A DNA stretch of 64,000 nt from Saprospira grandis str. Lewin. GTDB taxonomy: Bacteria > Bacteroidota > Bacteroidia > Chitinophagales > Saprospiraceae. The notes beneath the pieces are model-generated. The model was not told the DNA's origin. It saw only the letters and a program-made list of their open reading frames with translations, and did not search any database. This document shows positions 1-64,000 of the stretch, one piece after another. The translations under genes were made by a program, and so were the position numbers. The stretch covers positions 1,032,995-1,096,994 of the forward strand of contig NC_016940.1 of the NCBI RefSeq assembly GCF_000250635.1, read 5' to 3'. Each line of letters opens with the position of its first letter. Position 1 is the stretch's first letter.

Positions 1-492
1 ATCGGCACTGACCTTGGGCAAGCCCTGGCTAGGACCAAAGCCATAATTATAGAGGCTGAGATAGTCATTGGACAAAACCACCGGCACAAAGGGATCGCCC
101 TCGCTCCATTGGAAATCGCTGCTATCTATGTCGACATAATCTAGAGGGACCGACTGGCAGAACAGCAGGGTAGAAAAACCCAGCTGCGGCACACGGGCCA
201 TCAATTCGTAGCGATTGGAGCGAACGGGAGCCAAATCTTGGCAAAAGCCCTGGGCTCGAATATTGGCAATTTCTTCCTCACTAAAGCTTTTTTCTCCGCT
301 CAGGCCCTCTACCCTTTTTTGTAGGACCAAAAGATTTTCATCGCTAGCGCCATTGGCTAGCGTTTGTACATCCCAGAAAATTTGTAGGCTAAACAAAAGC
401 AGAAAGAGCCCCAAAAAAAGGCCAATAGCCGCTCCCCAAACTTGCCAGGGCGAGCGGCTTTTCCATAATAATTTTTGCAATAAAGGCTTCAT
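1..492 (-). CDS. membrane protein, N-terminal part only (continues past window start); possibly an FtsX/MacB-like permease
   Basis: Minus-strand frame is open from the ATG at 492..490 to the window edge. Translation MKPLLQKLLWKSRSPWQVWGAAIGLFLGLFLLLFSLQIFWDVQ... gives one N-terminal TM helix followed by a soluble domain. The +strand ORF 215..508 on the same DNA is rejected. Confidence 0.45.
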   Translation of the reverse strand, partial: MKPLLQKLLWKSRSPWQVWGAAIGLFLGLFLLLFSLQIFWDVQTLANGASDENLLVLQKRVEGLSGEKSFSEEEIANIRAQGFCQDLAPVRSNRYELMARVPQLGFSTLLFCQSVPLDYVDIDSSDFQWSEGDPFVPVVLSNDYLSLYNYGFGPSQGLPKVSAD

Positions 493-504
493 AGCATTGG
501 CAGC

Positions 505-1440
505 TTAGAGGAAGCGGCGGCGGATCCATTTGATAAAATCCTTGGCCAAATCCTGCTTTTCTTTTTTCATCCAGTCTCCTTCTGGAATCAATTTATTTTC
601 TAGATACTCTCGGGCCTGATTAAAGTCATCGGCCTTGCGGTTAAAGTAGTCAATGGCCTCATCAAAGCGGCTCGCATCGCCAGCAAAGAGCTCCCCAATA
701 TAGCGGAACCGTTGGCCCACCCCAATACTTCCTTTTAGGTCGCTGATGGGTTTTTGTTGCAAGCGGCTCATGAGGTCCGTAGCCTGCTTAAAGACAAAAA
801 GGGCCTCGTATTCGTCCTTATTAGCAGCTGCGGGCTCCTCTTTTGGGGCTTCGACAACAGGCAGCTCTTCTTCTTTGGGCGCTTCCTTTTCTACAATAGG
901 AACAGGCGGTTGTTCTTCTTCTTTGGGCGTTTCTACAACAGGAGTAGCGGGCTCTTCTACTTTCTCTTCTTCTTTTTCGCTAGACAGTTCTAGTTCGGGC
1001 AAAATTTCCTCGGGCAATTGAGCTTCTTCCTCTTTTGCTTCCTCAGTCGCCCGATGGCGTACTGGCTCAAGTTTTTCTTCTTCTAGAGCAGGCTGTTTGT
1101 CTTCTTCCTGAACTTTTTCCTCTACCAGAGGCGGTTCTACAGGAGCTGGAATTTCTTCTTTTGCCTTGGGTAGTTCTGGGGCTTGATTTAAGAAGATTTT
1201 TGGACCTGTTTTTTTAGGCGTTTCTTTTTTGGGGCTTTTGGGCGCTTCCTCTTTTTCTATTTTGGGCTCAGTCGTCAAGGCTGGAGTTTCCTCCTCCTTG
1301 GCCAAGGCCAATTCATAAAAGCCTCTAATTTTTTGTAGAACGAGATCTACCTCTAGTTGACTAATGGGTTGCGATTGCTCGATGCGCTCCAGTAGAATTT
1401 GGAACTGGGCAATCTCCTCTTTTAGGGCTTTAAGTTTCAT
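505..1440 (-). CDS. hypothetical protein with a central Pro/Glu/Lys-rich low-complexity region and a conserved C-terminal domain
   Basis: 311-aa ORF with a structured N-terminal coiled-coil, a PEKE-rich spacer, and a C-terminus ...DEAIDYFNRKADDFNQAREYLENK. No recognisable family. Confidence 0.5.
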   Translation of the reverse strand: MKLKALKEEIAQFQILLERIEQSQPISQLEVDLVLQKIRGFYELALAKEEETPALTTEPKIEKEEAPKSPKKETPKKTGPKIFLNQAPELPKAKEEIPAPVEPPLVEEKVQEEDKQPALEEEKLEPVRHRATEEAKEEEAQLPEEILPELELSSEKEEEKVEEPATPVVETPKEEEQPPVPIVEKEAPKEEELPVVEAPKEEPAAANKDEYEALFVFKQATDLMSRLQQKPISDLKGSIGVGQRFRYIGELFAGDASRFDEAIDYFNRKADDFNQAREYLENKLIPEGDWMKKEKQDLAKDFIKWIRRRFL

Positions 1441-1451
1441 GCTAATTTATT

Positions 1452-2054
1452 TTATGAGCAGCGGTTGGGCTGGTAATATGTTTCGTCAAGGGCAAAAAGT
1501 TCGGGATTTTTTCCCAGTATGTCCTTATAAAAGCACATAATTTCGGCCATATCCTTGGCAATATCTCCAGAAGGGTGAATGACCTTGCCAATTCCCCCTT
1601 CTTTTTTGGCATAATCTAGCCAACCGAGTAAGATAGGTACCTTTGCCTTTAGGGCCACATAATAAAAACCGGTTTTCCATTTGACCACCTTAGAGCGAGT
1701 TCCTTCAGGCTCCATAATAATACAAAGCCGTTCTTGGCCCTCAAATAAATTGGCAATAACGTCTACCATAGAAGGACGCTCCTCCCCTTCTTTTTTGGGC
1801 TTGCGGTTGATCCCAATTCCCCCCATCATCTTAAAAAACCAGCCAAAAGGGGGCCGCATATAATCATCTTTGATGGTGTACTTAATGGGAACGCCCAGCT
1901 CGGCCATAGCGGCCATCGTAATGGGATAGTCCCAGTTGGTGGTATGCGGGGCCGCAATAAGTACGCAGTTGCCTTGGGCCTCTTGGGGAATACTGGGGTG
2001 AATTTTCCAGCCCGCTAGTTTGAGGTAGAGTTGGCTAACTATTTTCTTAATCAT
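1452..2054 (-). CDS. lysophospholipid (1-acyl-glycerol-3-phosphate type) acyltransferase family protein
   Basis: HTTNWD matches the HX4D acyltransferase motif, and EPEGTRS matches the second acyltransferase motif. Confidence 0.6.
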   Translation of the reverse strand: MIKKIVSQLYLKLAGWKIHPSIPQEAQGNCVLIAAPHTTNWDYPITMAAMAELGVPIKYTIKDDYMRPPFGWFFKMMGGIGINRKPKKEGEERPSMVDVIANLFEGQERLCIIMEPEGTRSKVVKWKTGFYYVALKAKVPILLGWLDYAKKEGGIGKVIHPSGDIAKDMAEIMCFYKDILGKNPELFALDETYYQPNRCS

Positions 2055-2142
2055 TGTTTTTATTTTTTTTCAAAAATACAACTAAAAAAAGAGGCTTTTC
2101 GTCAGAGGAGTATATTTAGTAATCATTTAATATCCCCCTCCT

Positions 2143-2658
2143 ATGAAAAACTTATTCTTTCTGGCCCTGGCCCTTCTCGGCCTTGGCCTCTCTTCCTGCC
2201 AAGAAGATAAAGAAGGCTACCTAGAGATTTCAAATATCAAACTACTTAACTATAACGAGTTCGATAAGTCATACTACGGCTATTATGGTCAGTTTTCTTG
2301 GGTAAATTGGGATCCAGAACTGCCCGGAAAAGCAGAAGCGAAATATCCCGATATTTTTGCTCGGGTCTATTTTCGTTATTCTAGCCGTAGAGTAGATACG
2401 ATCGTAAAGGAAACAAGAGTCTTGCATAATTGTCCCCATGGCCAAGAAGTCTACCTCCCCTTACAGAAAATGTCCTTTCCAGATGATACGGAAGCAACTG
2501 TTAGTATTCTGCTCGTAGACCATGATGAAGATAACTATCACAGAGGGATGCACTCCTTTAGGTTTACTCCAGCAGGACTCAAAAGAGACCAAATCGAAAC
2601 CGCCTATATTACAAGCGATGAAAATGGGGTCCTCCGATTTGATGTCAGCTACCACTAA
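2143..2658 (+). CDS. small lipoprotein, member 1 of a tandem paralog array
   Basis: Signal peptide plus lipobox MKNLFFLALALLGLGLSSCQ. The CCCCCTCCTATGAAAAA start context is shared by all four genes. The mature body resembles gene 3. Confidence 0.7.
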   Translation: MKNLFFLALALLGLGLSSCQEDKEGYLEISNIKLLNYNEFDKSYYGYYGQFSWVNWDPELPGKAEAKYPDIFARVYFRYSSRRVDTIVKETRVLHNCPHGQEVYLPLQKMSFPDDTEATVSILLVDHDEDNYHRGMHSFRFTPAGLKRDQIETAYITSDENGVLRFDVSYH

Positions 2659-2708
2659 CATGAGTAAGCAAAAGCTTTTTTAATTAAAAAAACATATCCC
2701 CCCCTCCT

Positions 2709-3248
2709 ATGAAAAATTTATTCTTTCTGGCCCTGGCCCTTCTCGGCCTTAGCCTCTCTTCCTGCCAAAAGGAAGAGGACCTTTCTCCCGCCGCCCCCTG
2801 TACTGACTGTATCGAAATTCTAAATATTCGGCTGCATAATTACATGGAGTTTAAGCTCTATGGTTACTACAACCACGTTTGGGACCATTGGGATAGAGAG
2901 GAAAGCTCTGCAATAGAAAAACGCCCAGACCTCTTTGTTCGCATTAGAGACGACACCTACTCCCAAAGAAGATACATCTATGAGGGAAGCATCTTAGCAG
3001 AGAACGCTCCTAGAGATTCTACCATTTTACTTACTGCCGAAAGCATATTTATTCCCGCCGACTCCTTTCCGAATGCTCGCATTCAAATAATGGATCAAGA
3101 CTATAGATCGAACATAAACCGATGGTATCATGATGAGGTAGGCAATTTTTACTTTAACCCTAGAGAAATTATGGATGACAAAATTTCCCATATCGTCCGT
3201 GGCCAAAGCGATGAAACTCAGATCAGTTTTGATGTTAAATTTCACTAA
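2709..3248 (+). CDS. small lipoprotein, paralog 2
   Basis: Signal peptide identical to gene 1. The mature N-terminus KEEDLSPAAPCTDCIEI is identical at nucleotide level to gene 4. Confidence 0.7.
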   Translation: MKNLFFLALALLGLSLSSCQKEEDLSPAAPCTDCIEILNIRLHNYMEFKLYGYYNHVWDHWDREESSAIEKRPDLFVRIRDDTYSQRRYIYEGSILAENAPRDSTILLTAESIFIPADSFPNARIQIMDQDYRSNINRWYHDEVGNFYFNPREIMDDKISHIVRGQSDETQISFDVKFH

Positions 3249-3262
3249 CTCCCCCCCCTCCT

Positions 3263-3799
3263 ATGAAAAACTTACTCTTTTTAACACTGGCCCTTATCGG
3301 CCTTGGCCTCTCTTCCTGCCAAAAGGAAGAAGCTCCATTAGCCCCAGTAGAACTTACTGGCATTACCTTATTAAACTATAATGAATTTAAGTCCGTTTAT
3401 TCGTACCAATATGCTACCTACTCCCGGGAAAGCTGGGATGAAGATGTTCCTGGACGGCCCCAAGAGAAATATGCCGATGTTTTTGTCCATGTTTATTACC
3501 GCCGTTCTCCTTATCAGGTAGATACACTGCTAAAAGGAAGAAATATCCTACATAATTGGCCCTATGACCAAAGTGCCAACATCCCCATCAGTCCTATAGC
3601 ATTTGAAACTGGAACAGAAGCAATGGTTGAAATCCGACTACTAGACTATGATGAAGCGGGTGCCCATGAAGTGATTGACACTTTTCTTTTTTCTATGGCA
3701 GCAGTCAGAAGAAACCAAATGGAAACGGCCTATCTTTCTACCTATAGCCATAATGCTAATACTGGCAGTAATATCCGCATAGATGTCAACTATAATTAA
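3263..3799 (+). CDS. small lipoprotein, paralog 3
   Basis: Lipoprotein signal MKNLLFLTLALIGLGLSSCQ. The body is similar to gene 1 (LLNYNEF..., ...KYADVFVHVYYRR...). Confidence 0.7.
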   Translation: MKNLLFLTLALIGLGLSSCQKEEAPLAPVELTGITLLNYNEFKSVYSYQYATYSRESWDEDVPGRPQEKYADVFVHVYYRRSPYQVDTLLKGRNILHNWPYDQSANIPISPIAFETGTEAMVEIRLLDYDEAGAHEVIDTFLFSMAAVRRNQMETAYLSTYSHNANTGSNIRIDVNYN

Positions 3800-3820
3800 A
3801 AAAACATATCCCTCCCTCCT

Positions 3821-4360
3821 ATGAAAAAATTACTCTTTTTAACACTAGCCCTTATCGGCCTTAGCCTCTCTTCCTGCCAAAAGGAAGAGGACCTTTCTCC
3901 CGCCGCCCCCTGTACTGACTGTATCGAAATTAGCAGTGTTCAATTACTTTACTATACGCATCTGGCCCCCTATTCTTACTATGGCCCTAGAGATTACTGG
4001 GATAGATATGCGACTAACCCAGAAGACCGCGCCCCCGATCTTTATGTAGCAATAACGGAGGTAGTCGAACGCGGCTATGACGCAACTACCCTTTGTAGCT
4101 CTCCTCCCATACAAAACTGCCCCTCTCTTCCAGGTTTACCAATGGATCTTCCCAAAGTGTATATCGATAATGATAGCGAATATGAGTACGCCATCTCTGT
4201 GATAGATGAGGATGTAAGTGAAGGAGAACATTACAACCGAGGTATGGCCCACTTTTATATTACAGCTACTGAGCTCAAGCGGACAAAGCCAGACTCCCTT
4301 ATTTTGGAAAGCCCTCAATACAATAATGCAGCCCTTCTCCTACTACTAAAATACCACTAA
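3821..4360 (+). CDS. small lipoprotein, paralog 4
   Basis: Signal peptide identical to gene 3. The first ~17 mature residues are identical to gene 2, so the family is mosaic. Confidence 0.7.
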   Translation: MKKLLFLTLALIGLSLSSCQKEEDLSPAAPCTDCIEISSVQLLYYTHLAPYSYYGPRDYWDRYATNPEDRAPDLYVAITEVVERGYDATTLCSSPPIQNCPSLPGLPMDLPKVYIDNDSEYEYAISVIDEDVSEGEHYNRGMAHFYITATELKRTKPDSLILESPQYNNAALLLLLKYH

Positions 4361-4367
4361 GCCCTAA

Positions 4368-4401
4368 GTCCCTGCATTACATTTAAACAGGGGCTTTTTT
4401 G
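4368..4401 (+). terminator. putative rho-independent terminator after the lipoprotein array
   Basis: Stem tccctg...cagggg followed by cttttttgg. Confidence 0.4.
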
Positions 4402-4703
4402 GCCCATAAAAAAAGCATCCTGGCGCTGCTACACCAAGATGCCCAATAGGCTTACACCTATTCTCATGAAAAATCTACTAATTGTAAGGGTAAGCTGCTT
4501 TATTTCTTACCCTTTGCTGCTTAGCTAAGATAAGGATTTATTCTTAATAGGCCCTTATTTTAAAAGAACTTTATCATTTCCATTAAAAAGCTAATAATCA
4601 ATATTCTTACAAGCAGCCCAGAAGCCCTATTGACAGCGGAGTAAATCCCCCTTTTCCAATATTTTATTTTAATTTTGTGCCCTAACCATCAGACCTCTCC
4701 TCT

Positions 4704-5846
4704 ATGTCGGCACTCTATATCCATATCCCCTTTTGCAAACAAGCTTGCCATTATTGCAATTTCCACTTCTCTACTTCCCTAAAATATAAAGGGCAGATGC
4801 TTGAAGCCATTAGCAAAGAGCTGCTCCTGCAAAAAGATTATCTCCAAGGCGCCGAACTACAATCGGTCTATTTTGGCGGAGGTACCCCCTCCCTGCTCTC
4901 CGCCGCCGAGATTAACCAACTCTGGTCCATTATCGAAACACATTACCCCCTCGGCCAAAATATGGAGGTGACCCTAGAGGCTAATCCAGATGATATGTGC
5001 CTCGATAAACTCCGTAGCTATAAGTTACATACGCCTATCAATCGCCTCAGCATCGGCCTGCAATCCTTTTTGCCCGAAGAACTGAGCTATATGAACCGCG
5101 CCCACTCCGCAGAAGAAGCCGAAAACTGCCTGGCCAACGCCCTGGCCGTGGGCTTCAACCAACTTTCTGTAGACCTTATCTATGGCGGCCCCTTCCTCTC
5201 TGATGAGGATTGGCGAAAAACAATCCGAAAACTCTTTGCCTTTCAGGTCCCTCACCTCTCCGCCTATGCTCTCACCCTAGAACCCAATACCCCCCTCGAA
5301 CACCTTATCCGACGAAAGAAGTTGCCCACCCTAGATGAAGATAAAGCCGCCCGACATTTCGAAATCCTCCTCGAAGAATGCCAACTTCACAACTATGAGC
5401 AGTATGAGATTTCTAATTTCTGCCGCAATGAACAGTATGCCCAACATAATTCGGCTTACTGGAAAAGTCGCCCATATCTAGGCATCGGCCCCTCGGCCCA
5501 TAGCTTCAATGGCCATAGCCGACAATGGAATATCGCTCATAATATGAAGTATATCAAGGCCCTAGAAAGTAATGAATTGCTCTTCGAAATAGAGGAGCTC
5601 TCCCCAATAGAACAATTTAATGAGCTGCTCATGACCCGCCTGCGCACCAAATGGGGCCTCTCGCTCTTAGAGGTGGAACAACGCTGGGGAACAGCCACTA
5701 AAACTCAATTGCTGCAAACTATTCAGCCCTTTATTCAAGATGATTTGGCCCAGCTCCAAAATGAACATGTCTATCTCAGCAATGCAGGCAAACTCCTTAG
5801 CGACCATATTATTGCCGAGCTGTTTCTAGAGGATAGCCCTGCCTAA
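4704..5846 (+). CDS. hemW: radical SAM heme chaperone HemW (HemN-like, oxygen-independent coproporphyrinogen oxidase family)
   Basis: N-terminal LYIHIPFCKQACHYCNF CX3CX2C radical-SAM motif; length 380 aa; HemW-like C-terminal domain. Confidence 0.8.
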   Translation: MSALYIHIPFCKQACHYCNFHFSTSLKYKGQMLEAISKELLLQKDYLQGAELQSVYFGGGTPSLLSAAEINQLWSIIETHYPLGQNMEVTLEANPDDMCLDKLRSYKLHTPINRLSIGLQSFLPEELSYMNRAHSAEEAENCLANALAVGFNQLSVDLIYGGPFLSDEDWRKTIRKLFAFQVPHLSAYALTLEPNTPLEHLIRRKKLPTLDEDKAARHFEILLEECQLHNYEQYEISNFCRNEQYAQHNSAYWKSRPYLGIGPSAHSFNGHSRQWNIAHNMKYIKALESNELLFEIEELSPIEQFNELLMTRLRTKWGLSLLEVEQRWGTATKTQLLQTIQPFIQDDLAQLQNEHVYLSNAGKLLSDHIIAELFLEDSPA

Positions 5847-5864
5847 GTTTTCTTTTCTTCTGCT

Positions 5865-6201
5865 TTTTTGGGGCTGCCCCTGCGGCCTGTGGCCTTGGGT
5901 CGGGCCATTGCGCAGCTCGCAGGTCTGCTCGGCCCTTCGGCGCTTGCAGCGCCTCGGTCTGCCGCCTGCGGCGGCCCTGCTACAGCCCCTCAGCCGAGGC
6001 GCTGCGCGCCTTTGCGGCGGCTTCGCCGCCTGCTATACGCAAAACGGACCGCCAAGTTCTTGGCGGTCCGTTTCTATTTGGCCTAGGGGCCTGAAAGGGT
6101 GCCGCGAAGCGGCAGACCCAGCAGGCGAAGCCTGCGCAGGGCCGAGCAGACCTGCGAGCCCTGAAAGGGCCCGGCCGCCAAAGGCGGCAGGCCCCAAAAA
6201 A
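5865..6201. repeat. GC-rich REP-like palindromic element (composite, two inverted units)
   Basis: Contains the family cores gcgcagctcgcaggtctgctcggccc, ggtctgccgcctgcggcggccctgctacagcccctcagcc, and the inverted ggccgagcagacctgcgagccc with ggcaggccccaaaaaa. GC content is far above the flanks. Confidence 0.8.
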
Positions 6202-6203
6202 TC

Positions 6204-7652
6204 CTACTTCAACTGCCCTAAAGCATCTAGCAAATAAGCCCAGAATTTCTGTACCGAACTGATCTGTACCCGCTCATCAGGAGAATGCGCCCCCCGAATG
6301 TTGGGCCCAAAAGAAATCATCTGCATCTCCGGATAATGACGGCCCAAAATACCACACTCCAAACCCGCATGACAGGCATTTACATCGGGCTCCTCCTCAA
6401 AACGATCAAGGAAAAGCTGACGCATTTGGTCCACCAAACTAGAAGCCGGCAAAGGCTCCCAACCCGGATAACTGCCCGACAACTGCGTGTCGGCCCCCAA
6501 TAGTTCATACAATCCCTGAATGCTCTCGGCCAAAGCCCATTTCTCCGTGTCTACGGAGCTCCGACAAAGGCAAAGCACACTGTATTCCCCATTTTTGACC
6601 AGCAAACGCGCCAAGTTATTAGAGGTTTGGACCAAGCCCTCTATCTCGGGACTCATTCTGAAGATGCCGTTGGGCGTAGCCAATACCGCCGATAATAGGG
6701 CTTTTTGCTCCGCTTCTCCCAACTTGATGGCCGGTAGAGCTACCTCCTCTGCAGTGAAGCTAAGGCCGGGGTCAGTGCTGGCATATTCCGCCTTGAGCTC
6801 GGCCTCCAAAGCTGCTAGTTGTTCTTTGCATTGGGCCGCTTCTGCCTTGGGCAAAACCACAATAGCCCAGGCCTCTCGGGGAATCGCATTGCGCAATCCT
6901 CCCCCATCAAATTGGGCCAAAGACAAGGGAGAAAGCGCCCGAAGAACACGGGCCAATAATAGGTTGGCATTGCCCAAACCCTTAATAATATCCATACCCG
7001 AATGTCCACCACTCAAGCCTTTCAAACTGATTTTTAAGGCCAAATCTTCTTCTGCCCCTAAGGCCATAGGCGTATAGCTGCCCGCTACCGAGATATCTAC
7101 CCCACCAGCACAACCAATAGTCAATTCTTTGTCGTCTTCTGTGTCCAGATTGAGCAAGTAATCTGACTTTAACCAGTTGGGGCCCAAGCCCAAAGCACCC
7201 GTCATCCCCGTCTCTTCATCTATGGTAAATAGGGCCTCCAAAGGCGGATGCGGAATATCCGTACTGGCCAATAGGGCCATAATAGCCGCCACGCCAATGC
7301 CATTATCTGCCCCCAAGGTGGTGCCCTTGGCCTTTACCCAATCCCCCTCTACATACATCTCGATACCCTGGCTCGAAAAATCAAAATCGGTATCCGCATT
7401 CTTCTGATGCACCATGTCCAAATGGCTCTGTAAAAGAATAGTGGGACGGTCCTCTAGACCTGCTGTGGCTGGCTTTCGGACCAAAATATTCCCAACTTCA
7501 TCCTCCTCGGCCACTAATCCCAATTTGGATACATATTCACGCATAAATGCACATACCGCCTCCTCTTTTTTAGAGGGCCGAGGCACCGCATTTAGCTGAC
7601 TAAAGGCCTCCCATAATGCTTTTGGGGCCAATTCTGCTACTTTCTGACTCAT
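6204..7652 (-). CDS. pepD: aminoacyl-histidine dipeptidase (Xaa-His dipeptidase, peptidase M20C)
   Basis: 482 aa, HLDMV metal-binding motif, overall PepD-like organisation. Confidence 0.75.
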   Translation of the reverse strand: MSQKVAELAPKALWEAFSQLNAVPRPSKKEEAVCAFMREYVSKLGLVAEEDEVGNILVRKPATAGLEDRPTILLQSHLDMVHQKNADTDFDFSSQGIEMYVEGDWVKAKGTTLGADNGIGVAAIMALLASTDIPHPPLEALFTIDEETGMTGALGLGPNWLKSDYLLNLDTEDDKELTIGCAGGVDISVAGSYTPMALGAEEDLALKISLKGLSGGHSGMDIIKGLGNANLLLARVLRALSPLSLAQFDGGGLRNAIPREAWAIVVLPKAEAAQCKEQLAALEAELKAEYASTDPGLSFTAEEVALPAIKLGEAEQKALLSAVLATPNGIFRMSPEIEGLVQTSNNLARLLVKNGEYSVLCLCRSSVDTEKWALAESIQGLYELLGADTQLSGSYPGWEPLPASSLVDQMRQLFLDRFEEEPDVNACHAGLECGILGRHYPEMQMISFGPNIRGAHSPDERVQISSVQKFWAYLLDALGQLK

Positions 7653-7740
7653 GATTATATAGTATATTTGTTAGGCCAAAAAGCTAAGGAAAATTTAGAT
7701 AATGCCAAGGGATAAGCCCTATTTCTATCTGGCTTTTGCC

Positions 7741-8215
7741 TTTTATTTCGACGAAGGGCTTACCGTAATCCTTAGGAGGGCTTACTCTACCCCTTTCAAG
7801 GGGTTCAGCTAGCCATACCGAGGGCTTGTCGTAGTCCTCCCGAGGGGTTCAACTAGCCATACCGAGGGGGTGCTCTACCCCTCTCAAGAGGTTCAGCTAG
7901 CCCTACCGAGGGGTTACTCTACCCATCTCGAGGGGTTACCTTAGCCCTCTCGAGGGGTGCTCTCCCCCTCTCAAGGGGTTTAACTAGCCCTCCCGAGGGG
8001 ATACGCTAGCCCTCTCAAGGGGAGCAACTAGTACTACTGATGGGGCACTCTAGCCCTCCCAGGGGTTTGCCTTAGCCCTCCTGATGGGGTACGCTAGCCC
8101 TCTCAAGGGGGGCACCTAGCCATACCGAGGGGGTGCTCTCCCCCTCTACAGGACTTCCCCTGATCCTTCAGAGGGTCGTTCTTAGTCCTCAGAGGGATTC
8201 ATGCCCCCCCAGAAC
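7741..8215. repeat. degenerate tandem array of about 20 units of ~22 bp, each with a ccctc(t)cgagggg mini-palindrome
   Basis: Visible units include ctagccctctcgaggggttacc, ctagccctcccgaggggatacg and ctagccctctcaaggggagcaa. Non-coding. Confidence 0.8.
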
Positions 8216-8224
8216 TTTAGTTAA

Positions 8225-8440
8225 AGAAGCCCTAAAGAGGACCTAAACAAGTCCTAGCGAGGACTAGGGGCCAATCAAAAGAGGGCTTGGGCAAGCCCTA
8301 AAGACCATTTAGTCTATAGCAATTGAGGACTTGCCTAAGTCCATTCGAGGAGGTAGTAAAATGGAAGCGAGGACTTGCCTAGGTCCTGCGGAGGACCTAG
8401 GCAACATCAACGGAGGACCTATGAAAGTGCTACTGAGGGG
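8225..8440. repeat. hairpin-rich spacer with repeated gaggac..gtcctc stem-loops
   Basis: Repeats such as gaggacctaaacaagtcct and gaggacttgcctaagtcc / gaggacttgcctaggtcc, plus agggcttgggcaagccct. Confidence 0.6.
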
Positions 8441-8470
8441 GTAGAGTAATCCAAATGGCCAATTATGGGG

Positions 8471-8735
8471 CTCTTCAGGATTTTGTGTATTAGAATAAAA
8501 TTTGGGCCTTTAGCTTGTTGGGATTTAGCCAATAGTCGCCCAGGGACAAGCCCCTAGGCTAATCCAATGGAGTCAGCCCTCTTCGAGGGCCTCAACTGTT
8601 GATATACAAGGCCTTGTTCAGTTGTTATCGCAGAGAAAAACCTTATCCAAAGGCCCTCTTTAGAGGGCTGTCTGAAAAAGCTAGCCTAGGGGCTTGTCCC
8701 TAGGCAGCAAAAAGGAGAAACACAAAATTTTAAAC
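8471..8735 (+). mobile_element. 265-bp MITE-like element with terminal inverted repeats, copy 1
   Basis: About 90% identical to 43453..43716. Outer ends ggattttgtgt ... acacaaaatttt; inner inverted repeat tagtcgcccagggacaagcccctaggc ... gcctaggggcttgtccctaggc. No ORF. Confidence 0.65.
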
Positions 8736-8830
8736 AGACTCCAATTACAGTCTAATTAGTAAGATCTAGCTAAAAGCCCCCTTCTTTTATTTCTAAGATA
8801 AAAAGCAGACCTTGGGCAAAAATCAGTCAT

Positions 8831-10102
8831 ATGCCACAGCTTATCCGCTTTCTTATTTTGCTTTGTTTTCCCTTTATTCTTTTTGCTCAGCAGCCCTTGC
8901 GTTTGGTCGATCAACAGCTAGAACAACTGGTCCCTTTAGCCAATGGAGACTGGGGCTGGAGACCATTTTTAGAACTACCAACTACTTTAAAAACAGTAAC
9001 GGGCCAGGGGGAAGACATTTGGGCCATTAGTTTGGCCAATGAACTATTGCACTATAATAGAAGTCGAGATTACTGGGAAAACCTAGGCCAAATTGAAGGC
9101 CTTCCGGCCCTCATTCAAAGGAGTTTCCTCTATAAGGGGCAGCTGTATTTTCAATCTGGGGCCCTACTCTACCGTCTAGAGCTAGAAACTGAGGCCCAGC
9201 CAACTGTAGTCAAAAGAGGACTACCACTGCTGCTATCCAACTGGAGCTATCTGCCCAATCAGGGCCGTTTTTGGGCCATGCAATCTAGTGGGGCGCCCAT
9301 CTTTTTTGAGCCAGAGAGTGGTGTGATTGAACGGCCCAAAAAAACCTGGTTTAGGAATTTTGCTCGGGGGCAAAGCCAGGCCGAGGGACAACTTTGGCCC
9401 ATAGATGCAGAGCATTTTTTATACTTTAGTGTAGGGGCCCAAGAGCTCTACCTCCTCAATATGGCCAATTATGAAGCCTATAAATTGGGGCCCGTTCAGG
9501 GCATACAACCCAAGGCCGAAGTCCTTAGTCTCAATGGCCCTAAGCTTAAAAGCTTTCTTCCGCCAACGGCCAGCCGTTTGTATTGGGGTAAAGGCCTGCG
9601 AGGAGGCCGAATTAGCTGGTGGCAGCACCCTAGTCCAAAAATTGACCACTTTGAGCTAGAACGTAAGGAGGGAAGCAACAGCTCCTGGCTGATTGTCGGC
9701 AGCCTTAACGCCTATAATCCCCCCCATCAGGCAGGCTTTCATGCCCTAGATGATAGTCGAAAAAGGGGGAAATCAACGAGCTACCGCCTACTAGCGGTTA
9801 ATCCCTGGGGGCATAAGCGCTATTTACAAGAAATTTGCTTGGGCCCAGCCTGCCCTAAGGTCCAATTAGGTCCCAATATTTTATCGGCCCAAGAAGATTT
9901 ACGGCTCTATTTATCGGCCTTAAAGGGAGAATGGCTGAAAATAAAATGGAAAAGGGGCGGTAAAGTCGTTCAAAGCCAAGAAATCTATCTGGATTTACCC
10001 ACATATCAATTAACTTTGCCCGGACAGGCAGCGGGTCATTATGAGCTGTCTATTGAAAATGCCGACAACTGCCAGCGATTTCAGTTGTTTTATGGTTTTT
10101 AG
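8831..10102 (+). CDS. secreted hypothetical protein
   Basis: Signal peptide MPQLIRFLILLCFPFILFAQQ; 423 aa; no family recognised. Confidence 0.55.
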   Translation: MPQLIRFLILLCFPFILFAQQPLRLVDQQLEQLVPLANGDWGWRPFLELPTTLKTVTGQGEDIWAISLANELLHYNRSRDYWENLGQIEGLPALIQRSFLYKGQLYFQSGALLYRLELETEAQPTVVKRGLPLLLSNWSYLPNQGRFWAMQSSGAPIFFEPESGVIERPKKTWFRNFARGQSQAEGQLWPIDAEHFLYFSVGAQELYLLNMANYEAYKLGPVQGIQPKAEVLSLNGPKLKSFLPPTASRLYWGKGLRGGRISWWQHPSPKIDHFELERKEGSNSSWLIVGSLNAYNPPHQAGFHALDDSRKRGKSTSYRLLAVNPWGHKRYLQEICLGPACPKVQLGPNILSAQEDLRLYLSALKGEWLKIKWKRGGKVVQSQEIYLDLPTYQLTLPGQAAGHYELSIENADNCQRFQLFYGF

Positions 10103-10120
10103 CGAACAAAATCGAGATTA

Positions 10121-11401
10121 TTGGAGACGCAGCAAGCAAAAGCCCCTCTTATTTGGGCCTTAGCGGCTAGTTTGGGCAGTGGATTACTGCTGGCCTTTAG
10201 CCTTTCGACATATAGTATTGTATTGACGGCTTTCTTTGCCTTTATTCCTTTGCTTTGGCTTAGTAGAAGGCAGAGCTTTTGGCCTTTTGTAGGCTTTAGT
10301 ATCTTAAGCAACCTACTTGCCTATGGCCTCTTGGCCCCTCAGGCCATAGAGACGGTAAGCCTGCCTATGGGGCTGTTTTCTTGGGCCTTTGTCAGTCTGT
10401 TGTTTAGTATTCCCTGGGCTATGCTTTGGCTGATTCATCATCGGCACAATGCCAAATTGGGCTATTGGGCTTTTGTGAGTAGCTATTTGGCGCTGGAGTG
10501 GATGCAAGGGCAGTTTAGTGGACATTGGGCCGGTTGGCAGCTAGGAAGCTTGCCCCTGCTTTTTGGAAATAGTTGGCAGGCCTTAACGCTTGTGGGTACC
10601 GGGGGCGCTAGTTTATGGATCCTCAGCCTGAATATTCAGTGGTTCCGCTTTCTCTTTCCAGCCCAAGCCAAAAGTAGAAAAGGCGCTATTTGGGCCGGCA
10701 TTCCTTTGGTCCTCCTTCCCTTTATCCTCAGTTTGTTGATGGGGGCAGTACAAAAGGGAGATTCGGGCAGTTTTGTTTATCAGTCTAGCTACAAAAGCCA
10801 AAAAGGCCGCTTGCTGCTAGGCCAAGCCCCCAAAGAAGAGATTCCAGAAAATGCCCTTTATGCCCAAGAAAAGCCTTTAAATGATTGGGCCTATTTGGCC
10901 GGGCAAGATAGTTTGGGTAGCCTTCGGTTTTGGCAAAAAGGAGAGCGGCAGCCACTGAGTAGCCAAGCCTTTTCTGTTCGGACCATTTTGGGGGTAGAGC
11001 AGCGCTTTTTTCAGTTTATCGATTGGCAGGGCTCTCGCCTACTCCTGCTCAATGCCCATAGCCTAAAACGTACGGCCCCTATCCGAGAGGGCCTGCAAAA
11101 AGGAGCACAAACCGTTATTGCCTTTAGTCCAGACAGCAGTTTATCGCCGATTTTATACCGCTCGGCTAGGGCCCGTGCCCAAGAGAGTGGCAGTGATATT
11201 ATTTTGGTCCAAAAAAAGAAAGCTCATCATTTTTCGGCAAATGGCGACTACCAAGCCCTAGAAGATGGCCAAACCTGCAGCCCTAAAATATGGAGCCCTA
11301 CATTTTTTGCCCAATATGGCGATTTGCCTGGGCGATTGTCTATCTTTTTGGCGGCCTGGTTGGCTCTAGCCAGCATTGTCAAACCCTTCCGTAAAAAATA
11401 A
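10121..11401 (+). CDS. polytopic membrane protein, Lnt-like (apolipoprotein N-acyltransferase-like) with a divergent C-terminal domain
   Basis: About 6 N-terminal TM helices followed by a ~200-aa soluble domain. Weak similarity to the Lnt C-terminus (YRSARARAQESGSDIILV), but the catalytic E-K-C residues are not evident. Confidence 0.3.
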   Translation: METQQAKAPLIWALAASLGSGLLLAFSLSTYSIVLTAFFAFIPLLWLSRRQSFWPFVGFSILSNLLAYGLLAPQAIETVSLPMGLFSWAFVSLLFSIPWAMLWLIHHRHNAKLGYWAFVSSYLALEWMQGQFSGHWAGWQLGSLPLLFGNSWQALTLVGTGGASLWILSLNIQWFRFLFPAQAKSRKGAIWAGIPLVLLPFILSLLMGAVQKGDSGSFVYQSSYKSQKGRLLLGQAPKEEIPENALYAQEKPLNDWAYLAGQDSLGSLRFWQKGERQPLSSQAFSVRTILGVEQRFFQFIDWQGSRLLLLNAHSLKRTAPIREGLQKGAQTVIAFSPDSSLSPILYRSARARAQESGSDIILVQKKKAHHFSANGDYQALEDGQTCSPKIWSPTFFAQYGDLPGRLSIFLAAWLALASIVKPFRKK

Positions 11402-11409
11402 TTTAGCTC

Positions 11410-12144
11410 ATGAGTATGAAAAATGAAGATATAGAACTCGAACAGGAGGTCCTTCAAGCAGAATATATGCAGGCTCAGCAACCTGCGCTTTTGGTCCTTT
11501 TGGCCCAGGCTCTTTCAGTGGTCTTCCACCCTTTTCTGATTTTGCTCTACGCCTTTGTCCTTTTGGCCTATTGCAATCCCTTTTTGTTTCGGGTGAGTAG
11601 CTTTGCCGCCGTTTTCGAGAATAAGGTCAATAGTATGCTCTTTATTTGGCTGGCCATTTTCTCTTTTGCGGTCCCTCTGCTCACGGTCCTCATGATGCGA
11701 GCCCTCAATTTTGTCTCTTCTCTACAGATGCCTGGCCGCATGGAACGCATTGGGCCCTATATCGTGGTGGGCCTTTTATATATGGTCATTTTTGTCAATT
11801 TTAAAAATAATCCCGGCGTCCCTCTAGAACTAACGGCCTTTGCCCTAGGCAGTACCATTGCGCTGTTCATCTCTTTTTTCTTCAATCTATTTAGCAAAAT
11901 TAGTGTGCATACTACGGGCATGGGCGGCCTAGTGGCCATGACCCTACTTGCCGTGAGCAGAAGCTATGATGGCCAGGGCTACTTGTTAGTTTGGGTGGTT
12001 TTACTGGCTGGTCTGGTGGGTACGGCCCGTCTGCTCCTCGGCGCCCATAAAACCAAGGAGGTTTATGGCGGCTATGCCTCTGGCTTTATGGGCCAAATGA
12101 TCGCCTTTAATTATTTGTTTGCCACTGCTGCCGAACAGATGTAG
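11410..12144 (+). CDS. PAP2-family membrane phosphatase-like protein
   Basis: Multi-TM protein. SVHTTG resembles the PSGH motif; TARLLLGAHKTKE fits the RX5HX3[DE] PAP2 motif 3. Confidence 0.4.
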   Translation: MSMKNEDIELEQEVLQAEYMQAQQPALLVLLAQALSVVFHPFLILLYAFVLLAYCNPFLFRVSSFAAVFENKVNSMLFIWLAIFSFAVPLLTVLMMRALNFVSSLQMPGRMERIGPYIVVGLLYMVIFVNFKNNPGVPLELTAFALGSTIALFISFFFNLFSKISVHTTGMGGLVAMTLLAVSRSYDGQGYLLVWVVLLAGLVGTARLLLGAHKTKEVYGGYASGFMGQMIAFNYLFATAAEQM

Positions 12145-12159
12145 AGGGGAGCTCTGCTG

Positions 12160-12300
12160 TTTTGGGGCCTCCTGCCTACGGCAGGCGCTACGTTTCGCAG
12201 CTCGCAGGTCTGCTCGGCCCTTCGGCGCAAAGCGCCTCGGTCTGGCCTTCGGCCACTGCTACACATCGCTAGGCCAGTCCTCCCTTCGGTCGTCCTCTAG
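12160..12300. repeat. GC-rich REP-like element
   Basis: cgcagctcgcaggtctgctcggccc core. Confidence 0.75.
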
Positions 12301-12384
12301 CGCCCTAAACAAGCTGTACTTTTGGACCAACAAAAAGCCCCCGCAGTCTCTGACTGCGGGGGCTTCCTTTTTGCCTCGGCTAAT

Positions 12385-13959
12385 TTACCAAAGGCTCCAC
12401 CATTGCTCCTCATCCTTTTGCTGAGGATCTACAGGGGTTAAGCTTTCTGCCAAACCAGAGCTGCCAAAATCTACGGCATTTGCTTCTATTGTGGCTTGTT
12501 GTTTTTGGGCCTCATAAGCATATTTTTTGCGGCTAGGATTGGCAAAATAGGCCTTCCAGGCTTGCTTGTTTTCTTCCTTGGCCAAAATGCGATCTACTTG
12601 CTCACAGAGCGCTTGGCCCTTCTCGGCCTGTACCATACGAACATAGTTCGCAAAGCCCTTAATGCTGGCCAAAATAAATCCTTGGCCCCATTCTGCGGCT
12701 TGATAACCTTTAGTTTCTATGGTATGCAAACAAGCTCTAAATTTCTTCAATGTTTTGCGGTCTACAGCCACTTGCTCATTTACCGTAAGGCCCGTTACCT
12801 CTTGGCGGCGGCCCTTGCGCATAATTTTGAGCTTTTTGGGGTGAATCACAAAGCCTTCATCTTGAATAATCTGCTGGGCCTGCCAAATGATACGGCTAAT
12901 ATTGCTCGTATCATTAGCCGAAAAACTCAGGTCATCGGCATAGCGGCTATAGGTCCAACCTAACTTTTTGGCTACCCCCTCAAAACGGCGGTCCATGCGG
13001 CGGCAAAGCCAGTTGGTAATCGCTGGACTAGTAGGTGCGCCCTGTGGCAAATAGCGCTCTCCCTTTTGGGCATAATACAACTGCCCGTCAATTTCTACTT
13101 GGTCCACCTCTGGTTCTGTCGTCAATAAGGCAAAGATAATGGACTGCTGCTCAGAATAGCCCAAGCCCTTAAACATCCCCTTCACTCGAGGATAGGTTAC
13201 GGTAGGAAAAAAGTCTTTGAGGTCCATATTGATGACCAGCTCTTTTTTCTCATGCAGTTTAGCATTACTCACAATAGAGCGCTCTGGCACAAAGCCATGA
13301 GCCGCTTCATGCATCTCTAAGCGAGCAAGTACATTCTCTAAGAGCCAGTATTGGGCATTTTTAAGCATAGGACGAGGGGCCGAAATCAGGCGTTTTCCTC
13401 CTGTTTTCTTGGCCAAATAAAAGCGCTCATAATGCGATACCGTAGAGAGCTTCCGCTGAAAACAAAGATAGCGCAAACGGCCTACAGAAATATCCATAGC
13501 CTCTGCCAGCTCTTTAATATCTTTAAATGCAGGCAGATTTAAAGCCGCTAATTTTGCTAGGTCAGCTTCTTCTTCACTCAAGCCAGCAGAATAGTCTTTA
13601 CCTAAAAAGACAATACTCCGTTCTTTCTTTTCTTGCCAAGCCTTAGCGCGGGCTTCTTTCTCTGCCTTACGGCGCTCCTTGGTCTCCTCTCGGCGAGCCA
13701 AGGCATCCGCCATGCGTTTTTTACGCATTTCGGCCAGCATACGCTCCTTATCTCGGAACATGCGTTGCTTCTCCATCAGCTCACGCAGCTCTCTTCGGAG
13801 AGCGCCCTTCTTTTGGATAAGCTCCTCAGAGATTTTTGGAGCCTCTTCAGTGGTATCCCAAAAGCCGAGGCGTTTCATTTCTTCTAAGATATATTCCTCT
13901 TTAGAAGTTTGGCGGATACGGTCATAAATCTGTTGGCGGGTCATTCGATGATCAGACAT
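12385..13959 (-). CDS. retron-type reverse transcriptase with an N-terminal charged coiled-coil extension of about 170 aa
   Basis: QGAPTSP (RT motif 4), YADDL (motif 5), the retron-specific NAKLH (NAxxH) and EVTGLTVN (VTG) motifs, plus the RT N-terminal KKTGGKRLISAPRPMLKNAQ. Start is placed at MSDHRM. The alternative upstream ATG at 14049 would put a 15-bp hairpin and the a2 repeat inside the ORF. Confidence 0.8.
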   Translation of the reverse strand: MSDHRMTRQQIYDRIRQTSKEEYILEEMKRLGFWDTTEEAPKISEELIQKKGALRRELRELMEKQRMFRDKERMLAEMRKKRMADALARREETKERRKAEKEARAKAWQEKKERSIVFLGKDYSAGLSEEEADLAKLAALNLPAFKDIKELAEAMDISVGRLRYLCFQRKLSTVSHYERFYLAKKTGGKRLISAPRPMLKNAQYWLLENVLARLEMHEAAHGFVPERSIVSNAKLHEKKELVINMDLKDFFPTVTYPRVKGMFKGLGYSEQQSIIFALLTTEPEVDQVEIDGQLYYAQKGERYLPQGAPTSPAITNWLCRRMDRRFEGVAKKLGWTYSRYADDLSFSANDTSNISRIIWQAQQIIQDEGFVIHPKKLKIMRKGRRQEVTGLTVNEQVAVDRKTLKKFRACLHTIETKGYQAAEWGQGFILASIKGFANYVRMVQAEKGQALCEQVDRILAKEENKQAWKAYFANPSRKKYAYEAQKQQATIEANAVDFGSSGLAESLTPVDPQQKDEEQWWSLW

Positions 13960-14051
13960 AGGGAGCAGATTGAGACAAAAAAAAACTACTTTCAATTTGG
14001 GAGAGCTAAGGCCGAAGCCTAGCTGGTCCAAAATTGAAAGTAGCTGCAAAA

Positions 14052-14309
14052 GAAAAAAAGAAGGAGAGAAGATTTACTTCGTACAATCTTAGAACTAAGA
14101 GAATCAACTCCAGCGAACCGTGGTAGGTGCCCCTACTTGTTCCCCTACAGAGTCTACGACTCGAAACCGCGTAGGGGAACAAGTAGGGGCACCTACCACG
14201 GTTCGCATCATAAAGATTCTTCCTTAGTGAACAGTGAAGAGTAATATCGCTTGAACGCCGAAACAGCGCTCTTTTTGCAAGACTTTGTCTTCTCTTGATC
14301 CTTCTTTTC
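14052..14309 (-). ncRNA. candidate retron msr-msd non-coding RNA
   Basis: Perfect 35-bp inverted repeat 14114..14148 / 14171..14205 around a 22-nt loop gives an msd-like long stem. It is flanked by imperfect inverted repeats at 14287..14309 (gtcttctcttgatccttcttttc, a1-like) and 14052..14074 (gaaaaaaagaaggagagaagatt, a2-like). It lies immediately 5' of the RT on the same strand. Confidence 0.5.
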
Positions 14310-14352
14310 AATATCTATATAGAGATGCTTGTCATCCCCATTTGTCTGTTAC

Positions 14353-14381
14353 AATGATAGATATTCTTTAGCAGCTTGTCA
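14353..14381 (-). promoter_or_regulatory. putative sigma70-like promoter for the msr-msd-RT transcript
   Basis: The minus strand reads TTGACA-17 nt-TATCAT within an AT-rich tract about 40 nt upstream of the a1 repeat. Confidence 0.3.
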
Positions 14382-14447
14382 AGTTTTTATTTAAATTTTT
14401 TCAAAAAATTATCAAAATAGTGAAGCTTTGGTCCTTTTTACGGTAAA

Positions 14448-14586
14448 CAGGCGGCGAAGCCGCCGCAGGCCTAGCGATGTGTAAGGGGGCGGCGAAGCCG
14501 CAGACCAAGGCCATCAGGCCGCAGGGCCGAGCGAATAGCGAGCCCTGAAACGTAGCGCCTGCCGAAGGCAGGAGGCCCCAAAAAAA
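14448..14586. repeat. GC-rich REP-like element
   Basis: Contains ggcggcgaagccgccgcagg, gggccgagcgaatagcgagccc and gaggccccaaaaaaa. Confidence 0.75.
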
Positions 14587-14589
14587 TCG

Positions 14590-16257
14590 CTAGATCAGTT
14601 TTCCAGTTTTGCGATTGTGAGCCATACGGGTGGCTAGAATATGTTCGCAGGGGCCTTTGCGCAATTTATTCATCTGAAAATGATTGCAATTGCATTCGGC
14701 TTGAACCATGCGGTCATCGGCATCGATGAGGAGTTGGCATTGGTAATTGCGCTGTTGTCCTTTGATCTGTGCCGATAGTCGAGTTTGGCCATTTTGCTGC
14801 GACTCTGCCGATAAATTGCTGAGGCGGTTTTGGTCCAAAATCTTGTTGGCTTTTTCTTCTTGTGGCGAGGCAAAGCGGAGCAACTTCATATCGAGTGGTT
14901 CGCGATGCAATTCCCGCAGGCGATACACGCCCAAGGTAGGATCAAAAATCACTCGGCCCGCTTGGGTGTAAGCTTGCAAGGAAGCGCTGACGATATCTCT
15001 GCCTAACTCTAGGCGTTCTGCTAGGCTATCTACCGACTCGAAATAAGTGCTTTTGAGGGCATCAAAAACGGTTTGTTTGGTCCAATCATCTACCTCTAAG
15101 CGAGGGGCGAGCAAATCAAAGTTACCAGCTCTGGACCAATCGTTATCGGTCCAGCCAGAAAGGCCCAAAGTAAAGACCATATCTCCCTCTAGTTGGGCCT
15201 CATAGAAAGAAGGCAAACCAGAACCGAGGAAGCTGACTGTAAATTTTTTGGCTTGTGGAATCAGGCGCTCTAAAATGAGTAAGCGGCGGCGGCCCCAAAT
15301 GCGGACCTCCTCTGCTTTTGGCCCATGATAAATAGAGCGGCGGCAGATAATTTCTTTATTCCAAGGTTCTACCACCACCTTAACGGGCTGCCCAGGGCGA
15401 AGTTGAAAGCGCAAAGAGCGGGGGCCATGTGTTTCCTTAAAGCGGCGCAAAAGCTGGCAGATGCTATGAATATCCATGGGATGCAGGTCAAAGCGAATGA
15501 GCGGCATCGTCATGGCAGAGCTCACTTGAAGGAAGCCGCGGACCCAGCTTTCGGGTAGGTCAATTTTGACCTCCTTATATAAATCTTGGTCCTCCGTTTG
15601 GATTTCGAAGCCAGAAGGATCTACCCGAAAATCGGTTTCCTTATAATTCCGAATCTTTTGAAACTCATTATAAAGGGCTGCGGAGTAATCAATATTGGTT
15701 GTTCCGCAAGAAAACTCATCAATATTCTTAAAGACATTATAGCCACAGCTGAGCTTACCATAGGTAGATTCATCTTGGCTAAAGCACTCAAAGAAAATGC
15801 TATCGGGATGAGTAGTGATAACGGGATCCAGGACGATCCAGGCATCAAAATCCTTTTTATAGAGGTAATTAAAATACTCTCTTTGTTTTTTGTAGAAATG
15901 CTGCATTACGCCTCGTTCCTGCTCTTCTACCCCAGCCAATTCTACCGAAATATCTTCGATACGTTGTTTAATATTGGCCTCATCTCCAGCAATTTCGCCA
16001 AGGTATTGGGCCAGCCAGACCTCTTCCTGCTCCTTGGCCCAGGCCAAATAGGCAGATTTATCACGAGGTTTGAAGCGAAGATCAGAAACCACTACGGCAT
16101 TCAAGGCAGAGATGGCTTCTCTAAAGGCAATTTTCTTATGCAATTGGCCCACAAAAAAAGTAGGCTCGCGCAAACTATCGGGGGCAAAGGACATGGCCGT
16201 TTGCCCAGCTTTATTCTTCACAGAGGAAGTTCCTCCATACTTATAATTAAATAACAT
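14590..16257 (-). CDS. SWIM zinc-finger family protein
   Basis: C-terminal CxC-x11-CxH signature AECNCNHFQMNKLRKGPCEHILA; 555 aa. Confidence 0.65.
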   Translation of the reverse strand: MLFNYKYGGTSSVKNKAGQTAMSFAPDSLREPTFFVGQLHKKIAFREAISALNAVVVSDLRFKPRDKSAYLAWAKEQEEVWLAQYLGEIAGDEANIKQRIEDISVELAGVEEQERGVMQHFYKKQREYFNYLYKKDFDAWIVLDPVITTHPDSIFFECFSQDESTYGKLSCGYNVFKNIDEFSCGTTNIDYSAALYNEFQKIRNYKETDFRVDPSGFEIQTEDQDLYKEVKIDLPESWVRGFLQVSSAMTMPLIRFDLHPMDIHSICQLLRRFKETHGPRSLRFQLRPGQPVKVVVEPWNKEIICRRSIYHGPKAEEVRIWGRRRLLILERLIPQAKKFTVSFLGSGLPSFYEAQLEGDMVFTLGLSGWTDNDWSRAGNFDLLAPRLEVDDWTKQTVFDALKSTYFESVDSLAERLELGRDIVSASLQAYTQAGRVIFDPTLGVYRLRELHREPLDMKLLRFASPQEEKANKILDQNRLSNLSAESQQNGQTRLSAQIKGQQRNYQCQLLIDADDRMVQAECNCNHFQMNKLRKGPCEHILATRMAHNRKTGKLI

Positions 16258-16268
16258 ATTGAGCTAGA

Positions 16269-19200
16269 CTAAGATTGAGTGGGATAATCATGAATCGCAA
16301 TAGGCTGTTCGAGCAAGGGGTATTGGTCCTGCAAATCACGTAGTACAATAACGGCCTGCTCCTTATCGCCAATCGCTGCAGTGGCCGAGATAAAAGTGGC
16401 TAAATCAGAGAGGAATTGCGCTACTTCAAAAGAAGCTTTGGCCTCTTTGGTCAAAAAGCTCCAGATGCGATCCTTGGCCATTCGGCCCTTGTTCACTTGG
16501 GCCAAAACGGTATAAAAATAATCGCGTAGCGATAGAATCCGCTCGGGATGTCCAGCCCCAAAGCGCTCCAAATAATTAGTTGCATACAGTTGTAGTTCTG
16601 GACGGGGGTGCTGACTCAATTGCTCCAAGTACATGGGGCCATCCTCTTCCTCAAAGAAGCGAGTAATGAGTTGGCGACCAAACTGCTGTACATCTTGGCG
16701 AACCGAATCGCAGATGCCCACCATCAAACTAGGGTTCCAATCATCAGCGGTATAGCTTTGGCCAAAGAAATCAAAGGCAAATTGTCGAGAATCGGCCCAA
16801 TCTACATCTAGTAGACGCAAAGCCTCTTCTCTTTCGTAGCGCATACGATCTTTTTGTTCCTTAAACATTTTCCAAGCGAGCTCGCGAACGGCCACAATTT
16901 CATGATTGGCCAGACGAACCGTATTGGCCACCGACAAAGAGTCATAAGGGATATAGCGATCAATTAAGACGGCAGCCAACTCTTGTGCGGGAGCATATTT
17001 TGCATTGAGCAGGCGGAAAATAAACTTCCGGTCTACCTCCGCCAAATGGCCCTCTAGTTCGCTAGTTAAGATATCGGCAAAGAGCGCGTGCAAGCCCTCA
17101 ATTTTTTCTTTGCGGATCAGTTTACGCAAGAGCGCTTGCATTTGCGTCACCGCAAAAGCTTGGTTTTGGGCATAGAGTGGGGCCAAAACTTCACGGCTGG
17201 CCAAGCGCACATCCTCTTCAGGATGCTCTAAAAGGCCCAGAAGGAAGTCGCCTTCCTGCAAGAGCTTTTGCTCTGAAGAGTGACGGAGAAGTTCTAAGCC
17301 ATAGCGCCAATAATCGGCTGTTTTGCCAAAGAGGTATTGAATATCTTCAAAGGGAATTTGTGTAGCTTCTGCCGCATGCCCTTTAAGCAAATGCAAACCA
17401 AAGGCTTGTTGCTGAGCCAAAGGCAGGCGTAAAAACTTCCCGATTAAATCTAGGCTGAGTTGTTGGGTTTCCTCGACAAAGTAGCTCTTCAGTAAGGACT
17501 CTACCTCTGTCATTAGCATCTGTTGATCTTGGCCCGAGCGGAGCAAGAAGCCCAGCAAACGGCCCAAGAGTGCTTGACGCTTGGCGGCTTCATAAACCTC
17601 CACGATACGTCCTAAGGCCTCTTGTGCCCAATTTCTCAAATCTTTGCGTTGGTGCAATAAAAGGCTATAGACCAAATCTAGATCGGCAAAGTAGTCAAAG
17701 AAATCAGCTTCTAGCCAAGCCAAAGCCTGCTCTCTAGCCTTTGCATAATCATGGTCCAAAAGGTAAAGCAGGATAGCCGTAGGCTTGCCTGATTTTTCAT
17801 AATTGGCCACAATTTCTTGCAGGGCCCAAGTTTGTAGTGGCTGATATGGACGGCTCAGTAGCTGCTTCCAGTAAGACAAGCCCAGTCGCTTTTGCAAGCT
17901 CTTGGCCTCGGGATGGGCCATAAATGCCGTATGGGCAAACTCTAGGACCTTTTGGCTTTTGGCCTCGGCCATTAGGTGCAAAAAGGCCTTGGGCTCCTGC
18001 CGCCAAAGGTCGGCATATTTAGTTTCTGAAAGGGGGGCTGGCAAGGGCATATCTGGATCGTAATGCTTACCATAAACCCATTCTTGTTTCATGGGAGAAT
18101 ATACATATCGCTGACTATTCGCATAAAGAACCTCGTTAAAGATCAGCTCCTTAGAGTAGCTAGGATAATGATATACGCTGGCGATCCAGCGCTGTTTCTT
18201 ATTATCAAATCGCCAGTTCTTTTCTCGGCGATCTGTGCGGCCATCTCGGCTATCATCATATTGAAGGAGGAGACTTGTGGCCATAGCGACATAAGCGATA
18301 TTTCCCTTTTGTCCCAATTGGTCCAACTCTTTACGCATATAATCGCTAAAGTAGTCCTTGGTCAAATTGGAGAAGGCTAGACGGCTATTTTCTTTTTTCA
18401 ACTCATCTTTGGGCCGCATACGGTTATAGCTAACCCAAACATATTGATTATTTCGGCGGGGCATTCTATACTGTGGGCTCGCTTTTTCAAAGCGGTAGGC
18501 CAAGGCCCCCCAAAACTGTGCATCCTTGCGAAAGGTCGCCATTTTGAAGAGGCGACGCAGCAAACGGAAGCTATTGGGTCGGAACTCCATTTCGCAAATG
18601 ACCTCTACTAATGTCTTGCGACAATAAGGCATAGCAGGAGACAATAAATAAAGCATAGCAAATGCTTGCTCCATACTTTTATCTCCTTTGGCCTTGCGTA
18701 GCTGATAGGCCAAAGCATCATTATCTTTACGGTCCAAGGCCTTTTGCCAGAGTTCAGGGAGTTTGGGCAGCTCCTCTTCGAGCAAAGCCTGTTGCCCAGC
18801 GGCATCGGCTAGTTCCCAATAGACAAAGGGCGCTAGTTTTTTAGCCGTAGGCGCTTTTTTCTTGCTTCGCCAAAAAGTTAATAAGTTGCTGGGGTCCTCT
18901 ACTGCGGTATCGAGTTGAGCCGTAGCCCAAAGTAGGCTATAGAGCTCCATATCGTCTATAGATTTGCCTCTATGGTTTTGCTCAAAAAGGGCCCAGCAAT
19001 AGGGTCCAGCCGCTTTGATGTTAAGACTAGCGGCACGCCAAGCGACCCTAGACAGCTTCCAGTTGCGGGCCTTTTGGGCCGCTGGATCTAGTTGAGCGAG
19101 CTGTAAATGGTATAGGATCCAGGCCGCCTGAGCTTCTGCTCCTTCTAGGGATTTATCTGGGGGCTGAATAGCCGCCACTTGCTTGGCCTGGCTCTTTTCA

Positions 19201-19445
19201 GATACATCCAAATAGCCCTTTTTCATTTTATCCTGTAGCAATTTATTGTACAGACTGCGGGCCTTGGTTTCATCTACAGGCGTGGGCGTTTTGCTGCCCT
19301 CTCTTAAGGGGCCGCCCGTTTTCCCATAACGGAAATTAACTAGAAAGGCCCCTGCTTCCAATTCGCAAAGGTCTACTTCATATACTTTATCAGAATTGCC
19401 CTGCTTAAAATGCAGGCGCTTTTGTTCTATTAGCTTCATCGGCAA
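16269..19445 (-). CDS. large alpha-helical protein with an N-terminal WGR-like domain (MolR/DUF4132-type partner of SWIM proteins)
   Basis: N-terminus KRLHFKQGNSDKVYEVDL..VNFRYGKTGG....LYNKLLQDKMKKGYLD fits the WGR domain pattern. 1058 aa, mostly helical. Only 11 nt separate it from the SWIM gene. Confidence 0.5.
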   Translation of the reverse strand: MPMKLIEQKRLHFKQGNSDKVYEVDLCELEAGAFLVNFRYGKTGGPLREGSKTPTPVDETKARSLYNKLLQDKMKKGYLDVSEKSQAKQVAAIQPPDKSLEGAEAQAAWILYHLQLAQLDPAAQKARNWKLSRVAWRAASLNIKAAGPYCWALFEQNHRGKSIDDMELYSLLWATAQLDTAVEDPSNLLTFWRSKKKAPTAKKLAPFVYWELADAAGQQALLEEELPKLPELWQKALDRKDNDALAYQLRKAKGDKSMEQAFAMLYLLSPAMPYCRKTLVEVICEMEFRPNSFRLLRRLFKMATFRKDAQFWGALAYRFEKASPQYRMPRRNNQYVWVSYNRMRPKDELKKENSRLAFSNLTKDYFSDYMRKELDQLGQKGNIAYVAMATSLLLQYDDSRDGRTDRREKNWRFDNKKQRWIASVYHYPSYSKELIFNEVLYANSQRYVYSPMKQEWVYGKHYDPDMPLPAPLSETKYADLWRQEPKAFLHLMAEAKSQKVLEFAHTAFMAHPEAKSLQKRLGLSYWKQLLSRPYQPLQTWALQEIVANYEKSGKPTAILLYLLDHDYAKAREQALAWLEADFFDYFADLDLVYSLLLHQRKDLRNWAQEALGRIVEVYEAAKRQALLGRLLGFLLRSGQDQQMLMTEVESLLKSYFVEETQQLSLDLIGKFLRLPLAQQQAFGLHLLKGHAAEATQIPFEDIQYLFGKTADYWRYGLELLRHSSEQKLLQEGDFLLGLLEHPEEDVRLASREVLAPLYAQNQAFAVTQMQALLRKLIRKEKIEGLHALFADILTSELEGHLAEVDRKFIFRLLNAKYAPAQELAAVLIDRYIPYDSLSVANTVRLANHEIVAVRELAWKMFKEQKDRMRYEREEALRLLDVDWADSRQFAFDFFGQSYTADDWNPSLMVGICDSVRQDVQQFGRQLITRFFEEEDGPMYLEQLSQHPRPELQLYATNYLERFGAGHPERILSLRDYFYTVLAQVNKGRMAKDRIWSFLTKEAKASFEVAQFLSDLATFISATAAIGDKEQAVIVLRDLQDQYPLLEQPIAIHDYPTQS

Positions 19446-19699
19446 AAGGATAAAATGGGCTTTTTAGGGCCTTGGTCTTAATTTGTAGCTCATATTATCG
19501 CTTTTTGATGACATTAGCGAGTTTTTTAAGCAAAAAAAGGGGATTTTTTCTTACTGCTGAGAGAAAGAAAGGTAAAAAATCGAAAGGCTGCTATATTTCG
19601 CTTCTAAGCGCCTATAGTTAAACTGTAGTAGGGTCGGTCCAGAAAAAAAAGATAGGGCATTTTAGATACGCCCGGAGGAGTTTTGCAGTTGCAGATTAG

Positions 19700-20034
19700 C
19701 TCCGGGGATTCCCCAGAGCTGTTTGTAAGCTGCAGCAGCGCCCTAGACGGTTATTTCTCTCTAAAAAAACCGCCAACAGCACCCCTGAGGGATTCCTTAG
19801 GGAATCCCGAGGAGGGGCGGGTGGGCGGGGTCGTGAAAACGAATGAGGAGCGCAGCGACGAATACCGCTTTTCTGCGAAGGCCCGCAGGGCCGCTGAGGG
19901 CCCAGCGCTGCGGAGCGGGTGGCCGAAGGCCAGACCGAAGCAGGCGAAGCCTGCGCAGGGCCGAGCGAGCAGCGAGCCCCGCAGCATAGCGGCGGCCGCC
20001 CGCCCTTTTTGGGGCGGCCGCGGGCCCCAAAAAC
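19700..20034. repeat. GC-rich REP-like element (composite) including the gggattccttagggaatccc palindrome variant
   Basis: Shares cores with the other copies. The same palindrome variant occurs at 56930..56990. Confidence 0.75.
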
Positions 20035-20137
20035 ATAAAAATCAAAATAAACTTTCCTTTAAATCATAACAGAATGCCCGCATCCCTTGGACGATTCTGT
20101 ATCTTAGGAGCTCATTCAGCAAAACAAACCATCGCTT

Positions 20138-21370
20138 ATGCGCCAACTTATTTCATGGGCCTTTATTCTGGCCCTACCGGCTTGTCTTTGGAGCCAAGAC
20201 CTTGGTCAAGAACTGCAAAAACTAGAAGCTCAAAAGCAAAGCCTAGACGAACAAAAAGCCGCCCTTATTGAGCAAATTGAAAACGTCCGCCTACAAAAGA
20301 TTCGAGCTGATTTGAAAAAAGTGGGCTTGCCAAAAAATGGCGTAGCAGGGGAACTGGTAGAGCATGCCGCCATGATTCTGAACTATTCGGAGGCCCATGA
20401 ACAGGCCGCTTGGGTGGCCCATATTATTCCGCCCGCCGTGATGGAAGGCAACCTGAGCCGAACCAATGATTTTAGAGCAGATGAGCTAGTCAGTACAGGA
20501 ACGGCGGTAAAAGCCGACTACTGGTATAGTGGTTACGACCGTGGGCATTTGGCCCCTTCTGCGGATTTCCGCTGGTCCAAAACAGCCATTAGTGAGTCCT
20601 ATTATTACTCTAACATGAGCCCCCAATTGCCCGAATTTAACCGAGAGGGCTGGGCCGATTTGGAGCGATGGGTCCGAGGAGCCGTCTTTTCTCACAAACG
20701 CTCTATGTTGGTCATTACTGGCCCTATTTTGAAAGAGGGCTTGCCCCAAATTACCCAAGGCCCCAATAAAGTAAGCATTCCCGAAGCCTTTTTCAAGGTG
20801 GTTCTGGACCTAGAGGCCGAGCAGCCCAAGGCTATCGGTTTTATCATGAAAAATGGCAGCTGCAACAACCCCACAATCAGCTATGCCGTCTCGGTAGATG
20901 AGGTGGAGGCCCAAACGGGCTTGGATTTCTTTAGCAATTTGCCCGAAGAGGAAGAAAAACGCCTAGAAGCCATGAAGGCCCCTTCTAGCTGGGAGAAAAC
21001 GACGGAAGGTCGCTTGGCCGATGTTCCTCCCCTCAGCAATGAGGAATTGCCCAAGGATTGTATCAGCACCGCCGATGCCCCCGTCTTTATGAACCAAAAA
21101 GCCTGCGTTTGCGGCACAGTGGTATCCACCAAGAAAACCAAGTCGGGCTCTGTCTTTATCAATCTGGACACAAAATTTCCCAACCAGATTTTTTCCGTAA
21201 CCATCTGGGGCAAGGACATCAAGCATTTTTCTTATTCGCCAGAGACGGAACTCTATGGCAAGCAGATTTGTGTAAAGGGGAAAATTACAGATTACAAAGG
21301 GACCCCGACCATGAATATCACTCATGAAAAGAAGGTGGAATTTATGGAGGAGATGCCAGATAAGAAGTAG
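20138..21370 (+). CDS. nucA: secreted DNA/RNA non-specific endonuclease (Serratia NucA/EndoG family) with a C-terminal extension of about 120 aa
   Basis: Signal peptide MRQLISWAFILALPACLWSQ. The GYDRGHLAP DRGH catalytic motif is present, with NxS...N downstream. Confidence 0.75.
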   Translation: MRQLISWAFILALPACLWSQDLGQELQKLEAQKQSLDEQKAALIEQIENVRLQKIRADLKKVGLPKNGVAGELVEHAAMILNYSEAHEQAAWVAHIIPPAVMEGNLSRTNDFRADELVSTGTAVKADYWYSGYDRGHLAPSADFRWSKTAISESYYYSNMSPQLPEFNREGWADLERWVRGAVFSHKRSMLVITGPILKEGLPQITQGPNKVSIPEAFFKVVLDLEAEQPKAIGFIMKNGSCNNPTISYAVSVDEVEAQTGLDFFSNLPEEEEKRLEAMKAPSSWEKTTEGRLADVPPLSNEELPKDCISTADAPVFMNQKACVCGTVVSTKKTKSGSVFINLDTKFPNQIFSVTIWGKDIKHFSYSPETELYGKQICVKGKITDYKGTPTMNITHEKKVEFMEEMPDKK

Positions 21371-21372
21371 GA

Positions 21373-21535
21373 TTTGGGGCTGCCCCTCGCCTATCGGCTC
21401 GGGTCGGGCCATTGCGCAGCTCGCTACTCGCTCGGCCCTGCAGGCTTTTTCGCTACGCTTCAAAAGCCTTTGGTCTGCCGCCTTCGGCGGCCCTGCTACA
21501 GCCCCTCAGCCTGCGGCCCTTCGGGCCTGTCCCAT
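21373..21535. repeat. GC-rich REP-like element
   Basis: tttggggctgcccc...gggtcgggccattgcgcagctcgc...ggtctgccgccttcggcggccctgctacagcccctcagcc. Confidence 0.8.
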
Positions 21536-21555
21536 CCAAAAAATCAATCCATCGC

Positions 21556-22362
21556 ATGAATTACCAAGAACAATTTGCGGCCAATAAGGCCGTTTGGGAG
21601 CAAAGAGCGGCTTTGCATCCAGAAACTGAGTTTTATCAGCAAGATGCTTTTATGCAAGGGCAAACGAGTCTGCAGTCTATAGAGCTCTCCTTATTGGAGG
21701 CCAACTTATCGGGCAAAAGAGTCTTGCATCTGCAATGTCATTTTGGGCAAGATAGTCTATCTTTGGCCCGCATGGGCGCAGAAGTCGTGGGCCTAGACCT
21801 CTCCGAAACCGCCATTGCCAAGGCCCAAAGCCTAGCCGAAGCGCTCAATCTCAATGCCCATTTTTACCAAGGCAATGTACTAGACGCTCAAGAGATTTTG
21901 GCCCAAGAAGCCCCCTTTGATCTCATCTTTTGTTCTTATGGGGTCGTTTATTGGCTGCCCGATCTGCTGCAATGGGGCCAAGAAATAGGGCCCTTACTCA
22001 AAAGAGGCGGAGAATTTATGCTGGTCGAGTTTCACCCTATCGTCTGGATGTTTGATGACAACTTTAGCTACATCCAATATAGCTACTTTGACCAAGGCGC
22101 TATTGAAACCGAAGAAGAGGGCAGCTATGCCAAGCGAGAAGCCGAGATCTCAGGAAAATCTTATGGCTGGAACCACAGCCTTTCCGAAATGACCGCCGCC
22201 TTAACCGAAGGAGCAGGCTGGCAGCTCAGTTACCTCAAAGAATATAAGTTTTCGCCTTACAATTGCTTTAATAATACTGTAGCTCATCCCGAAGGCTACC
22301 AAATCAAGGGCCTAGAGGATAAAATCCCTATGGTGTTTGCTTTGGGGGCCCAACGGCCCTAG
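21556..22362 (+). CDS. class I SAM-dependent methyltransferase
   Basis: GKRVLHLQCHFGQDS...VVGLDLSETAI fits motif I / post I. Start moved to MNYQEQ because the upstream 48 codons of ORF 21412.. lie inside the REP element. Confidence 0.6.
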   Translation: MNYQEQFAANKAVWEQRAALHPETEFYQQDAFMQGQTSLQSIELSLLEANLSGKRVLHLQCHFGQDSLSLARMGAEVVGLDLSETAIAKAQSLAEALNLNAHFYQGNVLDAQEILAQEAPFDLIFCSYGVVYWLPDLLQWGQEIGPLLKRGGEFMLVEFHPIVWMFDDNFSYIQYSYFDQGAIETEEEGSYAKREAEISGKSYGWNHSLSEMTAALTEGAGWQLSYLKEYKFSPYNCFNNTVAHPEGYQIKGLEDKIPMVFALGAQRP

Positions 22363-22426
22363 CGAAAAAGCAAAAAGGGGCAGTCGCCAATGGCGACTGC
22401 CCCTTTTCTATTGGGCCAAAAATGAT

Positions 22427-23728
22427 TTAGTTGGCTAAGCCCACAATCAACTCTTGGTCAATACTCGCCTTTTCTGTAGGCAACTTATTGATTTGGACCA
22501 ATTGCGTCATTGTCAGGCCGTACTTTTTGGCAATATCATAAAGATTTTCGCCTTGTCGGACCACATGCACCTTATACTTCTTCCCTGATTTCTCATCGGT
22601 GCGGATATAAGGGTTGGGGTCTACATAACTTCCATCATTCACCACCTTAATTCGGCGACCTCTATCAATAGTAGTCGAGTTCAGGCCATTGAGCCCCATG
22701 AGAACATCTACTCTGGTATTATATTTCTCGGCAATCTTATAGAGATTATCATTCTCTTGCACGATATAATAGTTGGGGTCATTATTGACCACAGCAGGCG
22801 TTTTTTCGCTAGTTTTCTTCTCGGCAGGGCCAGCTTGTTTTTTTGTTTCGGCTGGAATAGGTTCTGCATCAAAAGGAGAGCGGAGGCCACCATGCATAAC
22901 TCCCTTTCGAGCTTTTTGCTCTTCGACAGAAGTCACCCCAGCTCTTTTCTTTTGCTCATTGGCTGACTTAGTTCCTCGGCTAGCAATGCCATTTTCCTCC
23001 TGCATTTTTTGGTAGCAAAGGGCTCGAATATGTTCGGGGATTGTTTTTTTGTCTATTCTTTTCAGTTGGAGGCTACCATTTGCTTGTTGGACCAGATAAA
23101 GCCCAATTCCCTCTAAAAAATAGAGGTTTTCAGAAAGGCGGGCTTGCAGGCGGTCAAAAGAGCGAAACTGTCGCTGTTTGAGGCAGCCCAATTGGTCATT
23201 ATCTACAAAAAGGACCTTTCCTTCAGGGGTAGCGTCTAGATCTTCGCCGCTATTGATTTGGTTGGCGGCATAGACAAAGCTATGTCGGCGGTCCTTATAA
23301 CTCAGTTGCTTATCATTTTCGGTATAGCTAGCAATCTGGCTCACCTGATGGATATGATAGCGTTTAGTTTGTTCATTATAAACGGCAATATTCACTGATT
23401 TTTTCAGGCTATTGACCTCTTGAATAAACTGGCCATTGATAGTAGTTAAATCTGCACAGCCTAGGGCCTTTTGGGGAAGAGCTTCTAAGAGTTCGGCATT
23501 CAGGTTAGTGGTTTTTACCCTAAAGGCCAGCTTTTGTTTTGGGGAAACCTGCAACATAAAATCATGAAAGGCCGATTCTGTATATTTATCGACAGCCTGA
23601 TATTCATATTCCTGCATACAATTGGCATCAAAAAGCAGAATATTTTCGCTAGAGGTTTGGGCTTGGGCGAGGCTAGCGCCTAGGGTGGCGGCAGCCAATA
23701 AAAAGGATTTCCAAAGACGTTTTTTCAT
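22427..23728 (-). CDS. secreted protein with two C-terminal LysM peptidoglycan-binding domains
   Basis: Signal peptide MKKRLWKSFLLAAATLGASLAQAQ. Two LysM repeats: YIVQENDNLYKIAEKYNTRVDVLMGLNGL and YKVHVVRQGENLYDIAKKYGLTMTQLVQINKL. Confidence 0.65.
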   Translation of the reverse strand: MKKRLWKSFLLAAATLGASLAQAQTSSENILLFDANCMQEYEYQAVDKYTESAFHDFMLQVSPKQKLAFRVKTTNLNAELLEALPQKALGCADLTTINGQFIQEVNSLKKSVNIAVYNEQTKRYHIHQVSQIASYTENDKQLSYKDRRHSFVYAANQINSGEDLDATPEGKVLFVDNDQLGCLKQRQFRSFDRLQARLSENLYFLEGIGLYLVQQANGSLQLKRIDKKTIPEHIRALCYQKMQEENGIASRGTKSANEQKKRAGVTSVEEQKARKGVMHGGLRSPFDAEPIPAETKKQAGPAEKKTSEKTPAVVNNDPNYYIVQENDNLYKIAEKYNTRVDVLMGLNGLNSTTIDRGRRIKVVNDGSYVDPNPYIRTDEKSGKKYKVHVVRQGENLYDIAKKYGLTMTQLVQINKLPTEKASIDQELIVGLAN

Positions 23729-23757
23729 AGTGCTAATTTTGTATGTGATGGGGAACT

Positions 23758-24402
23758 TTAGCTTAGCCAAAGCAGGCGAAGCCAAAACAATAAACCTGAA
23801 ATAATTAGGCCAAAGCTAGCGACCCAACGTATTCGCTTCAGCCAAAGTTCATTTAGCAATTGGCGGAGTCGGCTAGCCAGAAAAACTTTTAAAAAGTCGG
23901 TTAGGATGACCATGAGCATAATAGCCACACCAAAAAAGACGAGATCTGTTTGGCTGTAGCCTCTGCTGTAGGCCGTCCCGATACTTGTGAACCAAAAGAA
24001 GAGTGGAAAAGGGGTTAAGCTGTTAATCAGAAAGCCTTGTAGGAAATACTGTCCCGCTTGCTTATTGCTCAGGGGTTCTTCCTTGGTTTTGGCTTTGGAC
24101 TGGGGGCTAAACAGCAGCAGCAGGCCTAAAAGAATAAGAAAAGCGCCGCCGCCTAAGCTCAGGTAAAACTCTAGGTCTTGCCCTAACTCACTTTCTTTGG
24201 TCCAAGAAATTAAGAACTTTGCTAAATAGCTACTAATAGCAATATAAATAAAATCGCTGATCCATTGGCCAGCCACTAGGGCAATTCCTGAGCGACTGCC
24301 TTTTTCTATACTCACTTGTAGAATAGTAAAGAAAATGGGTCCGGTCATGATGCTAAGTAATAGGCCGAGGCCCAAACCTTCCAGAATTGCTTGCGTGAGC
24401 AT
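23758..24402 (-). CDS. LysE/RhtB-family amino-acid exporter-like membrane protein
   Basis: 214 aa with 6 TM helices and a LysE-like N-terminus LEGLGLGLLLSIMTGPIFFTILQ. Confidence 0.5.
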   Translation of the reverse strand: MLTQAILEGLGLGLLLSIMTGPIFFTILQVSIEKGSRSGIALVAGQWISDFIYIAISSYLAKFLISWTKESELGQDLEFYLSLGGGAFLILLGLLLLFSPQSKAKTKEEPLSNKQAGQYFLQGFLINSLTPFPLFFWFTSIGTAYSRGYSQTDLVFFGVAIMLMVILTDFLKVFLASRLRQLLNELWLKRIRWVASFGLIISGLLFWLRLLWLS

Positions 24403-24555
24403 TATTAACTACTTTAATATAGATGATAAAAAAAGGGGGAAGGGATGTATCCGCCCGCAAAGGTAGGCTTGTTTTTAGCTTTCCTTTGTCCTCTTTAGCA
24501 AAAAGGGATCAAAAAAGTTTGTTAAAAAAGCAGATTTTGGCCCAATTGCGTCTAG

Positions 24556-24707
24556 CAGGCGGCAAAGCCGCCGCAGGCTGAGCTGCCTGTAGGGGGGCCG
24601 AAGGCCAGACCAAGTTTTTGAGCGCAGCGAAAAAACGCAGGGCCGAGCAGAACTGCGAGCCCGAAAGGGAGCGACCCGAGCGAAGCGAAGGGGCAGCCCC
24701 AAAAAAA
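24556..24707. repeat. GC-rich REP-like element
   Basis: Contains ggcggcaaagccgccgcagg and gggccgagcagaactgcgagccc, ending gggcagccccaaaaaaa. Confidence 0.75.
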
Positions 24708-24711
24708 TCAT

Positions 24712-25962
24712 CTAGTTCTTATCTAAGGAGAACAGCTGCCAATCATCATTTTTGCTGCGGCGATAGAGAAAATTCTTGCGGGGGCCCAGCTTAAAATGAT
24801 AATCCTTGAGCGGGGCACATTCGCCCTCATGGTTGCATTCGTAATAAATGGGCAGGTCAAAAACCTGGATGCGCCAGGGCCCCTCTTTTTGTTCCTCGCA
24901 AAAATAAAGGGCCGTTTTTTGGCTATACTCCTCAAAATTTACGGCCACAAATAGGCAACTCAGTCGGCCATTTTTCTTGCGCCAAATCACGGTAGACAAG
25001 CCCTCTAGGGTAGAGAGTTGAGGCAAAAGGACCTGTTGTTTATCGGCATTAAAATCATAGAGTCGAAACTGGTTGTGGGGATGGTCCATATACAGCAAAT
25101 AATGGCCATCATTGGAGAGTGAAGTGATGGGCGAACAAAGCAGGGCATCATGAATGTTTTTGGGCATTTTGATTACATGCCCCGCTATATCCTCTATAAT
25201 ATAAGCCTTGCAACCCTCCTCATGAGCCACCACCTCAAACAGGCGTTTTGCCCCCTTGAGTTTGCCCACAACGCCGCCCTTATGGGCCTCTTCCTCCTCC
25301 TCATGCACATCTTCATCTAGCACCTTCTTAAACTCCTCAATGCCCTTATCCCAGCTAAATTCGAGCAAGTGATTCTGTCGGCCCTCAATGGTGCCACGCA
25401 GCAAAATATTGCCCTCAAAAAACTCTGGGGTCACCAAATAATCAATCCGCCTTTCGTGTAAGGGCAGGCCATATTTTTGGTCAAAAGAATCTACATGTTC
25501 CCACTGTTGTTGTAGGGGGAAGCTAAAAATTTCTTCTTGTCGAAGCGTATCAAAGGGATAGCGAAAAATGACCAGCTCCTTGCCCTGATAAGAGAGGTCA
25601 AAATCATAATGCAAATACACCAAAAGCTCCAAATTGCCGTCATAGGTCACATCCTCAAAATGCAGTTCTGTAATTTTGGCCTTTTGCTTATGCCTAAGGG
25701 AAATATGATGGCTATGTTCCCGAGCATTTTCGGACCGAAACAAATAAACCGCAGGCAATTTATGCACCTTATTATAGGCCACCAACCAATGGTGCTCACT
25801 ATCCTGCATCACCTGCTTAATCCCAATGCCCAAAGTATCTTTCAAGCGAAACTCTTTTTGAGCCCGCTGCTTGGCCTCGGCAATACTGAGCGAAAGCGGG
25901 GCATCACAGGCCCAAAAACTGCAAAAAAAGAGGCCAAAAACAAGATAATATAGAAAGCGCAT
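24712..25962 (-). CDS. secreted hypothetical protein
   Basis: Signal peptide MRFLYYLVFGLFFCSFWACDA; 416 aa; no family recognised. Confidence 0.5.
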   Translation of the reverse strand: MRFLYYLVFGLFFCSFWACDAPLSLSIAEAKQRAQKEFRLKDTLGIGIKQVMQDSEHHWLVAYNKVHKLPAVYLFRSENAREHSHHISLRHKQKAKITELHFEDVTYDGNLELLVYLHYDFDLSYQGKELVIFRYPFDTLRQEEIFSFPLQQQWEHVDSFDQKYGLPLHERRIDYLVTPEFFEGNILLRGTIEGRQNHLLEFSWDKGIEEFKKVLDEDVHEEEEEAHKGGVVGKLKGAKRLFEVVAHEEGCKAYIIEDIAGHVIKMPKNIHDALLCSPITSLSNDGHYLLYMDHPHNQFRLYDFNADKQQVLLPQLSTLEGLSTVIWRKKNGRLSCLFVAVNFEEYSQKTALYFCEEQKEGPWRIQVFDLPIYYECNHEGECAPLKDYHFKLGPRKNFLYRRSKNDDWQLFSLDKN

Positions 25963-26023
25963 AGACTAATTTATATAGATAGGCGTTGGAGAAAGAGCTT
26001 CAAAAGAATGTTTATTTTATTTT

Positions 26024-26160
26024 TTTGGGGCCTCCCGCCTGCGGCGGGCGCTACGTTCCGCAGCTCGCAGGTCTGCTCGGCCCTGCAGCGCTTTCAGCGC
26101 TTTGGTCTGGCCCTACGGGCCACTGCTGCACATCGCTAGGCCAAAAGCGCCTGGCCCCAC
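26024..26160. repeat. GC-rich REP-like element
   Basis: ggggcctcccgcctgcggcgggcgctacgttccgcagctcgcaggtctgctcggccc. Confidence 0.75.
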
Positions 26161-26410
26161 AGAAAAAGCTCAGTTTTAAGTGTTTTCTCACCAACCATTA
26201 GAGCCTAGCCTCCGTTCTTAAACAAAATGGCCCCTTGGGGCCCTCTTCTTGATTCTATTAAAAAAGAACGTTATAGCGCAAACTCTACCACTTAATGAGA
26301 AGGCCTCTAAAATAGGGCAAAAAATCATTCTCAGTCCCCCCTAAGATGACCAAAAGCTGCAATTCTTGCATCTTGGTCAAAAAATCACCTTGCCAAAAGC
26401 AATTTATTGC

Positions 26411-26971
26411 ATGAGATATTCTAACAAAAGTACAGATAAAGAGCTCATCCAAGGCTGCCGCAAAGGCGACCGATTGGCCCAAAAGCATTTGTACGAAAAG
26501 TACTACGGACGAATGTATGGCATTGCTATGCGTTATACCAAAAACCAAGAGGAGGCGCTAGATATTCTTAACACCTCCTTTCTCAAGGTGTTTACCTCTT
26601 TGGACAAGTACAAAGACAGCAACAACCTTGCGGGTTGGATTGCCAAGATTGTCTTTAATAGTGCTATCGACCACGTTCGCCGAAATACCAAATACAAACA
26701 AGTCATTAACTATAATATAGAGAGAGATGGGGCCGTGCATAACGGCAGCTTGCAACAACTGCAGGCCGAGGACCTCTTCCGCTTGATTCATCGGCTCCCC
26801 AATGCTAGCCGTAGCGTCTTCAACCTCTATGTAGTAGATGGCTATAAGCACAAGGAAATTGCGGAAATGCTCGGCATTTCGGTAGGGACCTCCAAATGGC
26901 ATTTGGCCAATGCGCGCAAAGAACTTCGGAGCTTGCTCGAACAACAAAAGCGCTATGAAGCCGCCCGCTAA
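26411..26971 (+). CDS. RNA polymerase ECF-type sigma-70 factor
   Basis: Region 2 (YGIAMRYTKNQEEALDILNTSFLKVF) and region 4 (YKHKEIAEMLGISVGTSKWHLANARKELR); about 186 aa from the MRYSNK start. Confidence 0.7.
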   Translation: MRYSNKSTDKELIQGCRKGDRLAQKHLYEKYYGRMYGIAMRYTKNQEEALDILNTSFLKVFTSLDKYKDSNNLAGWIAKIVFNSAIDHVRRNTKYKQVINYNIERDGAVHNGSLQQLQAEDLFRLIHRLPNASRSVFNLYVVDGYKHKEIAEMLGISVGTSKWHLANARKELRSLLEQQKRYEAAR

Positions 26972-27029
26972 GTTGGCCCTATTTTTTGTACAAACATTAT
27001 GAACCACCCAAAATAAATCGCTTTAGCAA

Positions 27030-28370
27030 ATGAAGCAGTTTTACGAACAAGATGATGATTTTATCCGCTCTCAGTTAGAAGGCCATCAGTTTGAGATGCC
27101 GCCTGCTGCTTGGGAAGATATGGACAAAAGGCTCGACCAAATCCAGCTAACGGGAGCCAAGGGCAGTTCTGCCTGGAGCAACTGGTTGGTGATGGGCGCT
27201 TTTGTGCTCGCTAGTGGAGCTGGCGTTTTGGCCTATCAATATTGTCTGCCCTTTTTAGGGATGCAAAAAAAGATGGCCCAAAAAGAAGCCCTCTTAGAAA
27301 AAGCAGCCGAGCCCCAGCTCATTCAACTGGAAGAGCGAGCAGCTATAGCTAGCGCAGAGACAGAAGAAGTACTGCCTTTGGCAAGGGCCAGCAATACGCC
27401 TCCTCCTCCCCCACCCCATAAAACAACTAAAGAAAAAGTAGTGGCGAGTCCAGCCCCCAAGGCCCAAGAAGTTGTTCTTCTAGAAGAAGAGCAAAACACT
27501 ACAGAAAAGGGCCAGAATAAGCATCCTGAGGTCAAACAAACGATTTTGCCCACTCGCTATGTTTTCTCGGCTAGTAGTAAAGCCAAAGCCGAGCAGCTGC
27601 GTGAGATTCAGCGTTTAGAAAACTTGTCTTTTTTAGAAAAGGGCAGTTTCCAGCAGCAGTTGCGCCATAGCCAAAAAACGACTATTGATACGCCAATGAT
27701 TGTTTTGGACCGTTATCGCAAGGGCGGCAAAAAGCTACAGCTATCGGCTAGTTTGGGCCTCAATGCGCAGGGCAAAGCCCTAGGCGTTCAGGCAGGTATA
27801 CAGCTAAGCAAAGAGCTAGATGCTCAGTTTTCACTAGAAGCGGGTTTGCAGTATAAGAATATGCAGCGGCTAGGCAGCCAAAGTGAAACGGCTAGATTGG
27901 AATGGAATGGCGAGCTTCAAGAGGAGCAAATTCAGGCCATTAAGCGTTTAGAATTTTTGGAGCTGCCCGTTTTGCTCAACTACAAACTGTGGCCCAAGCA
28001 TCAGTTGCAGATGGGGGCAAAAGTTAGCTACCTCTTGCCCGTACAGATGACCAATGGCCAGCGTACTGCAGATGATTTGGGCTTTAATAGTTGGTCTTCT
28101 GCGGCTGTTTTGGGCTATCATTACCAGCTTAACGAGCAATTAAAACTGGGGGTACAATGCAATTTGGCCTTTGCCAATTTGGCCAAAAACAGCCGACAAA
28201 AAGCGCATCAGGCCAGCCAAGAAGTATCGGCCCAATTGCTAGAAGAGGACAAGCTTCCGCAGGATGAATGTCTGTTGCCAGAGCAAAATGGCAATGAGCT
28301 AGAATTGAGCAGATTGCCTCATAAGTTATACAATAACGACCTATCTATTCAGCTACAATATCAGTTTTAG
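27030..28370 (+). CDS. putative anti-sigma factor-like membrane protein
   Basis: Lies immediately downstream of the ECF sigma. Has an AWEDMDKRLDQ motif, a single TM segment (WLVMGAFVLASGAGVLAY) and a long periplasmic C-terminal domain. Confidence 0.45.
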   Translation: MKQFYEQDDDFIRSQLEGHQFEMPPAAWEDMDKRLDQIQLTGAKGSSAWSNWLVMGAFVLASGAGVLAYQYCLPFLGMQKKMAQKEALLEKAAEPQLIQLEERAAIASAETEEVLPLARASNTPPPPPPHKTTKEKVVASPAPKAQEVVLLEEEQNTTEKGQNKHPEVKQTILPTRYVFSASSKAKAEQLREIQRLENLSFLEKGSFQQQLRHSQKTTIDTPMIVLDRYRKGGKKLQLSASLGLNAQGKALGVQAGIQLSKELDAQFSLEAGLQYKNMQRLGSQSETARLEWNGELQEEQIQAIKRLEFLELPVLLNYKLWPKHQLQMGAKVSYLLPVQMTNGQRTADDLGFNSWSSAAVLGYHYQLNEQLKLGVQCNLAFANLAKNSRQKAHQASQEVSAQLLEEDKLPQDECLLPEQNGNELELSRLPHKLYNNDLSIQLQYQF

Positions 28371-28390
28371 GCTAGACAAGGCGAAACAAA

Positions 28391-28427
28391 GAAAGACCTC
28401 CAGAATTGGAGGTCTTTTTTTTTGGCC
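28391..28427 (+). terminator. rho-independent terminator
   Basis: aagacctccagaattggaggtctt followed by ttttttttt. Confidence 0.6.
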
Positions 28428-28447
28428 CAAGCGCAAGAAAATTCGGC

Positions 28448-28598
28448 CAGGGGCGGGTTGGCCCAGCGCTGCGCAGCCGTGGCCCGAAGGGCCAGACCCA
28501 AGCCGCCAAAGGCGGCTGCAGGGCCGAGCAGAGCTGCGAGCGGCGCAGCATAGCGGCGGCCAGCTAGGCTTTGCCTAGCTGGCCGCGGGCCCCAAAAC
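28448..28598. repeat. GC-rich REP-like element
   Basis: Contains gggccgagcagagctgcgagcggcgcagcatagcggcggcc, ending ggccgcgggccccaaaa. Confidence 0.7.
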
Positions 28599-28610
28599 AT
28601 CAATAGAATA

Positions 28611-31556
28611 CTACTTTTTGGCTCGATAAATCAGCCAGCCGAAGACTAAAAAGAGGACAAAAAGGGCCGCCCAGATCAATGGACCATAATTCGTTTTTTG
28701 GGGTAACTCTAGCGCGCTACTATTTCCGCTTAGCCACCAAGCGGCCCAGAAAAAGGGCTGGGCGGCCACCTCCTTTTGGTCCACCAACTCTAGGTAGCGG
28801 ATTTGAGCGGCCTGCAAAGCCTTGTCCTTTCGTTGGCCGGCCTGTAGGTAGCCATAAAAGAGCTCCATCAAAAGGCGGCTACTCTCATCATTGACCTCCC
28901 AAAGAGTGCTCAGCGTACTAGCGGCGCCGGCATAGCGAAAGCCAAGGCCGAGACTTTGGGCCCCCTCTCCGGCCTGATAGCGACCGGCGGCAGTTTGGCA
29001 AGCAGAGAGCACCACCAAATCGGCGGATAAATGCAGGCCAGGCAGCTCATAAGCCAGCAACAAATCGTCTTGGAGGCTATCTTGAGTTTCGCTAAAAAAG
29101 AGGGCCGAATAACTAGGCGCCATAGGGTCGGTAATGGCATGCATGGCAAGATGGATAAACTGTGCTTTTGGAGCTAGTTGTCTAAACCGTTGTTCATTGG
29201 CTTGTTCTTGGCGCAAAAACTGTCCATTAAAATGGGTTTCTAGAAAATCGAGTTCGGCCATAGCGCCAGCGAGAGGCTGCAATTGTTTTCGGGCCTGTCC
29301 CCAGTCCAGCGCTTGTCGGTCTACAGCTTGCCCTTGGCCCTGATAGCTAGGCGCCATCGCCAAAAAGCCTTTTGCGGCTGTTTTGGGTTGGGGTTGCAGA
29401 TAAAAATTGGCGGCATACAAATAGCTAATCGCATAAGATCTCATCAGATAACCGAGGCGGCTAAAGGGTTGTTCTTCCGCTTTGGGCAGCAGGCAACTGA
29501 AGGCGAGTTGGGATAATTCGGCATGTGGAGAAATGAGCAAATCGTATTTTGGAGTTTGGGGAATCAGCTGTTGATAGAGCTGATGGGCAAGGCGAATAAA
29601 ATTGCTTTTGAAAGGCTTTAGGCTTTCTCTGGGGCGTTGGACGAGCTGTTTAAAATCTTGTAGCTGTTGACGAAGGTTTGTGGTTGGGCCAAGGATAGAG
29701 AGCTGAATTTTGTCCTCTTCTAGCAAAAAGCAGTAGCTATTTTTGGGGCCCATAAAATAAGTGATCAGGCTATACTTTTCTTTATTCAGCTTTTTCTTGA
29801 GTTTGTTTAGGTCGAGTTCTTCCAGCTCCTCTTGCCATTTTGTATAGCTAGGATACTTTTGGGCCAATTGGGTCAGGAGCTCGTCTAGTGCTTGGCGTTT
29901 TTGAAAAAGGACGGCCTGCATTTTTTGGGCCTTCAGGCTATCTGCCTTTCGTTGGGCTCGACTAAACTGGGCTTGATAATAACTAATATCTTGGCGCAGG
30001 CTACGTTCTTCGGCCAAGAGTTCGGCAGAGACATTGCCCAGCTGTTGAGCTTCCTTATTGCGCAAAGAGCTGAGGAGCCAGCTGCCTTTGGCCAGCTCAA
30101 TTTCGATAAAGGCCTGTTGGATATATATGGGATTCTGTTCTTCTTTTTCTAGGGCGATGGCTGTTTCGACAAAAGCCTCATAGACTTTTTCTGTTTGGGC
30201 TTTTAGTGCGGCTTTTCCACCTTTAGAGCCCAATTGTTTTTCTAATTCTTTGGCCAAAGAAATAGCCATTTGGCAGCTTTGGTACTGCTCTAGCAGAGGG
30301 GCGGCAATTATCTTTTGGGTTTGATAAATTCCCCATAAAATAGCGAGGCCTTCTTGGCCTTTAAGTTGAGCCAGGCCTTCTTTTTGGCCTAGGCCAGCGG
30401 TTTGGAAGCGGATCGCTTCCTCAAAATACTGCTTGGCCAATTCGGCGCTATTCAGGGCTAGGGCGGCTTGGCCGAGGGCGATATAGATTTCTTGATTTTT
30501 GGCCAGCTTTCTAAAGGTGGCCCCTTGTTTTTCGGCATAGGCCAAATCGGCGGCCAGACTTTCTATACCTTCAAGGTCTTTAGCTTTCTTGAGCTTATGA
30601 ATATATGCTTTGAGTAGGGGAAACTGAGCATGGCCTCCACGGCTCAGCAATTCAGGCAGAGAGATATTGCTGCTGCTCTCTTCATCTAAGAGAGCCAAAT
30701 AGGCGGTTGCTTCTAGGGCAAAAAAGCTATTTAGTTGGCCCAATTCTGCAAATAGCTGGCTAGCCTTTTTTAGGAGCGGCAAAGCCTGTTCATTTTGGCC
30801 CAGCTCATAATAGCAAATGCCCTTACTGGCCAAGTTTTTTGCTTGAATAGCAAGGGGTAAGGGTTCGTCATCTAAGGCGGCTAGGGCCTCTAGGGTGCGT
30901 TCAAAGTTTCCTTTCTTTCGATAGATTTGCGCCATAAGCGAGTAGGCGACAAATCGGGCCTCCTGCGATTGTAGTTTAGCCAACTTCTTGGCCCATTTTA
31001 GGGAAGTTTCGGCTTCATTGGCCAGGCCAAAATGGAAGTAAGCGCCTTCCTTATAGAGAGAAAACTTCAGCTTTTCCGAATAGCGATCTGCGTTTTTTTC
31101 TAGCCAGTTCAAGGCCTTTTCTAAGCGCTCTTTTTGCTCTAAAACAGGGCGACTTTCTAGATAACCTACATAATAATGGGCAAAATAGTAATAAGGTAAG
31201 CTAGCGGCAGCCTCTTGCTCGGCCCAGCGCTTTTGTTCTAAGACAAAAGCCTTTAGCTCAGCTTCATAGCGTTTTTTGCCCTTAATTTCTTTTCCCCCCA
31301 TACTTACATAAGCAAAAGCGAGATCGACCAAGGCCCAATCGGCGGCCTCTTGGAAGCTAGTATTTCGCCAAAAAGGGCGTATGGGAGCTGCTTGAGCAAA
31401 GCTCCTTTGATAATAACGCATCAGGACTGCCCGCTGCTCTTTGATTGTAGTCAGCTGGGCCAGACTATCTTGATAGCGCTCGGGCGCTAATTTGGGCTGA
31501 GCCAAAAGCGTGCAGCTAAAGAATAGGCAACAAAGGTTGTAGATATAATTTCGCAT
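28611..31556 (-). CDS. CHAT-domain (caspase-like) protein with N-terminal TPR repeats, secreted
   Basis: 981 aa with an N-terminal signal peptide and multiple TPR-like helical repeats. The C-terminal CHAT domain has the putative catalytic dyad in HLAMHAITD and LVVLSACQTAAG. Confidence 0.65.
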   Translation of the reverse strand: MRNYIYNLCCLFFSCTLLAQPKLAPERYQDSLAQLTTIKEQRAVLMRYYQRSFAQAAPIRPFWRNTSFQEAADWALVDLAFAYVSMGGKEIKGKKRYEAELKAFVLEQKRWAEQEAAASLPYYYFAHYYVGYLESRPVLEQKERLEKALNWLEKNADRYSEKLKFSLYKEGAYFHFGLANEAETSLKWAKKLAKLQSQEARFVAYSLMAQIYRKKGNFERTLEALAALDDEPLPLAIQAKNLASKGICYYELGQNEQALPLLKKASQLFAELGQLNSFFALEATAYLALLDEESSSNISLPELLSRGGHAQFPLLKAYIHKLKKAKDLEGIESLAADLAYAEKQGATFRKLAKNQEIYIALGQAALALNSAELAKQYFEEAIRFQTAGLGQKEGLAQLKGQEGLAILWGIYQTQKIIAAPLLEQYQSCQMAISLAKELEKQLGSKGGKAALKAQTEKVYEAFVETAIALEKEEQNPIYIQQAFIEIELAKGSWLLSSLRNKEAQQLGNVSAELLAEERSLRQDISYYQAQFSRAQRKADSLKAQKMQAVLFQKRQALDELLTQLAQKYPSYTKWQEELEELDLNKLKKKLNKEKYSLITYFMGPKNSYCFLLEEDKIQLSILGPTTNLRQQLQDFKQLVQRPRESLKPFKSNFIRLAHQLYQQLIPQTPKYDLLISPHAELSQLAFSCLLPKAEEQPFSRLGYLMRSYAISYLYAANFYLQPQPKTAAKGFLAMAPSYQGQGQAVDRQALDWGQARKQLQPLAGAMAELDFLETHFNGQFLRQEQANEQRFRQLAPKAQFIHLAMHAITDPMAPSYSALFFSETQDSLQDDLLLAYELPGLHLSADLVVLSACQTAAGRYQAGEGAQSLGLGFRYAGAASTLSTLWEVNDESSRLLMELFYGYLQAGQRKDKALQAAQIRYLELVDQKEVAAQPFFWAAWWLSGNSSALELPQKTNYGPLIWAALFVLFLVFGWLIYRAKK

Positions 31557-31803
31557 GAATTCTGGAAAGTTCGGTGAGTTGGGCCAATTACAAAGGTAGA
31601 CAATAGGCCTTAAAAAGCAGTTCCCTTAAGTTGAACAATTAGTACAACTATTATTTAACATAATTTTAAGCTAGTCTAAATAAACCACAAAGTGAGAAAT
31701 GCTACAAAAGTTACCAGCTTTTTGGACTACACTTGCAAAGCATAAGTTACCAATCAGGTAATATACGCCAAAAACATTGCGCACATTTAAAAACTTTTAT
31801 TCC

Positions 31804-32562
31804 ATGAAGAATTATTCCTTCTATCTCAGCATTTTTTTCCTTTTTTGTTTTTCCTTTTCTCAGAACCTGCAAGCTCAGGAGACCGATGAAATTAACAATT
31901 GGTTTTTTCTACACACGACAGCCAAGTTAAATAACAAATGGAAGTTGGGCAATGAGTTTCATATCCGTCGGGATGACTGGGTACAGAACTGGCGCAATTT
32001 GCTGGAGCGTCCCTATGTCACTTATTCTGTAAACAAGCATTTTTCTGCTACGGTAGGTTATACTTATATTGGTTCTTGGGCGCTACCGGGTAGCGACAAA
32101 GCCCCTCATAGCAATGAGCATAACATCTGGGAGCAAGTCAGTTTTCATCATAAGCTCAACAAGGCGATTAAGGTATCTCACAGGTACCGTTTTGAACATC
32201 GTTTTGTTGATCAGTGGGAGCACAACTTAGTTACAGATGAGTGGAGCAAAACAGATAATGTTTTCCGCAACCGCTTTCGCTATCGGATGACCATTAAATC
32301 TAAGCTGTTTAACTTTGGAGACAATCAGGACATCTACCTACATGTTTTTGATGAGATTTGGGTGAATCAGGCCGACAATCTCCGTTTTAAGGGATTGGGA
32401 CGCAACTGGTTGTATTTGGGCCTTGGGTACGATCTCAATCCGCAGCTTTGTTTTGAGCTTGCCTATATGCACCAACACGATACCTACAATACTACAGACT
32501 ACCTCAACACGCCTATTATGCAGTTGTCTATTGGCTATAAAGTGCCTGTAAAAAAGTCTTAA
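31804..32562 (+). CDS. secreted hypothetical protein, possible outer-membrane beta-barrel
   Basis: Signal peptide MKNYSFYLSIFFLFCFSFSQNLQAQ. Alternating aromatic/hydrophilic pattern; ends ...IGYKVPVKKS. Confidence 0.5.
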   Translation: MKNYSFYLSIFFLFCFSFSQNLQAQETDEINNWFFLHTTAKLNNKWKLGNEFHIRRDDWVQNWRNLLERPYVTYSVNKHFSATVGYTYIGSWALPGSDKAPHSNEHNIWEQVSFHHKLNKAIKVSHRYRFEHRFVDQWEHNLVTDEWSKTDNVFRNRFRYRMTIKSKLFNFGDNQDIYLHVFDEIWVNQADNLRFKGLGRNWLYLGLGYDLNPQLCFELAYMHQHDTYNTTDYLNTPIMQLSIGYKVPVKKS

Positions 32563-32614
32563 TGTTCTTTCTTGTTTTTGGCCTTATCCAAAGGGCCTTA
32601 TCCAAATAGCTAGA

Positions 32615-32652
32615 ATGCCCCTTTACGCTAAATCGTAGAGGGGCATTTTTTA
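32615..32652 (+). terminator. rho-independent terminator
   Basis: Stem atgcccct / aggggcat followed by tttttt. Confidence 0.5.
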
Positions 32653-32687
32653 TCTTATGCTGTTTAAAACGGAGAGGGGGCAATTGG

Positions 32688-32808
32688 CCTAGCGATGTGC
32701 AAGGGTGGCCGTCAGGCCAGACCGAGCCAGCGAAGCTGGCGAAGGGCCGAGCAGACCTGCGAGCCCTGGAACGTAGCGCCGCAGCTTTGCTGCGGAGGCC
32801 CCAAAACA
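32688..32808. repeat. GC-rich REP-like element
   Basis: Contains gggccgagcagacctgcgagccctgg, ending gcggaggccccaaaa. Confidence 0.75.
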
Positions 32809-32817
32809 GCAGGCTTC

Positions 32818-33372
32818 TTATCTACGTCGGCTAGGTCCTTTTGGGAGCATTTCCTCGGCTAATTGCAGGCCAATTTCTTCTACAAAGCAAGCCATTTCCT
32901 TTTGCTTATTATAGAGGCCCCAGAGGCTAGTATTTGGGCTTAGCGGGGCGCTTGTACTATTTTTTGGCCAGAAAAAGCGGCTTGTTTTTCCATTAGATAG
33001 TTGTAATTCTATTTCGTATTGTTTGGATAGGCTGCCCCAATTCCATTTTTCCTTTTGGCTGAGGAGCTGGGCGAGCATAAGTTCGCCATCGGCTAGGCAG
33101 CTACTACGATTTTGCAAAATCTTATTCCCCTGAAAAAGGAAATAGAAAGCGCCCAGCTCAAAAAGCAGCATAAAGGCAGTCATCAGGGCAAAAGAAGGCA
33201 ATGCCTGCAGGGCAAAGAGGAGGACAAAAAGCAGCAGGGGAAACAGCAAGAGGCTAATTCCGACAATATAGTAGCCTCTGAGTCCATGACTAAGTGGCAA
33301 CTGTTTTTTGATCCGTTCTAGATTGCGGCCACTTCCGGGGTCTAGGGCCAAAGTGGGAAAAGACTGACTCAT
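32818..33372 (-). CDS. hypothetical membrane protein
   Basis: Start placed at MSQSFPTL, 5 nt after the fbp stop. The longer ORF to 33528 would overlap fbp by 150 nt. Two TM helices. Confidence 0.4.
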   Translation of the reverse strand: MSQSFPTLALDPGSGRNLERIKKQLPLSHGLRGYYIVGISLLLFPLLLFVLLFALQALPSFALMTAFMLLFELGAFYFLFQGNKILQNRSSCLADGELMLAQLLSQKEKWNWGSLSKQYEIELQLSNGKTSRFFWPKNSTSAPLSPNTSLWGLYNKQKEMACFVEEIGLQLAEEMLPKGPSRRR

Positions 33373-33376
33373 AAAT

Positions 33377-34381
33377 TTAGAAATTGGGCAGCAGCTCCAT
33401 TTTTTCAGACAGGCGTTCCACCAAGCCTTTAGAGCCGATATAAACTGGCGTACGTTGGTGCAACTGCTGAATTTCCAGCTCCATAATTCTTTCTTGGCCA
33501 TTGGTAGCGGCTCCACCGGCCTGTTCAATCACAAAAGCCATGGGGTTGCACTCATAGAGCAGGCGCAATTTTCCGGAGCTAGAGCTAGGGCTACTTGGGT
33601 ACATAAAAATACCTCCTTTGATGAGGGTGCGGTGCACATCGGCCACCATAGAGCCCGTATAACGGAAGCGCATATCCTCTTCCACGCAATCATCGATAAA
33701 GCGGCGGACCCCTTCGGGGAAGGTTTTATAGCGGCTTTGATTGACTGAATAATTCTTGCTTTCGGGAATCTTGATATCGGGATGCGAGAGGCAAAACTCT
33801 CCGATAGAAGGATCGAGGGTAAAGCCGTTGACGCCTTGGCCCGTAGTATAAACGAGCATAGTAGAAGAGCCATAGAGCACATAACCTGCGGCCACTTGTT
33901 CGGCCCCATCTTGCAAGAAATCTTCTAAGGTACAGGGACCATCTAGAGAATTGCGGCGATAGATGGCAAAAATGGTCCCAATAGAAACATTTACATCAAT
34001 ATTAGAAGAGCCATCGAGGGGGTCAAAGGCCACCACATATTTGGCCTTTTTGCAGTTCTCAAAAGCCACAAAGCTCTCTTGCTCCTCGGAGGCGATGCCG
34101 CAGCATTCTCCGCTATTTTGCAGACAGGCCTGCAGAATTTCGTCGGCTAGAATATCTAATTTTTGGACCGTTTCTCCAGAGGCGTTTTCTACGCCCGCCA
34201 AGCCAATAATGTCGGCTAAGCCTGCCTTATTGACCTCTCGGCTAATAATTTTGCAAGCTAGGCAAATATCTCTTAACAGTCCAGAGAGTTCGCCTGTGGC
34301 ATAAGGAAGGTCTTGTTGCTTGCGGATGATAAACTCGTCTACAGTGATGAGCTGTTTCATAAAGTGAAATTGGATAGACAA
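33377..34381 (-). CDS. fbp: class 1 fructose-1,6-bisphosphatase
   Basis: [19 protein letters not shown] metal-binding motif, GSSTMLVY, 334 aa. Confidence 0.85.
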
Positions 34382-34453
34382 AAAAATTAGGGGTACACCC
34401 GCAAATATAAGATGATTTTTAGGAATGCTTGAGGCCCCAAAGGATTTTATCGA

Positions 34454-35029
34454 CTAGTCCGCAGATTCTCCCCAACGATAGCTATCATTTAACTGAAAAC
34501 CGGCCAAATCTAGGGCCCGATCAACCACGGTGGCGGCTAGTTCCTCAAAGGTTTTGGGTTTGGAGTAAAAAGAGGGAACGGCTGGACAAATAATGGCGCC
34601 CGCCTCTGTCAATCGCTGCATATTTTGCAGATGAATGAGGCTAAGGGGCGTTTCTCGGCTGAGCAAAATTAGTTTGCGGCGCTCTTTGAGGATGACATCG
34701 GCGGCCCGGCTGCTGAGATCGTCGGAAATGCCCGCGGCAACCCGCCCCAAAAAGCCCATGGAGCAGGGACAAACAATCATGCTGTTATATTGGGCCGAGC
34801 CCGAAGCAAAAGGTGCCATAAAATCCCTTTTGTCGTAAAAATCAAAGGGGTAATTTTTATAGTCTTGGTTCTCTAGCTCCAGCTCCCAATTATACTTGGC
34901 GTTATCGCTCATGACCACCCCCACTTTTTCCCATTGGGCTTGCAAAAGCAGCAGACGATCAAATAATACTTTGGCGTAGATAGAGCCGCTGGCCCCAGCC
35001 ACCGCAATGACGAGTTTATGTTTTTGCAT
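34454..35029 (-). CDS. ubiX: UbiX-family flavin prenyltransferase
   Basis: KLVIAVAGASGSIYAKVLFDRL N-terminal flavoprotein fold; start at MQKHKL. Confidence 0.7.
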   Translation of the reverse strand: MQKHKLVIAVAGASGSIYAKVLFDRLLLLQAQWEKVGVVMSDNAKYNWELELENQDYKNYPFDFYDKRDFMAPFASGSAQYNSMIVCPCSMGFLGRVAAGISDDLSSRAADVILKERRKLILLSRETPLSLIHLQNMQRLTEAGAIICPAVPSFYSKPKTFEELAATVVDRALDLAGFQLNDSYRWGESAD

Positions 35030-35112
35030 AGCTTTTTTTAGGGAAACAAGTTTTTGTGGCGGGGGTTGAGGGAAAGGGATAAAAAAAGCCGCCAAATGGC
35101 GGCTTGGGGAGT

Positions 35113-36030
35113 CTAAAACTCAATATAATTCTGTGCATCAATCGGTTGCCCATTATACCAGAGCTCAAAGTGCAGATGCGGCCCAGAGCTCATCTCTCCA
35201 GAGTTGCCAATAATGGCCACGGCTTCTCCTGCCTTTACCCGATCTCCCGTTTTTTTGAGGCGGGCCGAATTGTGTTTGTACCAAGAAATCAGGTTGTTGC
35301 TATGCTGCACCCCAATCATATGACCCGTATCGGCAGACCAGCTCGACATGATGACCGTGCCCGCCCGAACAGCCTGTACTACCGAGCCTTTGGGCGCCAC
35401 CAAATCGGTCCCATAATGCGCCCGAGAGGGAGCAAAACTATCCGAAACAACGCCCTTGACAGGAGGAACAAAGCTTTCTTTATCTAGGCGGTCCTCATCT
35501 TCCAAAAAGATACTTTGGATCAAAGAACCTAGTTCTCGCTCCATTTCTGCACTTTCCACCACCGATTTGGTGGCATCAGATTGCTCGGGCACGCCTTGAA
35601 CCGAAGCTTTTTGGCCTGTTTCGGTGCTTCCGCCCGATTTAGGCTTTTCAACATCTTTTTCATACTCAAATTCCGCATTAGCCAGCTGCTTAATGCTTTC
35701 GGTCTGGGCCTGATTATTTTCCATATCCATTTTCAGGCTATCCATTTGCAACAACAACTGCTTGAGCTCCTTCCGAACTCCAGAGTCCGCTATATTATTA
35801 TTGCCCGAAGACATCAAATAATTGAGTGGAGAAAAACGAATCACCAAAACGGTCAGCAAAATAATCCCCAGCGTAATACTACTTGAAACCAGGGCCACAT
35901 TCAGAGGGCTCAAACGCCAACTTTTCTCCTCTACATAGGTCTGTTCATTGACCACCACCAGTTTATGATGTGCAGAGATCCAGGGAATTAGTGGTTTTTT
36001 CTTCTTTTTATGATTTGGCGTAGCGCTCAT
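35113..36030 (-). CDS. M23-family metallopeptidase (LytM-like) with an N-terminal TM/coiled-coil region
   Basis: C-terminal HYGTDLVAPKGSVVQAV...HMIGVQH...GNSGEMSSGPHLHFE M23 signature motifs. Confidence 0.7.
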   Translation of the reverse strand: MSATPNHKKKKKPLIPWISAHHKLVVVNEQTYVEEKSWRLSPLNVALVSSSITLGIILLTVLVIRFSPLNYLMSSGNNNIADSGVRKELKQLLLQMDSLKMDMENNQAQTESIKQLANAEFEYEKDVEKPKSGGSTETGQKASVQGVPEQSDATKSVVESAEMERELGSLIQSIFLEDEDRLDKESFVPPVKGVVSDSFAPSRAHYGTDLVAPKGSVVQAVRAGTVIMSSWSADTGHMIGVQHSNNLISWYKHNSARLKKTGDRVKAGEAVAIIGNSGEMSSGPHLHFELWYNGQPIDAQNYIEF

Positions 36031-36169
36031 AAAGCTCTTGATCTAGATTTTGGGATGCTTGGGGCCCTCTTTAAGGAAAGGGCTCAGAAATGGCGAAAAT
36101 ACGAACAAAGCCATTATTTTTGTAGGCCTTAGGGCTTTTTTCGGTTCAAGGGATGAATTCTTCTGTTTT

Positions 36170-36375
36170 TTTGGGGCCTCCTGCCTACGGCAGGCGCTAC
36201 GTTTCGGGGCTCGCAGGTCTGCTCGGCCCTGCGCGGGCTGCGCCCGCTGGCTCTGGCGCTTCGCGCCACCCCTCCACATCGCTAGGCCGATCAAAAACTC
36301 CCTTTGGTCCTTGAAAGGCAGCCTTTGGCTGCCCAAAAGCTCGCTTTGCTCGCCCTGCAAACTGCTTTTTTGCTC
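36170..36375. repeat. GC-rich REP-like element
   Basis: ggggcctcctgcctacggcaggcgctacgtttcggggctcgcaggtctgctcggccc. Confidence 0.75.
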
Positions 36376-36467
36376 CTAAACCAACAGAAAAAGCCTTTTT
36401 TTACGTTTCTAAATTAGGCCCCTTTTGTTTGGACCAAAAAAATAGGGCCAAACAGTCCTTGGCCACA

Positions 36468-36665
36468 ACAAGCCCTTTAGGGCGTCTTCGACGACCAAAG
36501 GGAGTAACCGATGGTAGGCAGTGCGGCACAGCCGCAGACCTAGGCGGCTTTGCCGCCGCAGGGCCGAGCAGAGCTGCGAGCTGCCGAACGACAACAAGCC
36601 CTTTAGAGTGCAGTTCGACGACCAAAGGGAGTAACCGCAGCAAGCGCAGCGCAGCTGAGGCCCAA
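36468..36665. repeat. REP-like element, sub-variant with a duplicated caagccctttag.gtcttcgacgaccaaagggagtaacc module
   Basis: The ~40-bp module is directly repeated at 36468..36510 and 36590..36640. A related copy occurs at 62290..62395. Confidence 0.7.
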
Positions 36666-36709
36666 AAAATAAATCATTCTACAGATAGCAATTCACTAGC
36701 AAATACCTT

Positions 36710-39475
36710 ATGCGACCATTAAAATTTATTTGGCTGAGCATCAGCCTACTGTTTCTTTTCGCCGCTTGTAAGACCAAAGATGGGGCCACCACAGGGCTGG
36801 GCAAGGCCTACCATAATGTAACTGGCCGCTACAATGCCTATTATAATGCAGGCCTCTTGGTCGATGAAAGTTTTAAGAGCTTGAATCAGGCACATCGAGA
36901 CAACTACAATCAGTTGCTGGCCCTTTATCCCTATGCCGCAGCAGAATCGGGGCAGGCGGTTTCTCCAGCCTTAGATAATGCCATTAAGAAATGTGCCATC
37001 AATATTGAGCTGCACCGCCCTAGCCATTGGGTAGATGATAGTTATTTTTTGGTTGGGCAGTCAGAGTTTTTGAAGCAAGAATATGAGAAATCTGCGGAGA
37101 CCTTTAAGTACATTGTAGACAAATACAATCCCGATAAGGCCATTTCGGCCATGACGCCTGATGAACGCAAAGCTTATAAGAAAAAAGAGAGGGCAAAAAA
37201 GAAGAAAAAGAAAAAGCGGAGAAAAAAGCGTCGTCGGAAGAAGCGCAGAAAAAAGCGTTCTAAGAAGAAAAAAACAGAGAAAAAGGCCGCTGAGGAAGAA
37301 GATATTAGTGAGTTAGACCCTCCCTCCTATTTTCTCAAGCATCCGCCTGTGCGTTATGAGGCCATGCTTTGGTTGGCCAAAAGTTATGTAGAATTGGGCC
37401 GTCATGATGAGGCCGGAACCTACCTTCGTTTGTTATTGGAAGATGGTCGGGTGCGCCGCAAAATCAAGGCCGAGGCCCATGCCGTTTTAGCCCATAGTTG
37501 GTTGATGCGCAAAGAATATGAAAAGGCAATTCCAGAATTGGAACAAGCCATAGAACTGACCAGAGGCAAGCGAAAAAAGAACCGCTATGTCTATGTTTTG
37601 GCGCAGCTTTATGAGCAGCAGGGCCAAAACAAACTAGCCATGGATACCTATAAGCGGGTGCTTCGTTTACGCCCCAAATATGAGATGGAATTTAATGCTC
37701 GTTTGAAAAGAGCAACCAATGCAGCTTCGGTAGAAGACCGAAAATTCAATCCAGAATACGCCCTTAAGCGTATGCTGAGAGAAGGCAAAAATGCCGAATA
37801 CAAGGACCAGATTTACTTTGCTTTGGCCCAGGTACAATTTAGAGCTGGCAGTGAAGAAAATGGTATTTTGGCCCTAAAACAAGCCATGGCCAACAGTCCA
37901 GAAGGTAGTTTCCAAAGAGCAGAAGCCGCCTATATGTTGGCAGAACTATACTACAAGCGCAAGGAATATATTCCAGCCTACAACTACTACGACACCACCA
38001 GCAGAAGCATGCAAAAGGCCGATGAACGTCTGGCCGCAGTAACTGCCCGAACGCAGCAGCTTAAGGACTTGGCGACTAATATGCAAACCTATGAGCTCAA
38101 AGACAGCTTATTGATGGTGAGCAATTGGCCCTATGAAAAGCAGCGGGAATGGGTGCAGCAAGAGCGTAAAGAAGAACTAGAAGCAGCCAATGCCAGCCAG
38201 GACAAAAAGCCTGCGGCAGGGCCTTCCGTCATCAATGCCAATAAAATGGCAAAATCTAATTTTGCGCTTTACAATGCTAGCCAGCTCAAGCGTGGGGAGC
38301 GTGACTTTAAGAAGCGTTGGGGCGATCGTCCTTGGGCCGACAACTGGCGGCGCAGCAGTGGCGATGGCTTTGATACAGAAGGGCCAGATTTTGCTAGCAA
38401 TGAGTTGCCTCCCGTTACCGAGCAAGATGTGAGTAATTTTCTCAAAAAATCGGGCGTCCCTGCAGATGAGGCCAGCAAAAAGGCCGCAGAAAAAGAGCTC
38501 AGAGATGCCCTATTTATGGTGGCGACCCTTTACTATGAGCGTTTGGGAGAAAATCAGTTGTCGCTTAATAAATTTAAGGAATTGCAAGAGCGCTTTCCGG
38601 GACATCCTAGAGAACTAGAGGCCTTATTTAGCATGTACAACATTGCGGGCGCAACTGGCCAAACGGCCCTAGCAGCAGAATGTAAGCGGCGGATTTTGGA
38701 CCAATATGCCGATTCGGATATTGCCAAATCATTGCAAGATCCCAACTTCCTCAATGCCAAAGAGAAAGAACTCAAGGCCATCAATGCAGACTATGAGCGG
38801 ATTTATGCCATGATTCGGGCAGGAAAATCAGAAGCGGCCTATGCTGATCTAGAAAAAGTGGCTAAAAAATATGGGGCCAATAATCCCCTAAAAGCTCGTT
38901 TTGCCTTATTGGGCGCCATTTGTCAGGGCGGCATGCAGGGACAAAAGGCCTATGTACAAGCCCTACGAGCGGTGGTCACTAGCTTCCCCAATACAGATGA
39001 AGAGAAAAAGGCCAAAGAAATGATTGCCATTTTGACCGGAGAAGAGGTTAAAGGCGGCGGGAAGAAGCCTATTGCCGCAGGAGAAACCGATGAAGAGCTC
39101 AACAAAACCTTTGAGAATGATTTGGCCCAGGGCCACTACATCCTCATTAGTTTTGACAATCCCTCGGCCAAGGTCAATAGCTTTAAGGGAGCAATAAGCA
39201 ACTACAATAAAAAATATTATAGCCTACTTCGTTTGAATGTATCGAGCCTGATGTTGGATGGTAAATTTCCTACCCTTATTGTTCGTAAGTTCAAAACGGG
39301 TAAAGAGGCCCAAGAATACTATAAAACCGTAGAAGGAAACAAAGAGTTTTTGGGCGAAGATGCGCCAGCGCATCAGGTCTATTTTATTGGTCAGAATAAC
39401 TACCGAACCATTTTACAAAAGCGCAATTTTGCCGATTACAAGCGCTTTTTTGCGCAGACCTATCAGAATAACTAA
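36710..39475 (+). CDS. TPR-repeat lipoprotein with an internal poly-Lys/Arg tract (SprE/PorW-like architecture is a guess)
   Basis: Lipoprotein signal MRPLKFIWLSISLLFLFAACK. 921 aa with multiple TPR-like repeats. ~35-residue tract KKKKKKRRKKRRRKKRRKKRSKKKK encoded by repetitive aag/aaa/cgt DNA. Confidence 0.5.
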   Translation: MRPLKFIWLSISLLFLFAACKTKDGATTGLGKAYHNVTGRYNAYYNAGLLVDESFKSLNQAHRDNYNQLLALYPYAAAESGQAVSPALDNAIKKCAINIELHRPSHWVDDSYFLVGQSEFLKQEYEKSAETFKYIVDKYNPDKAISAMTPDERKAYKKKERAKKKKKKKRRKKRRRKKRRKKRSKKKKTEKKAAEEEDISELDPPSYFLKHPPVRYEAMLWLAKSYVELGRHDEAGTYLRLLLEDGRVRRKIKAEAHAVLAHSWLMRKEYEKAIPELEQAIELTRGKRKKNRYVYVLAQLYEQQGQNKLAMDTYKRVLRLRPKYEMEFNARLKRATNAASVEDRKFNPEYALKRMLREGKNAEYKDQIYFALAQVQFRAGSEENGILALKQAMANSPEGSFQRAEAAYMLAELYYKRKEYIPAYNYYDTTSRSMQKADERLAAVTARTQQLKDLATNMQTYELKDSLLMVSNWPYEKQREWVQQERKEELEAANASQDKKPAAGPSVINANKMAKSNFALYNASQLKRGERDFKKRWGDRPWADNWRRSSGDGFDTEGPDFASNELPPVTEQDVSNFLKKSGVPADEASKKAAEKELRDALFMVATLYYERLGENQLSLNKFKELQERFPGHPRELEALFSMYNIAGATGQTALAAECKRRILDQYADSDIAKSLQDPNFLNAKEKELKAINADYERIYAMIRAGKSEAAYADLEKVAKKYGANNPLKARFALLGAICQGGMQGQKAYVQALRAVVTSFPNTDEEKKAKEMIAILTGEEVKGGGKKPIAAGETDEELNKTFENDLAQGHYILISFDNPSAKVNSFKGAISNYNKKYYSLLRLNVSSLMLDGKFPTLIVRKFKTGKEAQEYYKTVEGNKEFLGEDAPAHQVYFIGQNNYRTILQKRNFADYKRFFAQTYQNN

Positions 39476-39500
39476 TCGAATCGATTAGTAGAAAACCAAC

Positions 39501-39537
39501 AAAAGCCCCAGCCAAAATTGGCTGGGGCTTTTCTCTT
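39501..39537. terminator. bidirectional rho-independent terminator between convergent genes
   Basis: aaaagccccagccaaaattggctggggcttttc. Confidence 0.6.
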
Positions 39538-39553
39538 TACTTTAAGTCCTTCT

Positions 39554-40606
39554 TTATCCAGTAACCTTAAAGGTAAATTCTACATGGTCTACGGGCTCAT
39601 TCATTTCTCCTTTCTTAATGATCCGACGAACACCAGAACCCGATACAGGCACTAACTCCGCTACCTTGTTCGCAAATACTGAACGATTCCCATTGGGTAC
39701 CACATCCAATGCCTGATTACTCAAGTGCTTACTCGATACCCGCCCTCTGTTCTGATCTCTTTTCTGCCACCAATCGGCAAAGGCCTGAATGTTTCCACTG
39801 AACCTACGACAAGCATCCAATACATCTTGACCATACCAACGAGCAACGGTCTTCGCTCCACGATTGGGCAAGGTCTGCGTCATCGTAATCCGAGCCTGAT
39901 CATGATAGGTTCTAATCGTTGAAGTCACTGTTGCTCCCGTCATACCACAAGCCGCCAAAATACTCTTGAGCAACTTCTCCGCTCTGCTATTCATCTTCAC
40001 CGCCTTCGAGCCATAGCTTAAACTAACATTGCCCGCATTGGGGTGGCTAAAGTCTTTACCCGAAACGCCCCCCTCTTCACTACTGTCTGTAGCCGAGGAA
40101 CTATCCGAACTACTGCTGCTGTCATCCGAACTTGCAGCAGCCGCACCATTAAGCGCCTGCCAACTCTGCCCTCCAGGATCAATCCGCCCATCAGCCCAAC
40201 CAAAGGCCGCCTGCTGAAAAGCTTTGATCTCTCCAATAGTGCCCGGCCCAATCAATCCATCTACAGTCAAATTATGCCCCTTGGCCTTCAATAATTCCTG
40301 AACCAACTGCACATCGGCCTTATCATTGGTTCCACCACGGCCCACAGAGGCCTTTATCGTTTTCTGATTACTCTCTAGTTCCGCAGGAGGAGCCCCAGCT
40401 TCTTCATCTTCACCAGCCTCTGCCTGTGCTGCATCAATTTTGTCCTCCAACAAATCCCCCAAGCTGTTAATCAAGCCCTCAATTTTATCCAATTGATCTT
40501 GCTCCTCTTGGTCAATTTTACCGTCGGCCAAAAATAATTCCTTCAATTTGGTCAATTGACCATTATATTGCCCAATAAGGCCCTGAATCTTACCTAAATC
40601 TGCCAT
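39554..40606 (-). CDS. peptidoglycan-binding-domain protein with a C-terminal M15-like (VanY/endolysin-type) peptidase domain; no signal peptide
   Basis: PG_binding_1-like segment QLVQELLKAKGHNLTVDGLIGPGTIGEIKAFQ. C-terminal SKHLSNQALDV fits the SxHxxGxAxD motif of M15 peptidases, with a following DHVE. N-terminal acidic coiled-coil. Confidence 0.45.
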   Translation of the reverse strand: MADLGKIQGLIGQYNGQLTKLKELFLADGKIDQEEQDQLDKIEGLINSLGDLLEDKIDAAQAEAGEDEEAGAPPAELESNQKTIKASVGRGGTNDKADVQLVQELLKAKGHNLTVDGLIGPGTIGEIKAFQQAAFGWADGRIDPGGQSWQALNGAAAASSDDSSSSSDSSSATDSSEEGGVSGKDFSHPNAGNVSLSYGSKAVKMNSRAEKLLKSILAACGMTGATVTSTIRTYHDQARITMTQTLPNRGAKTVARWYGQDVLDACRRFSGNIQAFADWWQKRDQNRGRVSSKHLSNQALDVVPNGNRSVFANKVAELVPVSGSGVRRIIKKGEMNEPVDHVEFTFKVTG

Positions 40607-40736
40607 AAAAGCTATTCTTTAGTTGTTTTGTAATTGTCCTACTGAAAGATACATAAATCAAGAGCAAAAAACCAATTAGACGCTTAACTTTTCAGCCAGA
40701 TTTTACAGACCATAAACAAGCAGCTCGCCCCCTCCC

Positions 40737-41834
40737 CTACTTTTTCTTGGCCACTAATTCATCAAAAAAGGCCAAATAACGCTCCTTTTGAGCCACTACA
40801 GCATACTCTTCTAACACCCTTTGTCGACCCGCCCGACCCAGCTCTGCCCGCAATTCAGGCGATTCAATCAAAGCCGAAAGCTGCGCAAACCACTCCTCCT
40901 CATTATGCGCCAAATAACCATTAACGCCCTGCTCTATAATTTCAGTATTTACGCCCACCGCCGACATCACCGCAGGCAAACCCAAAGCCATATATTGCAA
41001 GCCCTTCAAGCCACATTTCCCCTTGGTCCACTCATCCGTCGGCAAAGGCATCAAGCCAATATCCAACTCCACCAATTGCTCAATCTCATCCGCTTCGGTC
41101 CAAGCTACCCCCCGAATATCCAACTCAGGCAAACTATAATTGGCATCTCCAATCAACTTAAAGTAAATCTTATCGCCATACTTCTCCTTCAAACGACGCA
41201 AAACCGGCAATAACTGCTCAAAGTATTGTACCGTAGAAAAACTGCCCGTCCAACCAATACAAACAGCTGCATCCGCCGCCTTAGCCGGCTTAAATTTAGG
41301 ATGATGCCGCTGCTCATCCACAGTCGTCGGCAATACCTTTACACAATCATTATATTGCCTCGCATAATCCGCCAAATAACGATTCCCCGCAAATACCATA
41401 TCCGCCAAAGCAATCAATTCCGCCGTCTTATTCGCATTTTTCAAAAATCCCAAGGCCTTATTATTTGTCGATACATTTTGTAACCATATAGAATCGTCAA
41501 AGTCAAAAACCAAGGGCGCCCGCTTGGCAAAACGACGCTCAAAAAAAGAAGTCCCCAACATAAAAGCCTCCCGCTGCACATAAATCACATCAAATTGCTT
41601 GGCCCAAGCCCCAGAAGCCCGCCAAAGCCGCCAAATACTCTTCAACAAAACCTTCATTTTGCCCAAATACTGCCCCGCCCCATAAAAAACAGGATCATCC
41701 TCCGCCTCAATTAAATAAGAAAGCTCATAGGCATAACCATGCTCCTCCAAAAAATCTAAATACTGCTCATACCGAAAACGCTGTGAAGGCGAGCGATTTG
41801 GCCGATGTAAAGCCACAAAAAGAATCCGTTTCAT
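40737..41834 (-). CDS. glycosyltransferase family 4 (GT-B) protein
   Basis: C-terminal EGFGLP-type region GLKGLQYMALGLPAVMSAVGVNTEII...NGYL. Start placed at MKRILFVALH; the upstream 73 codons of ORF ..42053 lie in the REP element. Confidence 0.6.
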   Translation of the reverse strand: MKRILFVALHRPNRSPSQRFRYEQYLDFLEEHGYAYELSYLIEAEDDPVFYGAGQYLGKMKVLLKSIWRLWRASGAWAKQFDVIYVQREAFMLGTSFFERRFAKRAPLVFDFDDSIWLQNVSTNNKALGFLKNANKTAELIALADMVFAGNRYLADYARQYNDCVKVLPTTVDEQRHHPKFKPAKAADAAVCIGWTGSFSTVQYFEQLLPVLRRLKEKYGDKIYFKLIGDANYSLPELDIRGVAWTEADEIEQLVELDIGLMPLPTDEWTKGKCGLKGLQYMALGLPAVMSAVGVNTEIIEQGVNGYLAHNEEEWFAQLSALIESPELRAELGRAGRQRVLEEYAVVAQKERYLAFFDELVAKKK

Positions 41835-41854
41835 ACTATATTTTAGCCTATTGT

Positions 41855-42020
41855 TTTTTGGGGCTGCCCCCTCAGTTCCTTCGGGGTCGGGCTGTTTCGC
41901 AGCTCGCAGGTCTGCTCGGCCCTGCGGGCTTTTTCGCTCCGCTTCAAAAGCCCTAGGTCTGCCGCTTCGCGCCACTGCTGTCCATCCCTCAGCCGGCTCG
42001 CTTCGCTCGCCCCTGCCGCA
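41855..42020. repeat. GC-rich REP-like element
   Basis: ttttggggctgccccctcag...ttcgcagctcgcaggtctgctcggccc...ggtctgccgcttcgc. Confidence 0.75.
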
Positions 42021-42236
42021 GAATATAAACAACGCCTTTAAGGCCCCGCCCAAAAGTAAGACTTAATCAATGTATTTAATAATAGTGGCTTAGGATTCCA
42101 AATCTTATCTCCAACAAAATACAACTTCCTGTTTTTATTTGCAAAAATATATGCAACTATTTGTTTTTAAACAGATTTGTTTTAGATTTGTAGGGCAAGG
42201 GGACTTGTTCCTCCTCTGCTCGCCAAATGATCCAAT

Positions 42237-42977
42237 ATGAAAAATCAAAAAAAGGAGAAGCGTTTAGCCATGAATCGTCGTTTCATCAAGGCCTTTAAAG
42301 CCTTAGAGGAAAAAGGGGATATTGTCCCCAATAGCCACGATAAAGGAATGACCAAACTCTCTTTGCTCTTTTGGGACAAAAAAGGAAACGGACATCTGGT
42401 CCGCGCATTTCTCAACCCCCAAAGTAGCCGCTCTATCGATTTTGATAAAGCCAGCCGCTTTTGCGAAGAATTTGGCGTCAATAAGGATTATCTGCTCCAA
42501 GGTAAAGGCCCTATGTTTGGCGAGGAAGATGCTCCCGCCTTCGCCAATGGCGAATTAGCCTCCGATTATGGATATGGCTCCCAAATTCTATATTCTAGCC
42601 AAGCCGCTTTTGCTAGCTCGGCCCTAGGCATAGATTCCTATGAGGAAGGACAGTATTTTAGCCTGCCCGGCCTCTCTCAAGGCGATTATGTCGCCTTTAC
42701 CATTAGTGGTGACTCTATGCAACCCACCCTTAGTAATGGAGATTTGGTGATCTGCCGCCCTCTAGAAGGTATCGAAAAGGTGCAGGAAAATGAAGTCTAT
42801 GCCATCGTCAGTAGCCATGGCGTCCAAGTTAAACGTATCCAAAAGGTGCTTAATAAAGGCCGCCTTACCCACCTCAAACTCATTTCTGATAACTACCTAG
42901 AACATGATCCCTTTATGGTGGAGGTCGCTGAAGTACGAAAAATTATGAAGGTGGACCGAAAAGTAACCGCCCTCTAA
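42237..42977 (+). CDS. S24-family (LexA/UmuD/phage-CI-like) peptidase domain transcriptional regulator
   Basis: C-terminal FTISGDSMQPTLSNGDLVICRP...VKRI carries the Ser-Lys self-cleavage domain motifs. Confidence 0.6.
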   Translation: MKNQKKEKRLAMNRRFIKAFKALEEKGDIVPNSHDKGMTKLSLLFWDKKGNGHLVRAFLNPQSSRSIDFDKASRFCEEFGVNKDYLLQGKGPMFGEEDAPAFANGELASDYGYGSQILYSSQAAFASSALGIDSYEEGQYFSLPGLSQGDYVAFTISGDSMQPTLSNGDLVICRPLEGIEKVQENEVYAIVSSHGVQVKRIQKVLNKGRLTHLKLISDNYLEHDPFMVEVAEVRKIMKVDRKVTAL

Positions 42978-43021
42978 ACTCTCTCTGCCCGCTTTTTCCA
43001 AAATACAGCTTACAAATAATT

Positions 43022-43055
43022 GATACACCCGCCCCTTAGCTAGGCTAAGGGGCTT
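43022..43055 (+). terminator. rho-independent terminator
   Basis: gcccctta gctaggc taaggggc followed by ttttttatt. Confidence 0.6.
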
Positions 43056-43299
43056 TTTTATTCTCGACTTAGAGCCGTTATAGCCCTTGCTTTCCCCCTT
43101 TTTATCGTCCTATCCCCTCCTTTAGTCTTTGGTTCTACTCATTTATTCTAGCTATCTAGTAGTTGTACTCCTCTAATACAGTAATTTACTGCTTAGATGC
43201 AGTAGCTGTACTGCTCGCATGCGGTCCTTTACTGTATACTAGTGGTAGTCAAAGTCCTTTATATAGGTTCTGGAAGTCCATGGTATAGGTTGTAGGACC

Positions 43300-43445
43300 C
43301 CAAATAGACCTCCCTAGATCTATCCTATAAGGTCTATAGACCTACCTCATACAGTATAGAAACCTACCCAATACAGTTCAGCACCTACCTCATGCAGTAT
43401 AAGAACCTACCTCATACAGTATAGGAACCTACCCGATGCAGTTCA
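43300..43445. repeat. tandem array of about 6 degenerate 22-bp units (acctacc[tc][cg]at[ag]cagt[at][tc]ag[ga]a)
   Basis: Visible units include acctacctcatacagtatagaa, acctacccaatacagttcagc, acctacctcatgcagtataaga and acctacccgatgcagttcagaa. It lies directly upstream of MITE copy 2. Confidence 0.75.
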
Positions 43446-43452
43446 GAAGGGA

Positions 43453-43716
43453 CTGTTCAGGATTTTGTGTATTAGAATAAAATTTGGGCCTTTAGCTGCT
43501 TAGGATTTGGCCAGTAGTCGCCTAGGGACAAGCCCCTAGGCTAATCCAATGGAGTCAGCCCTGACAAGGGCCTCAACTGTTGATATACAAGGCCTTGTTC
43601 AGTTGTTATTGCAGAGAAGAACCTTATCCAAAGGCCCTCTTTAGAGGGCTGTCTGAAAAAGCTAGCCTAGGGGCTTGTCCCTAGGCGCAGGAAAAGGCAA
43701 ACACAAAATGTTAAAC
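43453..43716 (+). mobile_element. MITE-like element, copy 2
   Basis: About 90% identical to 8471..8735 over its full length, with the same nested terminal inverted repeats. Confidence 0.65.
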
Positions 43717-43735
43717 CGTCTCGCATTTGCATCTA

Positions 43736-43822
43736 GAGGCGGCGAAGCCGCCGCAGGGCCGAGCAGACCTGCGAGCTGCGCAATGGCCCGACCCGAGCGA
43801 AGCGAGTGGGCAGCCCCAATAA
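43736..43822. repeat. GC-rich REP-like element (single unit)
   Basis: Contains ggcggcgaagccgccgcagggccgagcagacctgcgagctgcgcaatggcccgacccgagcgaagcg, ending gggcagcccc. Confidence 0.75.
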
Positions 43823-43949
43823 AATAATCCTCCCCAAAAAGCGGAGCTAGGCAGCAAAGACCCTATCTTCAACGTATTAGAAACAACTGGGAAAAGCTAG
43901 CCCAACCGAGAGAATGCACCCCATTTCCCTCCACTGATAATTATCTGCT

Positions 43950-44531
43950 ATGGATTTTGCCTTGAATATATCGTCTAAAAAAGAGCGCGAGCGGACCGCC
44001 AAAGAGCAAGAAGCTCAGCTCATCAAAGCCTGCTTAGAAGAAAAGCGTTGGGCCCAAAAAGAACTCTACGAGCGCTTTTATGGGCGCATGCTAGGGGTCT
44101 GTCTGCGCTATTCTAATAATAGTGAAGATGCCCGCGACATCCTCAATGAAGGCTATATCAAAGTATTCCGTTATCTGCATCGCTACAAAGTAGGGACCTC
44201 CCTAGATGCTTGGATCAGACGGATTATGATTAACACCTCTATTGACTTTTACCGCAAGGCGATTCGCCACCGCAGCGAAGATATAGAGACGGCCCAACAT
44301 AAAATTTCTGAAGATGCCGATGCCATTAGTCGCTATTCGGCCAAAGAAATTATGGCAGTGATCCAAAAACTGCCGCCCTCCTATCGGGCCGTATTTAATC
44401 TATATGCCATAGAGGGCTACTCGCATCGAGAAGTGGCCCAACAATTAGGAATTACAGAAAGTACCTCCCGCTCCAATTTAGTGAAGGCCCGAGCCAAACT
44501 AAGAGAGTACATTAAACAATTATATCACTAA
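43950..44531 (+). CDS. RNA polymerase ECF-type sigma-70 factor (paralog of 26411..26971)
   Basis: Regions 2 and 4 present (LGVCLRYSNNSEDARDILNEGYIKVF; SHREVAQQLGITESTSRSNLVKARAKLR). Confidence 0.7.
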   Translation: MDFALNISSKKERERTAKEQEAQLIKACLEEKRWAQKELYERFYGRMLGVCLRYSNNSEDARDILNEGYIKVFRYLHRYKVGTSLDAWIRRIMINTSIDFYRKAIRHRSEDIETAQHKISEDADAISRYSAKEIMAVIQKLPPSYRAVFNLYAIEGYSHREVAQQLGITESTSRSNLVKARAKLREYIKQLYH

Positions 44532-44551
44532 GCGCTAGAGCTAGTTCGCTT

Positions 44552-46228
44552 ATGAAAGAAGATTTTGACAAATTCGATGAATATAGCCGAGAACTCTTTA
44601 ATGATTTTGAGGCAGAGGCCCATCATCTGGCAGAGGATTGGATGAAGTTGGAGGCCCATTTGGATGCTAGCCAAAATGAAGATGAGCAATTGGACCAATT
44701 GGTCCTTGGCGCTTTGGGCAGTTTTGAAGCCAATGAGCTGAGCATGGCAGAGGATTGGGACCGTCTACAAACGGACTTAGACCTCAATGCCGAGGAGACC
44801 GAAGAGCTGGATGCCCTCGCTAGGCAGGCCTTGGCAGCTTATGCCGCTACAGAAGAAGAAATGCCCGAGGATTGGAGCCGCCTAGAAGCAGCCCTAGAGG
44901 AAGAAAAAAAGGAGCGTCCCCCTGTCTTTTGGCTAAAAAGCATGGAGGCGGGCTTGCTATTGCTCTCGCTCTTTACCTTAATTAACCTCTTTTATTTGCA
45001 CCCTATGCAAGAAAAAGATGCTGGGGATAAAGGTAAGTCTAGCAAGGCTAGCACCGCTAATGATTTGGCCCAAAATACGCCCCTAGCTAAGCCCAAAAGC
45101 GGGCAAAAAGATTCGCCTTCTTCTTTGTCGGCTGGAGAAAATACGGCCCTAAGAGAAGCGCTTCGCCTTAGTGAGGAGCAGCCGAAAATTGCCATGGGCA
45201 GCCCCCTACTACAGCAGCAGCCCACTGGGGCATTTTCGACGAGCTTTGGGGCTGGCGCAAAATTGCCCCCCTTTATTCAGGGCCAAAATTTTGCAAAAGC
45301 AGCCGCTGGAGCTCAGGCTAATCTTTTGCTGGCTACTGCTCAAGAGGAAAGCATGGAGCAAGCAGAAAACAGCCCTCAGATAAAGGGAACAGAAGAAGAA
45401 GCTCGTCCGGAAGAAGCCCGCCCCAAAGCAACACAAAATAAGGAAGCCGCTGTTTTTGCGGCCCTCGACCTAGAAGATCAGGGGCTGCCCTTGGCCGATT
45501 ATTTGGCCAAAAAAGACAGCAATGATTTGAATAAATTGAGAGAAGACCTCAGTTTTCAGCTCAAAAGTCCCTATAGTTTTCCCAAGGTCTATAATCGCCA
45601 TCGTCATTTGGGCCTATACACGGGCTTCAATTTGGGCCTAGGCGAAACGGCCAATTTGGGTAGTGGACAGGCGGGTTTGCAGTTTGGTCTACAGCTAGAG
45701 CAGGAGCTCAACAAAAATTGGGGCTTGTCTTTGGGCCTATTTTGGCAGCGACAAAACTATGCACTTTTCGAGCAATCTAGCCTCCTCCTGCCCGATGGCC
45801 AGAGCTACAACCGCCTAATCAATAAGGAGGAGGGCTTGCAGTTGTTACAATTGCCTTTACAGCTTCGCTATACCGTATATCGAGATAGCAAATGGGAGTT
45901 GCAGACCTTGGCGGCTGGCCTTTATCAGTTGTCTTTGCACCGACAGCAGCGGGGCCAAGAAGAGCTAAGCGGACAACAGGCGGCGGGGCAAATCCTCCAA
46001 AGAAGCTATTTGCCGCATAACTCGCCCAATTCGGCCCTTTTGCAAGAGGGCAGCTGGGCCAACAACCAACAGTTTGCCTTGCAATTGGGCTTGGGGCTCG
46101 ATCGCCAATTGGGCGAGCACTACCGCCTTTCTTTGCAGGCTCATTATCTCCGCCAATTGGCCCAAAATGAACAGATGGCCAAGCATCATTTTCAGTTGTT
46201 GGTGGGCCTAAAATATCGCTTACCTTAA
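44552..46228 (+). CDS. putative anti-sigma-like membrane protein with four N-terminal ~35-aa EDW..LE repeats
   Basis: Four repeats: AEDWMKLEAHLD / AEDWDRLQTDLD / PEDWSRLEAALE plus an N-terminal copy. One TM segment (AGLLLLSLFTLINLFYL), then a Q/L-rich C-terminal domain. Co-directional and 20 nt after the sigma gene. Confidence 0.45.
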   Translation: MKEDFDKFDEYSRELFNDFEAEAHHLAEDWMKLEAHLDASQNEDEQLDQLVLGALGSFEANELSMAEDWDRLQTDLDLNAEETEELDALARQALAAYAATEEEMPEDWSRLEAALEEEKKERPPVFWLKSMEAGLLLLSLFTLINLFYLHPMQEKDAGDKGKSSKASTANDLAQNTPLAKPKSGQKDSPSSLSAGENTALREALRLSEEQPKIAMGSPLLQQQPTGAFSTSFGAGAKLPPFIQGQNFAKAAAGAQANLLLATAQEESMEQAENSPQIKGTEEEARPEEARPKATQNKEAAVFAALDLEDQGLPLADYLAKKDSNDLNKLREDLSFQLKSPYSFPKVYNRHRHLGLYTGFNLGLGETANLGSGQAGLQFGLQLEQELNKNWGLSLGLFWQRQNYALFEQSSLLLPDGQSYNRLINKEEGLQLLQLPLQLRYTVYRDSKWELQTLAAGLYQLSLHRQQRGQEELSGQQAAGQILQRSYLPHNSPNSALLQEGSWANNQQFALQLGLGLDRQLGEHYRLSLQAHYLRQLAQNEQMAKHHFQLLVGLKYRLP

Positions 46229-46248
46229 TTCTTTTTTCCCATAATATT

Positions 46249-46425
46249 TTGGGGCCCGCGGCCGCCCTTTTTAGGAGGGGCGGCCGCCGCTATGCTGCGG
46301 GGCTCGCTATTCGCTCGGCCCTGCAGGCAGGCTTTGCCTGCCTTTGGTCTGGCCCTTTGGGCCACCCGCTCCGCAGCGCTGGGCCTTTGGCCTGCCGGCC
46401 ATGGCGGCTTCGCCGCCTCCCAGCC
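46249..46425. repeat. GC-rich REP-like element
   Basis: Contains gggcggccgccgctatgctgcggggctcgctattcgctcggccc, ggtctggccctttgggccacc and ggcggcttcgccgcc. Confidence 0.7.
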
Positions 46426-46448
46426 CTTTAAATTGGACCAAAAAAAAA

Positions 46449-46476
46449 GCGAGATCGTTTTCACGATCTCGCTTTT
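46449..46476 (-). terminator. rho-independent terminator of tRNA-His copy 1
   Basis: On the minus strand, stem gcgagatcg/cgatctcgc is followed by a T run. Confidence 0.6.
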
Positions 46477-46489
46477 GCTCTTAATGTAG

Positions 46490-46564
46490 GGAGGATGATG
46501 GGTTTCGAACCCACGACCTCCAGAACCACAATCTGGCGCTCTAACCAACTGAGCTACACCCTCC
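46490..46564 (-). tRNA. tRNA-His (anticodon GTG) with encoded G-1
   Basis: Reverse complement folds as a cloverleaf: acceptor GAGGGTG/CATCCTC with G-1:C73, D-arm GCTCAGTTGGTTAGAGC, anticodon loop TTGTGGT, T-arm GTGGGTTCGAACCCAT. No encoded CCA. Confidence 0.85.
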
Positions 46565-46620
46565 ATCTTGAAGCGGTACAAATATAAAGCAGCTTTTTGG
46601 ATAATCCAAGTTTTGGCCAT

Positions 46621-46660
46621 AAAAAAAAGCGAGATACTCAATAGTATCTCGCTTTTGCTC
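46621..46660 (-). terminator. rho-independent terminator of tRNA-His copy 2
   Basis: Stem gcgagatact/agtatctcgc followed by a T run on the minus strand. Confidence 0.55.
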
Positions 46661-46670
46661 TTAAATGTAG

Positions 46671-46745
46671 GGAGGATGATGGGTTTCGAACCCACGACCT
46701 CCAGAACCACAATCTGGCGCTCTAACCAACTGAGCTACACCCTCC
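46671..46745 (-). tRNA. tRNA-His (GTG), second identical copy
   Basis: Sequence identical to 46490..46564. Confidence 0.85.
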
Positions 46746-46805
46746 ATCTTGAAAGCGGCACAAATATAAGCTAGCAAAATGAAAGGACCAAATTTTCTAG
46801 GGATT

Positions 46806-47162
46806 TTATTCTTCGCTAGGGTGCATAATTGCTTTTTTCTTGAGTAGGGTGGCTTCATCCTCTACATGTTCGGGGTCTGGAACGCAGCAATCTACGGGAC
46901 AGACGGCTGCACATTGGGGTTCTTCATGAAAGCCGACGCATTCTGTGCATTTATCGCTTACGATGAAATAGAAATCATCGGAAACGGGTTCGTTCATGAG
47001 GCCTGCATTGGCGGTTTTGCCGTTATGCAGTTCGAAATCGCCTTCTACTTCGGTGCCTTCTTCATAGGACCATTCTACGCCGCCTTCATAGATGGCGGTA
47101 TTGGGGCATTCGGGTTCGCAGGCTCCGCAGTTAATACATTCGTCAGTGATAATAATGGCCAT
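46806..47162 (-). CDS. 4Fe-4S ferredoxin
   Basis: Cys clusters [12 protein letters not shown] and [22 protein letters not shown]; 118 aa. Confidence 0.75.
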
Positions 47163-47337
47163 AAATAGAAAATTATAGGGCAGTAAAGAATCAGTTCAAT
47201 GGGAAAAAGTCTTAGTCAGGGACTTTTTGTTTGGAGGGCTAATTATTTTGCGCTCCAATAAGAAACCCCAAAGATAGCAAGCAGTTTAAAGAAAGGGGAG
47301 AATTTGGTCCCAAAACTTTTGCCCTGCTTGCAGGGCT

Positions 47338-47480
47338 TTTGGGCAGCCGCAGGCTGCCTTTGTTGTGGCCTAGCGCTGTGGAGGGGTGGCCGCAGGCCAG
47401 ACCGAAGCGCGAAGCGCTGAAGGGCCGAGCAGGCTTGCGAGCCCCGCAACATAGCGCCGCAGCTTTGCTGCGGAGGCCCC
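47338..47480. repeat. GC-rich REP-like element
   Basis: Contains ggccagaccgaagcgcgaagcgctgaagggccgagcaggcttgcgagcccc, ending gcggaggccccaaaa. Confidence 0.7.
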
Positions 47481-47483
47481 AAA

Positions 47484-47519
47484 ACATAAAAAAAGCCAAC
47501 CCTAAAAAAAGAGTTGGCT
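47484..47519 (-). terminator. rho-independent terminator
   Basis: On the minus strand, stem agccaac/gttggct is followed by ttttttt. Confidence 0.5.
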
Positions 47520-47544
47520 AAAACTTTATAGAAGCAAAGGCGGC

Positions 47545-47994
47545 TTAGGCCTCTGTATTTTCTTCTTTGGTAGATGTTTCTTCTTCTACAACGGGATCGG
47601 GCTCTAGGTCAATGATACCACGATCGTTGAGGAAATTGAACCACTTAATAATTTTCTTGATATCAGAGATCAGTACACGGTCGGTATCGTGGCTGGGCAA
47701 AATTTCTAGAAAATAGCTACGAAGTTCTTGAGGTTTGGCTTTAGAGGTGGGCGTAGGCAACTGCTCGAGTTGGCTAAACATATTGCGAAACACCTGCTTG
47801 AGGTCTACGGTATCCTGTTCATCTTCCGTATAGATAGAGATAGATTCTAGGGGAGTAAACTGGTGTACTCGTCCAGAGGCGAACATTCTCTTTTTGCTAT
47901 CTAGCTCTTCTAGAATAAGGCCATTGGGGCGGTTGGCAGCCATGCGATAAATGCCTGGGCGTCCGCTTACCGCCACGAGTCGTTCTAGGTTCAT
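47545..47994 (-). CDS. small conserved hypothetical protein (DUF5606-like by recollection)
   Basis: 149 aa; N-terminus MNLERLVAVSGRPGIYRMAANRPNGLILEELDSKKR with an acidic C-terminus. Confidence 0.4.
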   Translation of the reverse strand: MNLERLVAVSGRPGIYRMAANRPNGLILEELDSKKRMFASGRVHQFTPLESISIYTEDEQDTVDLKQVFRNMFSQLEQLPTPTSKAKPQELRSYFLEILPSHDTDRVLISDIKKIIKWFNFLNDRGIIDLEPDPVVEEETSTKEENTEA

Positions 47995-48260
47995 TATATA
48001 TTACATTTATTTAAATAAAATCAAAAGCTAAAAAGGGCTACCATAAGGGCCCTCACAAAAGTATTAGGGTTTTAATGAGGAGAGGCCCATTATGGAGCGA
48101 AATCCAAAAATACAAATACATTTACTAATGTAAAGGGACAAGCAATTTTTTTTTATCTTGTCCTTAGTCCCTTAGCCCTCACTCCTTTCCCCAAAACCAA
48201 AAAATTATATTTCAATCTGCGGCCATTGGCAGGGCCAGGCCGGCACAAAAAAAACACAGT

Positions 48261-49046
48261 ATGAGAACGTTGACTTGTTTAGTATTGCTGCTCTTGGCAG
48301 GCAGTGGGGCATTTGCTCAGAAGGAAAAGGCCAGTGGGGTCAACTCTTTGCAGTATAGCGAGTTTATTCCGGTGGAGCCCATTGAGTTTTATGACAATGT
48401 AGAGGTAGCCGATAATGAGGGCAATGTAGATCTGAAGTACATCAAGAGTATGGACAAGCGAGAGCTACTAGAGTACTTGACCAATGAAACGGTTTTGGTT
48501 TCTGTTGCAGAGGTAGATCCGACAGGAAAAATGAGTTTTATTCCGGGTCGAGTATCTGATAAGGGCATGCAATATATTGTGACCATGGACTACCTCAAGT
48601 TTGCCACCTTGGAGGTAAAAAAAGAAGGCGATGTCGCTGGCGAAGCGGCTGCTGGCGTGGGTTTTCGAGTCATCTTAAATATTTCTTCTCGGGCCAAGGA
48701 CATCAACCTCAGTGATATTTTTAGTATTGGTATGGCTGCCACCGACAAAAAAGTGTATGGTTCTGTGCGGGTTGAAGCCATTGGTTTGCACGATCCAGAA
48801 ATTACTTCAGTGATTCCTTTGCCTAGCGAAATTAGCGGGGCTTCTATTCAGTCAGTTATGCAAGCCATTACTATTATCAAGTATAAAATTTATGATGAAA
48901 AGACGCGTCTCAATCCACAAATTGTAGGCGTACGCGGCACCAAAGAGGGCGTAACGCTTCAGGAACTCCGCGAGGCGGTGATGAAGTACCATAAGTTGGG
49001 TAAGAAAAATGTAGCCACCAACAAAAGTGCCCCCAGAAAGAAATAG
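48261..49046 (+). CDS. secreted hypothetical protein
   Basis: Signal peptide MRTLTCLVLLLLAGSGAFAQ; 261 aa. Confidence 0.5.
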   Translation: MRTLTCLVLLLLAGSGAFAQKEKASGVNSLQYSEFIPVEPIEFYDNVEVADNEGNVDLKYIKSMDKRELLEYLTNETVLVSVAEVDPTGKMSFIPGRVSDKGMQYIVTMDYLKFATLEVKKEGDVAGEAAAGVGFRVILNISSRAKDINLSDIFSIGMAATDKKVYGSVRVEAIGLHDPEITSVIPLPSEISGASIQSVMQAITIIKYKIYDEKTRLNPQIVGVRGTKEGVTLQELREAVMKYHKLGKKNVATNKSAPRKK

Positions 49047-49064
49047 TCTAGTCTCTACTGAGCA

Positions 49065-49100
49065 GAAAAAAGGCCAGCGAAATTCGCTGGCCTTTTTTGG
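49065..49100. terminator. bidirectional rho-independent terminator
   Basis: aaaaaaggccagcgaaattcgctggcctttttt. Confidence 0.65.
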
Positions 49101-49108
49101 TTTATCGA

Positions 49109-50614
49109 TTAAGCGGAGGGAAACAACTCTCGGAGCTTATCGGCAATTTTGCGGTCATCGGATAGACGAGGCACCTTATTTTGCCCTCCCAGTTTGCCAA
49201 TAGACTTCATATATTGTCGGAAGGCATCGGCTGGAACAGGGCGGATTTTTAGCGGCTGCAAGATCTTATCTCGGACCAAATCCTCATAATAAATATTTTG
49301 TTTGCGCATGGCCAAATCGAGGCGCTCGGCTAGCAGCTCCAAGTTTTCCGGCAGCTGATCAAAGGCAATCCACCATTCGTGATAAGGCTTCCCTCCTTCT
49401 GGGGGCGTTACCTGTGGGGCCACCGAAAACTCCACCACCTTGGCGGGTTCTACCTCTAGGGCCTCCAAAAGGGCCTGCTCCACCTCTTTGCCAATCACAT
49501 GCTCTCCAAAGGCCGAAATATAATGCTTGATGCGGCCCGTGACCAAAATCCGATAAGGGTCTTTAGAGATAAACTGCACCGTATCGCCAATGCTATAGCC
49601 CCAAAGCCCCGCATTGGTATTTAATACTAGGGCGTAATTTACGCCCAGCTCCACCTCGGCCAAAGAAAGACGGGGCGGATTTTCAGAAAAGTATTGGTCG
49701 GCAGGCACAAATTCGAAGAAAATGCCCGAATTGATATTGAGCAAAAGCCCGGGCGCATCTTGCTGGTCCTGATAAGCAATAAAGCCCTCCGAAGCGGGAT
49801 AAGTCTCTACAGAGGGAATTCGCCCCCCCACCAAAGATTCTAATTTCTCTCGATAGGGCTCAAAATTGACGCCCCCATAAACAAAGATAGAGAGATTGGG
49901 AAAAACCTCTAAAACGGTCTTCTTGCCCGTCCGCTCCAATAGGCGCTCATAATACATTTGTACCCAAGGCGGAATCCCCGAAATTAAACGCATATCCGCA
50001 TGCATCGTCTCGTCTACAATACGGTCTAGCTTTTCTTCCCAATCTTCTATGCAGTTGGTTTCATAAGAAGGCAGCTGATTGCCCTTTAACCAACTAGGCA
50101 CCAAATGGTTAGAGATCCCAGAAAGCCGACCGAGCAAAATATCGCCCTTTTTCTCTAGTGCTGGAGAGCCCGACAAAAAGATCATTTTCCCATCCATAAA
50201 ATCGGCCTTACCCGTCTGGGCAATATAATTAAATACCGAATTTCGGGCTGTTCCAAAATGGTTGGGAATACTTTCTTTGGTTAGGGGAATAAATTTGGCT
50301 CCCGAAGTCGTGCCCGAAGTTTTTGCATAATATTTGGGCCGACCTTTCCAAAGTACATTTTCCTCTCCCCCATTGATGCGCTCCACATAAGGCCGCAAAG
50401 CCTCATAATCAACCAAAGGCACCTGCTGCTTAAAGCTGGCATAATCTACAATTTTATCAAATTGATGGTCCTTGCCATAAGCCGTTGTTTGGCCCACCGC
50501 CACCAATTCTTGCCGGATTTTCTCCTGATAGTCCAGCCCCTTTAGCGCTTGCCCATTTTTTTGCTTACTGATGTAGCGAGCTAGCTGCTTAATAAGGAAA
50601 GATTTTATAGACAT
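49109..50614 (-). CDS. GH3-family (auxin-responsive-promoter-like) adenylating enzyme
   Basis: N-terminal QELVAVGQTTAYGKDHQF...KTSGTTSGAKFIPLT with the acyl-adenylate-forming family motif; 501 aa. Confidence 0.7.
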   Translation of the reverse strand: MSIKSFLIKQLARYISKQKNGQALKGLDYQEKIRQELVAVGQTTAYGKDHQFDKIVDYASFKQQVPLVDYEALRPYVERINGGEENVLWKGRPKYYAKTSGTTSGAKFIPLTKESIPNHFGTARNSVFNYIAQTGKADFMDGKMIFLSGSPALEKKGDILLGRLSGISNHLVPSWLKGNQLPSYETNCIEDWEEKLDRIVDETMHADMRLISGIPPWVQMYYERLLERTGKKTVLEVFPNLSIFVYGGVNFEPYREKLESLVGGRIPSVETYPASEGFIAYQDQQDAPGLLLNINSGIFFEFVPADQYFSENPPRLSLAEVELGVNYALVLNTNAGLWGYSIGDTVQFISKDPYRILVTGRIKHYISAFGEHVIGKEVEQALLEALEVEPAKVVEFSVAPQVTPPEGGKPYHEWWIAFDQLPENLELLAERLDLAMRKQNIYYEDLVRDKILQPLKIRPVPADAFRQYMKSIGKLGGQNKVPRLSDDRKIADKLRELFPSA

Positions 50615-50685
50615 GAATATATTTTTTGATGATTTCTTAAAGGCGAAGATCCAAAATCAAGGGCAAAGGCAAAAGTATTTTCCTA

Positions 50686-50850
50686 TTTTTTTGGGGCTGC
50701 CCCTCGCTGCGCTCGGGTCGGGCTGTCTCGCAGCTCGCTCTTCGCTCGGCCCTGCAAGCTTTTTCGCTGCGCTTCAAAAGCTTTGGGCCTGCCGCCTGCG
50801 GCGGCCCTGCTGCCCATCCCTCAGCCTGCGGCCCTATCGGGCCTGTAGGA
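50686..50850. repeat. GC-rich REP-like element
   Basis: tttttggggctgcccctcgc...gggtcgggctgtctcgcagctcgctcttcgctcggccc...ggcctgccgcctgcggcggccctgctgcccatccctcagcc. Confidence 0.8.
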
Positions 50851-51000
50851 CCGAAAAAGGCCAAAACATAAATTTTATAGATTAAATATAGAAATTAGAC
50901 TAAAGCCCTGCTTTTCGGCAAGTTTTCTTATATTTGCCCACTGTTAAAGTAAGATACAAAACTGTTGTCCATCATTTTATTTCATACAAAAATTGTCAGA

Positions 51001-52695
51001 ATGAAGAAGTTATATTTAAGCTGCTTATTGATGCTCTTGAGCTTTGGCATGGCCTCTGCCCAAGACTTGCAAGATAGCTTTGAACTTTACTTCGAGTTTA
51101 ATCGTGCTATCCTAAAACAGGAAAGTAAAACGCAGATCGACTCTTTCTTGGAGGCCACTAAAGGCCGCCGTCTTGGTGTACGTATCGCAGGTTATACTTG
51201 TGATATCGGAACCGAAAACTACAACATGGGCCTCTCTGAGCGCCGTGCTGAATCTGCCTTTGAATACCTCAAGGAAGTCGGAGAACCCGAAGATAAAATG
51301 GAGCTATTCTTCTACGGAGAAAAAGATCTTAAGTACGGTCAAGGCGGTGTAGCCGAAAACCGTCGTGTGTATTTCCTCTTCTCTCTAGAAGATGATGACC
51401 GCGATACCCTTTTGCAAAAAGGTTGCTTGGAAGTGTTCGTCGAAAAAGGAACCTTCAAGCCTAAAAAGAATAAAGACATTACCTTTACTTACAAAAGCTT
51501 GTCTAGTGCTCGTGAAGTAGCTCAGGCCGGTATCAAAATGGAAGACGAAAACGGCAAAGGCGTTTATGCCAATGCTATCGCCTACTTTGATGCTAAAGTA
51601 GATGGCAATGCCCTAGAAGCTGGCAAAACCCTTAAGGTGAAAATGCCCGCAGTTGGCGAAGATGCCGAAGGCTTTATGCTTTATACTGGTGTAGATAATG
51701 GCGGAACAATTACTTGGAAAAGCACAGGTAAGCCCTGTGGTAGCCTAGTAAAAGAAGGCGATTGCTCTACCTATAACTTCGAAATGGAAGTAAACGGCTA
51801 CTGTGGCTGCCTTAAGCCCCGCGCTTGTGAAGAAGATTGTAGCGAAGACCCCTTCGGTGGTGAGCGTCTACCCAATCTAGAAGCTGCCGATATCCGCTAT
51901 AGCAGCGAAGGTTCTGTGGCCCAAATCAAAGATGGTACTTATACTCAAGACATCGCCAACATGGATGTTCAAGTAGTAGATGAGCCTAACAAAGAGTCTG
52001 ATTGCGACATCTGCGAGCAGTTCCAGTACGGTATCGCTACCGAAGATTGGTTCCCCGCTTATGCTAACATGAATGATAGCAAAAACGTAATCGTTAAGGC
52101 TAAAAACTCTGCTGGCGAAGCTCAGCAAGGTGATGGCAACCGTGGCATGCGCATTATGCTTCCCCGCGATAAAGTAACTGAAACTAATCCTGTTTTGCTT
52201 ACTGGCCGCCTTACTAAGCAAGGTTACATGAAGTGGGAAACTTCTAAGTATGAGCAAGCTACTTGCCTTGGTCCTATCAACTGTGACTATGTCGTTTTTG
52301 ATGTTCCTGCTACGGGTAACTACAAGTTGGGCGAATGGAACGAAAACCCCGATGCTCCAGGTGAAGATACTTATGTACTCAAAACTCGTGTACTCCGTAA
52401 CTCTACTATCCTTGTAGCCAACAAGAAAACAGGCTATGTTTACCGTGCGAAAAATGTAACTCGCAAAGGTAAAACTCGTACCAAAGAGTATCACATCCGC
52501 CAAGATGATAACATGGATGATATCATCATTCTTCAGCGCTACCAGCACAAGAAGAAGGCACAGAAAAAGCGTTATGCTGAGGTGAAATTGACTGACCTTA
52601 AGTATAAGAAGAAAAAGAAAATGTACGTACTCCGTAAGCGTACTAGCAAGAAAATCAAAGAGTGGGACGAAATGGACCTCAACCTTTGTAAATAA
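51001..52695 (+). CDS. OmpA-family domain protein with the OmpA-like domain at the N-terminus and a long Cys-rich C-terminal region
   Basis: Signal peptide MKKLYLSCLLMLLSFGMASAQ. OmpA_C-like FEFNRAIL...GYTCDIGTENYNMGLSERRAESAFEYL sits right after the signal peptide. Start at MKKLYL. Confidence 0.55.
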   Translation: MKKLYLSCLLMLLSFGMASAQDLQDSFELYFEFNRAILKQESKTQIDSFLEATKGRRLGVRIAGYTCDIGTENYNMGLSERRAESAFEYLKEVGEPEDKMELFFYGEKDLKYGQGGVAENRRVYFLFSLEDDDRDTLLQKGCLEVFVEKGTFKPKKNKDITFTYKSLSSAREVAQAGIKMEDENGKGVYANAIAYFDAKVDGNALEAGKTLKVKMPAVGEDAEGFMLYTGVDNGGTITWKSTGKPCGSLVKEGDCSTYNFEMEVNGYCGCLKPRACEEDCSEDPFGGERLPNLEAADIRYSSEGSVAQIKDGTYTQDIANMDVQVVDEPNKESDCDICEQFQYGIATEDWFPAYANMNDSKNVIVKAKNSAGEAQQGDGNRGMRIMLPRDKVTETNPVLLTGRLTKQGYMKWETSKYEQATCLGPINCDYVVFDVPATGNYKLGEWNENPDAPGEDTYVLKTRVLRNSTILVANKKTGYVYRAKNVTRKGKTRTKEYHIRQDDNMDDIIILQRYQHKKKAQKKRYAEVKLTDLKYKKKKKMYVLRKRTSKKIKEWDEMDLNLCK

Positions 52696-52720
52696 TTGCT
52701 TCTTTAAGCTTTAATTTTAA

Positions 52721-52752
52721 GGGCCCGCTGCTGTAGCAGCGGGCCCTTTTTC
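52721..52752 (+). terminator. rho-independent terminator
   Basis: gggcccgctgc tgta gcagcgggccc followed by ttttt. Confidence 0.7.
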
Positions 52753-52770
52753 TCATATAAATACCTAATT

Positions 52771-53241
52771 ATGTCTATTCAAATTCGCCCAGGTAACCCC
52801 CAAGATATTCCCGCCATCCATGCCCTTGTCCGAGAACTCGCTATTTATGAGCAAGCAGAAGCCGAGCATACGGTAAGTATAGAAGAAATGAAAGAACATG
52901 CCTTTGGTCCCCAAGCCTACTTCTCGTTCTTAGTAGCCGAAAATGAGCAGGGCCAAATTTTGGGAATGGCGCTTTATTTCTTTAGTTATTCTACCTGGAA
53001 AGGCCCCTGCCTCTATCTAGAAGATTTGGTGGTTAAGGAAGATTGCCGCCGCCAAGGTATTGGCCAACTTCTTTTTGATAAACTCCTGCAAATTGCTAAA
53101 ACAAAAAAAGTGGGCCGAATGAGCTGGCAGGTACTCGATTGGAACGCGCCCGCTATTGCTTTTTATAAAAAACTAGGTGCTCAACTTGATGAAAGCTGGA
53201 TTAACTGTCAATTTAGAAAAGAATTTATTGAAAACTATTAA
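52771..53241 (+). CDS. GNAT-family N-acetyltransferase
   Basis: VVKEDCRRQGIGQLLFDKLL acetyl-CoA binding motif A; 156 aa. Confidence 0.7.
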   Translation: MSIQIRPGNPQDIPAIHALVRELAIYEQAEAEHTVSIEEMKEHAFGPQAYFSFLVAENEQGQILGMALYFFSYSTWKGPCLYLEDLVVKEDCRRQGIGQLLFDKLLQIAKTKKVGRMSWQVLDWNAPAIAFYKKLGAQLDESWINCQFRKEFIENY

Positions 53242-54019
53242 GCTATTTCTATTGCTACTTTTGGCCCTCCCACTAAAGGCCCAAATCTTAAATGCCGATG
53301 CACTGGCCCCAAAACTAGACTCTAGCCGAGCCTTTCACTTGTTTGGCCAAGGAAATCTAAGCATCACCAAACGAAATTATACCCCCGTCTATAGCTTTAC
53401 TGGCCAAGCCGAATGGGCCTACCACTCTGGCCAACACCAGCTGATGCACAGCAACTATTACCGCCTGCTTCGATCGGCTGGAGAAAATACCCTCAATAGC
53501 GGTTATACGCATTTTCGCTACCGCTTAGCCCCCGAAGAAGGCCTGCAATATGAGCTTTTTGCCCAGTTTCAAGGCGATCAAATTCGGGGAATGCAAGAGC
53601 GCTACCTATTGGGTGGAAACCTGCGCTTAAAGCTCCGGCAAAAAGATAAAACGAACCTCTTTTTGGGCCTAGGGGGCATGTATGAATCAGAAAAATGGAC
53701 CTATTCCGCTGTAGAGGATAGCCTACTCCCCGCCGATATTAGTGATTTTTATACCCAATATGCTAAGCTCAATTTTTACTTGAGCTACTGGGAGGATTTT
53801 AACCCAAAACTACGCACTCAATTGGTCCTTTATCTACAAACAAGGCCCGATAGCGAATGGCAAAAGGCCCGCATTTTTGTTTCTAATGAATGGAGCTGGA
53901 AAATAGCCAAACATTGGGCGCTGGCCTTTGGAGCCCAACTCAATTATGAGCTAGCCCCGCCTGTTCCCCTTGCTAAGTTTTATTATACGACCTCTTGGGC
54001 CCTAAAGTATAGCTGGTAG
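53228..54019 (+). CDS. secreted hypothetical protein, probable outer-membrane beta-barrel
   Basis: Signal peptide KTIKLFLLLLLALPLKAQ. The ATG-started ORF at 53177 overlaps the GNAT gene by 65 nt, so an in-frame TTG at 53228 is proposed. Ends with an aromatic residue, ..ALKYSW. Confidence 0.4.
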   Translation: MKTIKLFLLLLLALPLKAQILNADALAPKLDSSRAFHLFGQGNLSITKRNYTPVYSFTGQAEWAYHSGQHQLMHSNYYRLLRSAGENTLNSGYTHFRYRLAPEEGLQYELFAQFQGDQIRGMQERYLLGGNLRLKLRQKDKTNLFLGLGGMYESEKWTYSAVEDSLLPADISDFYTQYAKLNFYLSYWEDFNPKLRTQLVLYLQTRPDSEWQKARIFVSNEWSWKIAKHWALAFGAQLNYELAPPVPLAKFYYTTSWALKYSW

Positions 54020-54029
54020 CTAACGGTCC

Positions 54030-54180
54030 TACAGGCGGCGAAGCCGCGGAAGGCTGAGGGGCTGTAGCAGGGCCGCCGAAGGCGGCAGACCAAAGGCTTT
54101 TTAAGCGAAGCGAAAAGCCTGCAGGGCCGAGCAGACCTGCGAGCTGCGAAATGGCCCGACCCGCCCAAAGGGCGGGGCAG
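54030..54180. repeat. GC-rich REP-like element
   Basis: Contains ggcggcgaagccgcgg, gggccgagcagacctgcgagctgcgaaatggcccgacccgcc and gggcagccccaaaaaaa. Confidence 0.75.
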
Positions 54181-54182
54181 CC

Positions 54183-54213
54183 CCAAAAAAAGACGATCTA
54201 AAATAGATCGTCT
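54183..54213 (-). terminator. rho-independent terminator
   Basis: On the minus strand, stem agacgatct/agatcgtct is followed by ttttttt. Confidence 0.55.
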
Positions 54214-54219
54214 GAAAGG

Positions 54220-54747
54220 TTAGTAGAGTTGCTCTAGCCCTTTTAAAGGCCCCATTTGCTCCTCTATCTCATTTTCCCAGCTTTGTTCTAAGCGTCGGCC
54301 CAGATGCAAAAAGAGCTTGCGGTCTTTGGGCGTCCACTCGCAGCGGGCGCCCTTGTTGCTGTTCAGGACCCGCTCTTCGGATAGTGCCCTGTACAAAATA
54401 TGTTGATTTTCATCAATTTCGAAGTGGAGGGCCTGCAACAGCCGCTCTTTATCCTCAAAATGGCCCTGAATACGCAGCAAGGCCTGCCCCCGAATTTTCT
54501 TGAGCTTGATTTTTTCAATCTTCAGGCCCAGTTCCTCATGATGAAAAGGGGCCTTGCTTTCTAACCGAGCCACAAACTCCTGGGCTTGAGCCTCTGCCTT
54601 TTCGGGATACTGAAGATGAACAAACTCCATTTTGAAGCTTTGCTTTTTAAAATTGAGTTCCAAAAGGGCCTCTTCGGCCAAAATTGGGCTTTGCATTTGG
54701 AACAAAAGCGCCGTGAAAAAAAGGAGCTCGTTGAGTAAAATAGCCAT
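54220..54747 (-). CDS. hypothetical protein
   Basis: 175-aa ORF with an N-terminal hydrophobic segment; no family recognised. Confidence 0.4.
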   Translation of the reverse strand: MAILLNELLFFTALLFQMQSPILAEEALLELNFKKQSFKMEFVHLQYPEKAEAQAQEFVARLESKAPFHHEELGLKIEKIKLKKIRGQALLRIQGHFEDKERLLQALHFEIDENQHILYRALSEERVLNSNKGARCEWTPKDRKLFLHLGRRLEQSWENEIEEQMGPLKGLEQLY

Positions 54748-54752
54748 GCTGC

Positions 54753-55187
54753 TTAGTTTTTTGATTCATAAATAGAAATCCAAGCCTGAGGGGTCATTTT
54801 TTGGGCCAATTCTTCAACAAGGGGCCAAGGAATATGCCCCGCTTTTTTCCAACGAATACAGCTTTTCCCCATATTTAGCTTGTATTTGCTGCCTGCGGCA
54901 TAGGCTGCTGTCCACCAATTGAGTAGCTCTTCATCGGCATAAAGCCCAAAGTGATATAGGGCCAAATGACTTTTTTGAGCCGCCAAACTGATGAAAGGCA
55001 AGGGCTGCCCCGGCTGCGCATGATAGCCCTGCGGATAACGGCTCAAGGGAACCTCAAAATGCAACATTCGCCCATCAAAACGCTCTGTAAAGCCAGTAGG
55101 CAGCTGCTGCCGAAGTAATTCGGCTAGTTTTTCAAGCGCTTGGGCCTTTTCTTCAGGCAATTGCGCTAAATAGTCGCTGAAATTCAT
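54753..55187 (-). CDS. DUF1801 (YdhG/YjbR-like) domain protein
   Basis: 144 aa, by recollection of the family pattern (...KSHLALYHF..). Confidence 0.4.
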   Translation of the reverse strand: MNFSDYLAQLPEEKAQALEKLAELLRQQLPTGFTERFDGRMLHFEVPLSRYPQGYHAQPGQPLPFISLAAQKSHLALYHFGLYADEELLNWWTAAYAAGSKYKLNMGKSCIRWKKAGHIPWPLVEELAQKMTPQAWISIYESKN

Positions 55188-55254
55188 AGAAAACTTTTTT
55201 TTGAATAAACATTTAGTTTATTTTAAAGGAGTTTTTCACTACATACTATAAGTT

Positions 55255-56706
55255 ATGAACAAGATACCGAATAAAGGCCAAGATCAACAGCATATTTTAG
55301 CGCAATTAAAGGCCTTTAAAGGGAAAGATTTACCCTGGCAAGCAGGGAAAATCTTTGCCTATATTTACCAAACCACCCCCGAGGCCAAGGCGGTGGCCGA
55401 GGCGGCCTACCTTTCTTTTTTGCCCGAAAATGGCTTGGACCCCACGGCTTTCCCCTCGCTTTTGCATTTGGAGCAGCAGATTATTGGACAGCTAGCGCCT
55501 TTGTTGGGCGGCAATGAAGACGTAAAAGGAAATTGTACCTCTGGCGGGACCGAAAGCGTGATTTTAGCAGTAAAAGCGGCCCGAGATTATGCCCGAGCCA
55601 AGTATCCCGATCAAAAAGAGTTTGAAATTTTGGTCCCTTCTACGGCGCATCCTTGCTTTTATAAGGCGGCTCATTATCTAAATATTGGCATTCAATCTAT
55701 AGATGTAGACCCGCAAACACAACGCCTAAAGGTGGCCGATATGCGGGCCGCTATTAGCAAAAAAACGATTTTGTTGGTGGGCTCTGCGCCCTCTTATGCG
55801 CATGGCGTGATGGACCCCATTGCCGAGCTTTCTGATTTGGCCCTAGAAAAAGATTTGCTTTTGCATGTAGATGCTTGCGTGGGCGGTATGTATTTGCCCT
55901 TTTTGCGGCAGTTGGGTCATGAGGTTCCGCCCTTTGGCTTTGAGTTGCCGGGCGTGACTTCTATTTCTTGCGATTTGCATAAGTTTGGCTATGTGCCCAA
56001 GGGCTGCTCTACGATTTTGTACCGCAATAAGGAGCTCCGCCAACACCAGATTTTTAGTTGCTCGCAATGGCCAGGCTATACGGTGATCAATCCCACGGTT
56101 TTATCGAGTAAAACAGGGGCGCCTATGGCGGCCGCTTGGGCCATGTTTCAATATATGGGCCTAGAAGGCTACCAAAATGCGGTGGCCGATTGCCAGGCGG
56201 CTAGAGATGCCGTGATTGCAGCTTTGGAGCAGTTGCCTAGCCTTCAATTGATTGGCCAGCCCGATATGAGTTTGCTGGCTTTTGCGAGTAAAGATGAGGA
56301 CCTCAGCATTTTTGATTTGGCCGATCAGCTCAATGAAAAGGGCTGGTATGTGCAAGTTCAATTGGCGAGCCCGCATTCTCCTGCGGCCATTCATTTGAGC
56401 ATTAGTCATTTTAATTGCCCACATATTCCAAGTTTTGTCGCTGATTTGCAGGAAACTGTAGCCGAGCTCATGAGTAATCCAGTAGAAGAAAATGAGCTAT
56501 TAGCTGCCCTCGACCATTCTATGTTGGCCCTTTTGATGGAAGATTTTGATCCCGCTATGTTGGGCCAATTTCAAGAATTGATGGGCCTAGAGTCTGCAGA
56601 AGGCGGCCTACCGGCCGATATGGGCGCGGTCAATCAGTTGCTCAATGTTCTTTCGGCCAAGCAACGAGAAGATGTTTTGCTGGCCTTTATGAATGAGTTG
56701 ATTTAA
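55255..56706 (+). CDS. PLP-dependent group II decarboxylase family enzyme (glutamate decarboxylase / sphingosine-1-phosphate-lyase-like)
   Basis: SISCDLHKFGYVPKGCS PLP-lysine motif, with HVDACVGG upstream; 483 aa. Confidence 0.6.
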   Translation: MNKIPNKGQDQQHILAQLKAFKGKDLPWQAGKIFAYIYQTTPEAKAVAEAAYLSFLPENGLDPTAFPSLLHLEQQIIGQLAPLLGGNEDVKGNCTSGGTESVILAVKAARDYARAKYPDQKEFEILVPSTAHPCFYKAAHYLNIGIQSIDVDPQTQRLKVADMRAAISKKTILLVGSAPSYAHGVMDPIAELSDLALEKDLLLHVDACVGGMYLPFLRQLGHEVPPFGFELPGVTSISCDLHKFGYVPKGCSTILYRNKELRQHQIFSCSQWPGYTVINPTVLSSKTGAPMAAAWAMFQYMGLEGYQNAVADCQAARDAVIAALEQLPSLQLIGQPDMSLLAFASKDEDLSIFDLADQLNEKGWYVQVQLASPHSPAAIHLSISHFNCPHIPSFVADLQETVAELMSNPVEENELLAALDHSMLALLMEDFDPAMLGQFQELMGLESAEGGLPADMGAVNQLLNVLSAKQREDVLLAFMNELI

Positions 56707-56711
56707 GTTTT

Positions 56712-56990
56712 GGGGCCTGCCGCCTTCGGCGGCCGGGCTATTGCGCAGCTCGCAAGTCTGCTCGGCCCTGCGCGGGCTTTGCCCGCTGGCTCGGCGGCTT
56801 TGCCGCCCTGCTGCATATCCCTAGGCCGCTCATCCGATGAGCATTTTTTGTAGCTGTCGCCTTTGGCCCTAAAACCGCCCCTTTTAAGCGGTATTCGTCG
56901 CTTCGCTCCTCATTCCTTAATATTAACCCGCCCACCCTCCCCTCCAATGGATTCCCTAAGGAATCCATTGGGGGAGTTTGGGCCAATATT
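56712..56990. repeat. GC-rich REP-like element (composite; includes the ccaatggattccctaaggaatccattgg palindrome)
   Basis: Contains gcgcagctcgcaagtctgctcggccc. 56930..56990 is the reverse orientation of the 19780..19815 variant. Confidence 0.7.
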
Positions 56991-57028
56991 AAAAATGCCG
57001 CTCCTTTTTAGGAGCGGCATTTTTTCTT
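56990..57028. terminator. bidirectional rho-independent terminator
   Basis: aaaaatgccgctcctttttaggagcggcatttttt. Confidence 0.6.
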
Positions 57029-57555
57029 TACTTCTTTTGCTCGACAAACTGCAGGCAGGCCGAGTTAATACAATAACGCAAGCCCGTTGGCTTGGGCCCA
57101 TCGTCAAAAACATGGCCCAAATGGCTCTTACAACGGGGACAATGAATTTCAATCTGCTTGCCCGTCCAGCCATACTCTTCTTGGGCCTCAATATTTTTGG
57201 GATCAAAAATATCCCAGAAGCTAGGCCAGCCCGAACCCGAATCAAACTTATGGGCCGATTTAAAAAGGGGAAGCGCACAAGCTTTACAGCAATAGGTCCC
57301 CGTCTTTTTATTATCCAGCAAAGCGCCCGTAAAGGCCCGCTCGGTCCCTTTTTGGCGAAGGATTTTATACTCTAGCTCCGTCAGTTGGTTTTGCCATTCC
57401 GCCTCCGACTTTTCGATGGTTTTGCCATCAAAAATGAGTTGGGGGTCAATCAGGCTATCATTGGCCATTTTGCTGGCTTCTTGGCCCTTGACGGCCGTGC
57501 CGCAGCTCGTTAGACTGAGGCCAAAAGCGATAAGAAAACAGATTATCCAAGGCAT
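57028..57555 (-). CDS. msrB: peptide-methionine (R)-S-oxide reductase MsrB with an N-terminal lipoprotein signal
   Basis: Two CxxC pairs (CCKAC...CPRC) and GWPSF...HLGHVF catalytic motifs. Start placed at MPWIICFLIAFGLSLTSCG, overlapping the crtZ stop. Confidence 0.75.
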   Translation of the reverse strand: MPWIICFLIAFGLSLTSCGTAVKGQEASKMANDSLIDPQLIFDGKTIEKSEAEWQNQLTELEYKILRQKGTERAFTGALLDNKKTGTYCCKACALPLFKSAHKFDSGSGWPSFWDIFDPKNIEAQEEYGWTGKQIEIHCPRCKSHLGHVFDDGPKPTGLRYCINSACLQFVEQKK

Positions 57556-57556
57556 A

Positions 57557-58021
57557 TTACTTCTTTTTTTTGCGAAAATACTTAGGATGCACCAGCAAGA
57601 GGCCAAAAGAAACGCCATCCTCTTTTTCCTGTTTGGCATGATGAGCGCCATGGGCACGCAAAATCCCTCTAGAATACCAGCCATCCAATTGTTTAAACCA
57701 TTTGAAGCGTTGGTGTATATATACGTCATGGATCAGGAAATAGATCAGCCCATAAATGGAAATGCCCACCCCCACAAAAAAGAGCGGAAAATAACCCGGT
57801 ACAGCCGAGCCAATAATATAAGAGGCCGCACTAGGGACCGCAAAGACCAAAAAGAAGAGATCATTTTTCTCAAAAAAGCCCTCTACCTCATGAGGCTTAT
57901 GATGATCTTCATGCCAAATCCATAAAAGGCCGTGCATAAGGTACTTATGGGCCAACCAGGCCACAAATTCCATGGCGATGACGCTAGCCAGCGTAATTAA
58001 GGTATAGAATAAAATCTGCAT
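57557..58021 (-). CDS. crtZ: beta-carotene 3-hydroxylase (sterol desaturase-family, CrtZ)
   Basis: Histidine boxes HEDHH, HDVYIH and HGAHH; 154 aa; carotenoid gene context. Confidence 0.7.
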   Translation of the reverse strand: MQILFYTLITLASVIAMEFVAWLAHKYLMHGLLWIWHEDHHKPHEVEGFFEKNDLFFLVFAVPSAASYIIGSAVPGYFPLFFVGVGISIYGLIYFLIHDVYIHQRFKWFKQLDGWYSRGILRAHGAHHAKQEKEDGVSFGLLLVHPKYFRKKKK

Positions 58022-58061
58022 ACTAAAGGTATTATGAGAAAGTGGAAATTATCTGCTCCAA

Positions 58062-58210
58062 AAGCGGGCGAAGCCCGCTACGGCTGAGGGATGGAAAGTG
58101 GGGCGGCGAAGCCGCAGACCCAGCGGGCGAAGCCCGCGCAGGGCCGAGCAGACCTGCGAGCCACGACAGAGCCCGACCCGAGCCGAAGGCGAGGGGCAGC
58201 CCCAAAAAAA
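58062..58210. repeat. GC-rich REP-like element
   Basis: Contains ggcggcgaagccgcagacc, gggccgagcagacctgcgagcc and gggcagccccaaaaaaa. Confidence 0.75.
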
Positions 58211-58213
58211 GAA

Positions 58214-58882
58214 CTACATCAATAAAAAGAGGTAGATCCAGAGAAAGAAAACGAACTGCCAAAGAAACAAAAATTCGAGGGCGGGGTTGCGCCTAGGCCC
58301 CAAAAAATGGCCAAAAAAGAGCTGTAGACCAAAGGCGGCCAGCCACCAAACCGCATAATTTTGCCAAGGAGCCACCAATAGGCTGTTGTAGGGCGTATTG
58401 CCCCAGCTCCACATATCGTAACGGACCGCAGCGGGCTCAATAAAGAGGTCGAGACTGACCATGAGGCTGGCCCCCAGCAGGCTGCGCAGCCAAAGCTGGC
58501 GGCTGGCAAAAAAGCGCAGAATGATCGAGCTAGAAGCATAGACCAGCATGGCCCAATTGAGGCCGATCATGAAAGGCGTGCCGCCCAACTGAGGGCCCAA
58601 AGTGGCGCCATAGCTATATTCTCCGAAGATGAGGCCCGTTTGCACCCCCGCCAATTCTAAAAACCAGCCGCCCCAATAAACCGCCAAAAGGGCCAAATAC
58701 AATCGTTTGTCTTGTTGTTTTTCGGCCCAAAGGCAGAGGCCAAAAGTTGTTAATAAGTTGAGGGGCGTGAGCCGCATAAATTCGGGATGCAAGGGCCAAC
58801 TGACGCCCAGCAAGCCCACAGCATAGAGGCAGCAGAGCAGAATGAGTACCCAATTTTGCTTTTGCGAATAGCTTAAGGACAT
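58214..58882 (-). CDS. carotenoid-biosynthesis-associated integral membrane protein
   Basis: 222 aa with 6-7 TM helices, lying between crtI and crtZ. No catalytic motif is identified. Confidence 0.4.
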   Translation of the reverse strand: MSLSYSQKQNWVLILLCCLYAVGLLGVSWPLHPEFMRLTPLNLLTTFGLCLWAEKQQDKRLYLALLAVYWGGWFLELAGVQTGLIFGEYSYGATLGPQLGGTPFMIGLNWAMLVYASSSIILRFFASRQLWLRSLLGASLMVSLDLFIEPAAVRYDMWSWGNTPYNSLLVAPWQNYAVWWLAAFGLQLFFGHFLGPRRNPALEFLFLWQFVFFLWIYLFLLM

Positions 58883-60367
58883 CTATTTTAGGTTTTTAAT
58901 GAGGTCTTCTGTGGCCAGCTTGGCCGATAAAAGGGCCAGGGGAATCCCGCCCCCAGGATGCACGCTGCCGCCCACAAAATAAAGGCCCGACAGCTGCCGA
59001 GAAAAGTTGGGATGACGGAAAAAAGCCGCCATGCTGTTGTTGGAGGAAGTGCCATATAAAGACCCCAAATGCGATTGGGTTTTTGCTTGAATGAGGGCGG
59101 GAGAAAGTAGCTCTTCCTGCACAATATGCGGCTGAATAGGGCGGCCCAAAATGCGCTCTAGCTTTTGGATAATCCGCTTTTTGCTTTGGGCAATCAATTG
59201 CTCCCAATCTTGGCCATCGAGTTGAGGGGCATTGATCATCACAAACCAATTTTCATGGCCCAAGGGGGCATCGGTTTGTTCAATTTTGGAGCTAATGTGA
59301 ATGTAGACCGTAGGATCTTCATAAAGGCTTTTTTCCTCAAATAGTTGGCGGAACTCCTCTGGATAATTATCACTGAAAAAGATATTATGCACATCTAGCT
59401 CGGGAAAACTTTGGTCCATCCCCCAATAAAAAATAAGGGCCGAAGAAGACTTCGGTTGCTCCAAAATGCGCTTAGGCCTAGGCTGTCTGGGCAGCAGGCG
59501 GTCGTAGGCAAAAAAGATATCCATATTGCAAACGACTTGATCGAAGGCGAGTTCTTTTTGGCCAATTCTGATGCCTTTTACGGCTTTGTTTTGGACCAAA
59601 ATCTCCTCTACTTTTTGTCCATAATGAAATTTTACGCCTAAATGTTCGGCCAAACGAACCAGCGAATGGCTAATTTCCTTCATGCCGCCCTTGGGCATAA
59701 AGGCCCCAAAACCCTGTTCCAGATGCGGAATCAGACTCATGATGCCTGGGGTTTTATAAGGACTAGAGCCATTATAAGTGGCATAGCGATTAAAGAGTTG
59801 GACCATTTTGGGATGCTGCTTTAGGCGCTTTTTATTCTCTTGGTCCAAAGAGCGATGCAGCCCTAGCCAAGGCATAGCCAAGACCCTCTTAAAGGTTTTC
59901 CAGCGCAAATAAGTGCTGAGTCGATGTAGTGAGTTTTCGAGAAAAATAGGGGCCGTAGTTTCGTATCTAAAGCGGGCCCAAGCCAGATAATCCTTAAGCG
60001 CTTGGGCGGGAAATCCCAGTTTTTCTTCTACCTCTTGGCCATATTTATGAAGATCGGCATAGGCGGAGATAGACTGCCCATCCTCCCAAAAATACTTACA
60101 AACCGTATTTAGGCGATGGTAATCAAAGCCGAAATCTTTGGGGTTTTCGCCAGCTAGGGCAAAGAGTTCTTCTACATATTGGGGCATGGTAAAGAGGCTG
60201 GGCCCCGCATCAAAGCGGTAATCTCCTACTTGCAAATTGGAGAGTTTGCCGCCGGGGTAACTATTGGCCTCAAAGACCGCTACCCTATGGCCAGCGGCGG
60301 CTAGGCGTACGGCCGCCCCAATGCCGCCAATGCCGGCGCCAATGATGGCAATATTTTGTTGATTCAT
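58883..60367 (-). CDS. crtI: phytoene desaturase
   Basis: N-terminal FAD-binding IAIIGAGIGGIGAAVRLAAAGHRVAVFE; 494 aa; GGS.HPGGG near the C-terminus. Confidence 0.8.
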   Translation of the reverse strand: MNQQNIAIIGAGIGGIGAAVRLAAAGHRVAVFEANSYPGGKLSNLQVGDYRFDAGPSLFTMPQYVEELFALAGENPKDFGFDYHRLNTVCKYFWEDGQSISAYADLHKYGQEVEEKLGFPAQALKDYLAWARFRYETTAPIFLENSLHRLSTYLRWKTFKRVLAMPWLGLHRSLDQENKKRLKQHPKMVQLFNRYATYNGSSPYKTPGIMSLIPHLEQGFGAFMPKGGMKEISHSLVRLAEHLGVKFHYGQKVEEILVQNKAVKGIRIGQKELAFDQVVCNMDIFFAYDRLLPRQPRPKRILEQPKSSSALIFYWGMDQSFPELDVHNIFFSDNYPEEFRQLFEEKSLYEDPTVYIHISSKIEQTDAPLGHENWFVMINAPQLDGQDWEQLIAQSKKRIIQKLERILGRPIQPHIVQEELLSPALIQAKTQSHLGSLYGTSSNNSMAAFFRHPNFSRQLSGLYFVGGSVHPGGGIPLALLSAKLATEDLIKNLK

Positions 60368-61270
60368 TTAGCTGTAAATTTTTTGGGCCATTCGGTAAGT
60401 GTTTGCATGGGCCTCAATGATATAGCGCAGCTGAGGCGAATAGCCGCCGCCCATACTGACCGCTACGGGAACGCCCGCCTTTTGGCAGCAGCTAAACACA
60501 AATTGGTCTCGCTGAGCACAGGCGTTTAAGCTTAGGCCCAAACGGCCCAACTTATCAGAGGCCAAGACATCTACGCCAGAGAGATATAGGACTATATCTG
60601 GCCGAAGGCTTTCGAGCAAAGCGGGTAAATAATCGGCTAAAACCTGCAAATAAGGGCCGTCATCCATCAGGTCGGGCAGGGCAATATCAAGGTCCGACCG
60701 CTCTTTGCGGAAAGGATAATTGGCCGCGGCATGCATAGAAAAGGTAAAGACCCTGGGCTCATTTTCGAAGATTTTGGCGCTGCCATTCCCTTGATGCACA
60801 TCCAAATCGACAATGAGAATTTGCTGGGCCAGGCCTTGGTCCAGGAGATAATTGGCCGCAATCGCAAAGTCGTTGAGCAGACAAAAGCCCTCTCCATGGC
60901 TGGCATAGGCATGATGCGTGCCGCCCGCAATATTGAGCGAAACCCCATATTCTTGGGCCGCCAAGCAGCAATCAATGGTCCCTTGAGCAATCACTTTAGA
61001 ACGCTGGACCAATTTCTCGGACATGGGAAACCCAATTTTACGGGCCGCTTTGGCCGAAATCGTTTGCTTTTTCAAAGAGTCCCAATAATCTTTGCTATGG
61101 GTGCGCAAAATCCATTCTTCGGCAATGGGTTGAGGGTGAAAAAAATTCTCTTCTTCCAGACAACCTTCATAAATGAGCTGCTGGGCCAATAGATCGTACT
61201 TGATCATAGGAAAGCGGTGGCCTTGGGGCAGCTCGTAGCGGTAGATGGGCGAAAAAGCAACTTTTAACAT
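60368..61270 (-). CDS. histone deacetylase-family (AcuC/acetylpolyamine amidohydrolase-like) protein
   Basis: GGTHHAYASHGEGFCLLND...VDLDVHQGNG fits the HDAC signature; 300 aa; stop abuts the crtI start. Confidence 0.7.
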   Translation of the reverse strand: MLKVAFSPIYRYELPQGHRFPMIKYDLLAQQLIYEGCLEEENFFHPQPIAEEWILRTHSKDYWDSLKKQTISAKAARKIGFPMSEKLVQRSKVIAQGTIDCCLAAQEYGVSLNIAGGTHHAYASHGEGFCLLNDFAIAANYLLDQGLAQQILIVDLDVHQGNGSAKIFENEPRVFTFSMHAAANYPFRKERSDLDIALPDLMDDGPYLQVLADYLPALLESLRPDIVLYLSGVDVLASDKLGRLGLSLNACAQRDQFVFSCCQKAGVPVAVSMGGGYSPQLRYIIEAHANTYRMAQKIYS

Positions 61271-61349
61271 TTTATTGATTCTTTGTTCTTAGAAAAGCAA
61301 TTTAGGAAAAAAGTTTTGAGCCCTTGCTAATTTAATTTTTTTGGGAGCT

Positions 61350-61500
61350 TCTTTTGGGGCCCGCGGCCAGCAAGCTGGCCGCCGCTATGCTGCGGGGCTC
61401 ACAGGGCTGTTCGGCCCTGCAGCCGCCTGCGGCGGCTTTGGTCTGGCCTTCGGCCACCCCTCCGCAGCGCTGGGCCGCTCAGCGGTCTTTTTTCTTTGGG
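61350..61500. repeat. GC-rich REP-like element
   Basis: Contains ggggcccgcggcc, gctatgctgcggggctc, ctgttcggccc and ggtctggccttcggccaccc. Confidence 0.7.
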
Positions 61501-61551
61501 CCCTCTTCTTCGGCGGCTGAATTTAGGGAGTAGCCGCCTAGCTGGGAGACG

Positions 61552-61628
61552 GTTTAAAATTTTGTGTGCGCCCTTTCCTGCGCCTAGGGACAAGCCCCTA
61601 GGCGACTATTGGCCAAATCCCGAATAGC
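61552..61628 (-). mobile_element. internally deleted (solo-TIR) inverted copy of the MITE-like element
   Basis: gtttaaaattttgtgt..gcgcctagggacaagcccctaggcgactattggccaaatcc is the reverse complement of the two ends of the 265-bp element, joined with the ~190-bp core missing. Confidence 0.55.
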
Positions 61629-62050
61629 TTCCCCCGCTTTACAAATGCCGTTTCACAATTTCAGAATAGCTTGCCGCAACTGTAAGATGCTGTTTTGCAA
61701 TTTCAGAATAGCTTGCCGCAACTGTAAGATGCCGTTTTGCAATTTCAGAATAGCTTGCCGCAACTGTAAGATGCCGTTTTGCAATTTCAGAATAGCTTGC
61801 CGCAACTGTAAGATGCCGTTTTGCAATTTCAGAATAGCTTGCCGCAACTGTAAGATGCCGTTTTGCAATTTCAGAATAGCTTGCCGCAACTGTAAGATGC
61901 TGTTTTGCAATTTCAGAATAGCTTGCCGCAACTGTAAGATGCTGTTTTGCAATTTCAGAATAGCTTACCGCAACTGTAAGATGCTGTTTTGCAATTTCAG
62001 AATAGCTTACCGCAACTGTAAGATGCTGTTTTGCATCTGCAGAATAGGGC
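61617..62050. repeat. 42-bp tandem repeat array, about 10 units
   Basis: Unit tttcagaatagcttgccgcaactgtaagatgc[ct]gttttgcaa. Nine perfect-phase copies at 61659, 61701 ... 61995 plus degenerate end units. Variants ctg/ccg and cttgccgc/cttaccgc cluster by position. No spacers, so not CRISPR. Confidence 0.85.
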
Positions 62051-62171
62051 ATAAAGGTTTTGATGAGGTATTTGATCGCTGTCAATGGGTATAACTCAGG
62101 GCTTCAGCCCATGGGCCCAAAACTATCCAGCCGCCGAAGAAGAAAGCCAAAAGAAAAAAGACAGATGAGCA

Positions 62172-62397
62172 GGCCTAGCGATGCGAAAGGGGGCGGCGAA
62201 GCCGCAGACCAAGGCCGTCAGGCCGCAGGGCCGAGCAGACCTGCGAGCCCTGAAGCGTAGCGCCGACGACCGAAGGGAGGCGGAGGCCCCAAAAAATCAG
62301 CGAGCTGCGACAACAAGAACTTTAGTTCGTCTTCGACGACCAAAGGGAGTAAACGTAGCGCCGACGAGCATAGCGAGGCGGAGGCCCCAAAAAAACA
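62172..62397. repeat. two adjacent REP-like elements (including the cgtcttcgacgaccaaagggagtaa sub-variant)
   Basis: Contains ggcggcgaagccgcagacc, gggccgagcagacctgcgagccc and the ttcgtcttcgacgaccaaagggagtaaacg module. Confidence 0.7.
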
Positions 62398-62462
62398 GAA
62401 TAAAGCGACTTAGGCATCAACCTTTGGGTCTTGCAGATCGTTAAAGCGGTAAAAGAGAAAAC

Positions 62463-63434
62463 ATGCGAAACCAGCTCCCCATTTTTGCCTTGCTGCTCCT
62501 ATTATTGGGCCTTGGCGCCTGCGAAGAAGAGTATACCCCCGAAGACGTTTTTGATGAGCCTCAACTAGTAGTAGAAGGCTATGTGGAATATGGGCCGGGG
62601 GCCCTGCCACCCTATGTTATTTTGACCCAAAGCTCGCCTTATATAGGAGATTTGAGTCCCGATCGGCTAGCCGAACTCTTTGTGCATGATGCCGACGTTC
62701 GGGTATCGGATGGAGAAAACGAAGTCCAACTGACCGAATTTTGCTTGGGTGATTTGGCCGCTTTGGATACGGCTGTGGCCCAAACCGTTGCCGAATTTTT
62801 GGGCTTGGGGGGCATTTCGGTCACCGAGCTAGAATACTGCATATATATAGACATCTTTGGCTTTTTGAACTTCTCGCCTTTAGAGATTGAGCCTGGGCGG
62901 AGTTATAGTCTGCTGGTTCGGGCGGGAGAAGATAGCGTTTCGGCGGTAACGACCTTAGCGCCTTTGGTGGGTTTTGACAGCCTGTATTACGTCGATCATC
63001 CGGATTATCCAGAGAACGACTCTTTGGTTGAATTGAGGGCTTCGGTGACGGATCCTGCGGGAGAAGAGAACTACTATCGGGTATTTACCAAGCGGAATGA
63101 GGAGCCTTTTTATCCCCTTTTGGGCCAATCGGTTACGGATGATAAGATTTTTGATGGGCGGAGCGGTTTTGAAATCCCGGTACAGCGGGGACAGTCCTTT
63201 GTTTCTGAATTTGACCTAGAAACGGCGGGTTATTATTGGCGGGGCGACACTGCCGTTGTTCGGGTCAGCAACATTGATTATCCGCATTTTCGGTTTTGGC
63301 AAACCTTCGAGTATAGTTCGGGCAGCCAGGGGCCTTTTGGCAATTATGTCCGCATTGAATCCAATATTCAGGGCGGCTTAGGCGTTTGGGGAGGACTACA
63401 TTATGAGGATTATGAGCTGATTATTCCTCGTTAG
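62463..63434 (+). CDS. hypothetical lipoprotein
   Basis: Lipoprotein signal MRNQLPIFALLLLLLGLGACEE; 323 aa. Confidence 0.5.
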   Translation: MRNQLPIFALLLLLLGLGACEEEYTPEDVFDEPQLVVEGYVEYGPGALPPYVILTQSSPYIGDLSPDRLAELFVHDADVRVSDGENEVQLTEFCLGDLAALDTAVAQTVAEFLGLGGISVTELEYCIYIDIFGFLNFSPLEIEPGRSYSLLVRAGEDSVSAVTTLAPLVGFDSLYYVDHPDYPENDSLVELRASVTDPAGEENYYRVFTKRNEEPFYPLLGQSVTDDKIFDGRSGFEIPVQRGQSFVSEFDLETAGYYWRGDTAVVRVSNIDYPHFRFWQTFEYSSGSQGPFGNYVRIESNIQGGLGVWGGLHYEDYELIIPR

Positions 63435-63521
63435 TTGGAATTTGGCTATGCCATTATAATATTGTATTTTTAGATAGACTTGTCCCTATTCCCCTAGCCC
63501 TCCAATTCAAAAACTGCTTAT

Positions 63522-64000
63522 ATGAAAACACTATCACTCTTCTTTTTAGCCTTATCGCTTCCTTTTTTTGTTCAGGCTCAGCACAGTTGGGCTCGGCCTT
63601 ATTTTGAGGTAGGCGCACAGCTAGGGACCTCTAGTTATTCGGGGGAGTTGGTCAACTCTATGCTCGATACCAAACACTTGCATTTGGCGGGAGGTATTTT
63701 TGCTCGCTACAACCTCAACCAGTACCTCAATTTTAGGTTACAGGCTAGCTACGGCAATATTTCGGGCAACGACCAAGATGCTAAAGAGCTACGCGACCAG
63801 ATTCGGAACCTACATTTCCGCTCTCATATTTTTGAGGGGGCCTTGATGGCCGAAATCAACTTTATGGGCTACCATACTATGGGCCACAAAAAATTATTTT
63901 CTCCCTATGCCTTCATTGGTTTGGGCGTCTTCAACTACAACCCCAAGGCCAAGCACTTTGACCCCAACCGAGACGACGAATGGGTAGCGCTACAGCCCTT
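63522..64000 (+). CDS. secreted outer-membrane beta-barrel-like protein, N-terminal part (runs off window end)
   Basis: ATG at 63522 gives signal peptide MKTLSLFFLALSLPFFVQAQ. Frame is open to the window end, with a beta-strand-like alternating pattern. Confidence 0.45.
   Translation, partial: MKTLSLFFLALSLPFFVQAQHSWARPYFEVGAQLGTSSYSGELVNSMLDTKHLHLAGGIFARYNLNQYLNFRLQASYGNISGNDQDAKELRDQIRNLHFRSHIFEGALMAEINFMGYHTMGHKKLFSPYAFIGLGVFNYNPKAKHFDPNRDDEWVALQP

Follow-up and report, generated by a model that had tools for sequence, protein, structure and literature searches.

What are the GC-rich, palindromic sequences that recur between the genes of Saprospira grandis str. Lewin, and do they mark the boundaries of transcription units, as had been supposed? 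In the 64,000 nucleotides analysed here (the window), a sequence-only reading had described a dense, GC-rich and palindromic intergenic family at no fewer than 21 loci. We built the covariance model which that reading had proposed as a check, and it finds 22 copies, one per 2.9 kb, occupying 4.4% of the window and scoring 58-129 bits, with the next match at 12.6 bits; an nhmmer profile also returns 22. The family is thus borne out: all 21 loci are real, and the gap at 5.9 kb has two copies. The core GCTCGCAGGTCTGCTCGGCCC occurs 17 times in the window with at most 3 mismatches, against 0.01 expected. As had been read, the elements are GC-rich (68.9%, against 46.5% outside them and 47.5% in the whole window) and lie in both orientations, 10 on the + and 12 on the - strand. 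The copies, with their covariance-model scores, are the following.

5866..5995, + strand: element copy with head GGGGCTG and tail CAGCC, 76.7 bits; begins 20 nt past the stop codon of the HemN-like gene 4704..5846
6080..6199, - strand: element copy, tail-to-tail with the copy 5866..5995, 101.3 bits; its head directly adjoins the M20 peptidase gene 6204..7652 at the stop codon
12160..12275, + strand: element copy of subfamily B (GGGGCCT / AGGCC), 117.7 bits
14468..14583, - strand: element copy of subfamily B, core state 2 (GCTCGCTATTCGCTCGG), 107.5 bits
19899..20032, - strand: element copy of subfamily C (GGGGCCC / GGGCC) in a divergent gap, 79.4 bits
21372..21511, + strand: element copy, long H2 variant, 69.4 bits
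24576..24704, - strand: element copy, 72.1 bits
26023..26142, + strand: element copy of subfamily B in a divergent gap, 127.5 bits
28460..28597, - strand: element copy of subfamily C, 99.7 bits
32686..32806, - strand: element copy of subfamily B, 128.7 bits
36169..36288, + strand: element copy of subfamily B, 118.4 bits
36506..36621, - strand: element copy, 5' part and tail replaced by copies of module S (36591-36635 and 36464-36508), 68.2 bits
41856..41994, + strand: element copy of subfamily A, with ORF 40737..42053 extended through it, 97.3 bits
43671..43822, - strand: element copy with intact 5' half, 58 bits; in place of the 3' half stands a different repeat, common to 8586-8746
46247..46385, + strand: element copy of subfamily C, 83.9 bits
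47367..47484, - strand: element copy of subfamily B, 114.7 bits
50689..50826, + strand: element copy of subfamily A in a divergent gap, 72.3 bits
54052..54188, - strand: element copy, 80.7 bits
56708..56827, + strand: element copy with a head of the GGGGCCTGCC type, 103.8 bits
58082..58207, - strand: element copy of subfamily A, 92.9 bits
61352..61476, + strand: element copy of subfamily C, 94.5 bits, DNA fold z-score -3.6
62172..62294, - strand: element copy of subfamily B, 101.2 bits

The unit measures about 116-140 nt (median 122 nt), runs from GGGGC to GCC and has a run of 4-7 T 5' of it. It holds at least five helices, of which five are well supported, namely the long-range helices P1 and Px and the local hairpins H1-H3. 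P1 is the closing helix that joins both termini, which are complementary over 5-7 nt in four covarying versions (91, 67, 36 and 9 copies), and Px encloses the invariant core (GCTCGC - AGGTCT or TNYTC - GCTCGGCCC), 20 nt long and mostly unpaired. The hairpins have G+C stems of 5-8 bp, hypervariable and almost always perfectly Watson-Crick paired, with loops mostly of 3 nt. The shared cores listed from the sequence alone do include the conserved linkers; mixed in with them are hairpins that differ from copy to copy. In subfamilies A, B and C the head, the linker L1 and the tail are linked, and a GTAG tag is present in subfamily B only, on the reverse strand and 2-3 nt from H1 (…ACGTAGCGCC…); in subfamily C it reads ATAG, and subfamily A is without a tag. 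Both strands fold about equally well (mean RNA minimum free energy -57.4 for the forward and -58.9 for the reverse strand), single-sequence DNA fold z-scores are modest (-0.1 to -3.7), and in the copy 36169..36288 the minimum-energy fold of the R strand recovers the full model. The loops are asymmetric on the F (head-to-tail) strand (TTC 151 vs GAA 5, TGC 115 vs GCA 2, TAC 15 vs GTA 0), equally so in a second Saprospira species, an asymmetry that could stem from ancestral hairpins rather than from selection. The c(GNA)g triloop, an especially stable type of DNA mini-hairpin, is found on one strand of the element.

The fold is borne by covariation. In a MAFFT alignment of 140 copies from the two species, 95.3% of the cells are paired against 73.7% in shuffles, and double-change cells number 612 against 197 (0 of 500 shuffles in each case); the covariation score reaches 0.494, where shuffles give 0.149 and slid controls no more than 0.104. 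One-sided stem changes number about 22 against the 612 two-sided ones, and the perfect stems (n=275) contain Watson-Crick pairs only, an apparent excess of G.T coming from a single inherited hairpin. Px pairs perfectly in 211 of 225 copies and comes in 8 complementary variants (shuffled mean 56, maximum 73); in the second species it pairs perfectly in 192 of 211 copies. These complementarity statistics favour intact copies because they are restricted to the matches parsed full-length (225/333, about 68% of profile matches). The strands of Px are separated by about 70 nt and share an adjusted mutual information of 0.83-0.85. With the core state, which lies 6 nt from it, Px shares 0.03-0.04, and with H2 or H3 less than 0.09. 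The modules reassort freely, base-paired partners excepted. The fold is kept by selection or by an exchange process that preserves pairing, and not by shared descent.

Comparison of orthologous sites separates what is inherited from what is replaced. In 31 pairs between the two species, with flanks 86.5% identical, the head is identical in 29, and the tail and the core in all 31; for the hairpins, identity is down to 3 pairs in H1, 6 in H2 and 5 in H3. Where H2 differs (25 pairs), it does so at five or more positions in 24, the Px strands changed jointly in 6 pairs and singly in 2, and 24 of about 38 H2 arms are common to both species. The copy 21372..21511 and its second-species orthologue share about 97% identity, and the coding sequence that flanks them about 87%. 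All 12 sites compared in S. grandis DSM 2844 are occupied, and at several of them the content has changed: H1 and H2 differ within an identical frame at 32686..32806, all three hairpins differ at 36169..36288, the core state differs at 50689..50826, and the orthologue of 62172..62294 is without the head-to-L1 segment and has module S in its tail. At 58082..58207 the DSM 2844 orthologue is a subfamily B copy at exactly this position with identical flanks. The frame and the genomic positions are vertically inherited over at least 13% sequence divergence, and replacement, in blocks from a pool common to both species, affects the hairpins, the variant of Px and the centre of the core.

Two further repeats, which had been taken for sub-variants of the element, proved to be distinct families lying beside or inside it.

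36464..36508, - strand: module S, a nested insertion module of 45 nt (GTTACTCCCTTTGGTCGTCGAA..hairpin..CTTGTTGT); coordinates calculated from offsets on the reverse strand
36591-36635, - strand: further copy of module S
62310-62353, - strand: further copy of module S
19782..19870, unstranded: separate repeat of about 90 nt with a GGGATTCC..GGAATCCC palindrome, adjoining the element and not part of it

Module S, whose context in the tail is CATCG on one side and GGCC on the other, was counted 102 times in the 1.9 Mb sampled and differs in presence between strains. The repeat of about 90 nt has an inverted partner at 56886-56974, to which it is 83% complementary.

Outside the window, S. grandis DSM 2844 gave 306 further matches within 107 tiles. 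Other Saprospiraceae MAGs hold the same architecture with new compensatory helices (85.6 and 56.7 bits), in Lewinellaceae MAGs (56-62% GC) the core and P1 are recognisable, and the core is identical across bacterial families. The loci retrieved had been chosen for an exact match to the core. We found no paper describing these repeats, which appear to form a small, dispersed repeat family of Saprospira and related bacteria that had not been described before.

Copies had been placed in almost every intergenic gap; by the ORF list, there are about 24 gaps of more than 100 nt, of which about 19 contain one copy or more, and therefore the statement is true of the larger gaps only. The copies are flanked by ordinary chromosomal genes, which lie in either orientation. 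Tail-to-tail pairs occupy two gaps (5.9/6.1 kb and 36.2/36.5 kb), and in the gap at 61.4-62.2 kb two copies flank a 42-nt tandem array. The spurious ORFs 5868..6086, 19683..20069 and 36050..36379 are present and lie on elements, and the 5' ends of ORFs 21412.. and 40737..42053 run into elements. Copies are found in convergent (about 25%), divergent (about 21%) and tandem (about 54%) gaps. No replication orientation bias is seen (161 + and 145 -, with no trend along the 4.4-Mb scaffold), a caveat for a DNA-level reading in that strand-specific folding in replication would predict one.

The proposal that the copies are transcription terminators or boundary markers draws on the many copies directly past stop codons, and on a bidirectional terminator-like hairpin at about 6041-6075 between the convergent copies 5866..5995 and 6080..6199. 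However, of 416 elements only 2 contain a hairpin with a T-run, and only 26 have one in the 100 nt downstream of them. The T-run lies ahead of the structure and not behind it, the occupancy of divergent gaps is what chance predicts, and orientation in tandem gaps is random, 43 copies being co-oriented and 42 anti-oriented. Intrinsic termination was rejected, and the boundary idea did not survive these counts; we regard this explanation as highly improbable. An RNA-level element, transcribed in 5'/3' UTRs or as small RNAs, with a role in mRNA stabilisation, processing or protein binding and a core serving as the site of an RNA-binding protein, is a possible though clearly weaker alternative. 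Strong covariation of long-range helices is typical of structured RNAs, the structure is conserved across genera, and in E. coli, REPs have a known role at the mRNA level (Di Nocera et al. 2013, PMC3733652); moreover, about one third of the copies whose head faces a stop codon begin 5-15 nt from it, so co-transcription is expected. Against it, the even split in tandem gaps means that host transcripts would hold the core in either sense, divergent (promoter) gaps hold copies as frequently as others, pairs of the G.U type are almost absent, as the scarcity of one-sided changes attests, and the loops are of 3 nt and not GNRA or UNCG tetraloops. Nor was a conserved promoter recognised or an Rfam family matched: only two tRNA-His genes of the window reach the gathering threshold, the interval 5800-6300 gives nothing meaningful at E<=10, and neither HEARO nor omega-RNA is matched.

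An ordinary selfish family of MITE or REPIN type, whose stems and termini would reflect recent amplification of a few master copies with terminal inverted repeats by a transposase encoded elsewhere, seems unlikely. The very high copy number, the subfamilies with linked head, L1 and tail, the constant 5' T-run as a possible target site, the strain-dependent module S and the site at 58.1 kb with different subfamilies in two strains are all consistent with it, as are the short complementary termini, which helix P1 explains equally well. Yet besides the full occupancy in DSM 2844, no empty site was found among those examined against the second species, and no direct repeat flanks the unit as a target-site duplication. 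In the 1.9 Mb sampled, which cover no more than about 20% of each genome, a tblastn search with RayT of E. coli, weak for distant relatives, gave false matches only (DHFR and the antisense of real genes), TnpA/TnpB were not detected, and the sole insertion sequence seen was an unrelated IS3-family element (L009 6310-7788). Furthermore, descent cannot explain modules in linkage equilibrium with matched paired partners. The frames are far more conserved than neutral flanks, and the core is the same in different families of bacteria.

We propose that the repeat is a dispersed, REP-like element with a single-strand fold under selection, that it is reshuffled by exchange among about 1,500 copies and that it probably acts at the DNA level, a reading to which we assign a probability of about 0.5. 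Reshuffling may take the form of ectopic gene conversion over short tracts, or of exchange domain by domain, among these copies, the conserved linkers providing homology and breaks at the hairpins possibly promoting it. The invariant core would be the binding site of a trans-acting protein; no such protein or autonomous partner was identified in the DNA sampled. Between DNA and RNA as the acting form, we favour DNA folded as a single strand or a cruciform, because the stems are Watson-Crick only, orientation to genes is random and the c(GNA)g triloops lie on one strand. Present-day transposition would be rare or absent. The whole-element swap at 58.1 kb, with identical flanks and termini shared over about 11 and 3 nt, fits conversion poorly, so some site-specific process may exist. 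A bolder and rather doubtful extension is that these repeats form a new Bacteroidota class of structure-selected element, a folded scaffold with a protein-binding core whose cassettes (the helix-enclosed domains H1, H2, H3 and Px) are swapped among more than 1,000 loci, with loops targeted by the 45-nt module and upkeep by the host or a dedicated enzyme system. If true, it would represent a genome-wide site- or structure-specific recombination system and not the passive gene conversion of dead transposons.

Among known systems, the lifestyle is REP-like, yet the unit is much larger and more structured. Like the REPs and BIMEs of Enterobacteria and Pseudomonas (with their RAYTs and REPINs), the element is high-copy (more than 100 per genome), extragenic (22 of 22 window copies lie outside long ORFs), G+C-rich, hairpin-forming and found in both orientations, often as inverted pairs, and it is mosaic, with compensatory stem changes and long vertical persistence. 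In REPs, the palindrome carries the tetranucleotide GTAG or CGTC on one side (Di Nocera et al. 2013, PMC3733652). The Saprospira unit, from a Bacteroidota host, has no general GTAG/CGTC, and its 120 or so nucleotides with at least five helices, two of them long-range, contrast with the single imperfect palindrome of 20-40 nt of a REP; we therefore rejected a REP in the strict sense. A RAYT was not found in the sampled DNA. A BIME proper is a cluster of REPs in alternating orientation with conserved motifs between them, whereas this unit stands singly or in tail-to-tail pairs, and here linkers are conserved and hairpins variable, the reverse of BIMEs. Of the REP/BIME-like label given earlier, "BIME-like" holds in a loose sense since the family is mosaic. 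Pneumococcal BOX, Neisseria Correia and enterobacterial ERIC elements (100-200 nt) resemble it in size, intergenic place, predicted stable structure, modularity (boxA-boxB-boxC) and a mobilisation that is unknown or indirect; they differ by long terminal inverted repeats and by copies that vary through point mutations. Correia elements have TA target duplications. To our knowledge, none of the three has an invariant unpaired core combined with hypervariable perfect hairpins, or long-range helices with at least 8 compensatory variants. Integron attC sites likewise conserve structure over sequence, often lie directly 3' of genes and are thought to act as a single folded DNA strand recognised by a protein, but the Saprospira element is without R/L boxes (GTTRRRY) and without a cassette array in a single orientation, and its copies are far more numerous. 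With the PATEs of IS200/IS605 it shares the lack of target duplication, a constant short 5' sequence (the T-run), hairpins near the ends and plausible single-strand folding; it differs from them in the absence of replication orientation bias and of detected TnpA/TnpB, and in its hypervariable hairpins, where those recognised by a transposase would be expected to be conserved.

A covariance-model count of the kind proposed by the sequence-only reading was run on the window with a model (R1) of 24 base pairs and returned 22 copies scoring 58-129 bits, the next match reaching 12.6 bits; a profile search built on the window copies likewise gave 22. Each of the loci listed in that reading is real, the gap at 5.9 kb holding two copies. 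If up to 3 mismatches are allowed, the core GCTCGCAGGTCTGCTCGGCCC is present 17 times in the window vs 0.01 times by chance. Together the copies occupy 4.4% of the window (2,817 nt), and their G+C content is 68.9% vs 46.5% outside the elements (47.5% for the whole window). By our own count on the ORF list, elements lie in about 19 of the roughly 24 gaps that exceed 100 nt, so the earlier claim of elements in almost every gap applies to the larger gaps only. The window density is unbiased, and extrapolating it to ~4.3 Mb of genome would give about 1,500 copies. Gene calls were made by simple ORF heuristics; the ORFs 5868..6086, 19683..20069 and 36050..36379, suspected of being spurious, do lie on elements, and those at 21412.. 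and 40737..42053 run into them. The flanking genes are ordinary (HemN-like radical SAM enzyme, M20 peptidase, NS endonuclease, CHAT protein, PLP decarboxylase, carotenoid synthesis protein). Two tRNA-His(GTG) genes, at 46489-46563 and 46670-46744 on the minus strand and 181 nt apart, stand immediately downstream of the 46.3 kb element. At 2143-4360 there are four tandem paralogous genes of ~175 aa with lipoprotein-type signal peptides (…LSSCQ) and 79-nt 5' regions that are 85-100% identical.

The median unit length is 122 nt. On the head-to-tail (F) strand, R being its complement, the parts follow in this order:

T-run: positions -1 to -3, 98-100% T, 5' of the head
Head: GGGGC, then hairpin H1
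Linker L1: after H1, subfamily-specific
Core: GCTCGC-(AGGTCT or TNYTC)-GCTCGGCCC, after L1
TGC or TTC: after the core, then hairpin H2
TNGGTCT: after H2, then hairpin H3
Tail: 20 nt with GCC at its end, after H3

Head, L1 and tail together define four subfamilies, namely B (head GGGGCCT, tail AGGCC; 91 copies), A (GGGGCTG, CAGCC; 67 copies), C (GGGGCCC, GGGCC; 36 copies) and A2 (GGGGCTT, AAGCC; 9 copies), and in all four the termini are complementary, giving a helix P1. A second long-range helix, Px, consists of two paired 4-nt segments, one ending at the first G of the core and the other located 20 nt from the 3' end. The pair TTTTGGGGCC…GGNCCAAAA, considered as an outer inverted repeat, was rejected as a general feature, its enrichment being only 32% vs 15%. 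In the copy of DSM 2844, the other S. grandis strain compared, at L100 5832-6006 the segment GCTCGGCCCTGCGCGG is duplicated internally, which suggests slippage within the element.

Among the matches parsing as full-length, about 68% of the total, on which the complementarity statistics are based, 211 of 225 copies have a perfect Px vs a shuffled mean of 56 and maximum of 73, in the following versions, each major one being found in several subfamilies:

GGGG/CCCC: 82 copies
GCAG/CTGC: 51 copies
AGGG/CCCT: 41 copies
GTGG/CCAC: 18 copies
GCCG/CGGC: 10 copies
GCGG/CCGC: 7 copies
Two more variants: 1 copy each

In the second species, a more distant Saprospira, Px is perfect in 192 of 211 copies, with CTGG/CCAG and ACCG/CGGT as extra variants. 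A candidate stem CAGGGC/GCCCTG closing the core was rejected; it competes with Px, and covariation supports Px. The covariation test comprised P1, outer H1, Px, H2 and H3 and used 140 copies of two species, aligned with MAFFT and not fitted to any structure. Standard pairs fill 95.3% of the cells vs 73.7% after shuffling, two-sided changes occur in 612 cells vs 197 (both 0/500) with only ~22 cells changed on one side, and the covariation score is 0.494 vs 0.149 shuffled, and at most 0.104 once partners are shifted by 1-3 columns. The two Px strands, ~70 nt apart, have an adjusted mutual information of 0.83-0.85, while that of Px with the core state 6 nt away is 0.03-0.04, with H2 <0.09, with the adjacent H3 <0.09 to 0.12 and with the subfamily ~0.2. 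Thus the modules reassort almost freely and the paired partners stay matched, and relatedness does not account for the pairing signal. This leaves either selection on pairing at each locus or an exchange that moves whole helix-enclosed domains. The DNA fold z-scores of single sequences (-0.1 to -3.7) are unpersuasive alone, because shuffled G+C-rich sequence also folds well; for the R strand at 36.2 kb the minimum-energy fold is the full model.

The variable stems are nearly always perfect Watson-Crick helices (275 perfect, with mismatches in few), and in 185 copies H2 takes the form of 105 different perfect hairpins, single versions recurring across several subfamilies. An asymmetry of G.T vs A.C pairs was considered as a pointer to the folded strand and rejected, the G.T excess (26 vs 3) coming from one inherited subfamily A hairpin. 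The loops, mainly 3 nt long and closed by C-G, show a strong strand asymmetry with the same pattern in the second species:

F-strand loop TTC: 151, reverse complement GAA: 5
F-strand loop TGC: 115, reverse complement GCA: 2
F-strand loop TAC: 15, reverse complement GTA: 0
F-strand loop TTT: 70, reverse complement AAA: 32

The R strand consequently bears c(GNA)g triloops. The c(GNA)g triloop is an unusually stable DNA mini-hairpin motif, and these triloops may be linked to the function of the element.

Change at fixed loci was followed in 31 orthologues that could be paired cleanly and whose flanks are 86.5% identical; in these the frame is kept and the hairpins are not:

Identical parts in 31 orthologue pairs
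Head (7 nt): 29/31
Tail (5 nt): 31/31
Both core halves: 31/31
Tail middle (11 nt): 23/31
H1: 3/31
H2: 6/31
H3: 5/31

Where H2 differs, at least 5 positions differ in 24 of 25 pairs and the palindromes are still perfect. The core centre is different in 14 of the 31 pairs, and both Px strands have changed in 6 and one alone in 2. The two species have in common 24 of ~38 H2 arms, accounting for ~88% of copies, which indicates that the replacements are drawn from a common pool. The 21.4 kb element is ~97% identical between species vs ~87% for the flanking coding sequence. Between identical flanks at 58.1 kb the window has a unit of subfamily A and DSM 2844 one of subfamily B, only a remnant being present at this site in the third genome (metagenome Ga0193958). 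All 12 sites common to the window and DSM 2844 hold an element in each strain, no empty site was found among those examined against the third genome, and the size deficits taken as candidate empty sites were remnants or differences in module S. There is little support for a plain, young MITE family.

An exact-core scan was carried out with one genome per species. Among the matches listed, the majority came from Saprospira grandis DSM 2844 (90-95% identical to the window) and several contigs belonged to MAGs, two each of Lewinellaceae and Saprospiraceae; single matches in a Thermoleophilaceae MAG and a gammaproteobacterial MAG have chance-level model scores and are probably due to chance, and viral contigs gave no exact core match. 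The metagenome Ga0193958 represents a third, more distant Saprospira (74-88% identity) and contributes 340 further copies in 870 kb. The two Saprospiraceae MAGs score 85.6 and 56.7 bits with every helix rebuilt in different sequence, Px being GUAG/CUAC. The Lewinellaceae copies score 18-26 bits; at loci which, as in the analysis generally, were chosen for exact core content, they keep the exact core, show both core states and have a compensated P1, GCGTG/CACGC in place of GGCTG/CAGCC. The family is thus old, and its constrained part is the core.

Nested in the main element we found a 45-nt repeat, module S, formed by GTTACTCCCTTTGGTCGTCGAA, a variable hairpin and CTTGTTGT:

36464-36508, minus strand: module S
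36591-36635, minus strand: module S
62310-62353, minus strand: module S
L041, orthologue of the 62.2 kb element: module S

Of its 102 copies in 1.9 Mb, 78 lie no more than 160 nt from a core and 76 follow CG. Module S takes the place of CTA in GGCG-CTA-CGTT (L1) or CATCG-CTA-GGCC (tail), and both target regions are predicted to be unpaired. In the tail at 62.2 kb it is present in DSM 2844 and not in the window strain, and its movement is therefore recent.

Further repeats accompany the elements. The GGGATTCC..GGAATCCC palindrome, formerly regarded as a sub-variant, belongs instead to a separate ~90-nt repeat, which occurs 5 times in DSM 2844 tiles and twice in Ga0193958.

19782-19870 and 56886-56974: ~90-nt repeats in inverted orientation, 83% complementary, each adjoining an element
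12322-12330, 36429-36437 and 46433-46441: examples of the palindrome TTGGNCCAA
7776-8147 and 43340-43442: intergenic tandem arrays of 22-nt period, copies 62-81% alike, the former with a 44/88-nt super-period
61645-62047: 42-nt tandem repeat, 9.6 copies, 97% identical, between two elements
8467-8746 and 43449-43727: ~280-nt intergenic duplicate, 91-93% identity
61543-61603: third, partial inverted copy of the ~280-nt segment

The window contains the palindrome TTGGNCCAA 32 times vs 2.35 expected (0/100 shuffles), in genic and intergenic sequence, and DSM 2844 has it about once per 2 kb; it is over-represented genome-wide and looks like a highly iterated palindrome of the kind seen in cyanobacteria as HIP1. 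The 22-nt arrays recall the minisatellite-bearing MITE of Porphyromonas gingivalis (PMC4596501). The 42-nt array is overlapped by ORFs on both strands (61609..62094 and 61639..62085), and its region, taken between alignment blocks, measures ~708 vs 556 nt in the comparison with DSM 2844. The ~280-nt segment holds the hairpin GCCTAGGGGCTTGTCCCTAGGC and at 43.7 kb takes the place of an element's 3' half.

The best-supported reading is that of a REP-like dispersed element whose single-strand fold is preserved and whose variable domains are exchanged among copies. The earlier idea that the elements mark transcription-unit boundaries is not borne out: the T-run lies before the structure, and a hairpin with a T-run was found inside only 2 of 416 units and within 100 nt downstream in 26 of 416, so that a terminator role is poorly supported. 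Gap types are filled roughly in line with their abundance, and in tandem gaps 43 copies are co-oriented vs 42 anti-oriented; the elements are not tied to the direction of transcription. Neither are they tied to that of replication, with 161 copies on the plus vs 145 on the minus strand and a flat distribution along the scaffold. By our own reading of the ORF list the head points toward the adjacent gene in 22 of 22 window copies, but a rule that it always abuts a gene is contradicted by the larger sample, where the head is the nearer end in 103 of 149 singletons, a weak trend. We favour a role at the DNA level, through a folded strand or cruciform and a putative protein reading the invariant core, because pairing is Watson-Crick only, orientation is random, promoter gaps are occupied and the loops are of GNA type. 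A reading at the RNA level is a serious rival. Block replacement from a common pool would follow from short-tract ectopic conversion among copies, in which the conserved linkers would supply the homology and breaks at hairpins would perhaps be the trigger; replacement of the whole unit at 58.1 kb is hard to account for in this way.

If the extrapolation holds, a single type of element makes up ~4% of the S. grandis genome and the greater part of its larger intergenic gaps, and the fold of this element, not its sequence, is kept in more than 1,000 copies and across genera. Its hundreds of independent compensatory changes provide a natural experiment on how pairing is kept up in repeated DNA, the candidates being selection, gene conversion and domain-wise exchange, and the invariant core suggests a putative protein by which it is read. 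The elements also cause spurious ORFs and false N-terminal extensions in Saprospiraceae annotations, and masking them is advisable in searches for non-coding RNA. The sole public contig with an identical HemN-like protein (L001, Logan SRR29904084, 2,019 nt, equal to window 3902-5920) terminates in the repeat core, ~55 nt into an element, indicating that the repeats break short-read assemblies.

No Rfam family matched the element at gathering score or E<=10. A tblastn search of 1.9 Mb with E. coli RayT gave no RAYT, the REP transposase, which is weak negative evidence; its best matches were to DHFR and to antisense strands of real genes. A search by self-BLAST for a partner that is autonomous gave only an IS3 element, the sole insertion sequence seen in the sample and unrelated to the element, and gene families. 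In the searchable literature, which did not cover the genome papers of S. grandis strain Lewin and Sa g1, where a mention is possible, we found neither a description of the element nor a link of Saprospira or Saprospiraceae to REP or RAYT. The element shares its lifestyle and mosaicism with REP/BIME sequences but differs from them in size, in the REP tag, which is GTAG or CGTC (Di Nocera et al. 2013, PMC3733652), and in the alternation of REPs. In size it resembles BOX, Correia and ERIC and, like the attC sites of integrons, it is defined by structure.

Follow-up and report, generated by a model that had tools for sequence, protein, structure and literature searches.

Why do tandem arrays with a period of about 22 bp stand directly before conserved, MITE-like modules in the genome of Saprospira grandis? 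A preliminary description of the DNA analyzed here, a stretch of 64 kb that we call the window, had noted two such arrays and suggested that they are iterons, operators or sites for a repeat-binding protein, with the S24-type regulator encoded nearby (42237..42977) as a candidate partner. We examined the arrays and the module in the window and compared them with related loci (numbered with the prefix L), among them those of strain DSM 2844.

Arrays in the window

TRF and autocorrelation agree that a tandem array of about 22-bp periodicity directly precedes both full copies of the module. Both of the arrays first described are real, but the window holds a third, which stands before a truncated module. 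The three arrays (7741-8460, about 43150-43445, and 61645-62047) all abut the same end of one conserved module. Their periods are 22, 44, and 88 bp in the first array and 22 and 43 bp in the second; the features are listed in the table.

In array 1, TRF reported three nested periods over 7776-8147, of 22 bp (15.3 copies, 63% match), 44 bp (8.5 copies, 74%), and 88 bp (4.1 copies, 76%). Autocorrelation of 7741-8215 peaked at lags 44 (0.62), 88 (0.58), and 22 (0.56), against a 95% shuffle maximum of 0.33. We count roughly 17 clear units in this stretch, rather than the 20 or so first estimated. The units have kin in the arrays of L016, L022, L050, and L061. The GAGGAC/GTCCTC hairpins described as following the array are present but are part of it, with the same periodicity: the lag-44 match in 8216-8466 is 0.54, versus a null value of 0.37. 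Since the periodicity is kept there, array 1 runs on in degenerate form to the start of the module at 8467, for about 33 units in total. Its terminal unit is inverted (GGGGTAGAGTAA), with inverted matches between 8438-8452 and 7779-7793.

Array 2 is shorter. TRF found periods of 22 bp (4.3 copies) and 43 bp (2.4 copies) over 43340-43442, and about 4.5 units are clear in 43340-43445, fewer than the 6 or so counted before. By autocorrelation, a weak 43/22-bp periodicity extends back to about 43150, and this left arm has inverted matches (43223-43290 versus 43371-43409); a foldback-like inverted arm of the same sort is also found at L025 and L045. The units of arrays 1 and 2 had been called unrelated. 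We find that both align, over the full 43/44-bp dimer, to the intermediate array of L061 (shuffle P < 0.005 for each), and the two arrays are distant relatives. In array 3, the unit nearest the module belongs to the ancestral GCTATTCG...GTGAAACGGCATTTGTAAAG type.

We rejected the possibility that the arrays are protein-coding repeats. There is no open reading frame (ORF) of 40 or more amino acids in 7653-8755; periods of 22, 43, and 44 bp shift the frame, so that no reading frame can persist through the repeats; and stop codons occur in all six frames of the e-type unit. That frames stay open across the 42-bp array 3 follows mechanically from a unit without stop codons.

Table. Coordinates of arrays, modules, and target site duplication in the window
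Feature	Coordinates	Strand	Description	Basis
Array 1a	7741..8215	+	22-bp units with 44-/88-bp higher order; CCCTC-N4-GAGGG mini-palindrome in each 22-bp unit; S22 superfamily	TRF, autocorrelation
Array 1b	8216..8458	+	Degenerate GAGGAC/GTCCTC hairpin units, 22/44/88-bp periodic	
Target site duplication (TSD) CCAATTA, module copy 1	Left 8459..8465, right 8741-8747	+		Flank-pair comparison
Module copy 1	8467..8741	+	Long-form MITE; 5' TIR 8467-8487, 3' TIR 8721-8741	
Array 2, left arm	43150..43339	+	Degenerate, partly inverted, foldback-like	
Array 2	43340..43445	+	22/43-bp units ACCTACCTCATACAGTATAGGA / ACCTACCCGATGCAGTTCAGA; S22 superfamily	TRF, alignment to L061 units
Module copy 2	43449..43722	+	Long-form MITE; TIRs 43449-43469 and 43702-43722	
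Module copy 3	61543..61620	-	Short form, 5'-truncated; shell fragment GGATTTGGCCAATAGTC	
Array 3	61645..62047	-	42-bp unit, 9.6 copies, 97% identical; S42 superfamily	

Structure and mobility of the module

The module is 130 bp long in a short form and 275 bp in a long form, and it ends in 21-bp IS5-type terminal inverted repeats (TIRs; GGGACTGTTCAGGATTTTGTG ... CACAAAATTTTAAACAGTCTC) that agree with each other at 15 to 17 of 21 positions in every full copy. Inside lies a perfect 22-bp hairpin, in which the long form nests an additional palindromic core of about 145 bp. In copy 1, 22-bp inverted arms (8538-8559 and 8684-8705) surround the nested palindromic core; the corresponding arms of copy 2 are at 43520-43541 and 43665-43686, and the two copies are about 92% identical. 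The third copy in the window has lost its first ~52 bp, including the 5' TIR, and keeps a single hairpin (61582-61603) and the tail with the 3' TIR (61546-61566). A covariation test of the core for an RNA or DNA structure yielded no compensatory pairs, its inverted arms being invariant. Read inward, the 3' TIR (GAGACTGTTTAA) matches the TIR listed for ISPg4/MITEPgRS (GAGACTGTTGCA) at 10 of 12 positions (PMC4596501). Going by TIR similarity only, the transposase would be of the IS5 type.

TSDs of 7 to 8 bp flank 3 of 20 full copies: L011 (CTATTCGG, 8/8), L028 (AAATCCC), and copy 1 of the window. Among 380 mismatched flank pairs, none gave a duplication of 6 bp or more. No TSD was found at 16 of the 20 full modules, most of which have the 5' TIR abutting an array. 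None of the three copies with a TSD has its array within the duplication, which places the array outside the mobile unit, unlike that of the BrickBuilt elements discussed below. At L011 a single-unit element is broken by the module, whose TSD is perfect. A filled site and an empty one were also found: a metagenome contig (L068) has the left end plus three units and no module, in 47 bp, and its DSM 2844 ortholog (L023) has 17 units plus the module, in 632 bp. With its TIRs, TSD, small size, lack of coding capacity, and presence/absence polymorphism, the module is a MITE, in agreement with the term "MITE-like" of the preliminary description.

We searched for a parent insertion sequence (IS) with the TIRs of the module. 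No such autonomous IS was found in a biased sample of ~550 kb, or about 11% of the genome. In the sampled loci no inverted TIR pair surrounded an ORF and no ORF was multicopy; the sole ORF there with two copies encodes an RHS-repeat protein. No copy of the module or the composite was found on plasmids.

Association, polarity, and variation of the arrays

We identified 72 module-related copies in 61 DSM 2844 loci and the window. The DSM 2844 sample was seeded on the module hairpin. Of the DSM 2844 copies that retain the 5' end, 20 of 27 have an array that ends 0 to 40 bp upstream (period 21, 22, 42, 43, 84, or 126 bp), and for a further 3 the nearest array is within 350 bp. Arrays also stand beside six truncated copies. 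In neither the DSM 2844 loci nor the window does any copy have an array on its 3' side. Composites occupy about 30 intergenic loci in the genome, and spacer-less tandem arrays of 2 to 17 units, with periods of 21, 22, 42, 43, 84, and 126 bp, are found at 26 loci at least; the higher-order periods (42-44, 84-88, and 126 bp) are built over a 21-22-bp base. The proposal that a variable array and a conserved module form a composite is thereby borne out across the genome, with pairing in 3 of 3 cases in the window.

It had been suggested that finding each part elsewhere without the other would indicate a coincidental juxtaposition. Formally this is the case, since the module occurs without an array at L008 and L020 (and with one unit at L011) and an array occurs without the module at L068 and L025, but the juxtaposition is far from coincidental.

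Near-identical modules (2.5-4% distance) adjoin unrelated arrays. The relatedness of modules has no association with array family (P = 0.39), and on this result we rejected a module phylogeny that follows array family, as movement of the composite in one piece would give. One superfamily has a conserved left end, or leader, of ~62 bp; it is present at 10 loci, its homology breaks off sharply, and the module is on the opposite side of the repeats at all loci. The 22-bp arrays in the window yielded no leader in common. At L056 the array is inverted, and the module lies 11 bp beyond its leader end. No shared target sequence is visible at the array-module junctions.

Several further relationships were tried and rejected. 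Units and the 21-bp TIR look similar by eye (GTTCAG, CTATTCG...ATTTGTG), but derivation of the units from the TIR was not supported: in local alignments versus shuffles none of the 17 unit types reached significance, the best P being 0.097. A relationship of leader to module was likewise rejected (P = 0.08 and 0.39). The leader contains a TIR-like stretch, GGGAATTGTTAAAAAT, which is weak (P of about 0.05 in a position-specific test), and a clear TIR pair bounds the module alone. Replication direction does not set the polarity: both orientations occur within 64 kb, and GC skew is noisy with no clear switch. CTAG is not rare in the genome (observed/expected, 1.06) and is only about 2.4-fold denser in composite regions.

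The number of units differs between orthologous loci. L050, the DSM 2844 ortholog of the intergenic region that contains array 1, is shorter than that region of the window by 264 bp, or 12 units, and L023 and L068 differ by 17 units to 3. Of two paralogs, L005 has 2.6 units and L015 has 16.3. Overall, unit number shifts 3- to 6-fold between strains and between paralogs. We conclude that the arrays are hypervariable minisatellites (VNTRs). Empty sites were also sought for composites 2 and 3 of the window, but the Logan contigs with the genes beside them all stop 110 to 160 bp from the gene, probably at the repeats, and so carry no information on this.

Unit sequences fall into at least three superfamilies, of 21 bp (S21), 22 bp (S22), and 42 bp (S42), which have no detectable similarity to one another and have a period of two helical turns in common. 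In S21 units the first half is more conserved than the second, and a GTCTGG core is invariant at 21-bp spacing (position-shuffle P = 0.026); this core could be a protein-binding site. Most units hold a short palindrome, and only those of array 1 are clearly palindromic.

Origin of the composites and comparison with known systems

We consider it probable that the arrays are minisatellites within a family of composite, non-coding intergenic elements, each joined to a MITE. TIRs, TSDs, the filled and empty sites, and the rapid change in unit number point to non-autonomous mobile, selfish repeat DNA of the BrickBuilt kind. A transposase encoded elsewhere would move the MITE in trans, or would have done so recently, making TSDs of ~8 bp, and the MITE would always come to lie on one side of the array with the same polarity. 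The arrays would grow, shrink, and homogenize in place by slippage or unequal recombination, and such turnover would give every locus a unit variant of its own and leave the flanks conserved. This mechanism of turnover, like the lack of a cellular function, is our inference. In architecture the composites match BrickBuilt, with its 23-nt repeats, and MITEPgRS, with its 41-nt repeats.

The genomic context bears on whether the composites serve the cell. All module copies are intergenic, and each of the three in the window is oriented toward the beginning of a gene that runs in the same direction. Together with the conserved unit core and the bidirectional promoter activity of BrickBuilt in reporters (PMC4596501), this would suit a domesticated regulatory element whose promoters or non-coding transcripts modulate neighboring genes and whose unit number tunes the output. 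However, the downstream gene is co-directional in 13 cases and opposed in 16 genome-wide, which is no bias; a sigma-70-type promoter scan, which does not cover Bacteroidota-type promoters, was at background level; and Rfam gave only two tRNAs at the gathering threshold and nothing credible in 7600-8850 at an E value of 10 or less. The neighboring genes checked (M20 peptidase, S24 peptidase, ECF sigma, deacetylase, DUF4249, and T9SS-sorted proteins) have no common function and include no recurrent partner family. A regulatory role is, in our judgment, unlikely. Much less likely again is that the arrays are iterons or operators through which a dedicated protein, for example the S24-type regulator, controls replication or transcription. 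A period of two helical turns, a short palindrome in most units, and the fixed spacing of GTCTGG in S21 arrays are as expected of such sites, but the arrays are dispersed over about 30 loci with ordinary, unrelated neighbors, none of which is a rep, initiator, or partition gene, and the S24 gene adjoins one copy only. Moreover, unit sequences differ across loci and among the three window arrays, unit number is as variable as described above, and TIRs and TSDs accompany the arrays, as in mobile DNA. The suggestion of iterons, operators, or repeat-binding sites finds no support in these results, and neither does the link to the S24 regulator. We give almost no credence to a CRISPR-like or guide-RNA array with the module as leader. 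An array beside a conserved, leader-like module has this appearance, and in DSM 2844 two genuine CRISPR arrays each have a core-only module copy at a distance of 39 bp from their last repeat, but those two cases are one event, as both have the same flank. In addition, the arrays have no unique spacers, contiguous units are up to 97-100% identical, the 21-22-bp period is too short, and there are no cas genes among the flanking genes checked.

Three observations are unaccounted for by a MITE joined to a minisatellite: the array is always on the 5'-TIR side, dissimilar superfamilies have the two-turn period in common, and the GTCTGG core is conserved. It is possible, but we favor it less, that arrays and leader are older, independent repeats to whose edges a TIR-bounded MITE homes with fixed polarity; this refines our preferred reading and is compatible with it. 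On this view the arrays would be a landing pad, or a bound protein or DNA structure would attract the MITE; alternatively, its palindrome would destabilize the adjacent repeats and so cause them to expand. The position of the array outside the duplication in 3 of 3 TSD copies agrees with such homing, as do the L056 module just beyond a leader end, the split single-unit element of L011, the leader and short array without a module at L068, and modules 2.5-4% apart beside unrelated arrays. There are documented cases of IS elements whose targets are REP/BIME repeats (PMC1525189), and an association between IS5-type ATR MITEs and REP2 direct repeats has been noted (PMC4596501). Against it, the junctions have no visible common target sequence, the similarity of units to TIRs is not significant, a TSD is absent from most array-abutting copies, and the DSM 2844 loci were chosen by the module hairpin. 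Palindrome-driven expansion has its example at one locus (L023 versus L068), and L005, L011, and L012 argue against module-driven expansion, because they have the module and only 1 to 2.6 units. We think it rather unlikely that the MITE recognizes or is recruited to the edges of two-turn minisatellites irrespective of the sequence of their units, always turning its 5' TIR toward the array, or else that the palindrome drives expansion and homogenization of the repeats. With recruitment, the target would be chosen by DNA structure, by a bound protein, or through mimicry of TIR subsites by the arrays. Either form, if true, would be a mechanistic coupling, so far undescribed, of a bacterial transposon and a minisatellite.

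If our preferred reading, a MITE joined to a minisatellite, is right, the loci consist of fast-evolving, selfish repeats rather than replication or regulatory sites and should be annotated accordingly. The composites would also explain intergenic breaks in short-read assemblies of S. grandis, and strains could be typed with the arrays as ready VNTR markers. From the strict polarity, and from a period that does not depend on sequence, it may be possible to learn how a transposase selects its target or how a palindrome destabilizes neighboring repeats.

Direct repeats of ~22 bp, or two helical turns, are also found in plasmid iterons and at transposon ends. R6K has seven 22-bp iterons, and the ends of Tn7 and Mu have 22-bp transposase-binding sites, 3 to 4 per end. 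Iterons lie at a single origin beside a rep gene and keep one sequence. Unlike these sites, the S. grandis arrays have up to 17 to 33 units, at about 30 loci, with locus-specific sequences. The BOX elements of Streptococcus pneumoniae (boxA-boxB(n)-boxC) are modular, intergenic, multicopy, and MITE-like, and although they belong to a different phylum they resemble the S. grandis composites in that their ends are conserved and the tandem units between them vary in number. All loci have the same conserved 45-bp boxB sequence, however, and we know of no report of a nested palindrome or a polar MITE junction in BOX. REP/BIME repeats are, like the S. grandis arrays, intergenic arrays whose short units are palindromic, with mobile elements inserting specifically in or beside them (PMC1525189, PMC3333891). 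BIME units, however, alternate in orientation and are linked to a RAYT (Y1) transposase, whereas S. grandis units are mostly not strong hairpins and the adjoining element is TIR-bounded. We rejected identity with REP/BIME, the S. grandis units being direct repeats and not alternating palindromes.

The closest counterparts are in Porphyromonas gingivalis. In BrickBuilt, 23-nt repeats (1 to 22.8 units) stand between a leader and a tail; the element has 19 copies per genome, always intergenic, with strain-variable unit number, and conservation of its unit is higher in the first half than in the second (Klein et al., Mob DNA 2015, PMC4596501). Its segments are transcribed bidirectionally in reporter assays, its array lies between the TIRs, and its TSDs are 2 to 5 bp (PMC4596501). 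MITEPgRS/MITE464 has 41-nt tandem direct repeats and the IS5 family element ISPg4 as its presumed parent (PMC4596501). BrickBuilt and the S. grandis composites both come from Bacteroidota and are both intergenic and multicopy, with a spacer-less, ~two-turn minisatellite of strain-variable unit number between distinct conserved flanks, IS5-type TIRs, a more conserved first unit half, MITE-within-MITE nesting, and assemblies that break at the element. They differ in that BrickBuilt has one 23-mer, AGAYCATARTATCCTCTCRTRTG, to which the S. grandis units have no similarity above shuffles (P of 0.17 or more), while those units form at least three superfamilies (21, 22, and 42 bp). Furthermore, the S. 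grandis "tail" is a complete MITE, with both TIRs, a TSD of ~8 bp, and a nested palindromic core, and in the TSD copies the array is outside the duplicated site rather than between TIRs. The 41-nt repeats of MITEPgRS are comparable to the 42-bp arrays of S. grandis, and the similarity of MITEPgRS/ISPg4 to the module is confined to the TIR tip (10/12). The S. grandis composites are of the BrickBuilt kind, but by sequence comparison they are not of its family. The BrickBuilt/MITEPgRS kind would then extend from Porphyromonas to a distant class of Bacteroidota, which suggests that ~two-turn minisatellites on IS5-type MITEs are recurrent in the phylum.

Arrays and modules in the window and in S. 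grandis DSM 2844

Tandem Repeats Finder detected both arrays of the preliminary description (see the table), and autocorrelation of 7741-8215 gave its highest values at lags of 44, 88 and 22 (0.62, 0.58 and 0.56, respectively; 95% shuffle maximum, 0.33), bearing out their positions. The adjoining stretch of gaggac/gtcctc hairpins (8216-8466) has the same periodicity (lag 44, 0.54, versus 0.37 after shuffling); hence, array 1 reaches the start of the module at 8467 in degenerate form, with ~33 units. The left flank of array 2, back to ~43150, is weakly periodic and in part an inverted copy of that array. Array 3, absent from the preliminary description, lies directly upstream of a truncated, short-form module copy. 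Open frames of 99 to 161 aa traverse array 3 mechanically, because its 42-bp unit lacks stops in three frames. The 64-kb window thus holds three substantial (multi-unit, high-scoring) arrays and three module copies, and no others; every array is paired with a module, in identical relative order.

We gathered loci (L001 and so on) from S. grandis DSM 2844, which is ~94% identical to the window strain, by matches to the 20-nt hairpin arm of the module. Such matches occurred at 60 loci, all from DSM 2844; a single further hit, in a Rhizobiales contig, was stray. Window positions 1-9749 have their ortholog in L050. Using BLAST against these loci, we identified 72 module copies of two classes. For the 27 copies bearing the 5′ end (GGGACTGTTCAGGATTTTGTGTATTAGAATAAAATTTGGGCC...), a tandem array ends 0 to 40 bp upstream in 20 and is no more than 350 bp away in 3 more. 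Six 5′-truncated copies also adjoin arrays. The "core plus tail" copies, which start at about module position 70, have no 21/22-bp array nearby. Among all copies, no array was found within 700 bp 3′ of the module. Array periods in DSM 2844 are 21, 22, 42, 43, 84, or 126 bp, with 2 to 17 units that are 87 to 100% identical. The composite of array and conserved module that had been proposed from the window was right, and it extends to the whole genome.

Core-only module copies precede another conserved region, built of ~100-bp tandem units (TTAGTCCCTCAACTTTTTCTTGGG...GAAAAGGAGGTATTAGG), and with it constitute a further composite repeat family. Each of two genuine CRISPR arrays in DSM 2844 (36-nt repeat, ATACTAAACCCATTGCAGGCGAAGCAGCATTGAAAC) has a "core plus tail" copy 39 bp past its last, intact repeat, the relative order being that of array and module. 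The flanks of the two CRISPR arrays are homologous, so this pairing is probably a single event.

The window also contains a separate, very abundant family of REP-like repeats (GC-rich and hairpin-rich; core, GCAGGGCCGAGCAGACCTGCGAGC) at more than 20 sites, intergenic, in both orientations, and often directly adjoining composites. Four tandem paralogous small genes, each beginning with a lipoprotein-like signal sequence (MKN/KLFFLALALLGLGLSSCQ), form a block that the DSM 2844 ortholog lacks or has replaced.

Locations of arrays, modules, and other features (window positions unless a locus is named)
Feature	Location	Strand	Remarks
Array 1 (Tandem Repeats Finder)	7776-8147		Period 22 × 15.3, 44 × 8.5, 88 × 4.1 copies
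Array 2 (Tandem Repeats Finder)	43340-43442		Period 22 × 4.3, 43 × 2.4 copies
Array 3	61645-62047	minus	42 bp × 9.6, 97% identical
Module copy 1	8467-8741		
Module copy 2	43449-43722		
Module copy 3	61620..61543	minus	Truncated short form
Foldback-like S22 arrays	L025 1-470; L045 2085-2527; window 43223-43340		
Core-only module copies with ~100-bp units	L001, L004, L007, L014, L024, L030, L031, L035, L037, L041, L043, L052, L053		
CRISPR arrays, DSM 2844	L007 43-2636; L024 2225-7988		
REP-like repeats (examples)	5895-6203, 12160-12284, 26023-26147, 36169-36293, 43715-43850, 56708-56832, 58060-58235, 62150-62296		
27-bp tandem repeat	37208-37269		AAGAAGAAGCGCAGAAAAAAGCGTCCT × 2.3
Four tandem paralogous genes	2132-4400		~560-bp spacing
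tRNA genes	46490-46563; 46671-46744	minus	Equal Rfam scores; 107 bp between

The module and its association with arrays

The module is a MITE. It ends in 21-bp inverted repeats (GGGACTGTTCAGGATTTTGTG and CACAAAATTTTAAACAGTCTC) that match at 15 to 17 of 21 positions, and TSDs, in the form of exact direct repeats of 7 to 8 bp, are present at 3 of 20 full copies: CTATTCGG at L011, AAATCCC at L028, and CCAATTA at 8459-8465 and 8741-8747 for window copy 1. As a control, we paired mismatched flanks, and none of 380 pairs attained 6 bp. The short form (~130 bp) has one perfect hairpin, GCCTAGGG-GCTTGT-CCCTAGGC; this form is complete at L022 and L049 and truncated at L058 and in window copy 3. In the long form (~275 bp), two inverted copies of the hairpin enclose a nested palindromic core of ~145 bp. 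We found neither an ORF nor an Rfam match in the module, and its invariant inverted arms precluded a covariation test of structure. The motif CCAATTRT directly precedes TIR-like sequence in three contexts: the start of the array leader (nine loci; CCAATTGTTAGGGAATTGTT), window positions 8459-8473 (CCAATTAT, then GGGGCTCTTC), and the 3′ flank of L057 (GCCAATTATTGGGAACTGTTC). Either this motif is favored as a target or it belongs to the true terminus.

In all three TSD-bearing copies, the array is external to the duplicated site. At L056, the module stands just beyond the leader end of an inverted array; at L011, it interrupts a one-unit element; and module relatedness does not correspond to array type (P = 0.39). 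Together, these data suggest a capacity of the TIR-bounded module for independent insertion beside array elements already in place, its 5′ TIR invariably facing the array. The 16 full copies without TSDs, which mostly abut arrays, may instead have moved as complete composites, or array turnover may have removed their TSDs. Comparison of units with the TIR did not demonstrate that the former derive from the latter; no clear TIR was found in the leader, and no autonomous transposase for the module was found in the sampled loci.

Unit superfamilies and differences between strains

Array units belong to superfamilies that we designated S21, S22, and S42. S21 (types a, c, d, and e; 12 loci) aligns position by position to a 21-bp unit with invariant T2, GTCTGG (5-10), A16, and C18 and variation in the second half; 10 of the 12 loci have in common a 62-bp left end, or leader (CCAATTGTTAGGGAATTGTTAAAAATGGAAATAATGTAACAAAATGAAAAAGGGCAAAAG), with sharp boundaries. 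S22 takes in window arrays 1 and 2, both beside full module copies. The preliminary description called their units unrelated, but each aligns to the L061 unit across the whole 43/44-bp dimer (shuffle P < 0.005); the two arrays are distant relatives. S22 arrays tend toward a foldback-like form with an inverted arm. S42, which takes in array 3, has no fixed orientation with respect to the module (inverted at L010 and L044). Within arrays, a locus-specific variant is homogenized, edge units are still of the ancestral form, and recent local expansions are evident as blocks of identical variants; this pattern is the signature of concerted evolution.

The S22 foldback arms join at a near-perfect palindrome, CCCCAAAATAGACGTCCTAGGACGTCTATTTTGGGG. 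The foldback at L045 begins just past an apparent tRNA 3′ end (GGTTCGAATCCC...), which is followed by a hairpin and a T-run. The 27-bp repeat in the window may be coding, since its period is divisible by three.

In the window, array 1 lies in an intergenic region of 814 bp, versus 550 bp in DSM 2844; the excess of 264 bp corresponds to 12 units. Locus L023 of DSM 2844 has an ortholog in metagenome contig L068 (flanks 92% and 87% identical); L068 has the leader and three heterogeneous units, 47 bp in total, and lacks the module, whereas L023 has 17 homogenized units and the module (632 bp). Paralogs L005 and L015 have modules 1.1% apart, with 2.6 versus 16.3 units. Logan contigs L062 to L067 carry window genes 43950-44531 and 60368-61270. 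Every public short-read contig that includes either of them stops 110 to 160 bp upstream of the gene, where the repeats start; array-module elements therefore probably break short-read assemblies.

Function and relationship to known elements

The arrays had been read as iterons or operators acting with the adjacent S24-type regulator. Plasmid-type iterons are a poor fit for ~30 dispersed loci with locus-specific units, and the S24 gene neighbors only one composite copy. The neighbors checked were ordinary (M20 peptidase, S24 peptidase, ECF sigma, deacetylase, DUF4249, and T9SS-sorted proteins) and included no recurrent gene family, and composites showed no orientation bias relative to downstream genes (13 co-directional, 16 opposed). 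With so many loci and no partner gene, that reading is not supported. We nevertheless assign a small probability to a protein-binding role or homing mechanism, because polarity is strict, the GTCTGG core is invariant, and a two-turn period is common to superfamilies without detectable mutual similarity. The arrays are not CRISPR-like, as spacers are absent. With periods of 22, 43, and 44 bp, the arrays cannot be coding in general, and all six frames of the e-type unit are interrupted by stops.

The closest known element, from a literature search, is BrickBuilt of Porphyromonas gingivalis, a MITE-like element in which a leader and a tail enclose a spacer-less minisatellite of 23-nt units (1 to 22.8 of them); it has IS5-type TIRs and is present in 19 copies per genome that are intergenic without exception (PMC4596501). 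Its unit number differs among strains, the second half of its unit holds most variable positions, and some copies have bidirectional promoter activity (PMC4596501). MITEPgRS/MITE464 has 41-nt tandem repeats and shares its TIR, GAGACTGTTGCA, with ISPg4 of the IS5 family (PMC4596501). The S. grandis 3′ TIR, read inward (GAGACTGTTTAA), is identical to the MITEPgRS/ISPg4 TIR at 10 of 12 positions; S. grandis units have no similarity to the BrickBuilt 23-mer. The S. grandis composite is the same kind of element as BrickBuilt but of a different family. We conclude that these composites are probably minisatellite-associated IS5-type MITEs in a lineage new for such elements.

Follow-up and report, generated by a model that had tools for sequence, protein, structure and literature searches.

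A 274-bp repeat family of Saprospira grandis that is very probably a MITE built on IS256-family ends

Insertion sequences of the IS256 family are listed in the ISfinder catalogue with target duplications of 8-9 bp. Among bacterial MITEs, MITEPsy1 of Pseudomonas syringae has been shown to transpose, has its ends in common with ISPsy2 and duplicates 4 nt of its target (PMC3189936). Eukaryotic elements related to Foldback and Mutator have long terminal repeats composed of short tandem sub-repeats; an account of a Mutator/Foldback family has been published (PMC3169594). In this work we describe a repeat that is found three times in the window, that is, in the whole 64-kb stretch of Saprospira DNA that was analysed, and which in Saprospira grandis very probably represents a MITE of 274 bp that uses the ends of an insertion sequence of the IS256 family (Mutator type). 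A search of the Saprospira literature on repeats and transposases found no description of this family, which as far as searched is new to that literature; the kind of element, a MITE, is already known.

The three copies, their parts and the tandem arrays adjoining them are located in the window as follows.

7740..8466, no strand: tandem array at the left side of copy A, period 22/44 bp, regular over 7776-8147 and continued by degenerate units to the insertion point
8459..8466, no strand: left copy of the target-site duplication of copy A, CCAATTAT, read from the sequence
8467..8741, plus strand: complete MITE copy A of 275 bp, matched by nhmmer over profile positions 1-274 with a score of 325
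8467..8488, plus strand: left terminal inverted repeat of copy A, GGGGCTCTTCAGGATTTTGTGT, a fuzzy match to the family left repeat GGGACTGTTCAGGATTTTGTGT, at which the homology between copies begins
8538..8559, plus strand: inner palindromic arm 1 of copy A, GCCCAGGGACAAGCCCCTAGGC, which could base-pair either internally or with arm 2
8684..8705, plus strand: inner palindromic arm 2 of copy A, GCCTAGGGGCTTGTCCCTAGGC, followed on the minus strand by TAGCTTTTTC and terminator-like
8720..8741, plus strand: right terminal inverted repeat of copy A, ACACAAAATTTTAAACAGACTC, whose reverse complement GAGTCTGTTTAAAATTTTGTGT matches the IS256-type terminal repeat beside PF00872 transposase genes
8742..8747, no strand: right copy of the target-site duplication of copy A, decayed, CAATTA, identified by comparison with empty sites
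43140..43446, no strand: tandem array abutting the left end of copy B, period 21/22/43 bp
43449..43722, plus strand: MITE copy B, full length, 274 bp, from the profile match
43449..43470, plus strand: left terminal repeat of copy B
43520..43541 and 43665..43686, plus strand: the two inner arms of copy B
43701..43722, plus strand: right terminal repeat of copy B
61546..61629, minus strand: MITE copy C, left-truncated short form (profile positions 46-79/93 and 217-274)
61546..61567, minus strand: right terminal repeat of copy C
61582..61603, minus strand: single hairpin of copy C, beyond which the left internal part runs to 61629
61630..62047, no strand: tandem array abutting the left-facing side of copy C, period 42 bp, 9.6 units, 97% matches

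Alignment of copies A and B revealed 91% identical columns and a similarity that ends abruptly at both sides. An earlier note, made from the window sequence, had placed these two full copies at 8471..8735 and 43453..43716 with about 90% identity; the identity holds, while the limits are those of the list, 8467-8741 and 43449-43722. The outer inverted repeats are 22 nt long and not about 11 nt as first read (left GGGACTGTTCAGGATTTTGTGT, right ACACAAAATTTTAAACAGTCTC, reverse complement of the latter GAGACTGTTTAAAATTTTGTGT); they match at 18 of 22 positions and in all complete copies stand exactly at the homology limits, and the four differences between left and right repeat (CAGG versus TAAA) are identical in every copy. 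The interior consists of two inverted copies of a 22-nt palindromic sequence, that of arm 2 in the list, each palindromic around a 6-nt centre, and of a core of about 125 bp between these arms which contains two further small hairpins. Comparison across copies showed that the hairpin stems are nearly invariant and that the mid-core and the loops are variable. Since the inverted palindromes are nested between the terminal repeats, the whole element would be able to fold back on itself.

Within 3 mismatches, five occurrences of the 20-nt inner arm CCTAGGGGCTTGTCCCTAGG were counted in the window (four exact and one with 1 mismatch), and the left internal motif GGATTTGGCCAATAGTCGCC is present three times, the expectation from shuffles being 0.00 in both cases. 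Copy C joins profile positions 46-93 to 217-274. It had been taken for an inverted copy in which the core is deleted and the two ends are fused, of which the inversion and the loss of the core were confirmed and the fusion of both ends was not, the left terminal repeat being absent. Copy A contains no ORF of at least 50 aa, and a 50-aa ORF with a TTG start (43675..43827) clips only the right end of copy B and overlaps the adjoining G+C-rich repeat, in agreement with the claim that the element carries no ORF.

The family was searched by scanning the exact 20-nt arm against one genome per species. The scan gave 61 genome loci, 60 of them in S. grandis DSM 2844 and one, a chance match, in a Rhizobiales assembly; the search for further copies proposed earlier was therefore answered by the 60 loci of DSM 2844. 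A 274-position profile built from full copies was then searched against the 61 loci and detected 19 full copies, 27 'medium' copies (in which 36-94 positions are missing at the left), about 5 copies that are short or consist of a left part, 10 right-part copies and 21 other fragments. These figures are a lower bound for DSM 2844, whose genome accordingly contains no fewer than 19 full copies, along with about 60 that are shortened or partial. Pairwise identities between full copies ranged from 81 to 99% (median 89%), and this divergence of 1-19% indicates that much of the family is old. The window belongs to another S. grandis strain than DSM 2844: the first 9.7 kb of the window is 90-95% identical to the corresponding DSM 2844 locus (L050), where the orthologue of copy A has an identity of 98.9%. 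All copies are intergenic. The three window copies hinted at a fixed orientation to downstream genes, which was not upheld over 53 copies, among which no consistent orientation to neighbouring genes was found. A plasmid or phage origin was likewise rejected, since a blastn search with 'distant' settings of plasmid and phage collections gave no match to the element in either. Copies of the Saprospira type are also borne by two contigs of one metagenome sample, Ga0193958 (L071 and L107); that of L071 is a mini form of about 95 bp with no hairpin at all.

A metagenome scan with the query GACTGTTYARRATTTTGTGT matched at least 120 contigs. Most of the contigs listed break about 100 bp inside one abundant repeat with the terminus GAGACTGTTCAGAATTTTGTGT, and in longer contigs this terminus lies about 30-110 bp from a transposase gene. 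The sequence GAGACTGTTCA(G/A)AATTTTGTGT adjoins transposase genes in at least eight loci, including L182, L072, L135, L161, L128, L148 and L155, and the terminus-adjacent transposase genes comprise at least eight distinct ones, with identities of 27-100% to the L182 transposase as determined by tblastn. Two of the transposases were scanned against Pfam and both proved to belong to PF00872, Transposase_mut (Mutator family), with E values of 7.6e-106 and 6.2e-94. The ends of the MITE are identical at 20 of 22 bases to the terminal repeats found beside PF00872 transposase genes in many metagenome contigs, and this match indicates that the Saprospira element bears the ends of a widespread IS256-family lineage. 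In L182 and L128 a second, imperfect repeat is located at the opposite end of the insertion sequence. Homologues of the L128 transposase carry the source label 'IS256 family transposase [Bacteroidota bacterium]'.

The matching IS256-family lineage is also present in Bacteroidota, the phylum to which Saprospira itself belongs. The window and the loci of DSM 2844, together about 550 kb or about 12% of a genome, yielded no IS256-family transposase gene and no longer element bounded by such ends, and tblastn of an IS256-type transposase against the same S. grandis DNA returned nothing. None of the best 120 homologues of the nearest Bacteroidota transposase, that of L128, is labelled Saprospira; they are either unlabelled or assigned to other Bacteroidota.

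Analysis of the sequences flanking the copies revealed target duplications matching at 8 of 8 positions in L011 (CTATTCGG), 7 of 8 in L028 and 6 of 8 in L046, and in a control with mismatched left and right flank pairs only 0.5% reached 6 of 8 or more. Most copies whose left end directly abuts an array have no recognisable target duplication. Copy A lies in the spacer between an M20 peptidase gene and the downstream gene, and the syntenic spacer was recovered from two relatives, Saprospira sp. CCB-QB6 (CP116808.1; L196) and a closer relative represented by a Logan contig (L197). Exactly the 275 bp of the element is absent from both, and no match to the element was found anywhere at these two loci. 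The empty sites carry a single GAATTAT (L196) or CAATAAT (L197) where the window reads CCAATTAT, element, CAATTA; the sequence 3' of CAATTA in the window, CAGTCTAATTAG, aligns with CAGCCTATTCAG in L196. A target-site duplication, of which none had seemed obvious from the window, is therefore present around copy A and exists as a single copy in the empty sites of the relatives.

Copy B together with its array is absent from the same intergenic spacer in L189, while in the complete genome CP110854.1 (L188) the site is occupied by an array of greater length, a short form truncated at its left and a tandem remnant, 17 nt long, of a right end. Since the array is missing from L189 too, and no target duplication is seen there, the copy B polymorphism could be a deletion and not an insertion. 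Insertion polymorphism between strains, named in the earlier note as a check on mobility, thus takes the form of exact empty sites for copy A (L196 and L197) and of the absence of copy B from L189.

Taken together, the element is 274-275 bp long and non-coding, has exact terminal repeats and an 8-bp duplication, and is dispersed in copies that are polymorphic. Its ties to the IS256 family are terminal repeats like those flanking PF00872 genes and the 8-bp length of the duplication. The proposal of a non-autonomous transposable element (MITE) is accordingly borne out by the multiple copies, the IS256-type terminal repeats, the 8-bp duplications and the polymorphism between strains and species with empty sites. 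An IS256-type transposase supplied from elsewhere would bind the two 22-bp terminal repeats, and from the known behaviour of IS256 the element would be expected to move by copy-out/paste-in via a circular intermediate.

The shorter forms of the family can be related to the interior of the full element. The inverted arms share the 8-nt direct repeats GCCTAGGG and CCCTAGGC because each arm is palindromic. Of the two possible deletions, the one between the first direct-repeat pair would leave a single hairpin bearing the arm-2 loop and the one between the second pair a single hairpin bearing the arm-1 loop. A single hairpin with the arm-2 loop was found in copy C, L022, L049 and L021, and one with the arm-1 loop in L188. 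Since both predicted products exist, the short forms are recurrent deletion products and not an ancestral state into which the core was inserted. Copy C, being devoid of the left terminal repeat (positions 1-45), should be immobile.

The 27 medium copies have common truncation points (about 61 and about 266), diagnostic substitutions and a downstream module, TATTAGTCCCTCAACTTTTTC... Two of them lie just beyond CRISPR arrays; among the neighbours of medium copies, a Rhs/YD toxin fragment is located downstream in L007 and a small immunity-like gene downstream in L014. The simplest reading is that the medium copies represent one truncated MITE copy carried along within a larger repeat.

The three arrays listed above, one at the left side of each window copy and passed over in the earlier note, are the only arrays of such period in the 64-kb window. 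Of about 29 arrays with a period of 21, 22 or 42-44 bp that the window and the DSM 2844 loci contain, about 27 lie within about 100 nt of the left side of the element and none at its right side, a count that is biased in that the loci were chosen for carrying the element; conversely, an array adjoins the left end in about 21 of the 27 copies in which this end is present. The junction between array and element falls at profile position 1, 46/47, 53, 59 or 182. Array units differ by locus and can by eye be sorted into a small number of related types that are found again in the metagenome contig L107. The 21-mer arrays have a conserved AT-rich segment of 65 nt at their far side (8 aligned loci); within the Saprospira literature this array 'leader' is undescribed as far as searched.

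Comparison of the copy A locus between strains indicated that its array exists without the MITE in L196 and L197 and that the MITE entered the last unit of the array, a degenerate one. This array has about 2-3 units in CCB-QB6, 7.2 units of 22 bp in DSM 2844 and 8.5 units of 44 bp in the window; the L197 contig begins inside the array, so that only L196 gives a length for the MITE-free array. The copy B array is longer in L188 and absent in L189. Tandem duplication also affects the terminal repeats themselves, both in the MITE (L042 and L047, 10 nt; L188, 17 nt) and in insertion sequences of the metagenome (14, 22, 33 and 52 nt; L103, L138, L105 and L156). Short-period arrays are found beside IS ends in L128 and L073 as well, in another organism, and those flanking the insertion sequence of L128 are, by eye, inverted copies of each other.

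Several origins of the arrays were considered and rejected. Local alignment against shuffles gave p<0.05 for only 1-2 of about 32 arrays when the units were compared with the terminal repeats, and comparison with the element interior gave no general signal, the 13-nt match in L006 (p=0.005) being one among 42 tests. The idea that array and element form one transposed unit gains no general support, as outer 8-bp duplications match no better than controls; in L010 only, an inverted right element end is located beyond the array, with a hand-read match of 7/8 (AAATAGGC/AAATGGGC). What had looked like a distal 'conserved module' on the far side of the arrays is the ubiquitous G+C-rich REP-like repeat of the genome. 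The flanking arrays are not CRISPR arrays, being head-to-tail 21/22/42-44-bp units without spacers; true CRISPR arrays with a period of about 71 bp are present in L007 and L024 and look quite different.

The array association is unexplained by ordinary IS256 transposition. We favour oriented insertion of the MITE at array edges, i.e. a target preference, possibly followed by array growth, and this is the weakest step of our account; the target preference is favoured since the array at copy A pre-existed. A mechanistic coupling of IS256-type ends to arrays of about 21/42 bp (two or four helical turns), either by oriented edge targeting or by array expansion, is conceivable and is put forward as a tentative idea that we think is probably wrong; hints of it are the one-sided placement of the arrays, the copy A comparison, the tandemly duplicated terminal repeats and the arrays beside IS ends in another organism.

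These data have to be weighed against three other readings of the same repeats. The copies could be structured ncRNA genes or cis-regulatory RNA leaders or terminators whose inverted repeats are kept for RNA folding, as the earlier note had offered as an alternative. The element does fold far better than shuffles (z = -5.6 for the plus strand and -7.8 for the minus strand), its stems are the part that hardly varies, and arm 2 on the minus strand forms a terminator-like hairpin followed by a T-run, which is the sole regulatory-looking feature; good folding is, however, expected of any nested inverted repeat. RNAalifold with 48 copies detected a compensatory change in only 1 of 31 predicted pairs and a covariation term of +0.19 kcal/mol, so that the folding and covariation analysis proposed earlier gave a strong fold but did not uphold an RNA family. 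A recurrent T-to-C substitution at arm 1, seen in copy A, L050, L012 and L028, is uncompensated, and the same four mismatches kept by the terminal repeats in all copies fit two distinct protein sites and not a helix. In Rfam 15 no match to the element reached the gathering score or passed by E-value, the best in 7600-8900 being 22.4 bits against a gathering score of 42, and over the window only two tRNAs reached it. The inconsistent orientation to flanking genes speaks against an RNA gene, for which a clean filled/empty-site polymorphism with target duplication would also be unexpected, and we regard this reading as extremely improbable. The element could instead be a pair of REP palindromes of the REPIN kind, mobilised by a RAYT (an IS200/IS605-like Y1 transposase), with the arms as the active part and the outer repeats incidental. 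The arms are indeed inverted hairpin-forming palindromes about 126 nt apart, like a REP doublet; the arm-core-arm block occurs without the left terminal repeat and in other repeat contexts in about 27 medium copies; and the hairpin-free mini form of a related metagenome organism (L071) would allow the block to be a nested passenger. The medium copies are, however, a sequence subfamily of their own, and their common truncation and module fit one truncated MITE amplified inside a larger repeat. The homology of full copies stops at the IS256-type repeats and not at the arms, and it is the outer repeats that are flanked by the 8-bp target duplications. Insertion of REP or REPIN sequences is not known to make such duplications, and a REPIN-like origin is in our judgement highly improbable.

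The arrays, in turn, suggest reading the element as a fixed terminal module within a larger locus, composed of AT-rich leader, tandem array and terminal module, that would serve as a transcribed repeat-RNA locus or a protein-binding array, with the MITE-like features as secondary ones. This would account for the placement of the arrays on the left and never on the right, for the conserved far-side segment of the 21-mer arrays, for the recurrence of unit types across loci and in L107, for the two medium copies situated just past true CRISPR arrays, where the array is again on the left, and for the joint absence of array and element from L189. The copy A array is nevertheless present without the element in L196 and L197, and L008 and L011 have no array and yet have target duplications. 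In L056 the leader-array stands the other way round, and 42-mer units are found in either orientation with respect to the element. No 8-bp duplication surrounds array plus element, the units derive neither from the terminal repeats nor from the element interior, and the array count is affected by the choice of loci noted above. We consider an array-based unit very unlikely, and the element is discussed below as an IS256-type MITE.

The same genome is full of a separate G+C-rich REP-like family.

As a MITE, the family is a routine addition to the MITE catalogue, and through it the Saprospira repeat is connected with a clade of IS256-type elements in Bacteroidota whose ends are unusually conserved. 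Its insertions are usable as markers of strain differences. Look-ups of exact proteins around copies B and C gave only short Logan contigs ending at the repeats, and the repeats explain the breaks of short-read Saprospira assemblies at these sites. If the one-sided tie to arrays reflected a choice of target, or an expansion of arrays, by the transposition machinery, bacteria would have in it a counterpart to the tandem sub-repeats with which eukaryotic Mutator and Foldback elements end, and a coupling of this kind would offer a handle on the origin of short-period arrays in bacterial intergenic DNA.

The resemblance to REP and REPIN sequences lies in the interior of the Saprospira MITE, with two inverted hairpin-forming palindromes around a spacer; the difference is that outer IS256-type repeats and 8-bp duplications delimit the mobile unit. 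With the eukaryotic Foldback and Mutator elements, the MITE has in common a transposase superfamily (Mutator, IS256), a foldback architecture and tandem repeats by the ends, whereas the Saprospira arrays are one-sided, variable between loci and, at copy A, present without the element; the comparison is an analogy and membership is not claimed. The likeness to the IS256 family consists of ends identical at 20 of 22 bases, the 8-bp duplication and an imperfect match between left and right end, a feature of L182 and L128 too, while the MITE differs in having no transposase gene and a length of only 274 bp, and its interior is unrelated to the IS interiors seen, except that a short subterminal stretch rich in A+T is, by eye, similar to the end of L128. 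Like MITEPsy1 and other bacterial MITEs, the element is small, non-coding and multi-copy, with terminal repeats borrowed from an insertion sequence, target duplications and strain polymorphism. It differs from MITEPsy1 in using another IS family and another duplication length, and is further distinguished by its nested pair of palindromes, its short and mini deletion forms and its one-sided tie to tandem arrays.

Besides the MITE (a 274-bp non-coding element with IS256-type terminal inverted repeats), intergenic tandem arrays with periods of 21, 22 or 42-44 bp and a very abundant G+C-rich repeat family were identified in the window, at the following positions.

Window 7740-8466: tandem array
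Window 43140-43446: tandem array
Window 61630-62047: tandem array
Window 5895-6203, 12160-12290, 14446-14590, 19880-20030, 26020-26150, 32700-32810, 36165-36600 and 41850-42000: G+C-rich repeat
Window 43730-43830, 47365-47490, 54030-54220, 56705-56830, 58060-58240, 61370-61520 and 62150-62400: G+C-rich repeat (further copies)

The G+C-rich family is distinct from the MITE and by its appearance looks like a REP or terminator-type repeat. Its unit of ~100-130 bp contains the core GGCCGAGCAGACCTGCGAGC and several GC hairpins, occupies many intergenic regions in either orientation and frequently terminates in GGGGCC...AAAAA. The palindrome CTGTAGGTTTCAACCTACAG, whose variants include GTGGGTTTTAACCCAC, is likewise small and dispersed and recurred beside MITE fragments and REP-like repeats; it was located in S. 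grandis DSM 2844 at loci L001, L007, L018, L021 (e.g. ~3400-3440), L030 and L051.

Tandem arrays of the same periods were also found in DSM 2844 at L015, L022, L023, L036, L042, L047, L057 and other loci. Their units enclose the short palindromes GCTAGC, CTCGAG, GTCGAC and AACTAGTT, while a conserved AT-rich segment of 65 nt (CCAATTGTTAGGAAATTGTTAAAAATGAAAATAATGTAACAAAATCAAAAAGGGCAAAAGTT) lies on one flank of the 21-mer-type arrays. An array of the 21/22/42-44-bp class is also present in the locus from Saprospira sp. CCB-QB6, which carries no MITE.

Analysis of the medium copies, the element form that is missing between 36 and 94 profile positions at its left end, revealed that two of them adjoin true CRISPR arrays of DSM 2844 (L007 113-2562 and L024 2225-7987; repeat TATACTAAACCCATTGCAGGCGAAGCAGCATTGAAAC, period ~71 bp). 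The copies lie 104 nt (L007) and 32 nt (L024) beyond the last CRISPR repeat, and the trailer sequence between array and copy is identical in both loci. Regions with several medium copies include L001 and L030, and the module TATTAGTCCCTCAACTTTTTC...GGAGAGATAAAGAAA comes after every one of these copies. L007 4093-6531 encodes a 680-aa Rhs/YD-repeat toxin C-terminal fragment followed by a small lipoprotein-like gene, and L014 2379-2762 holds a small gene, possibly of the immunity type.

Four tandem paralogues spaced ~560 bp apart are located at window 2132-3888, and the signal sequence that opens each of them is lipoprotein-like (MKKLFFLALALLGLGLSSCQ...). The orthologous locus of DSM 2844 lacks an equivalent of window 2144-4404, and copy number therefore varies between strains. 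Two minus-strand tRNA genes (window 46490-46563 and 46671-46744), 181 bp apart, gave equal Rfam scores of 67.2 bits.

The terminal repeat is itself tandemly duplicated, with periods of 10, 14, 17, 22, 33 and 52 nt, and such duplications were seen at ends of the Saprospira MITE as well as at those of related ISs.

L103 8-35, L138 99-140, L105 68-120 and L156: duplications, metagenome contigs
L042 ~2352-2371 and L047 ~2795-2814: duplications, DSM 2844
L188 ~2680-2720: duplication, CP110854.1
L115 181-270: tiny IS256-type derivative
L096 ~4480-4550, minus strand: tiny IS256-type derivative

The derivatives, ~70-90 bp long and bearing these same ends, are from unrelated metagenome contigs; that of L115 is made up of one hairpin between the two terminal repeats. 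In another metagenome contig, the IS256-type IS has a further transposase-like ORF beside it (L182 1756-2634; 292 aa); judged by its sequence, its putative product looks like an IS3-family integrase-type protein.
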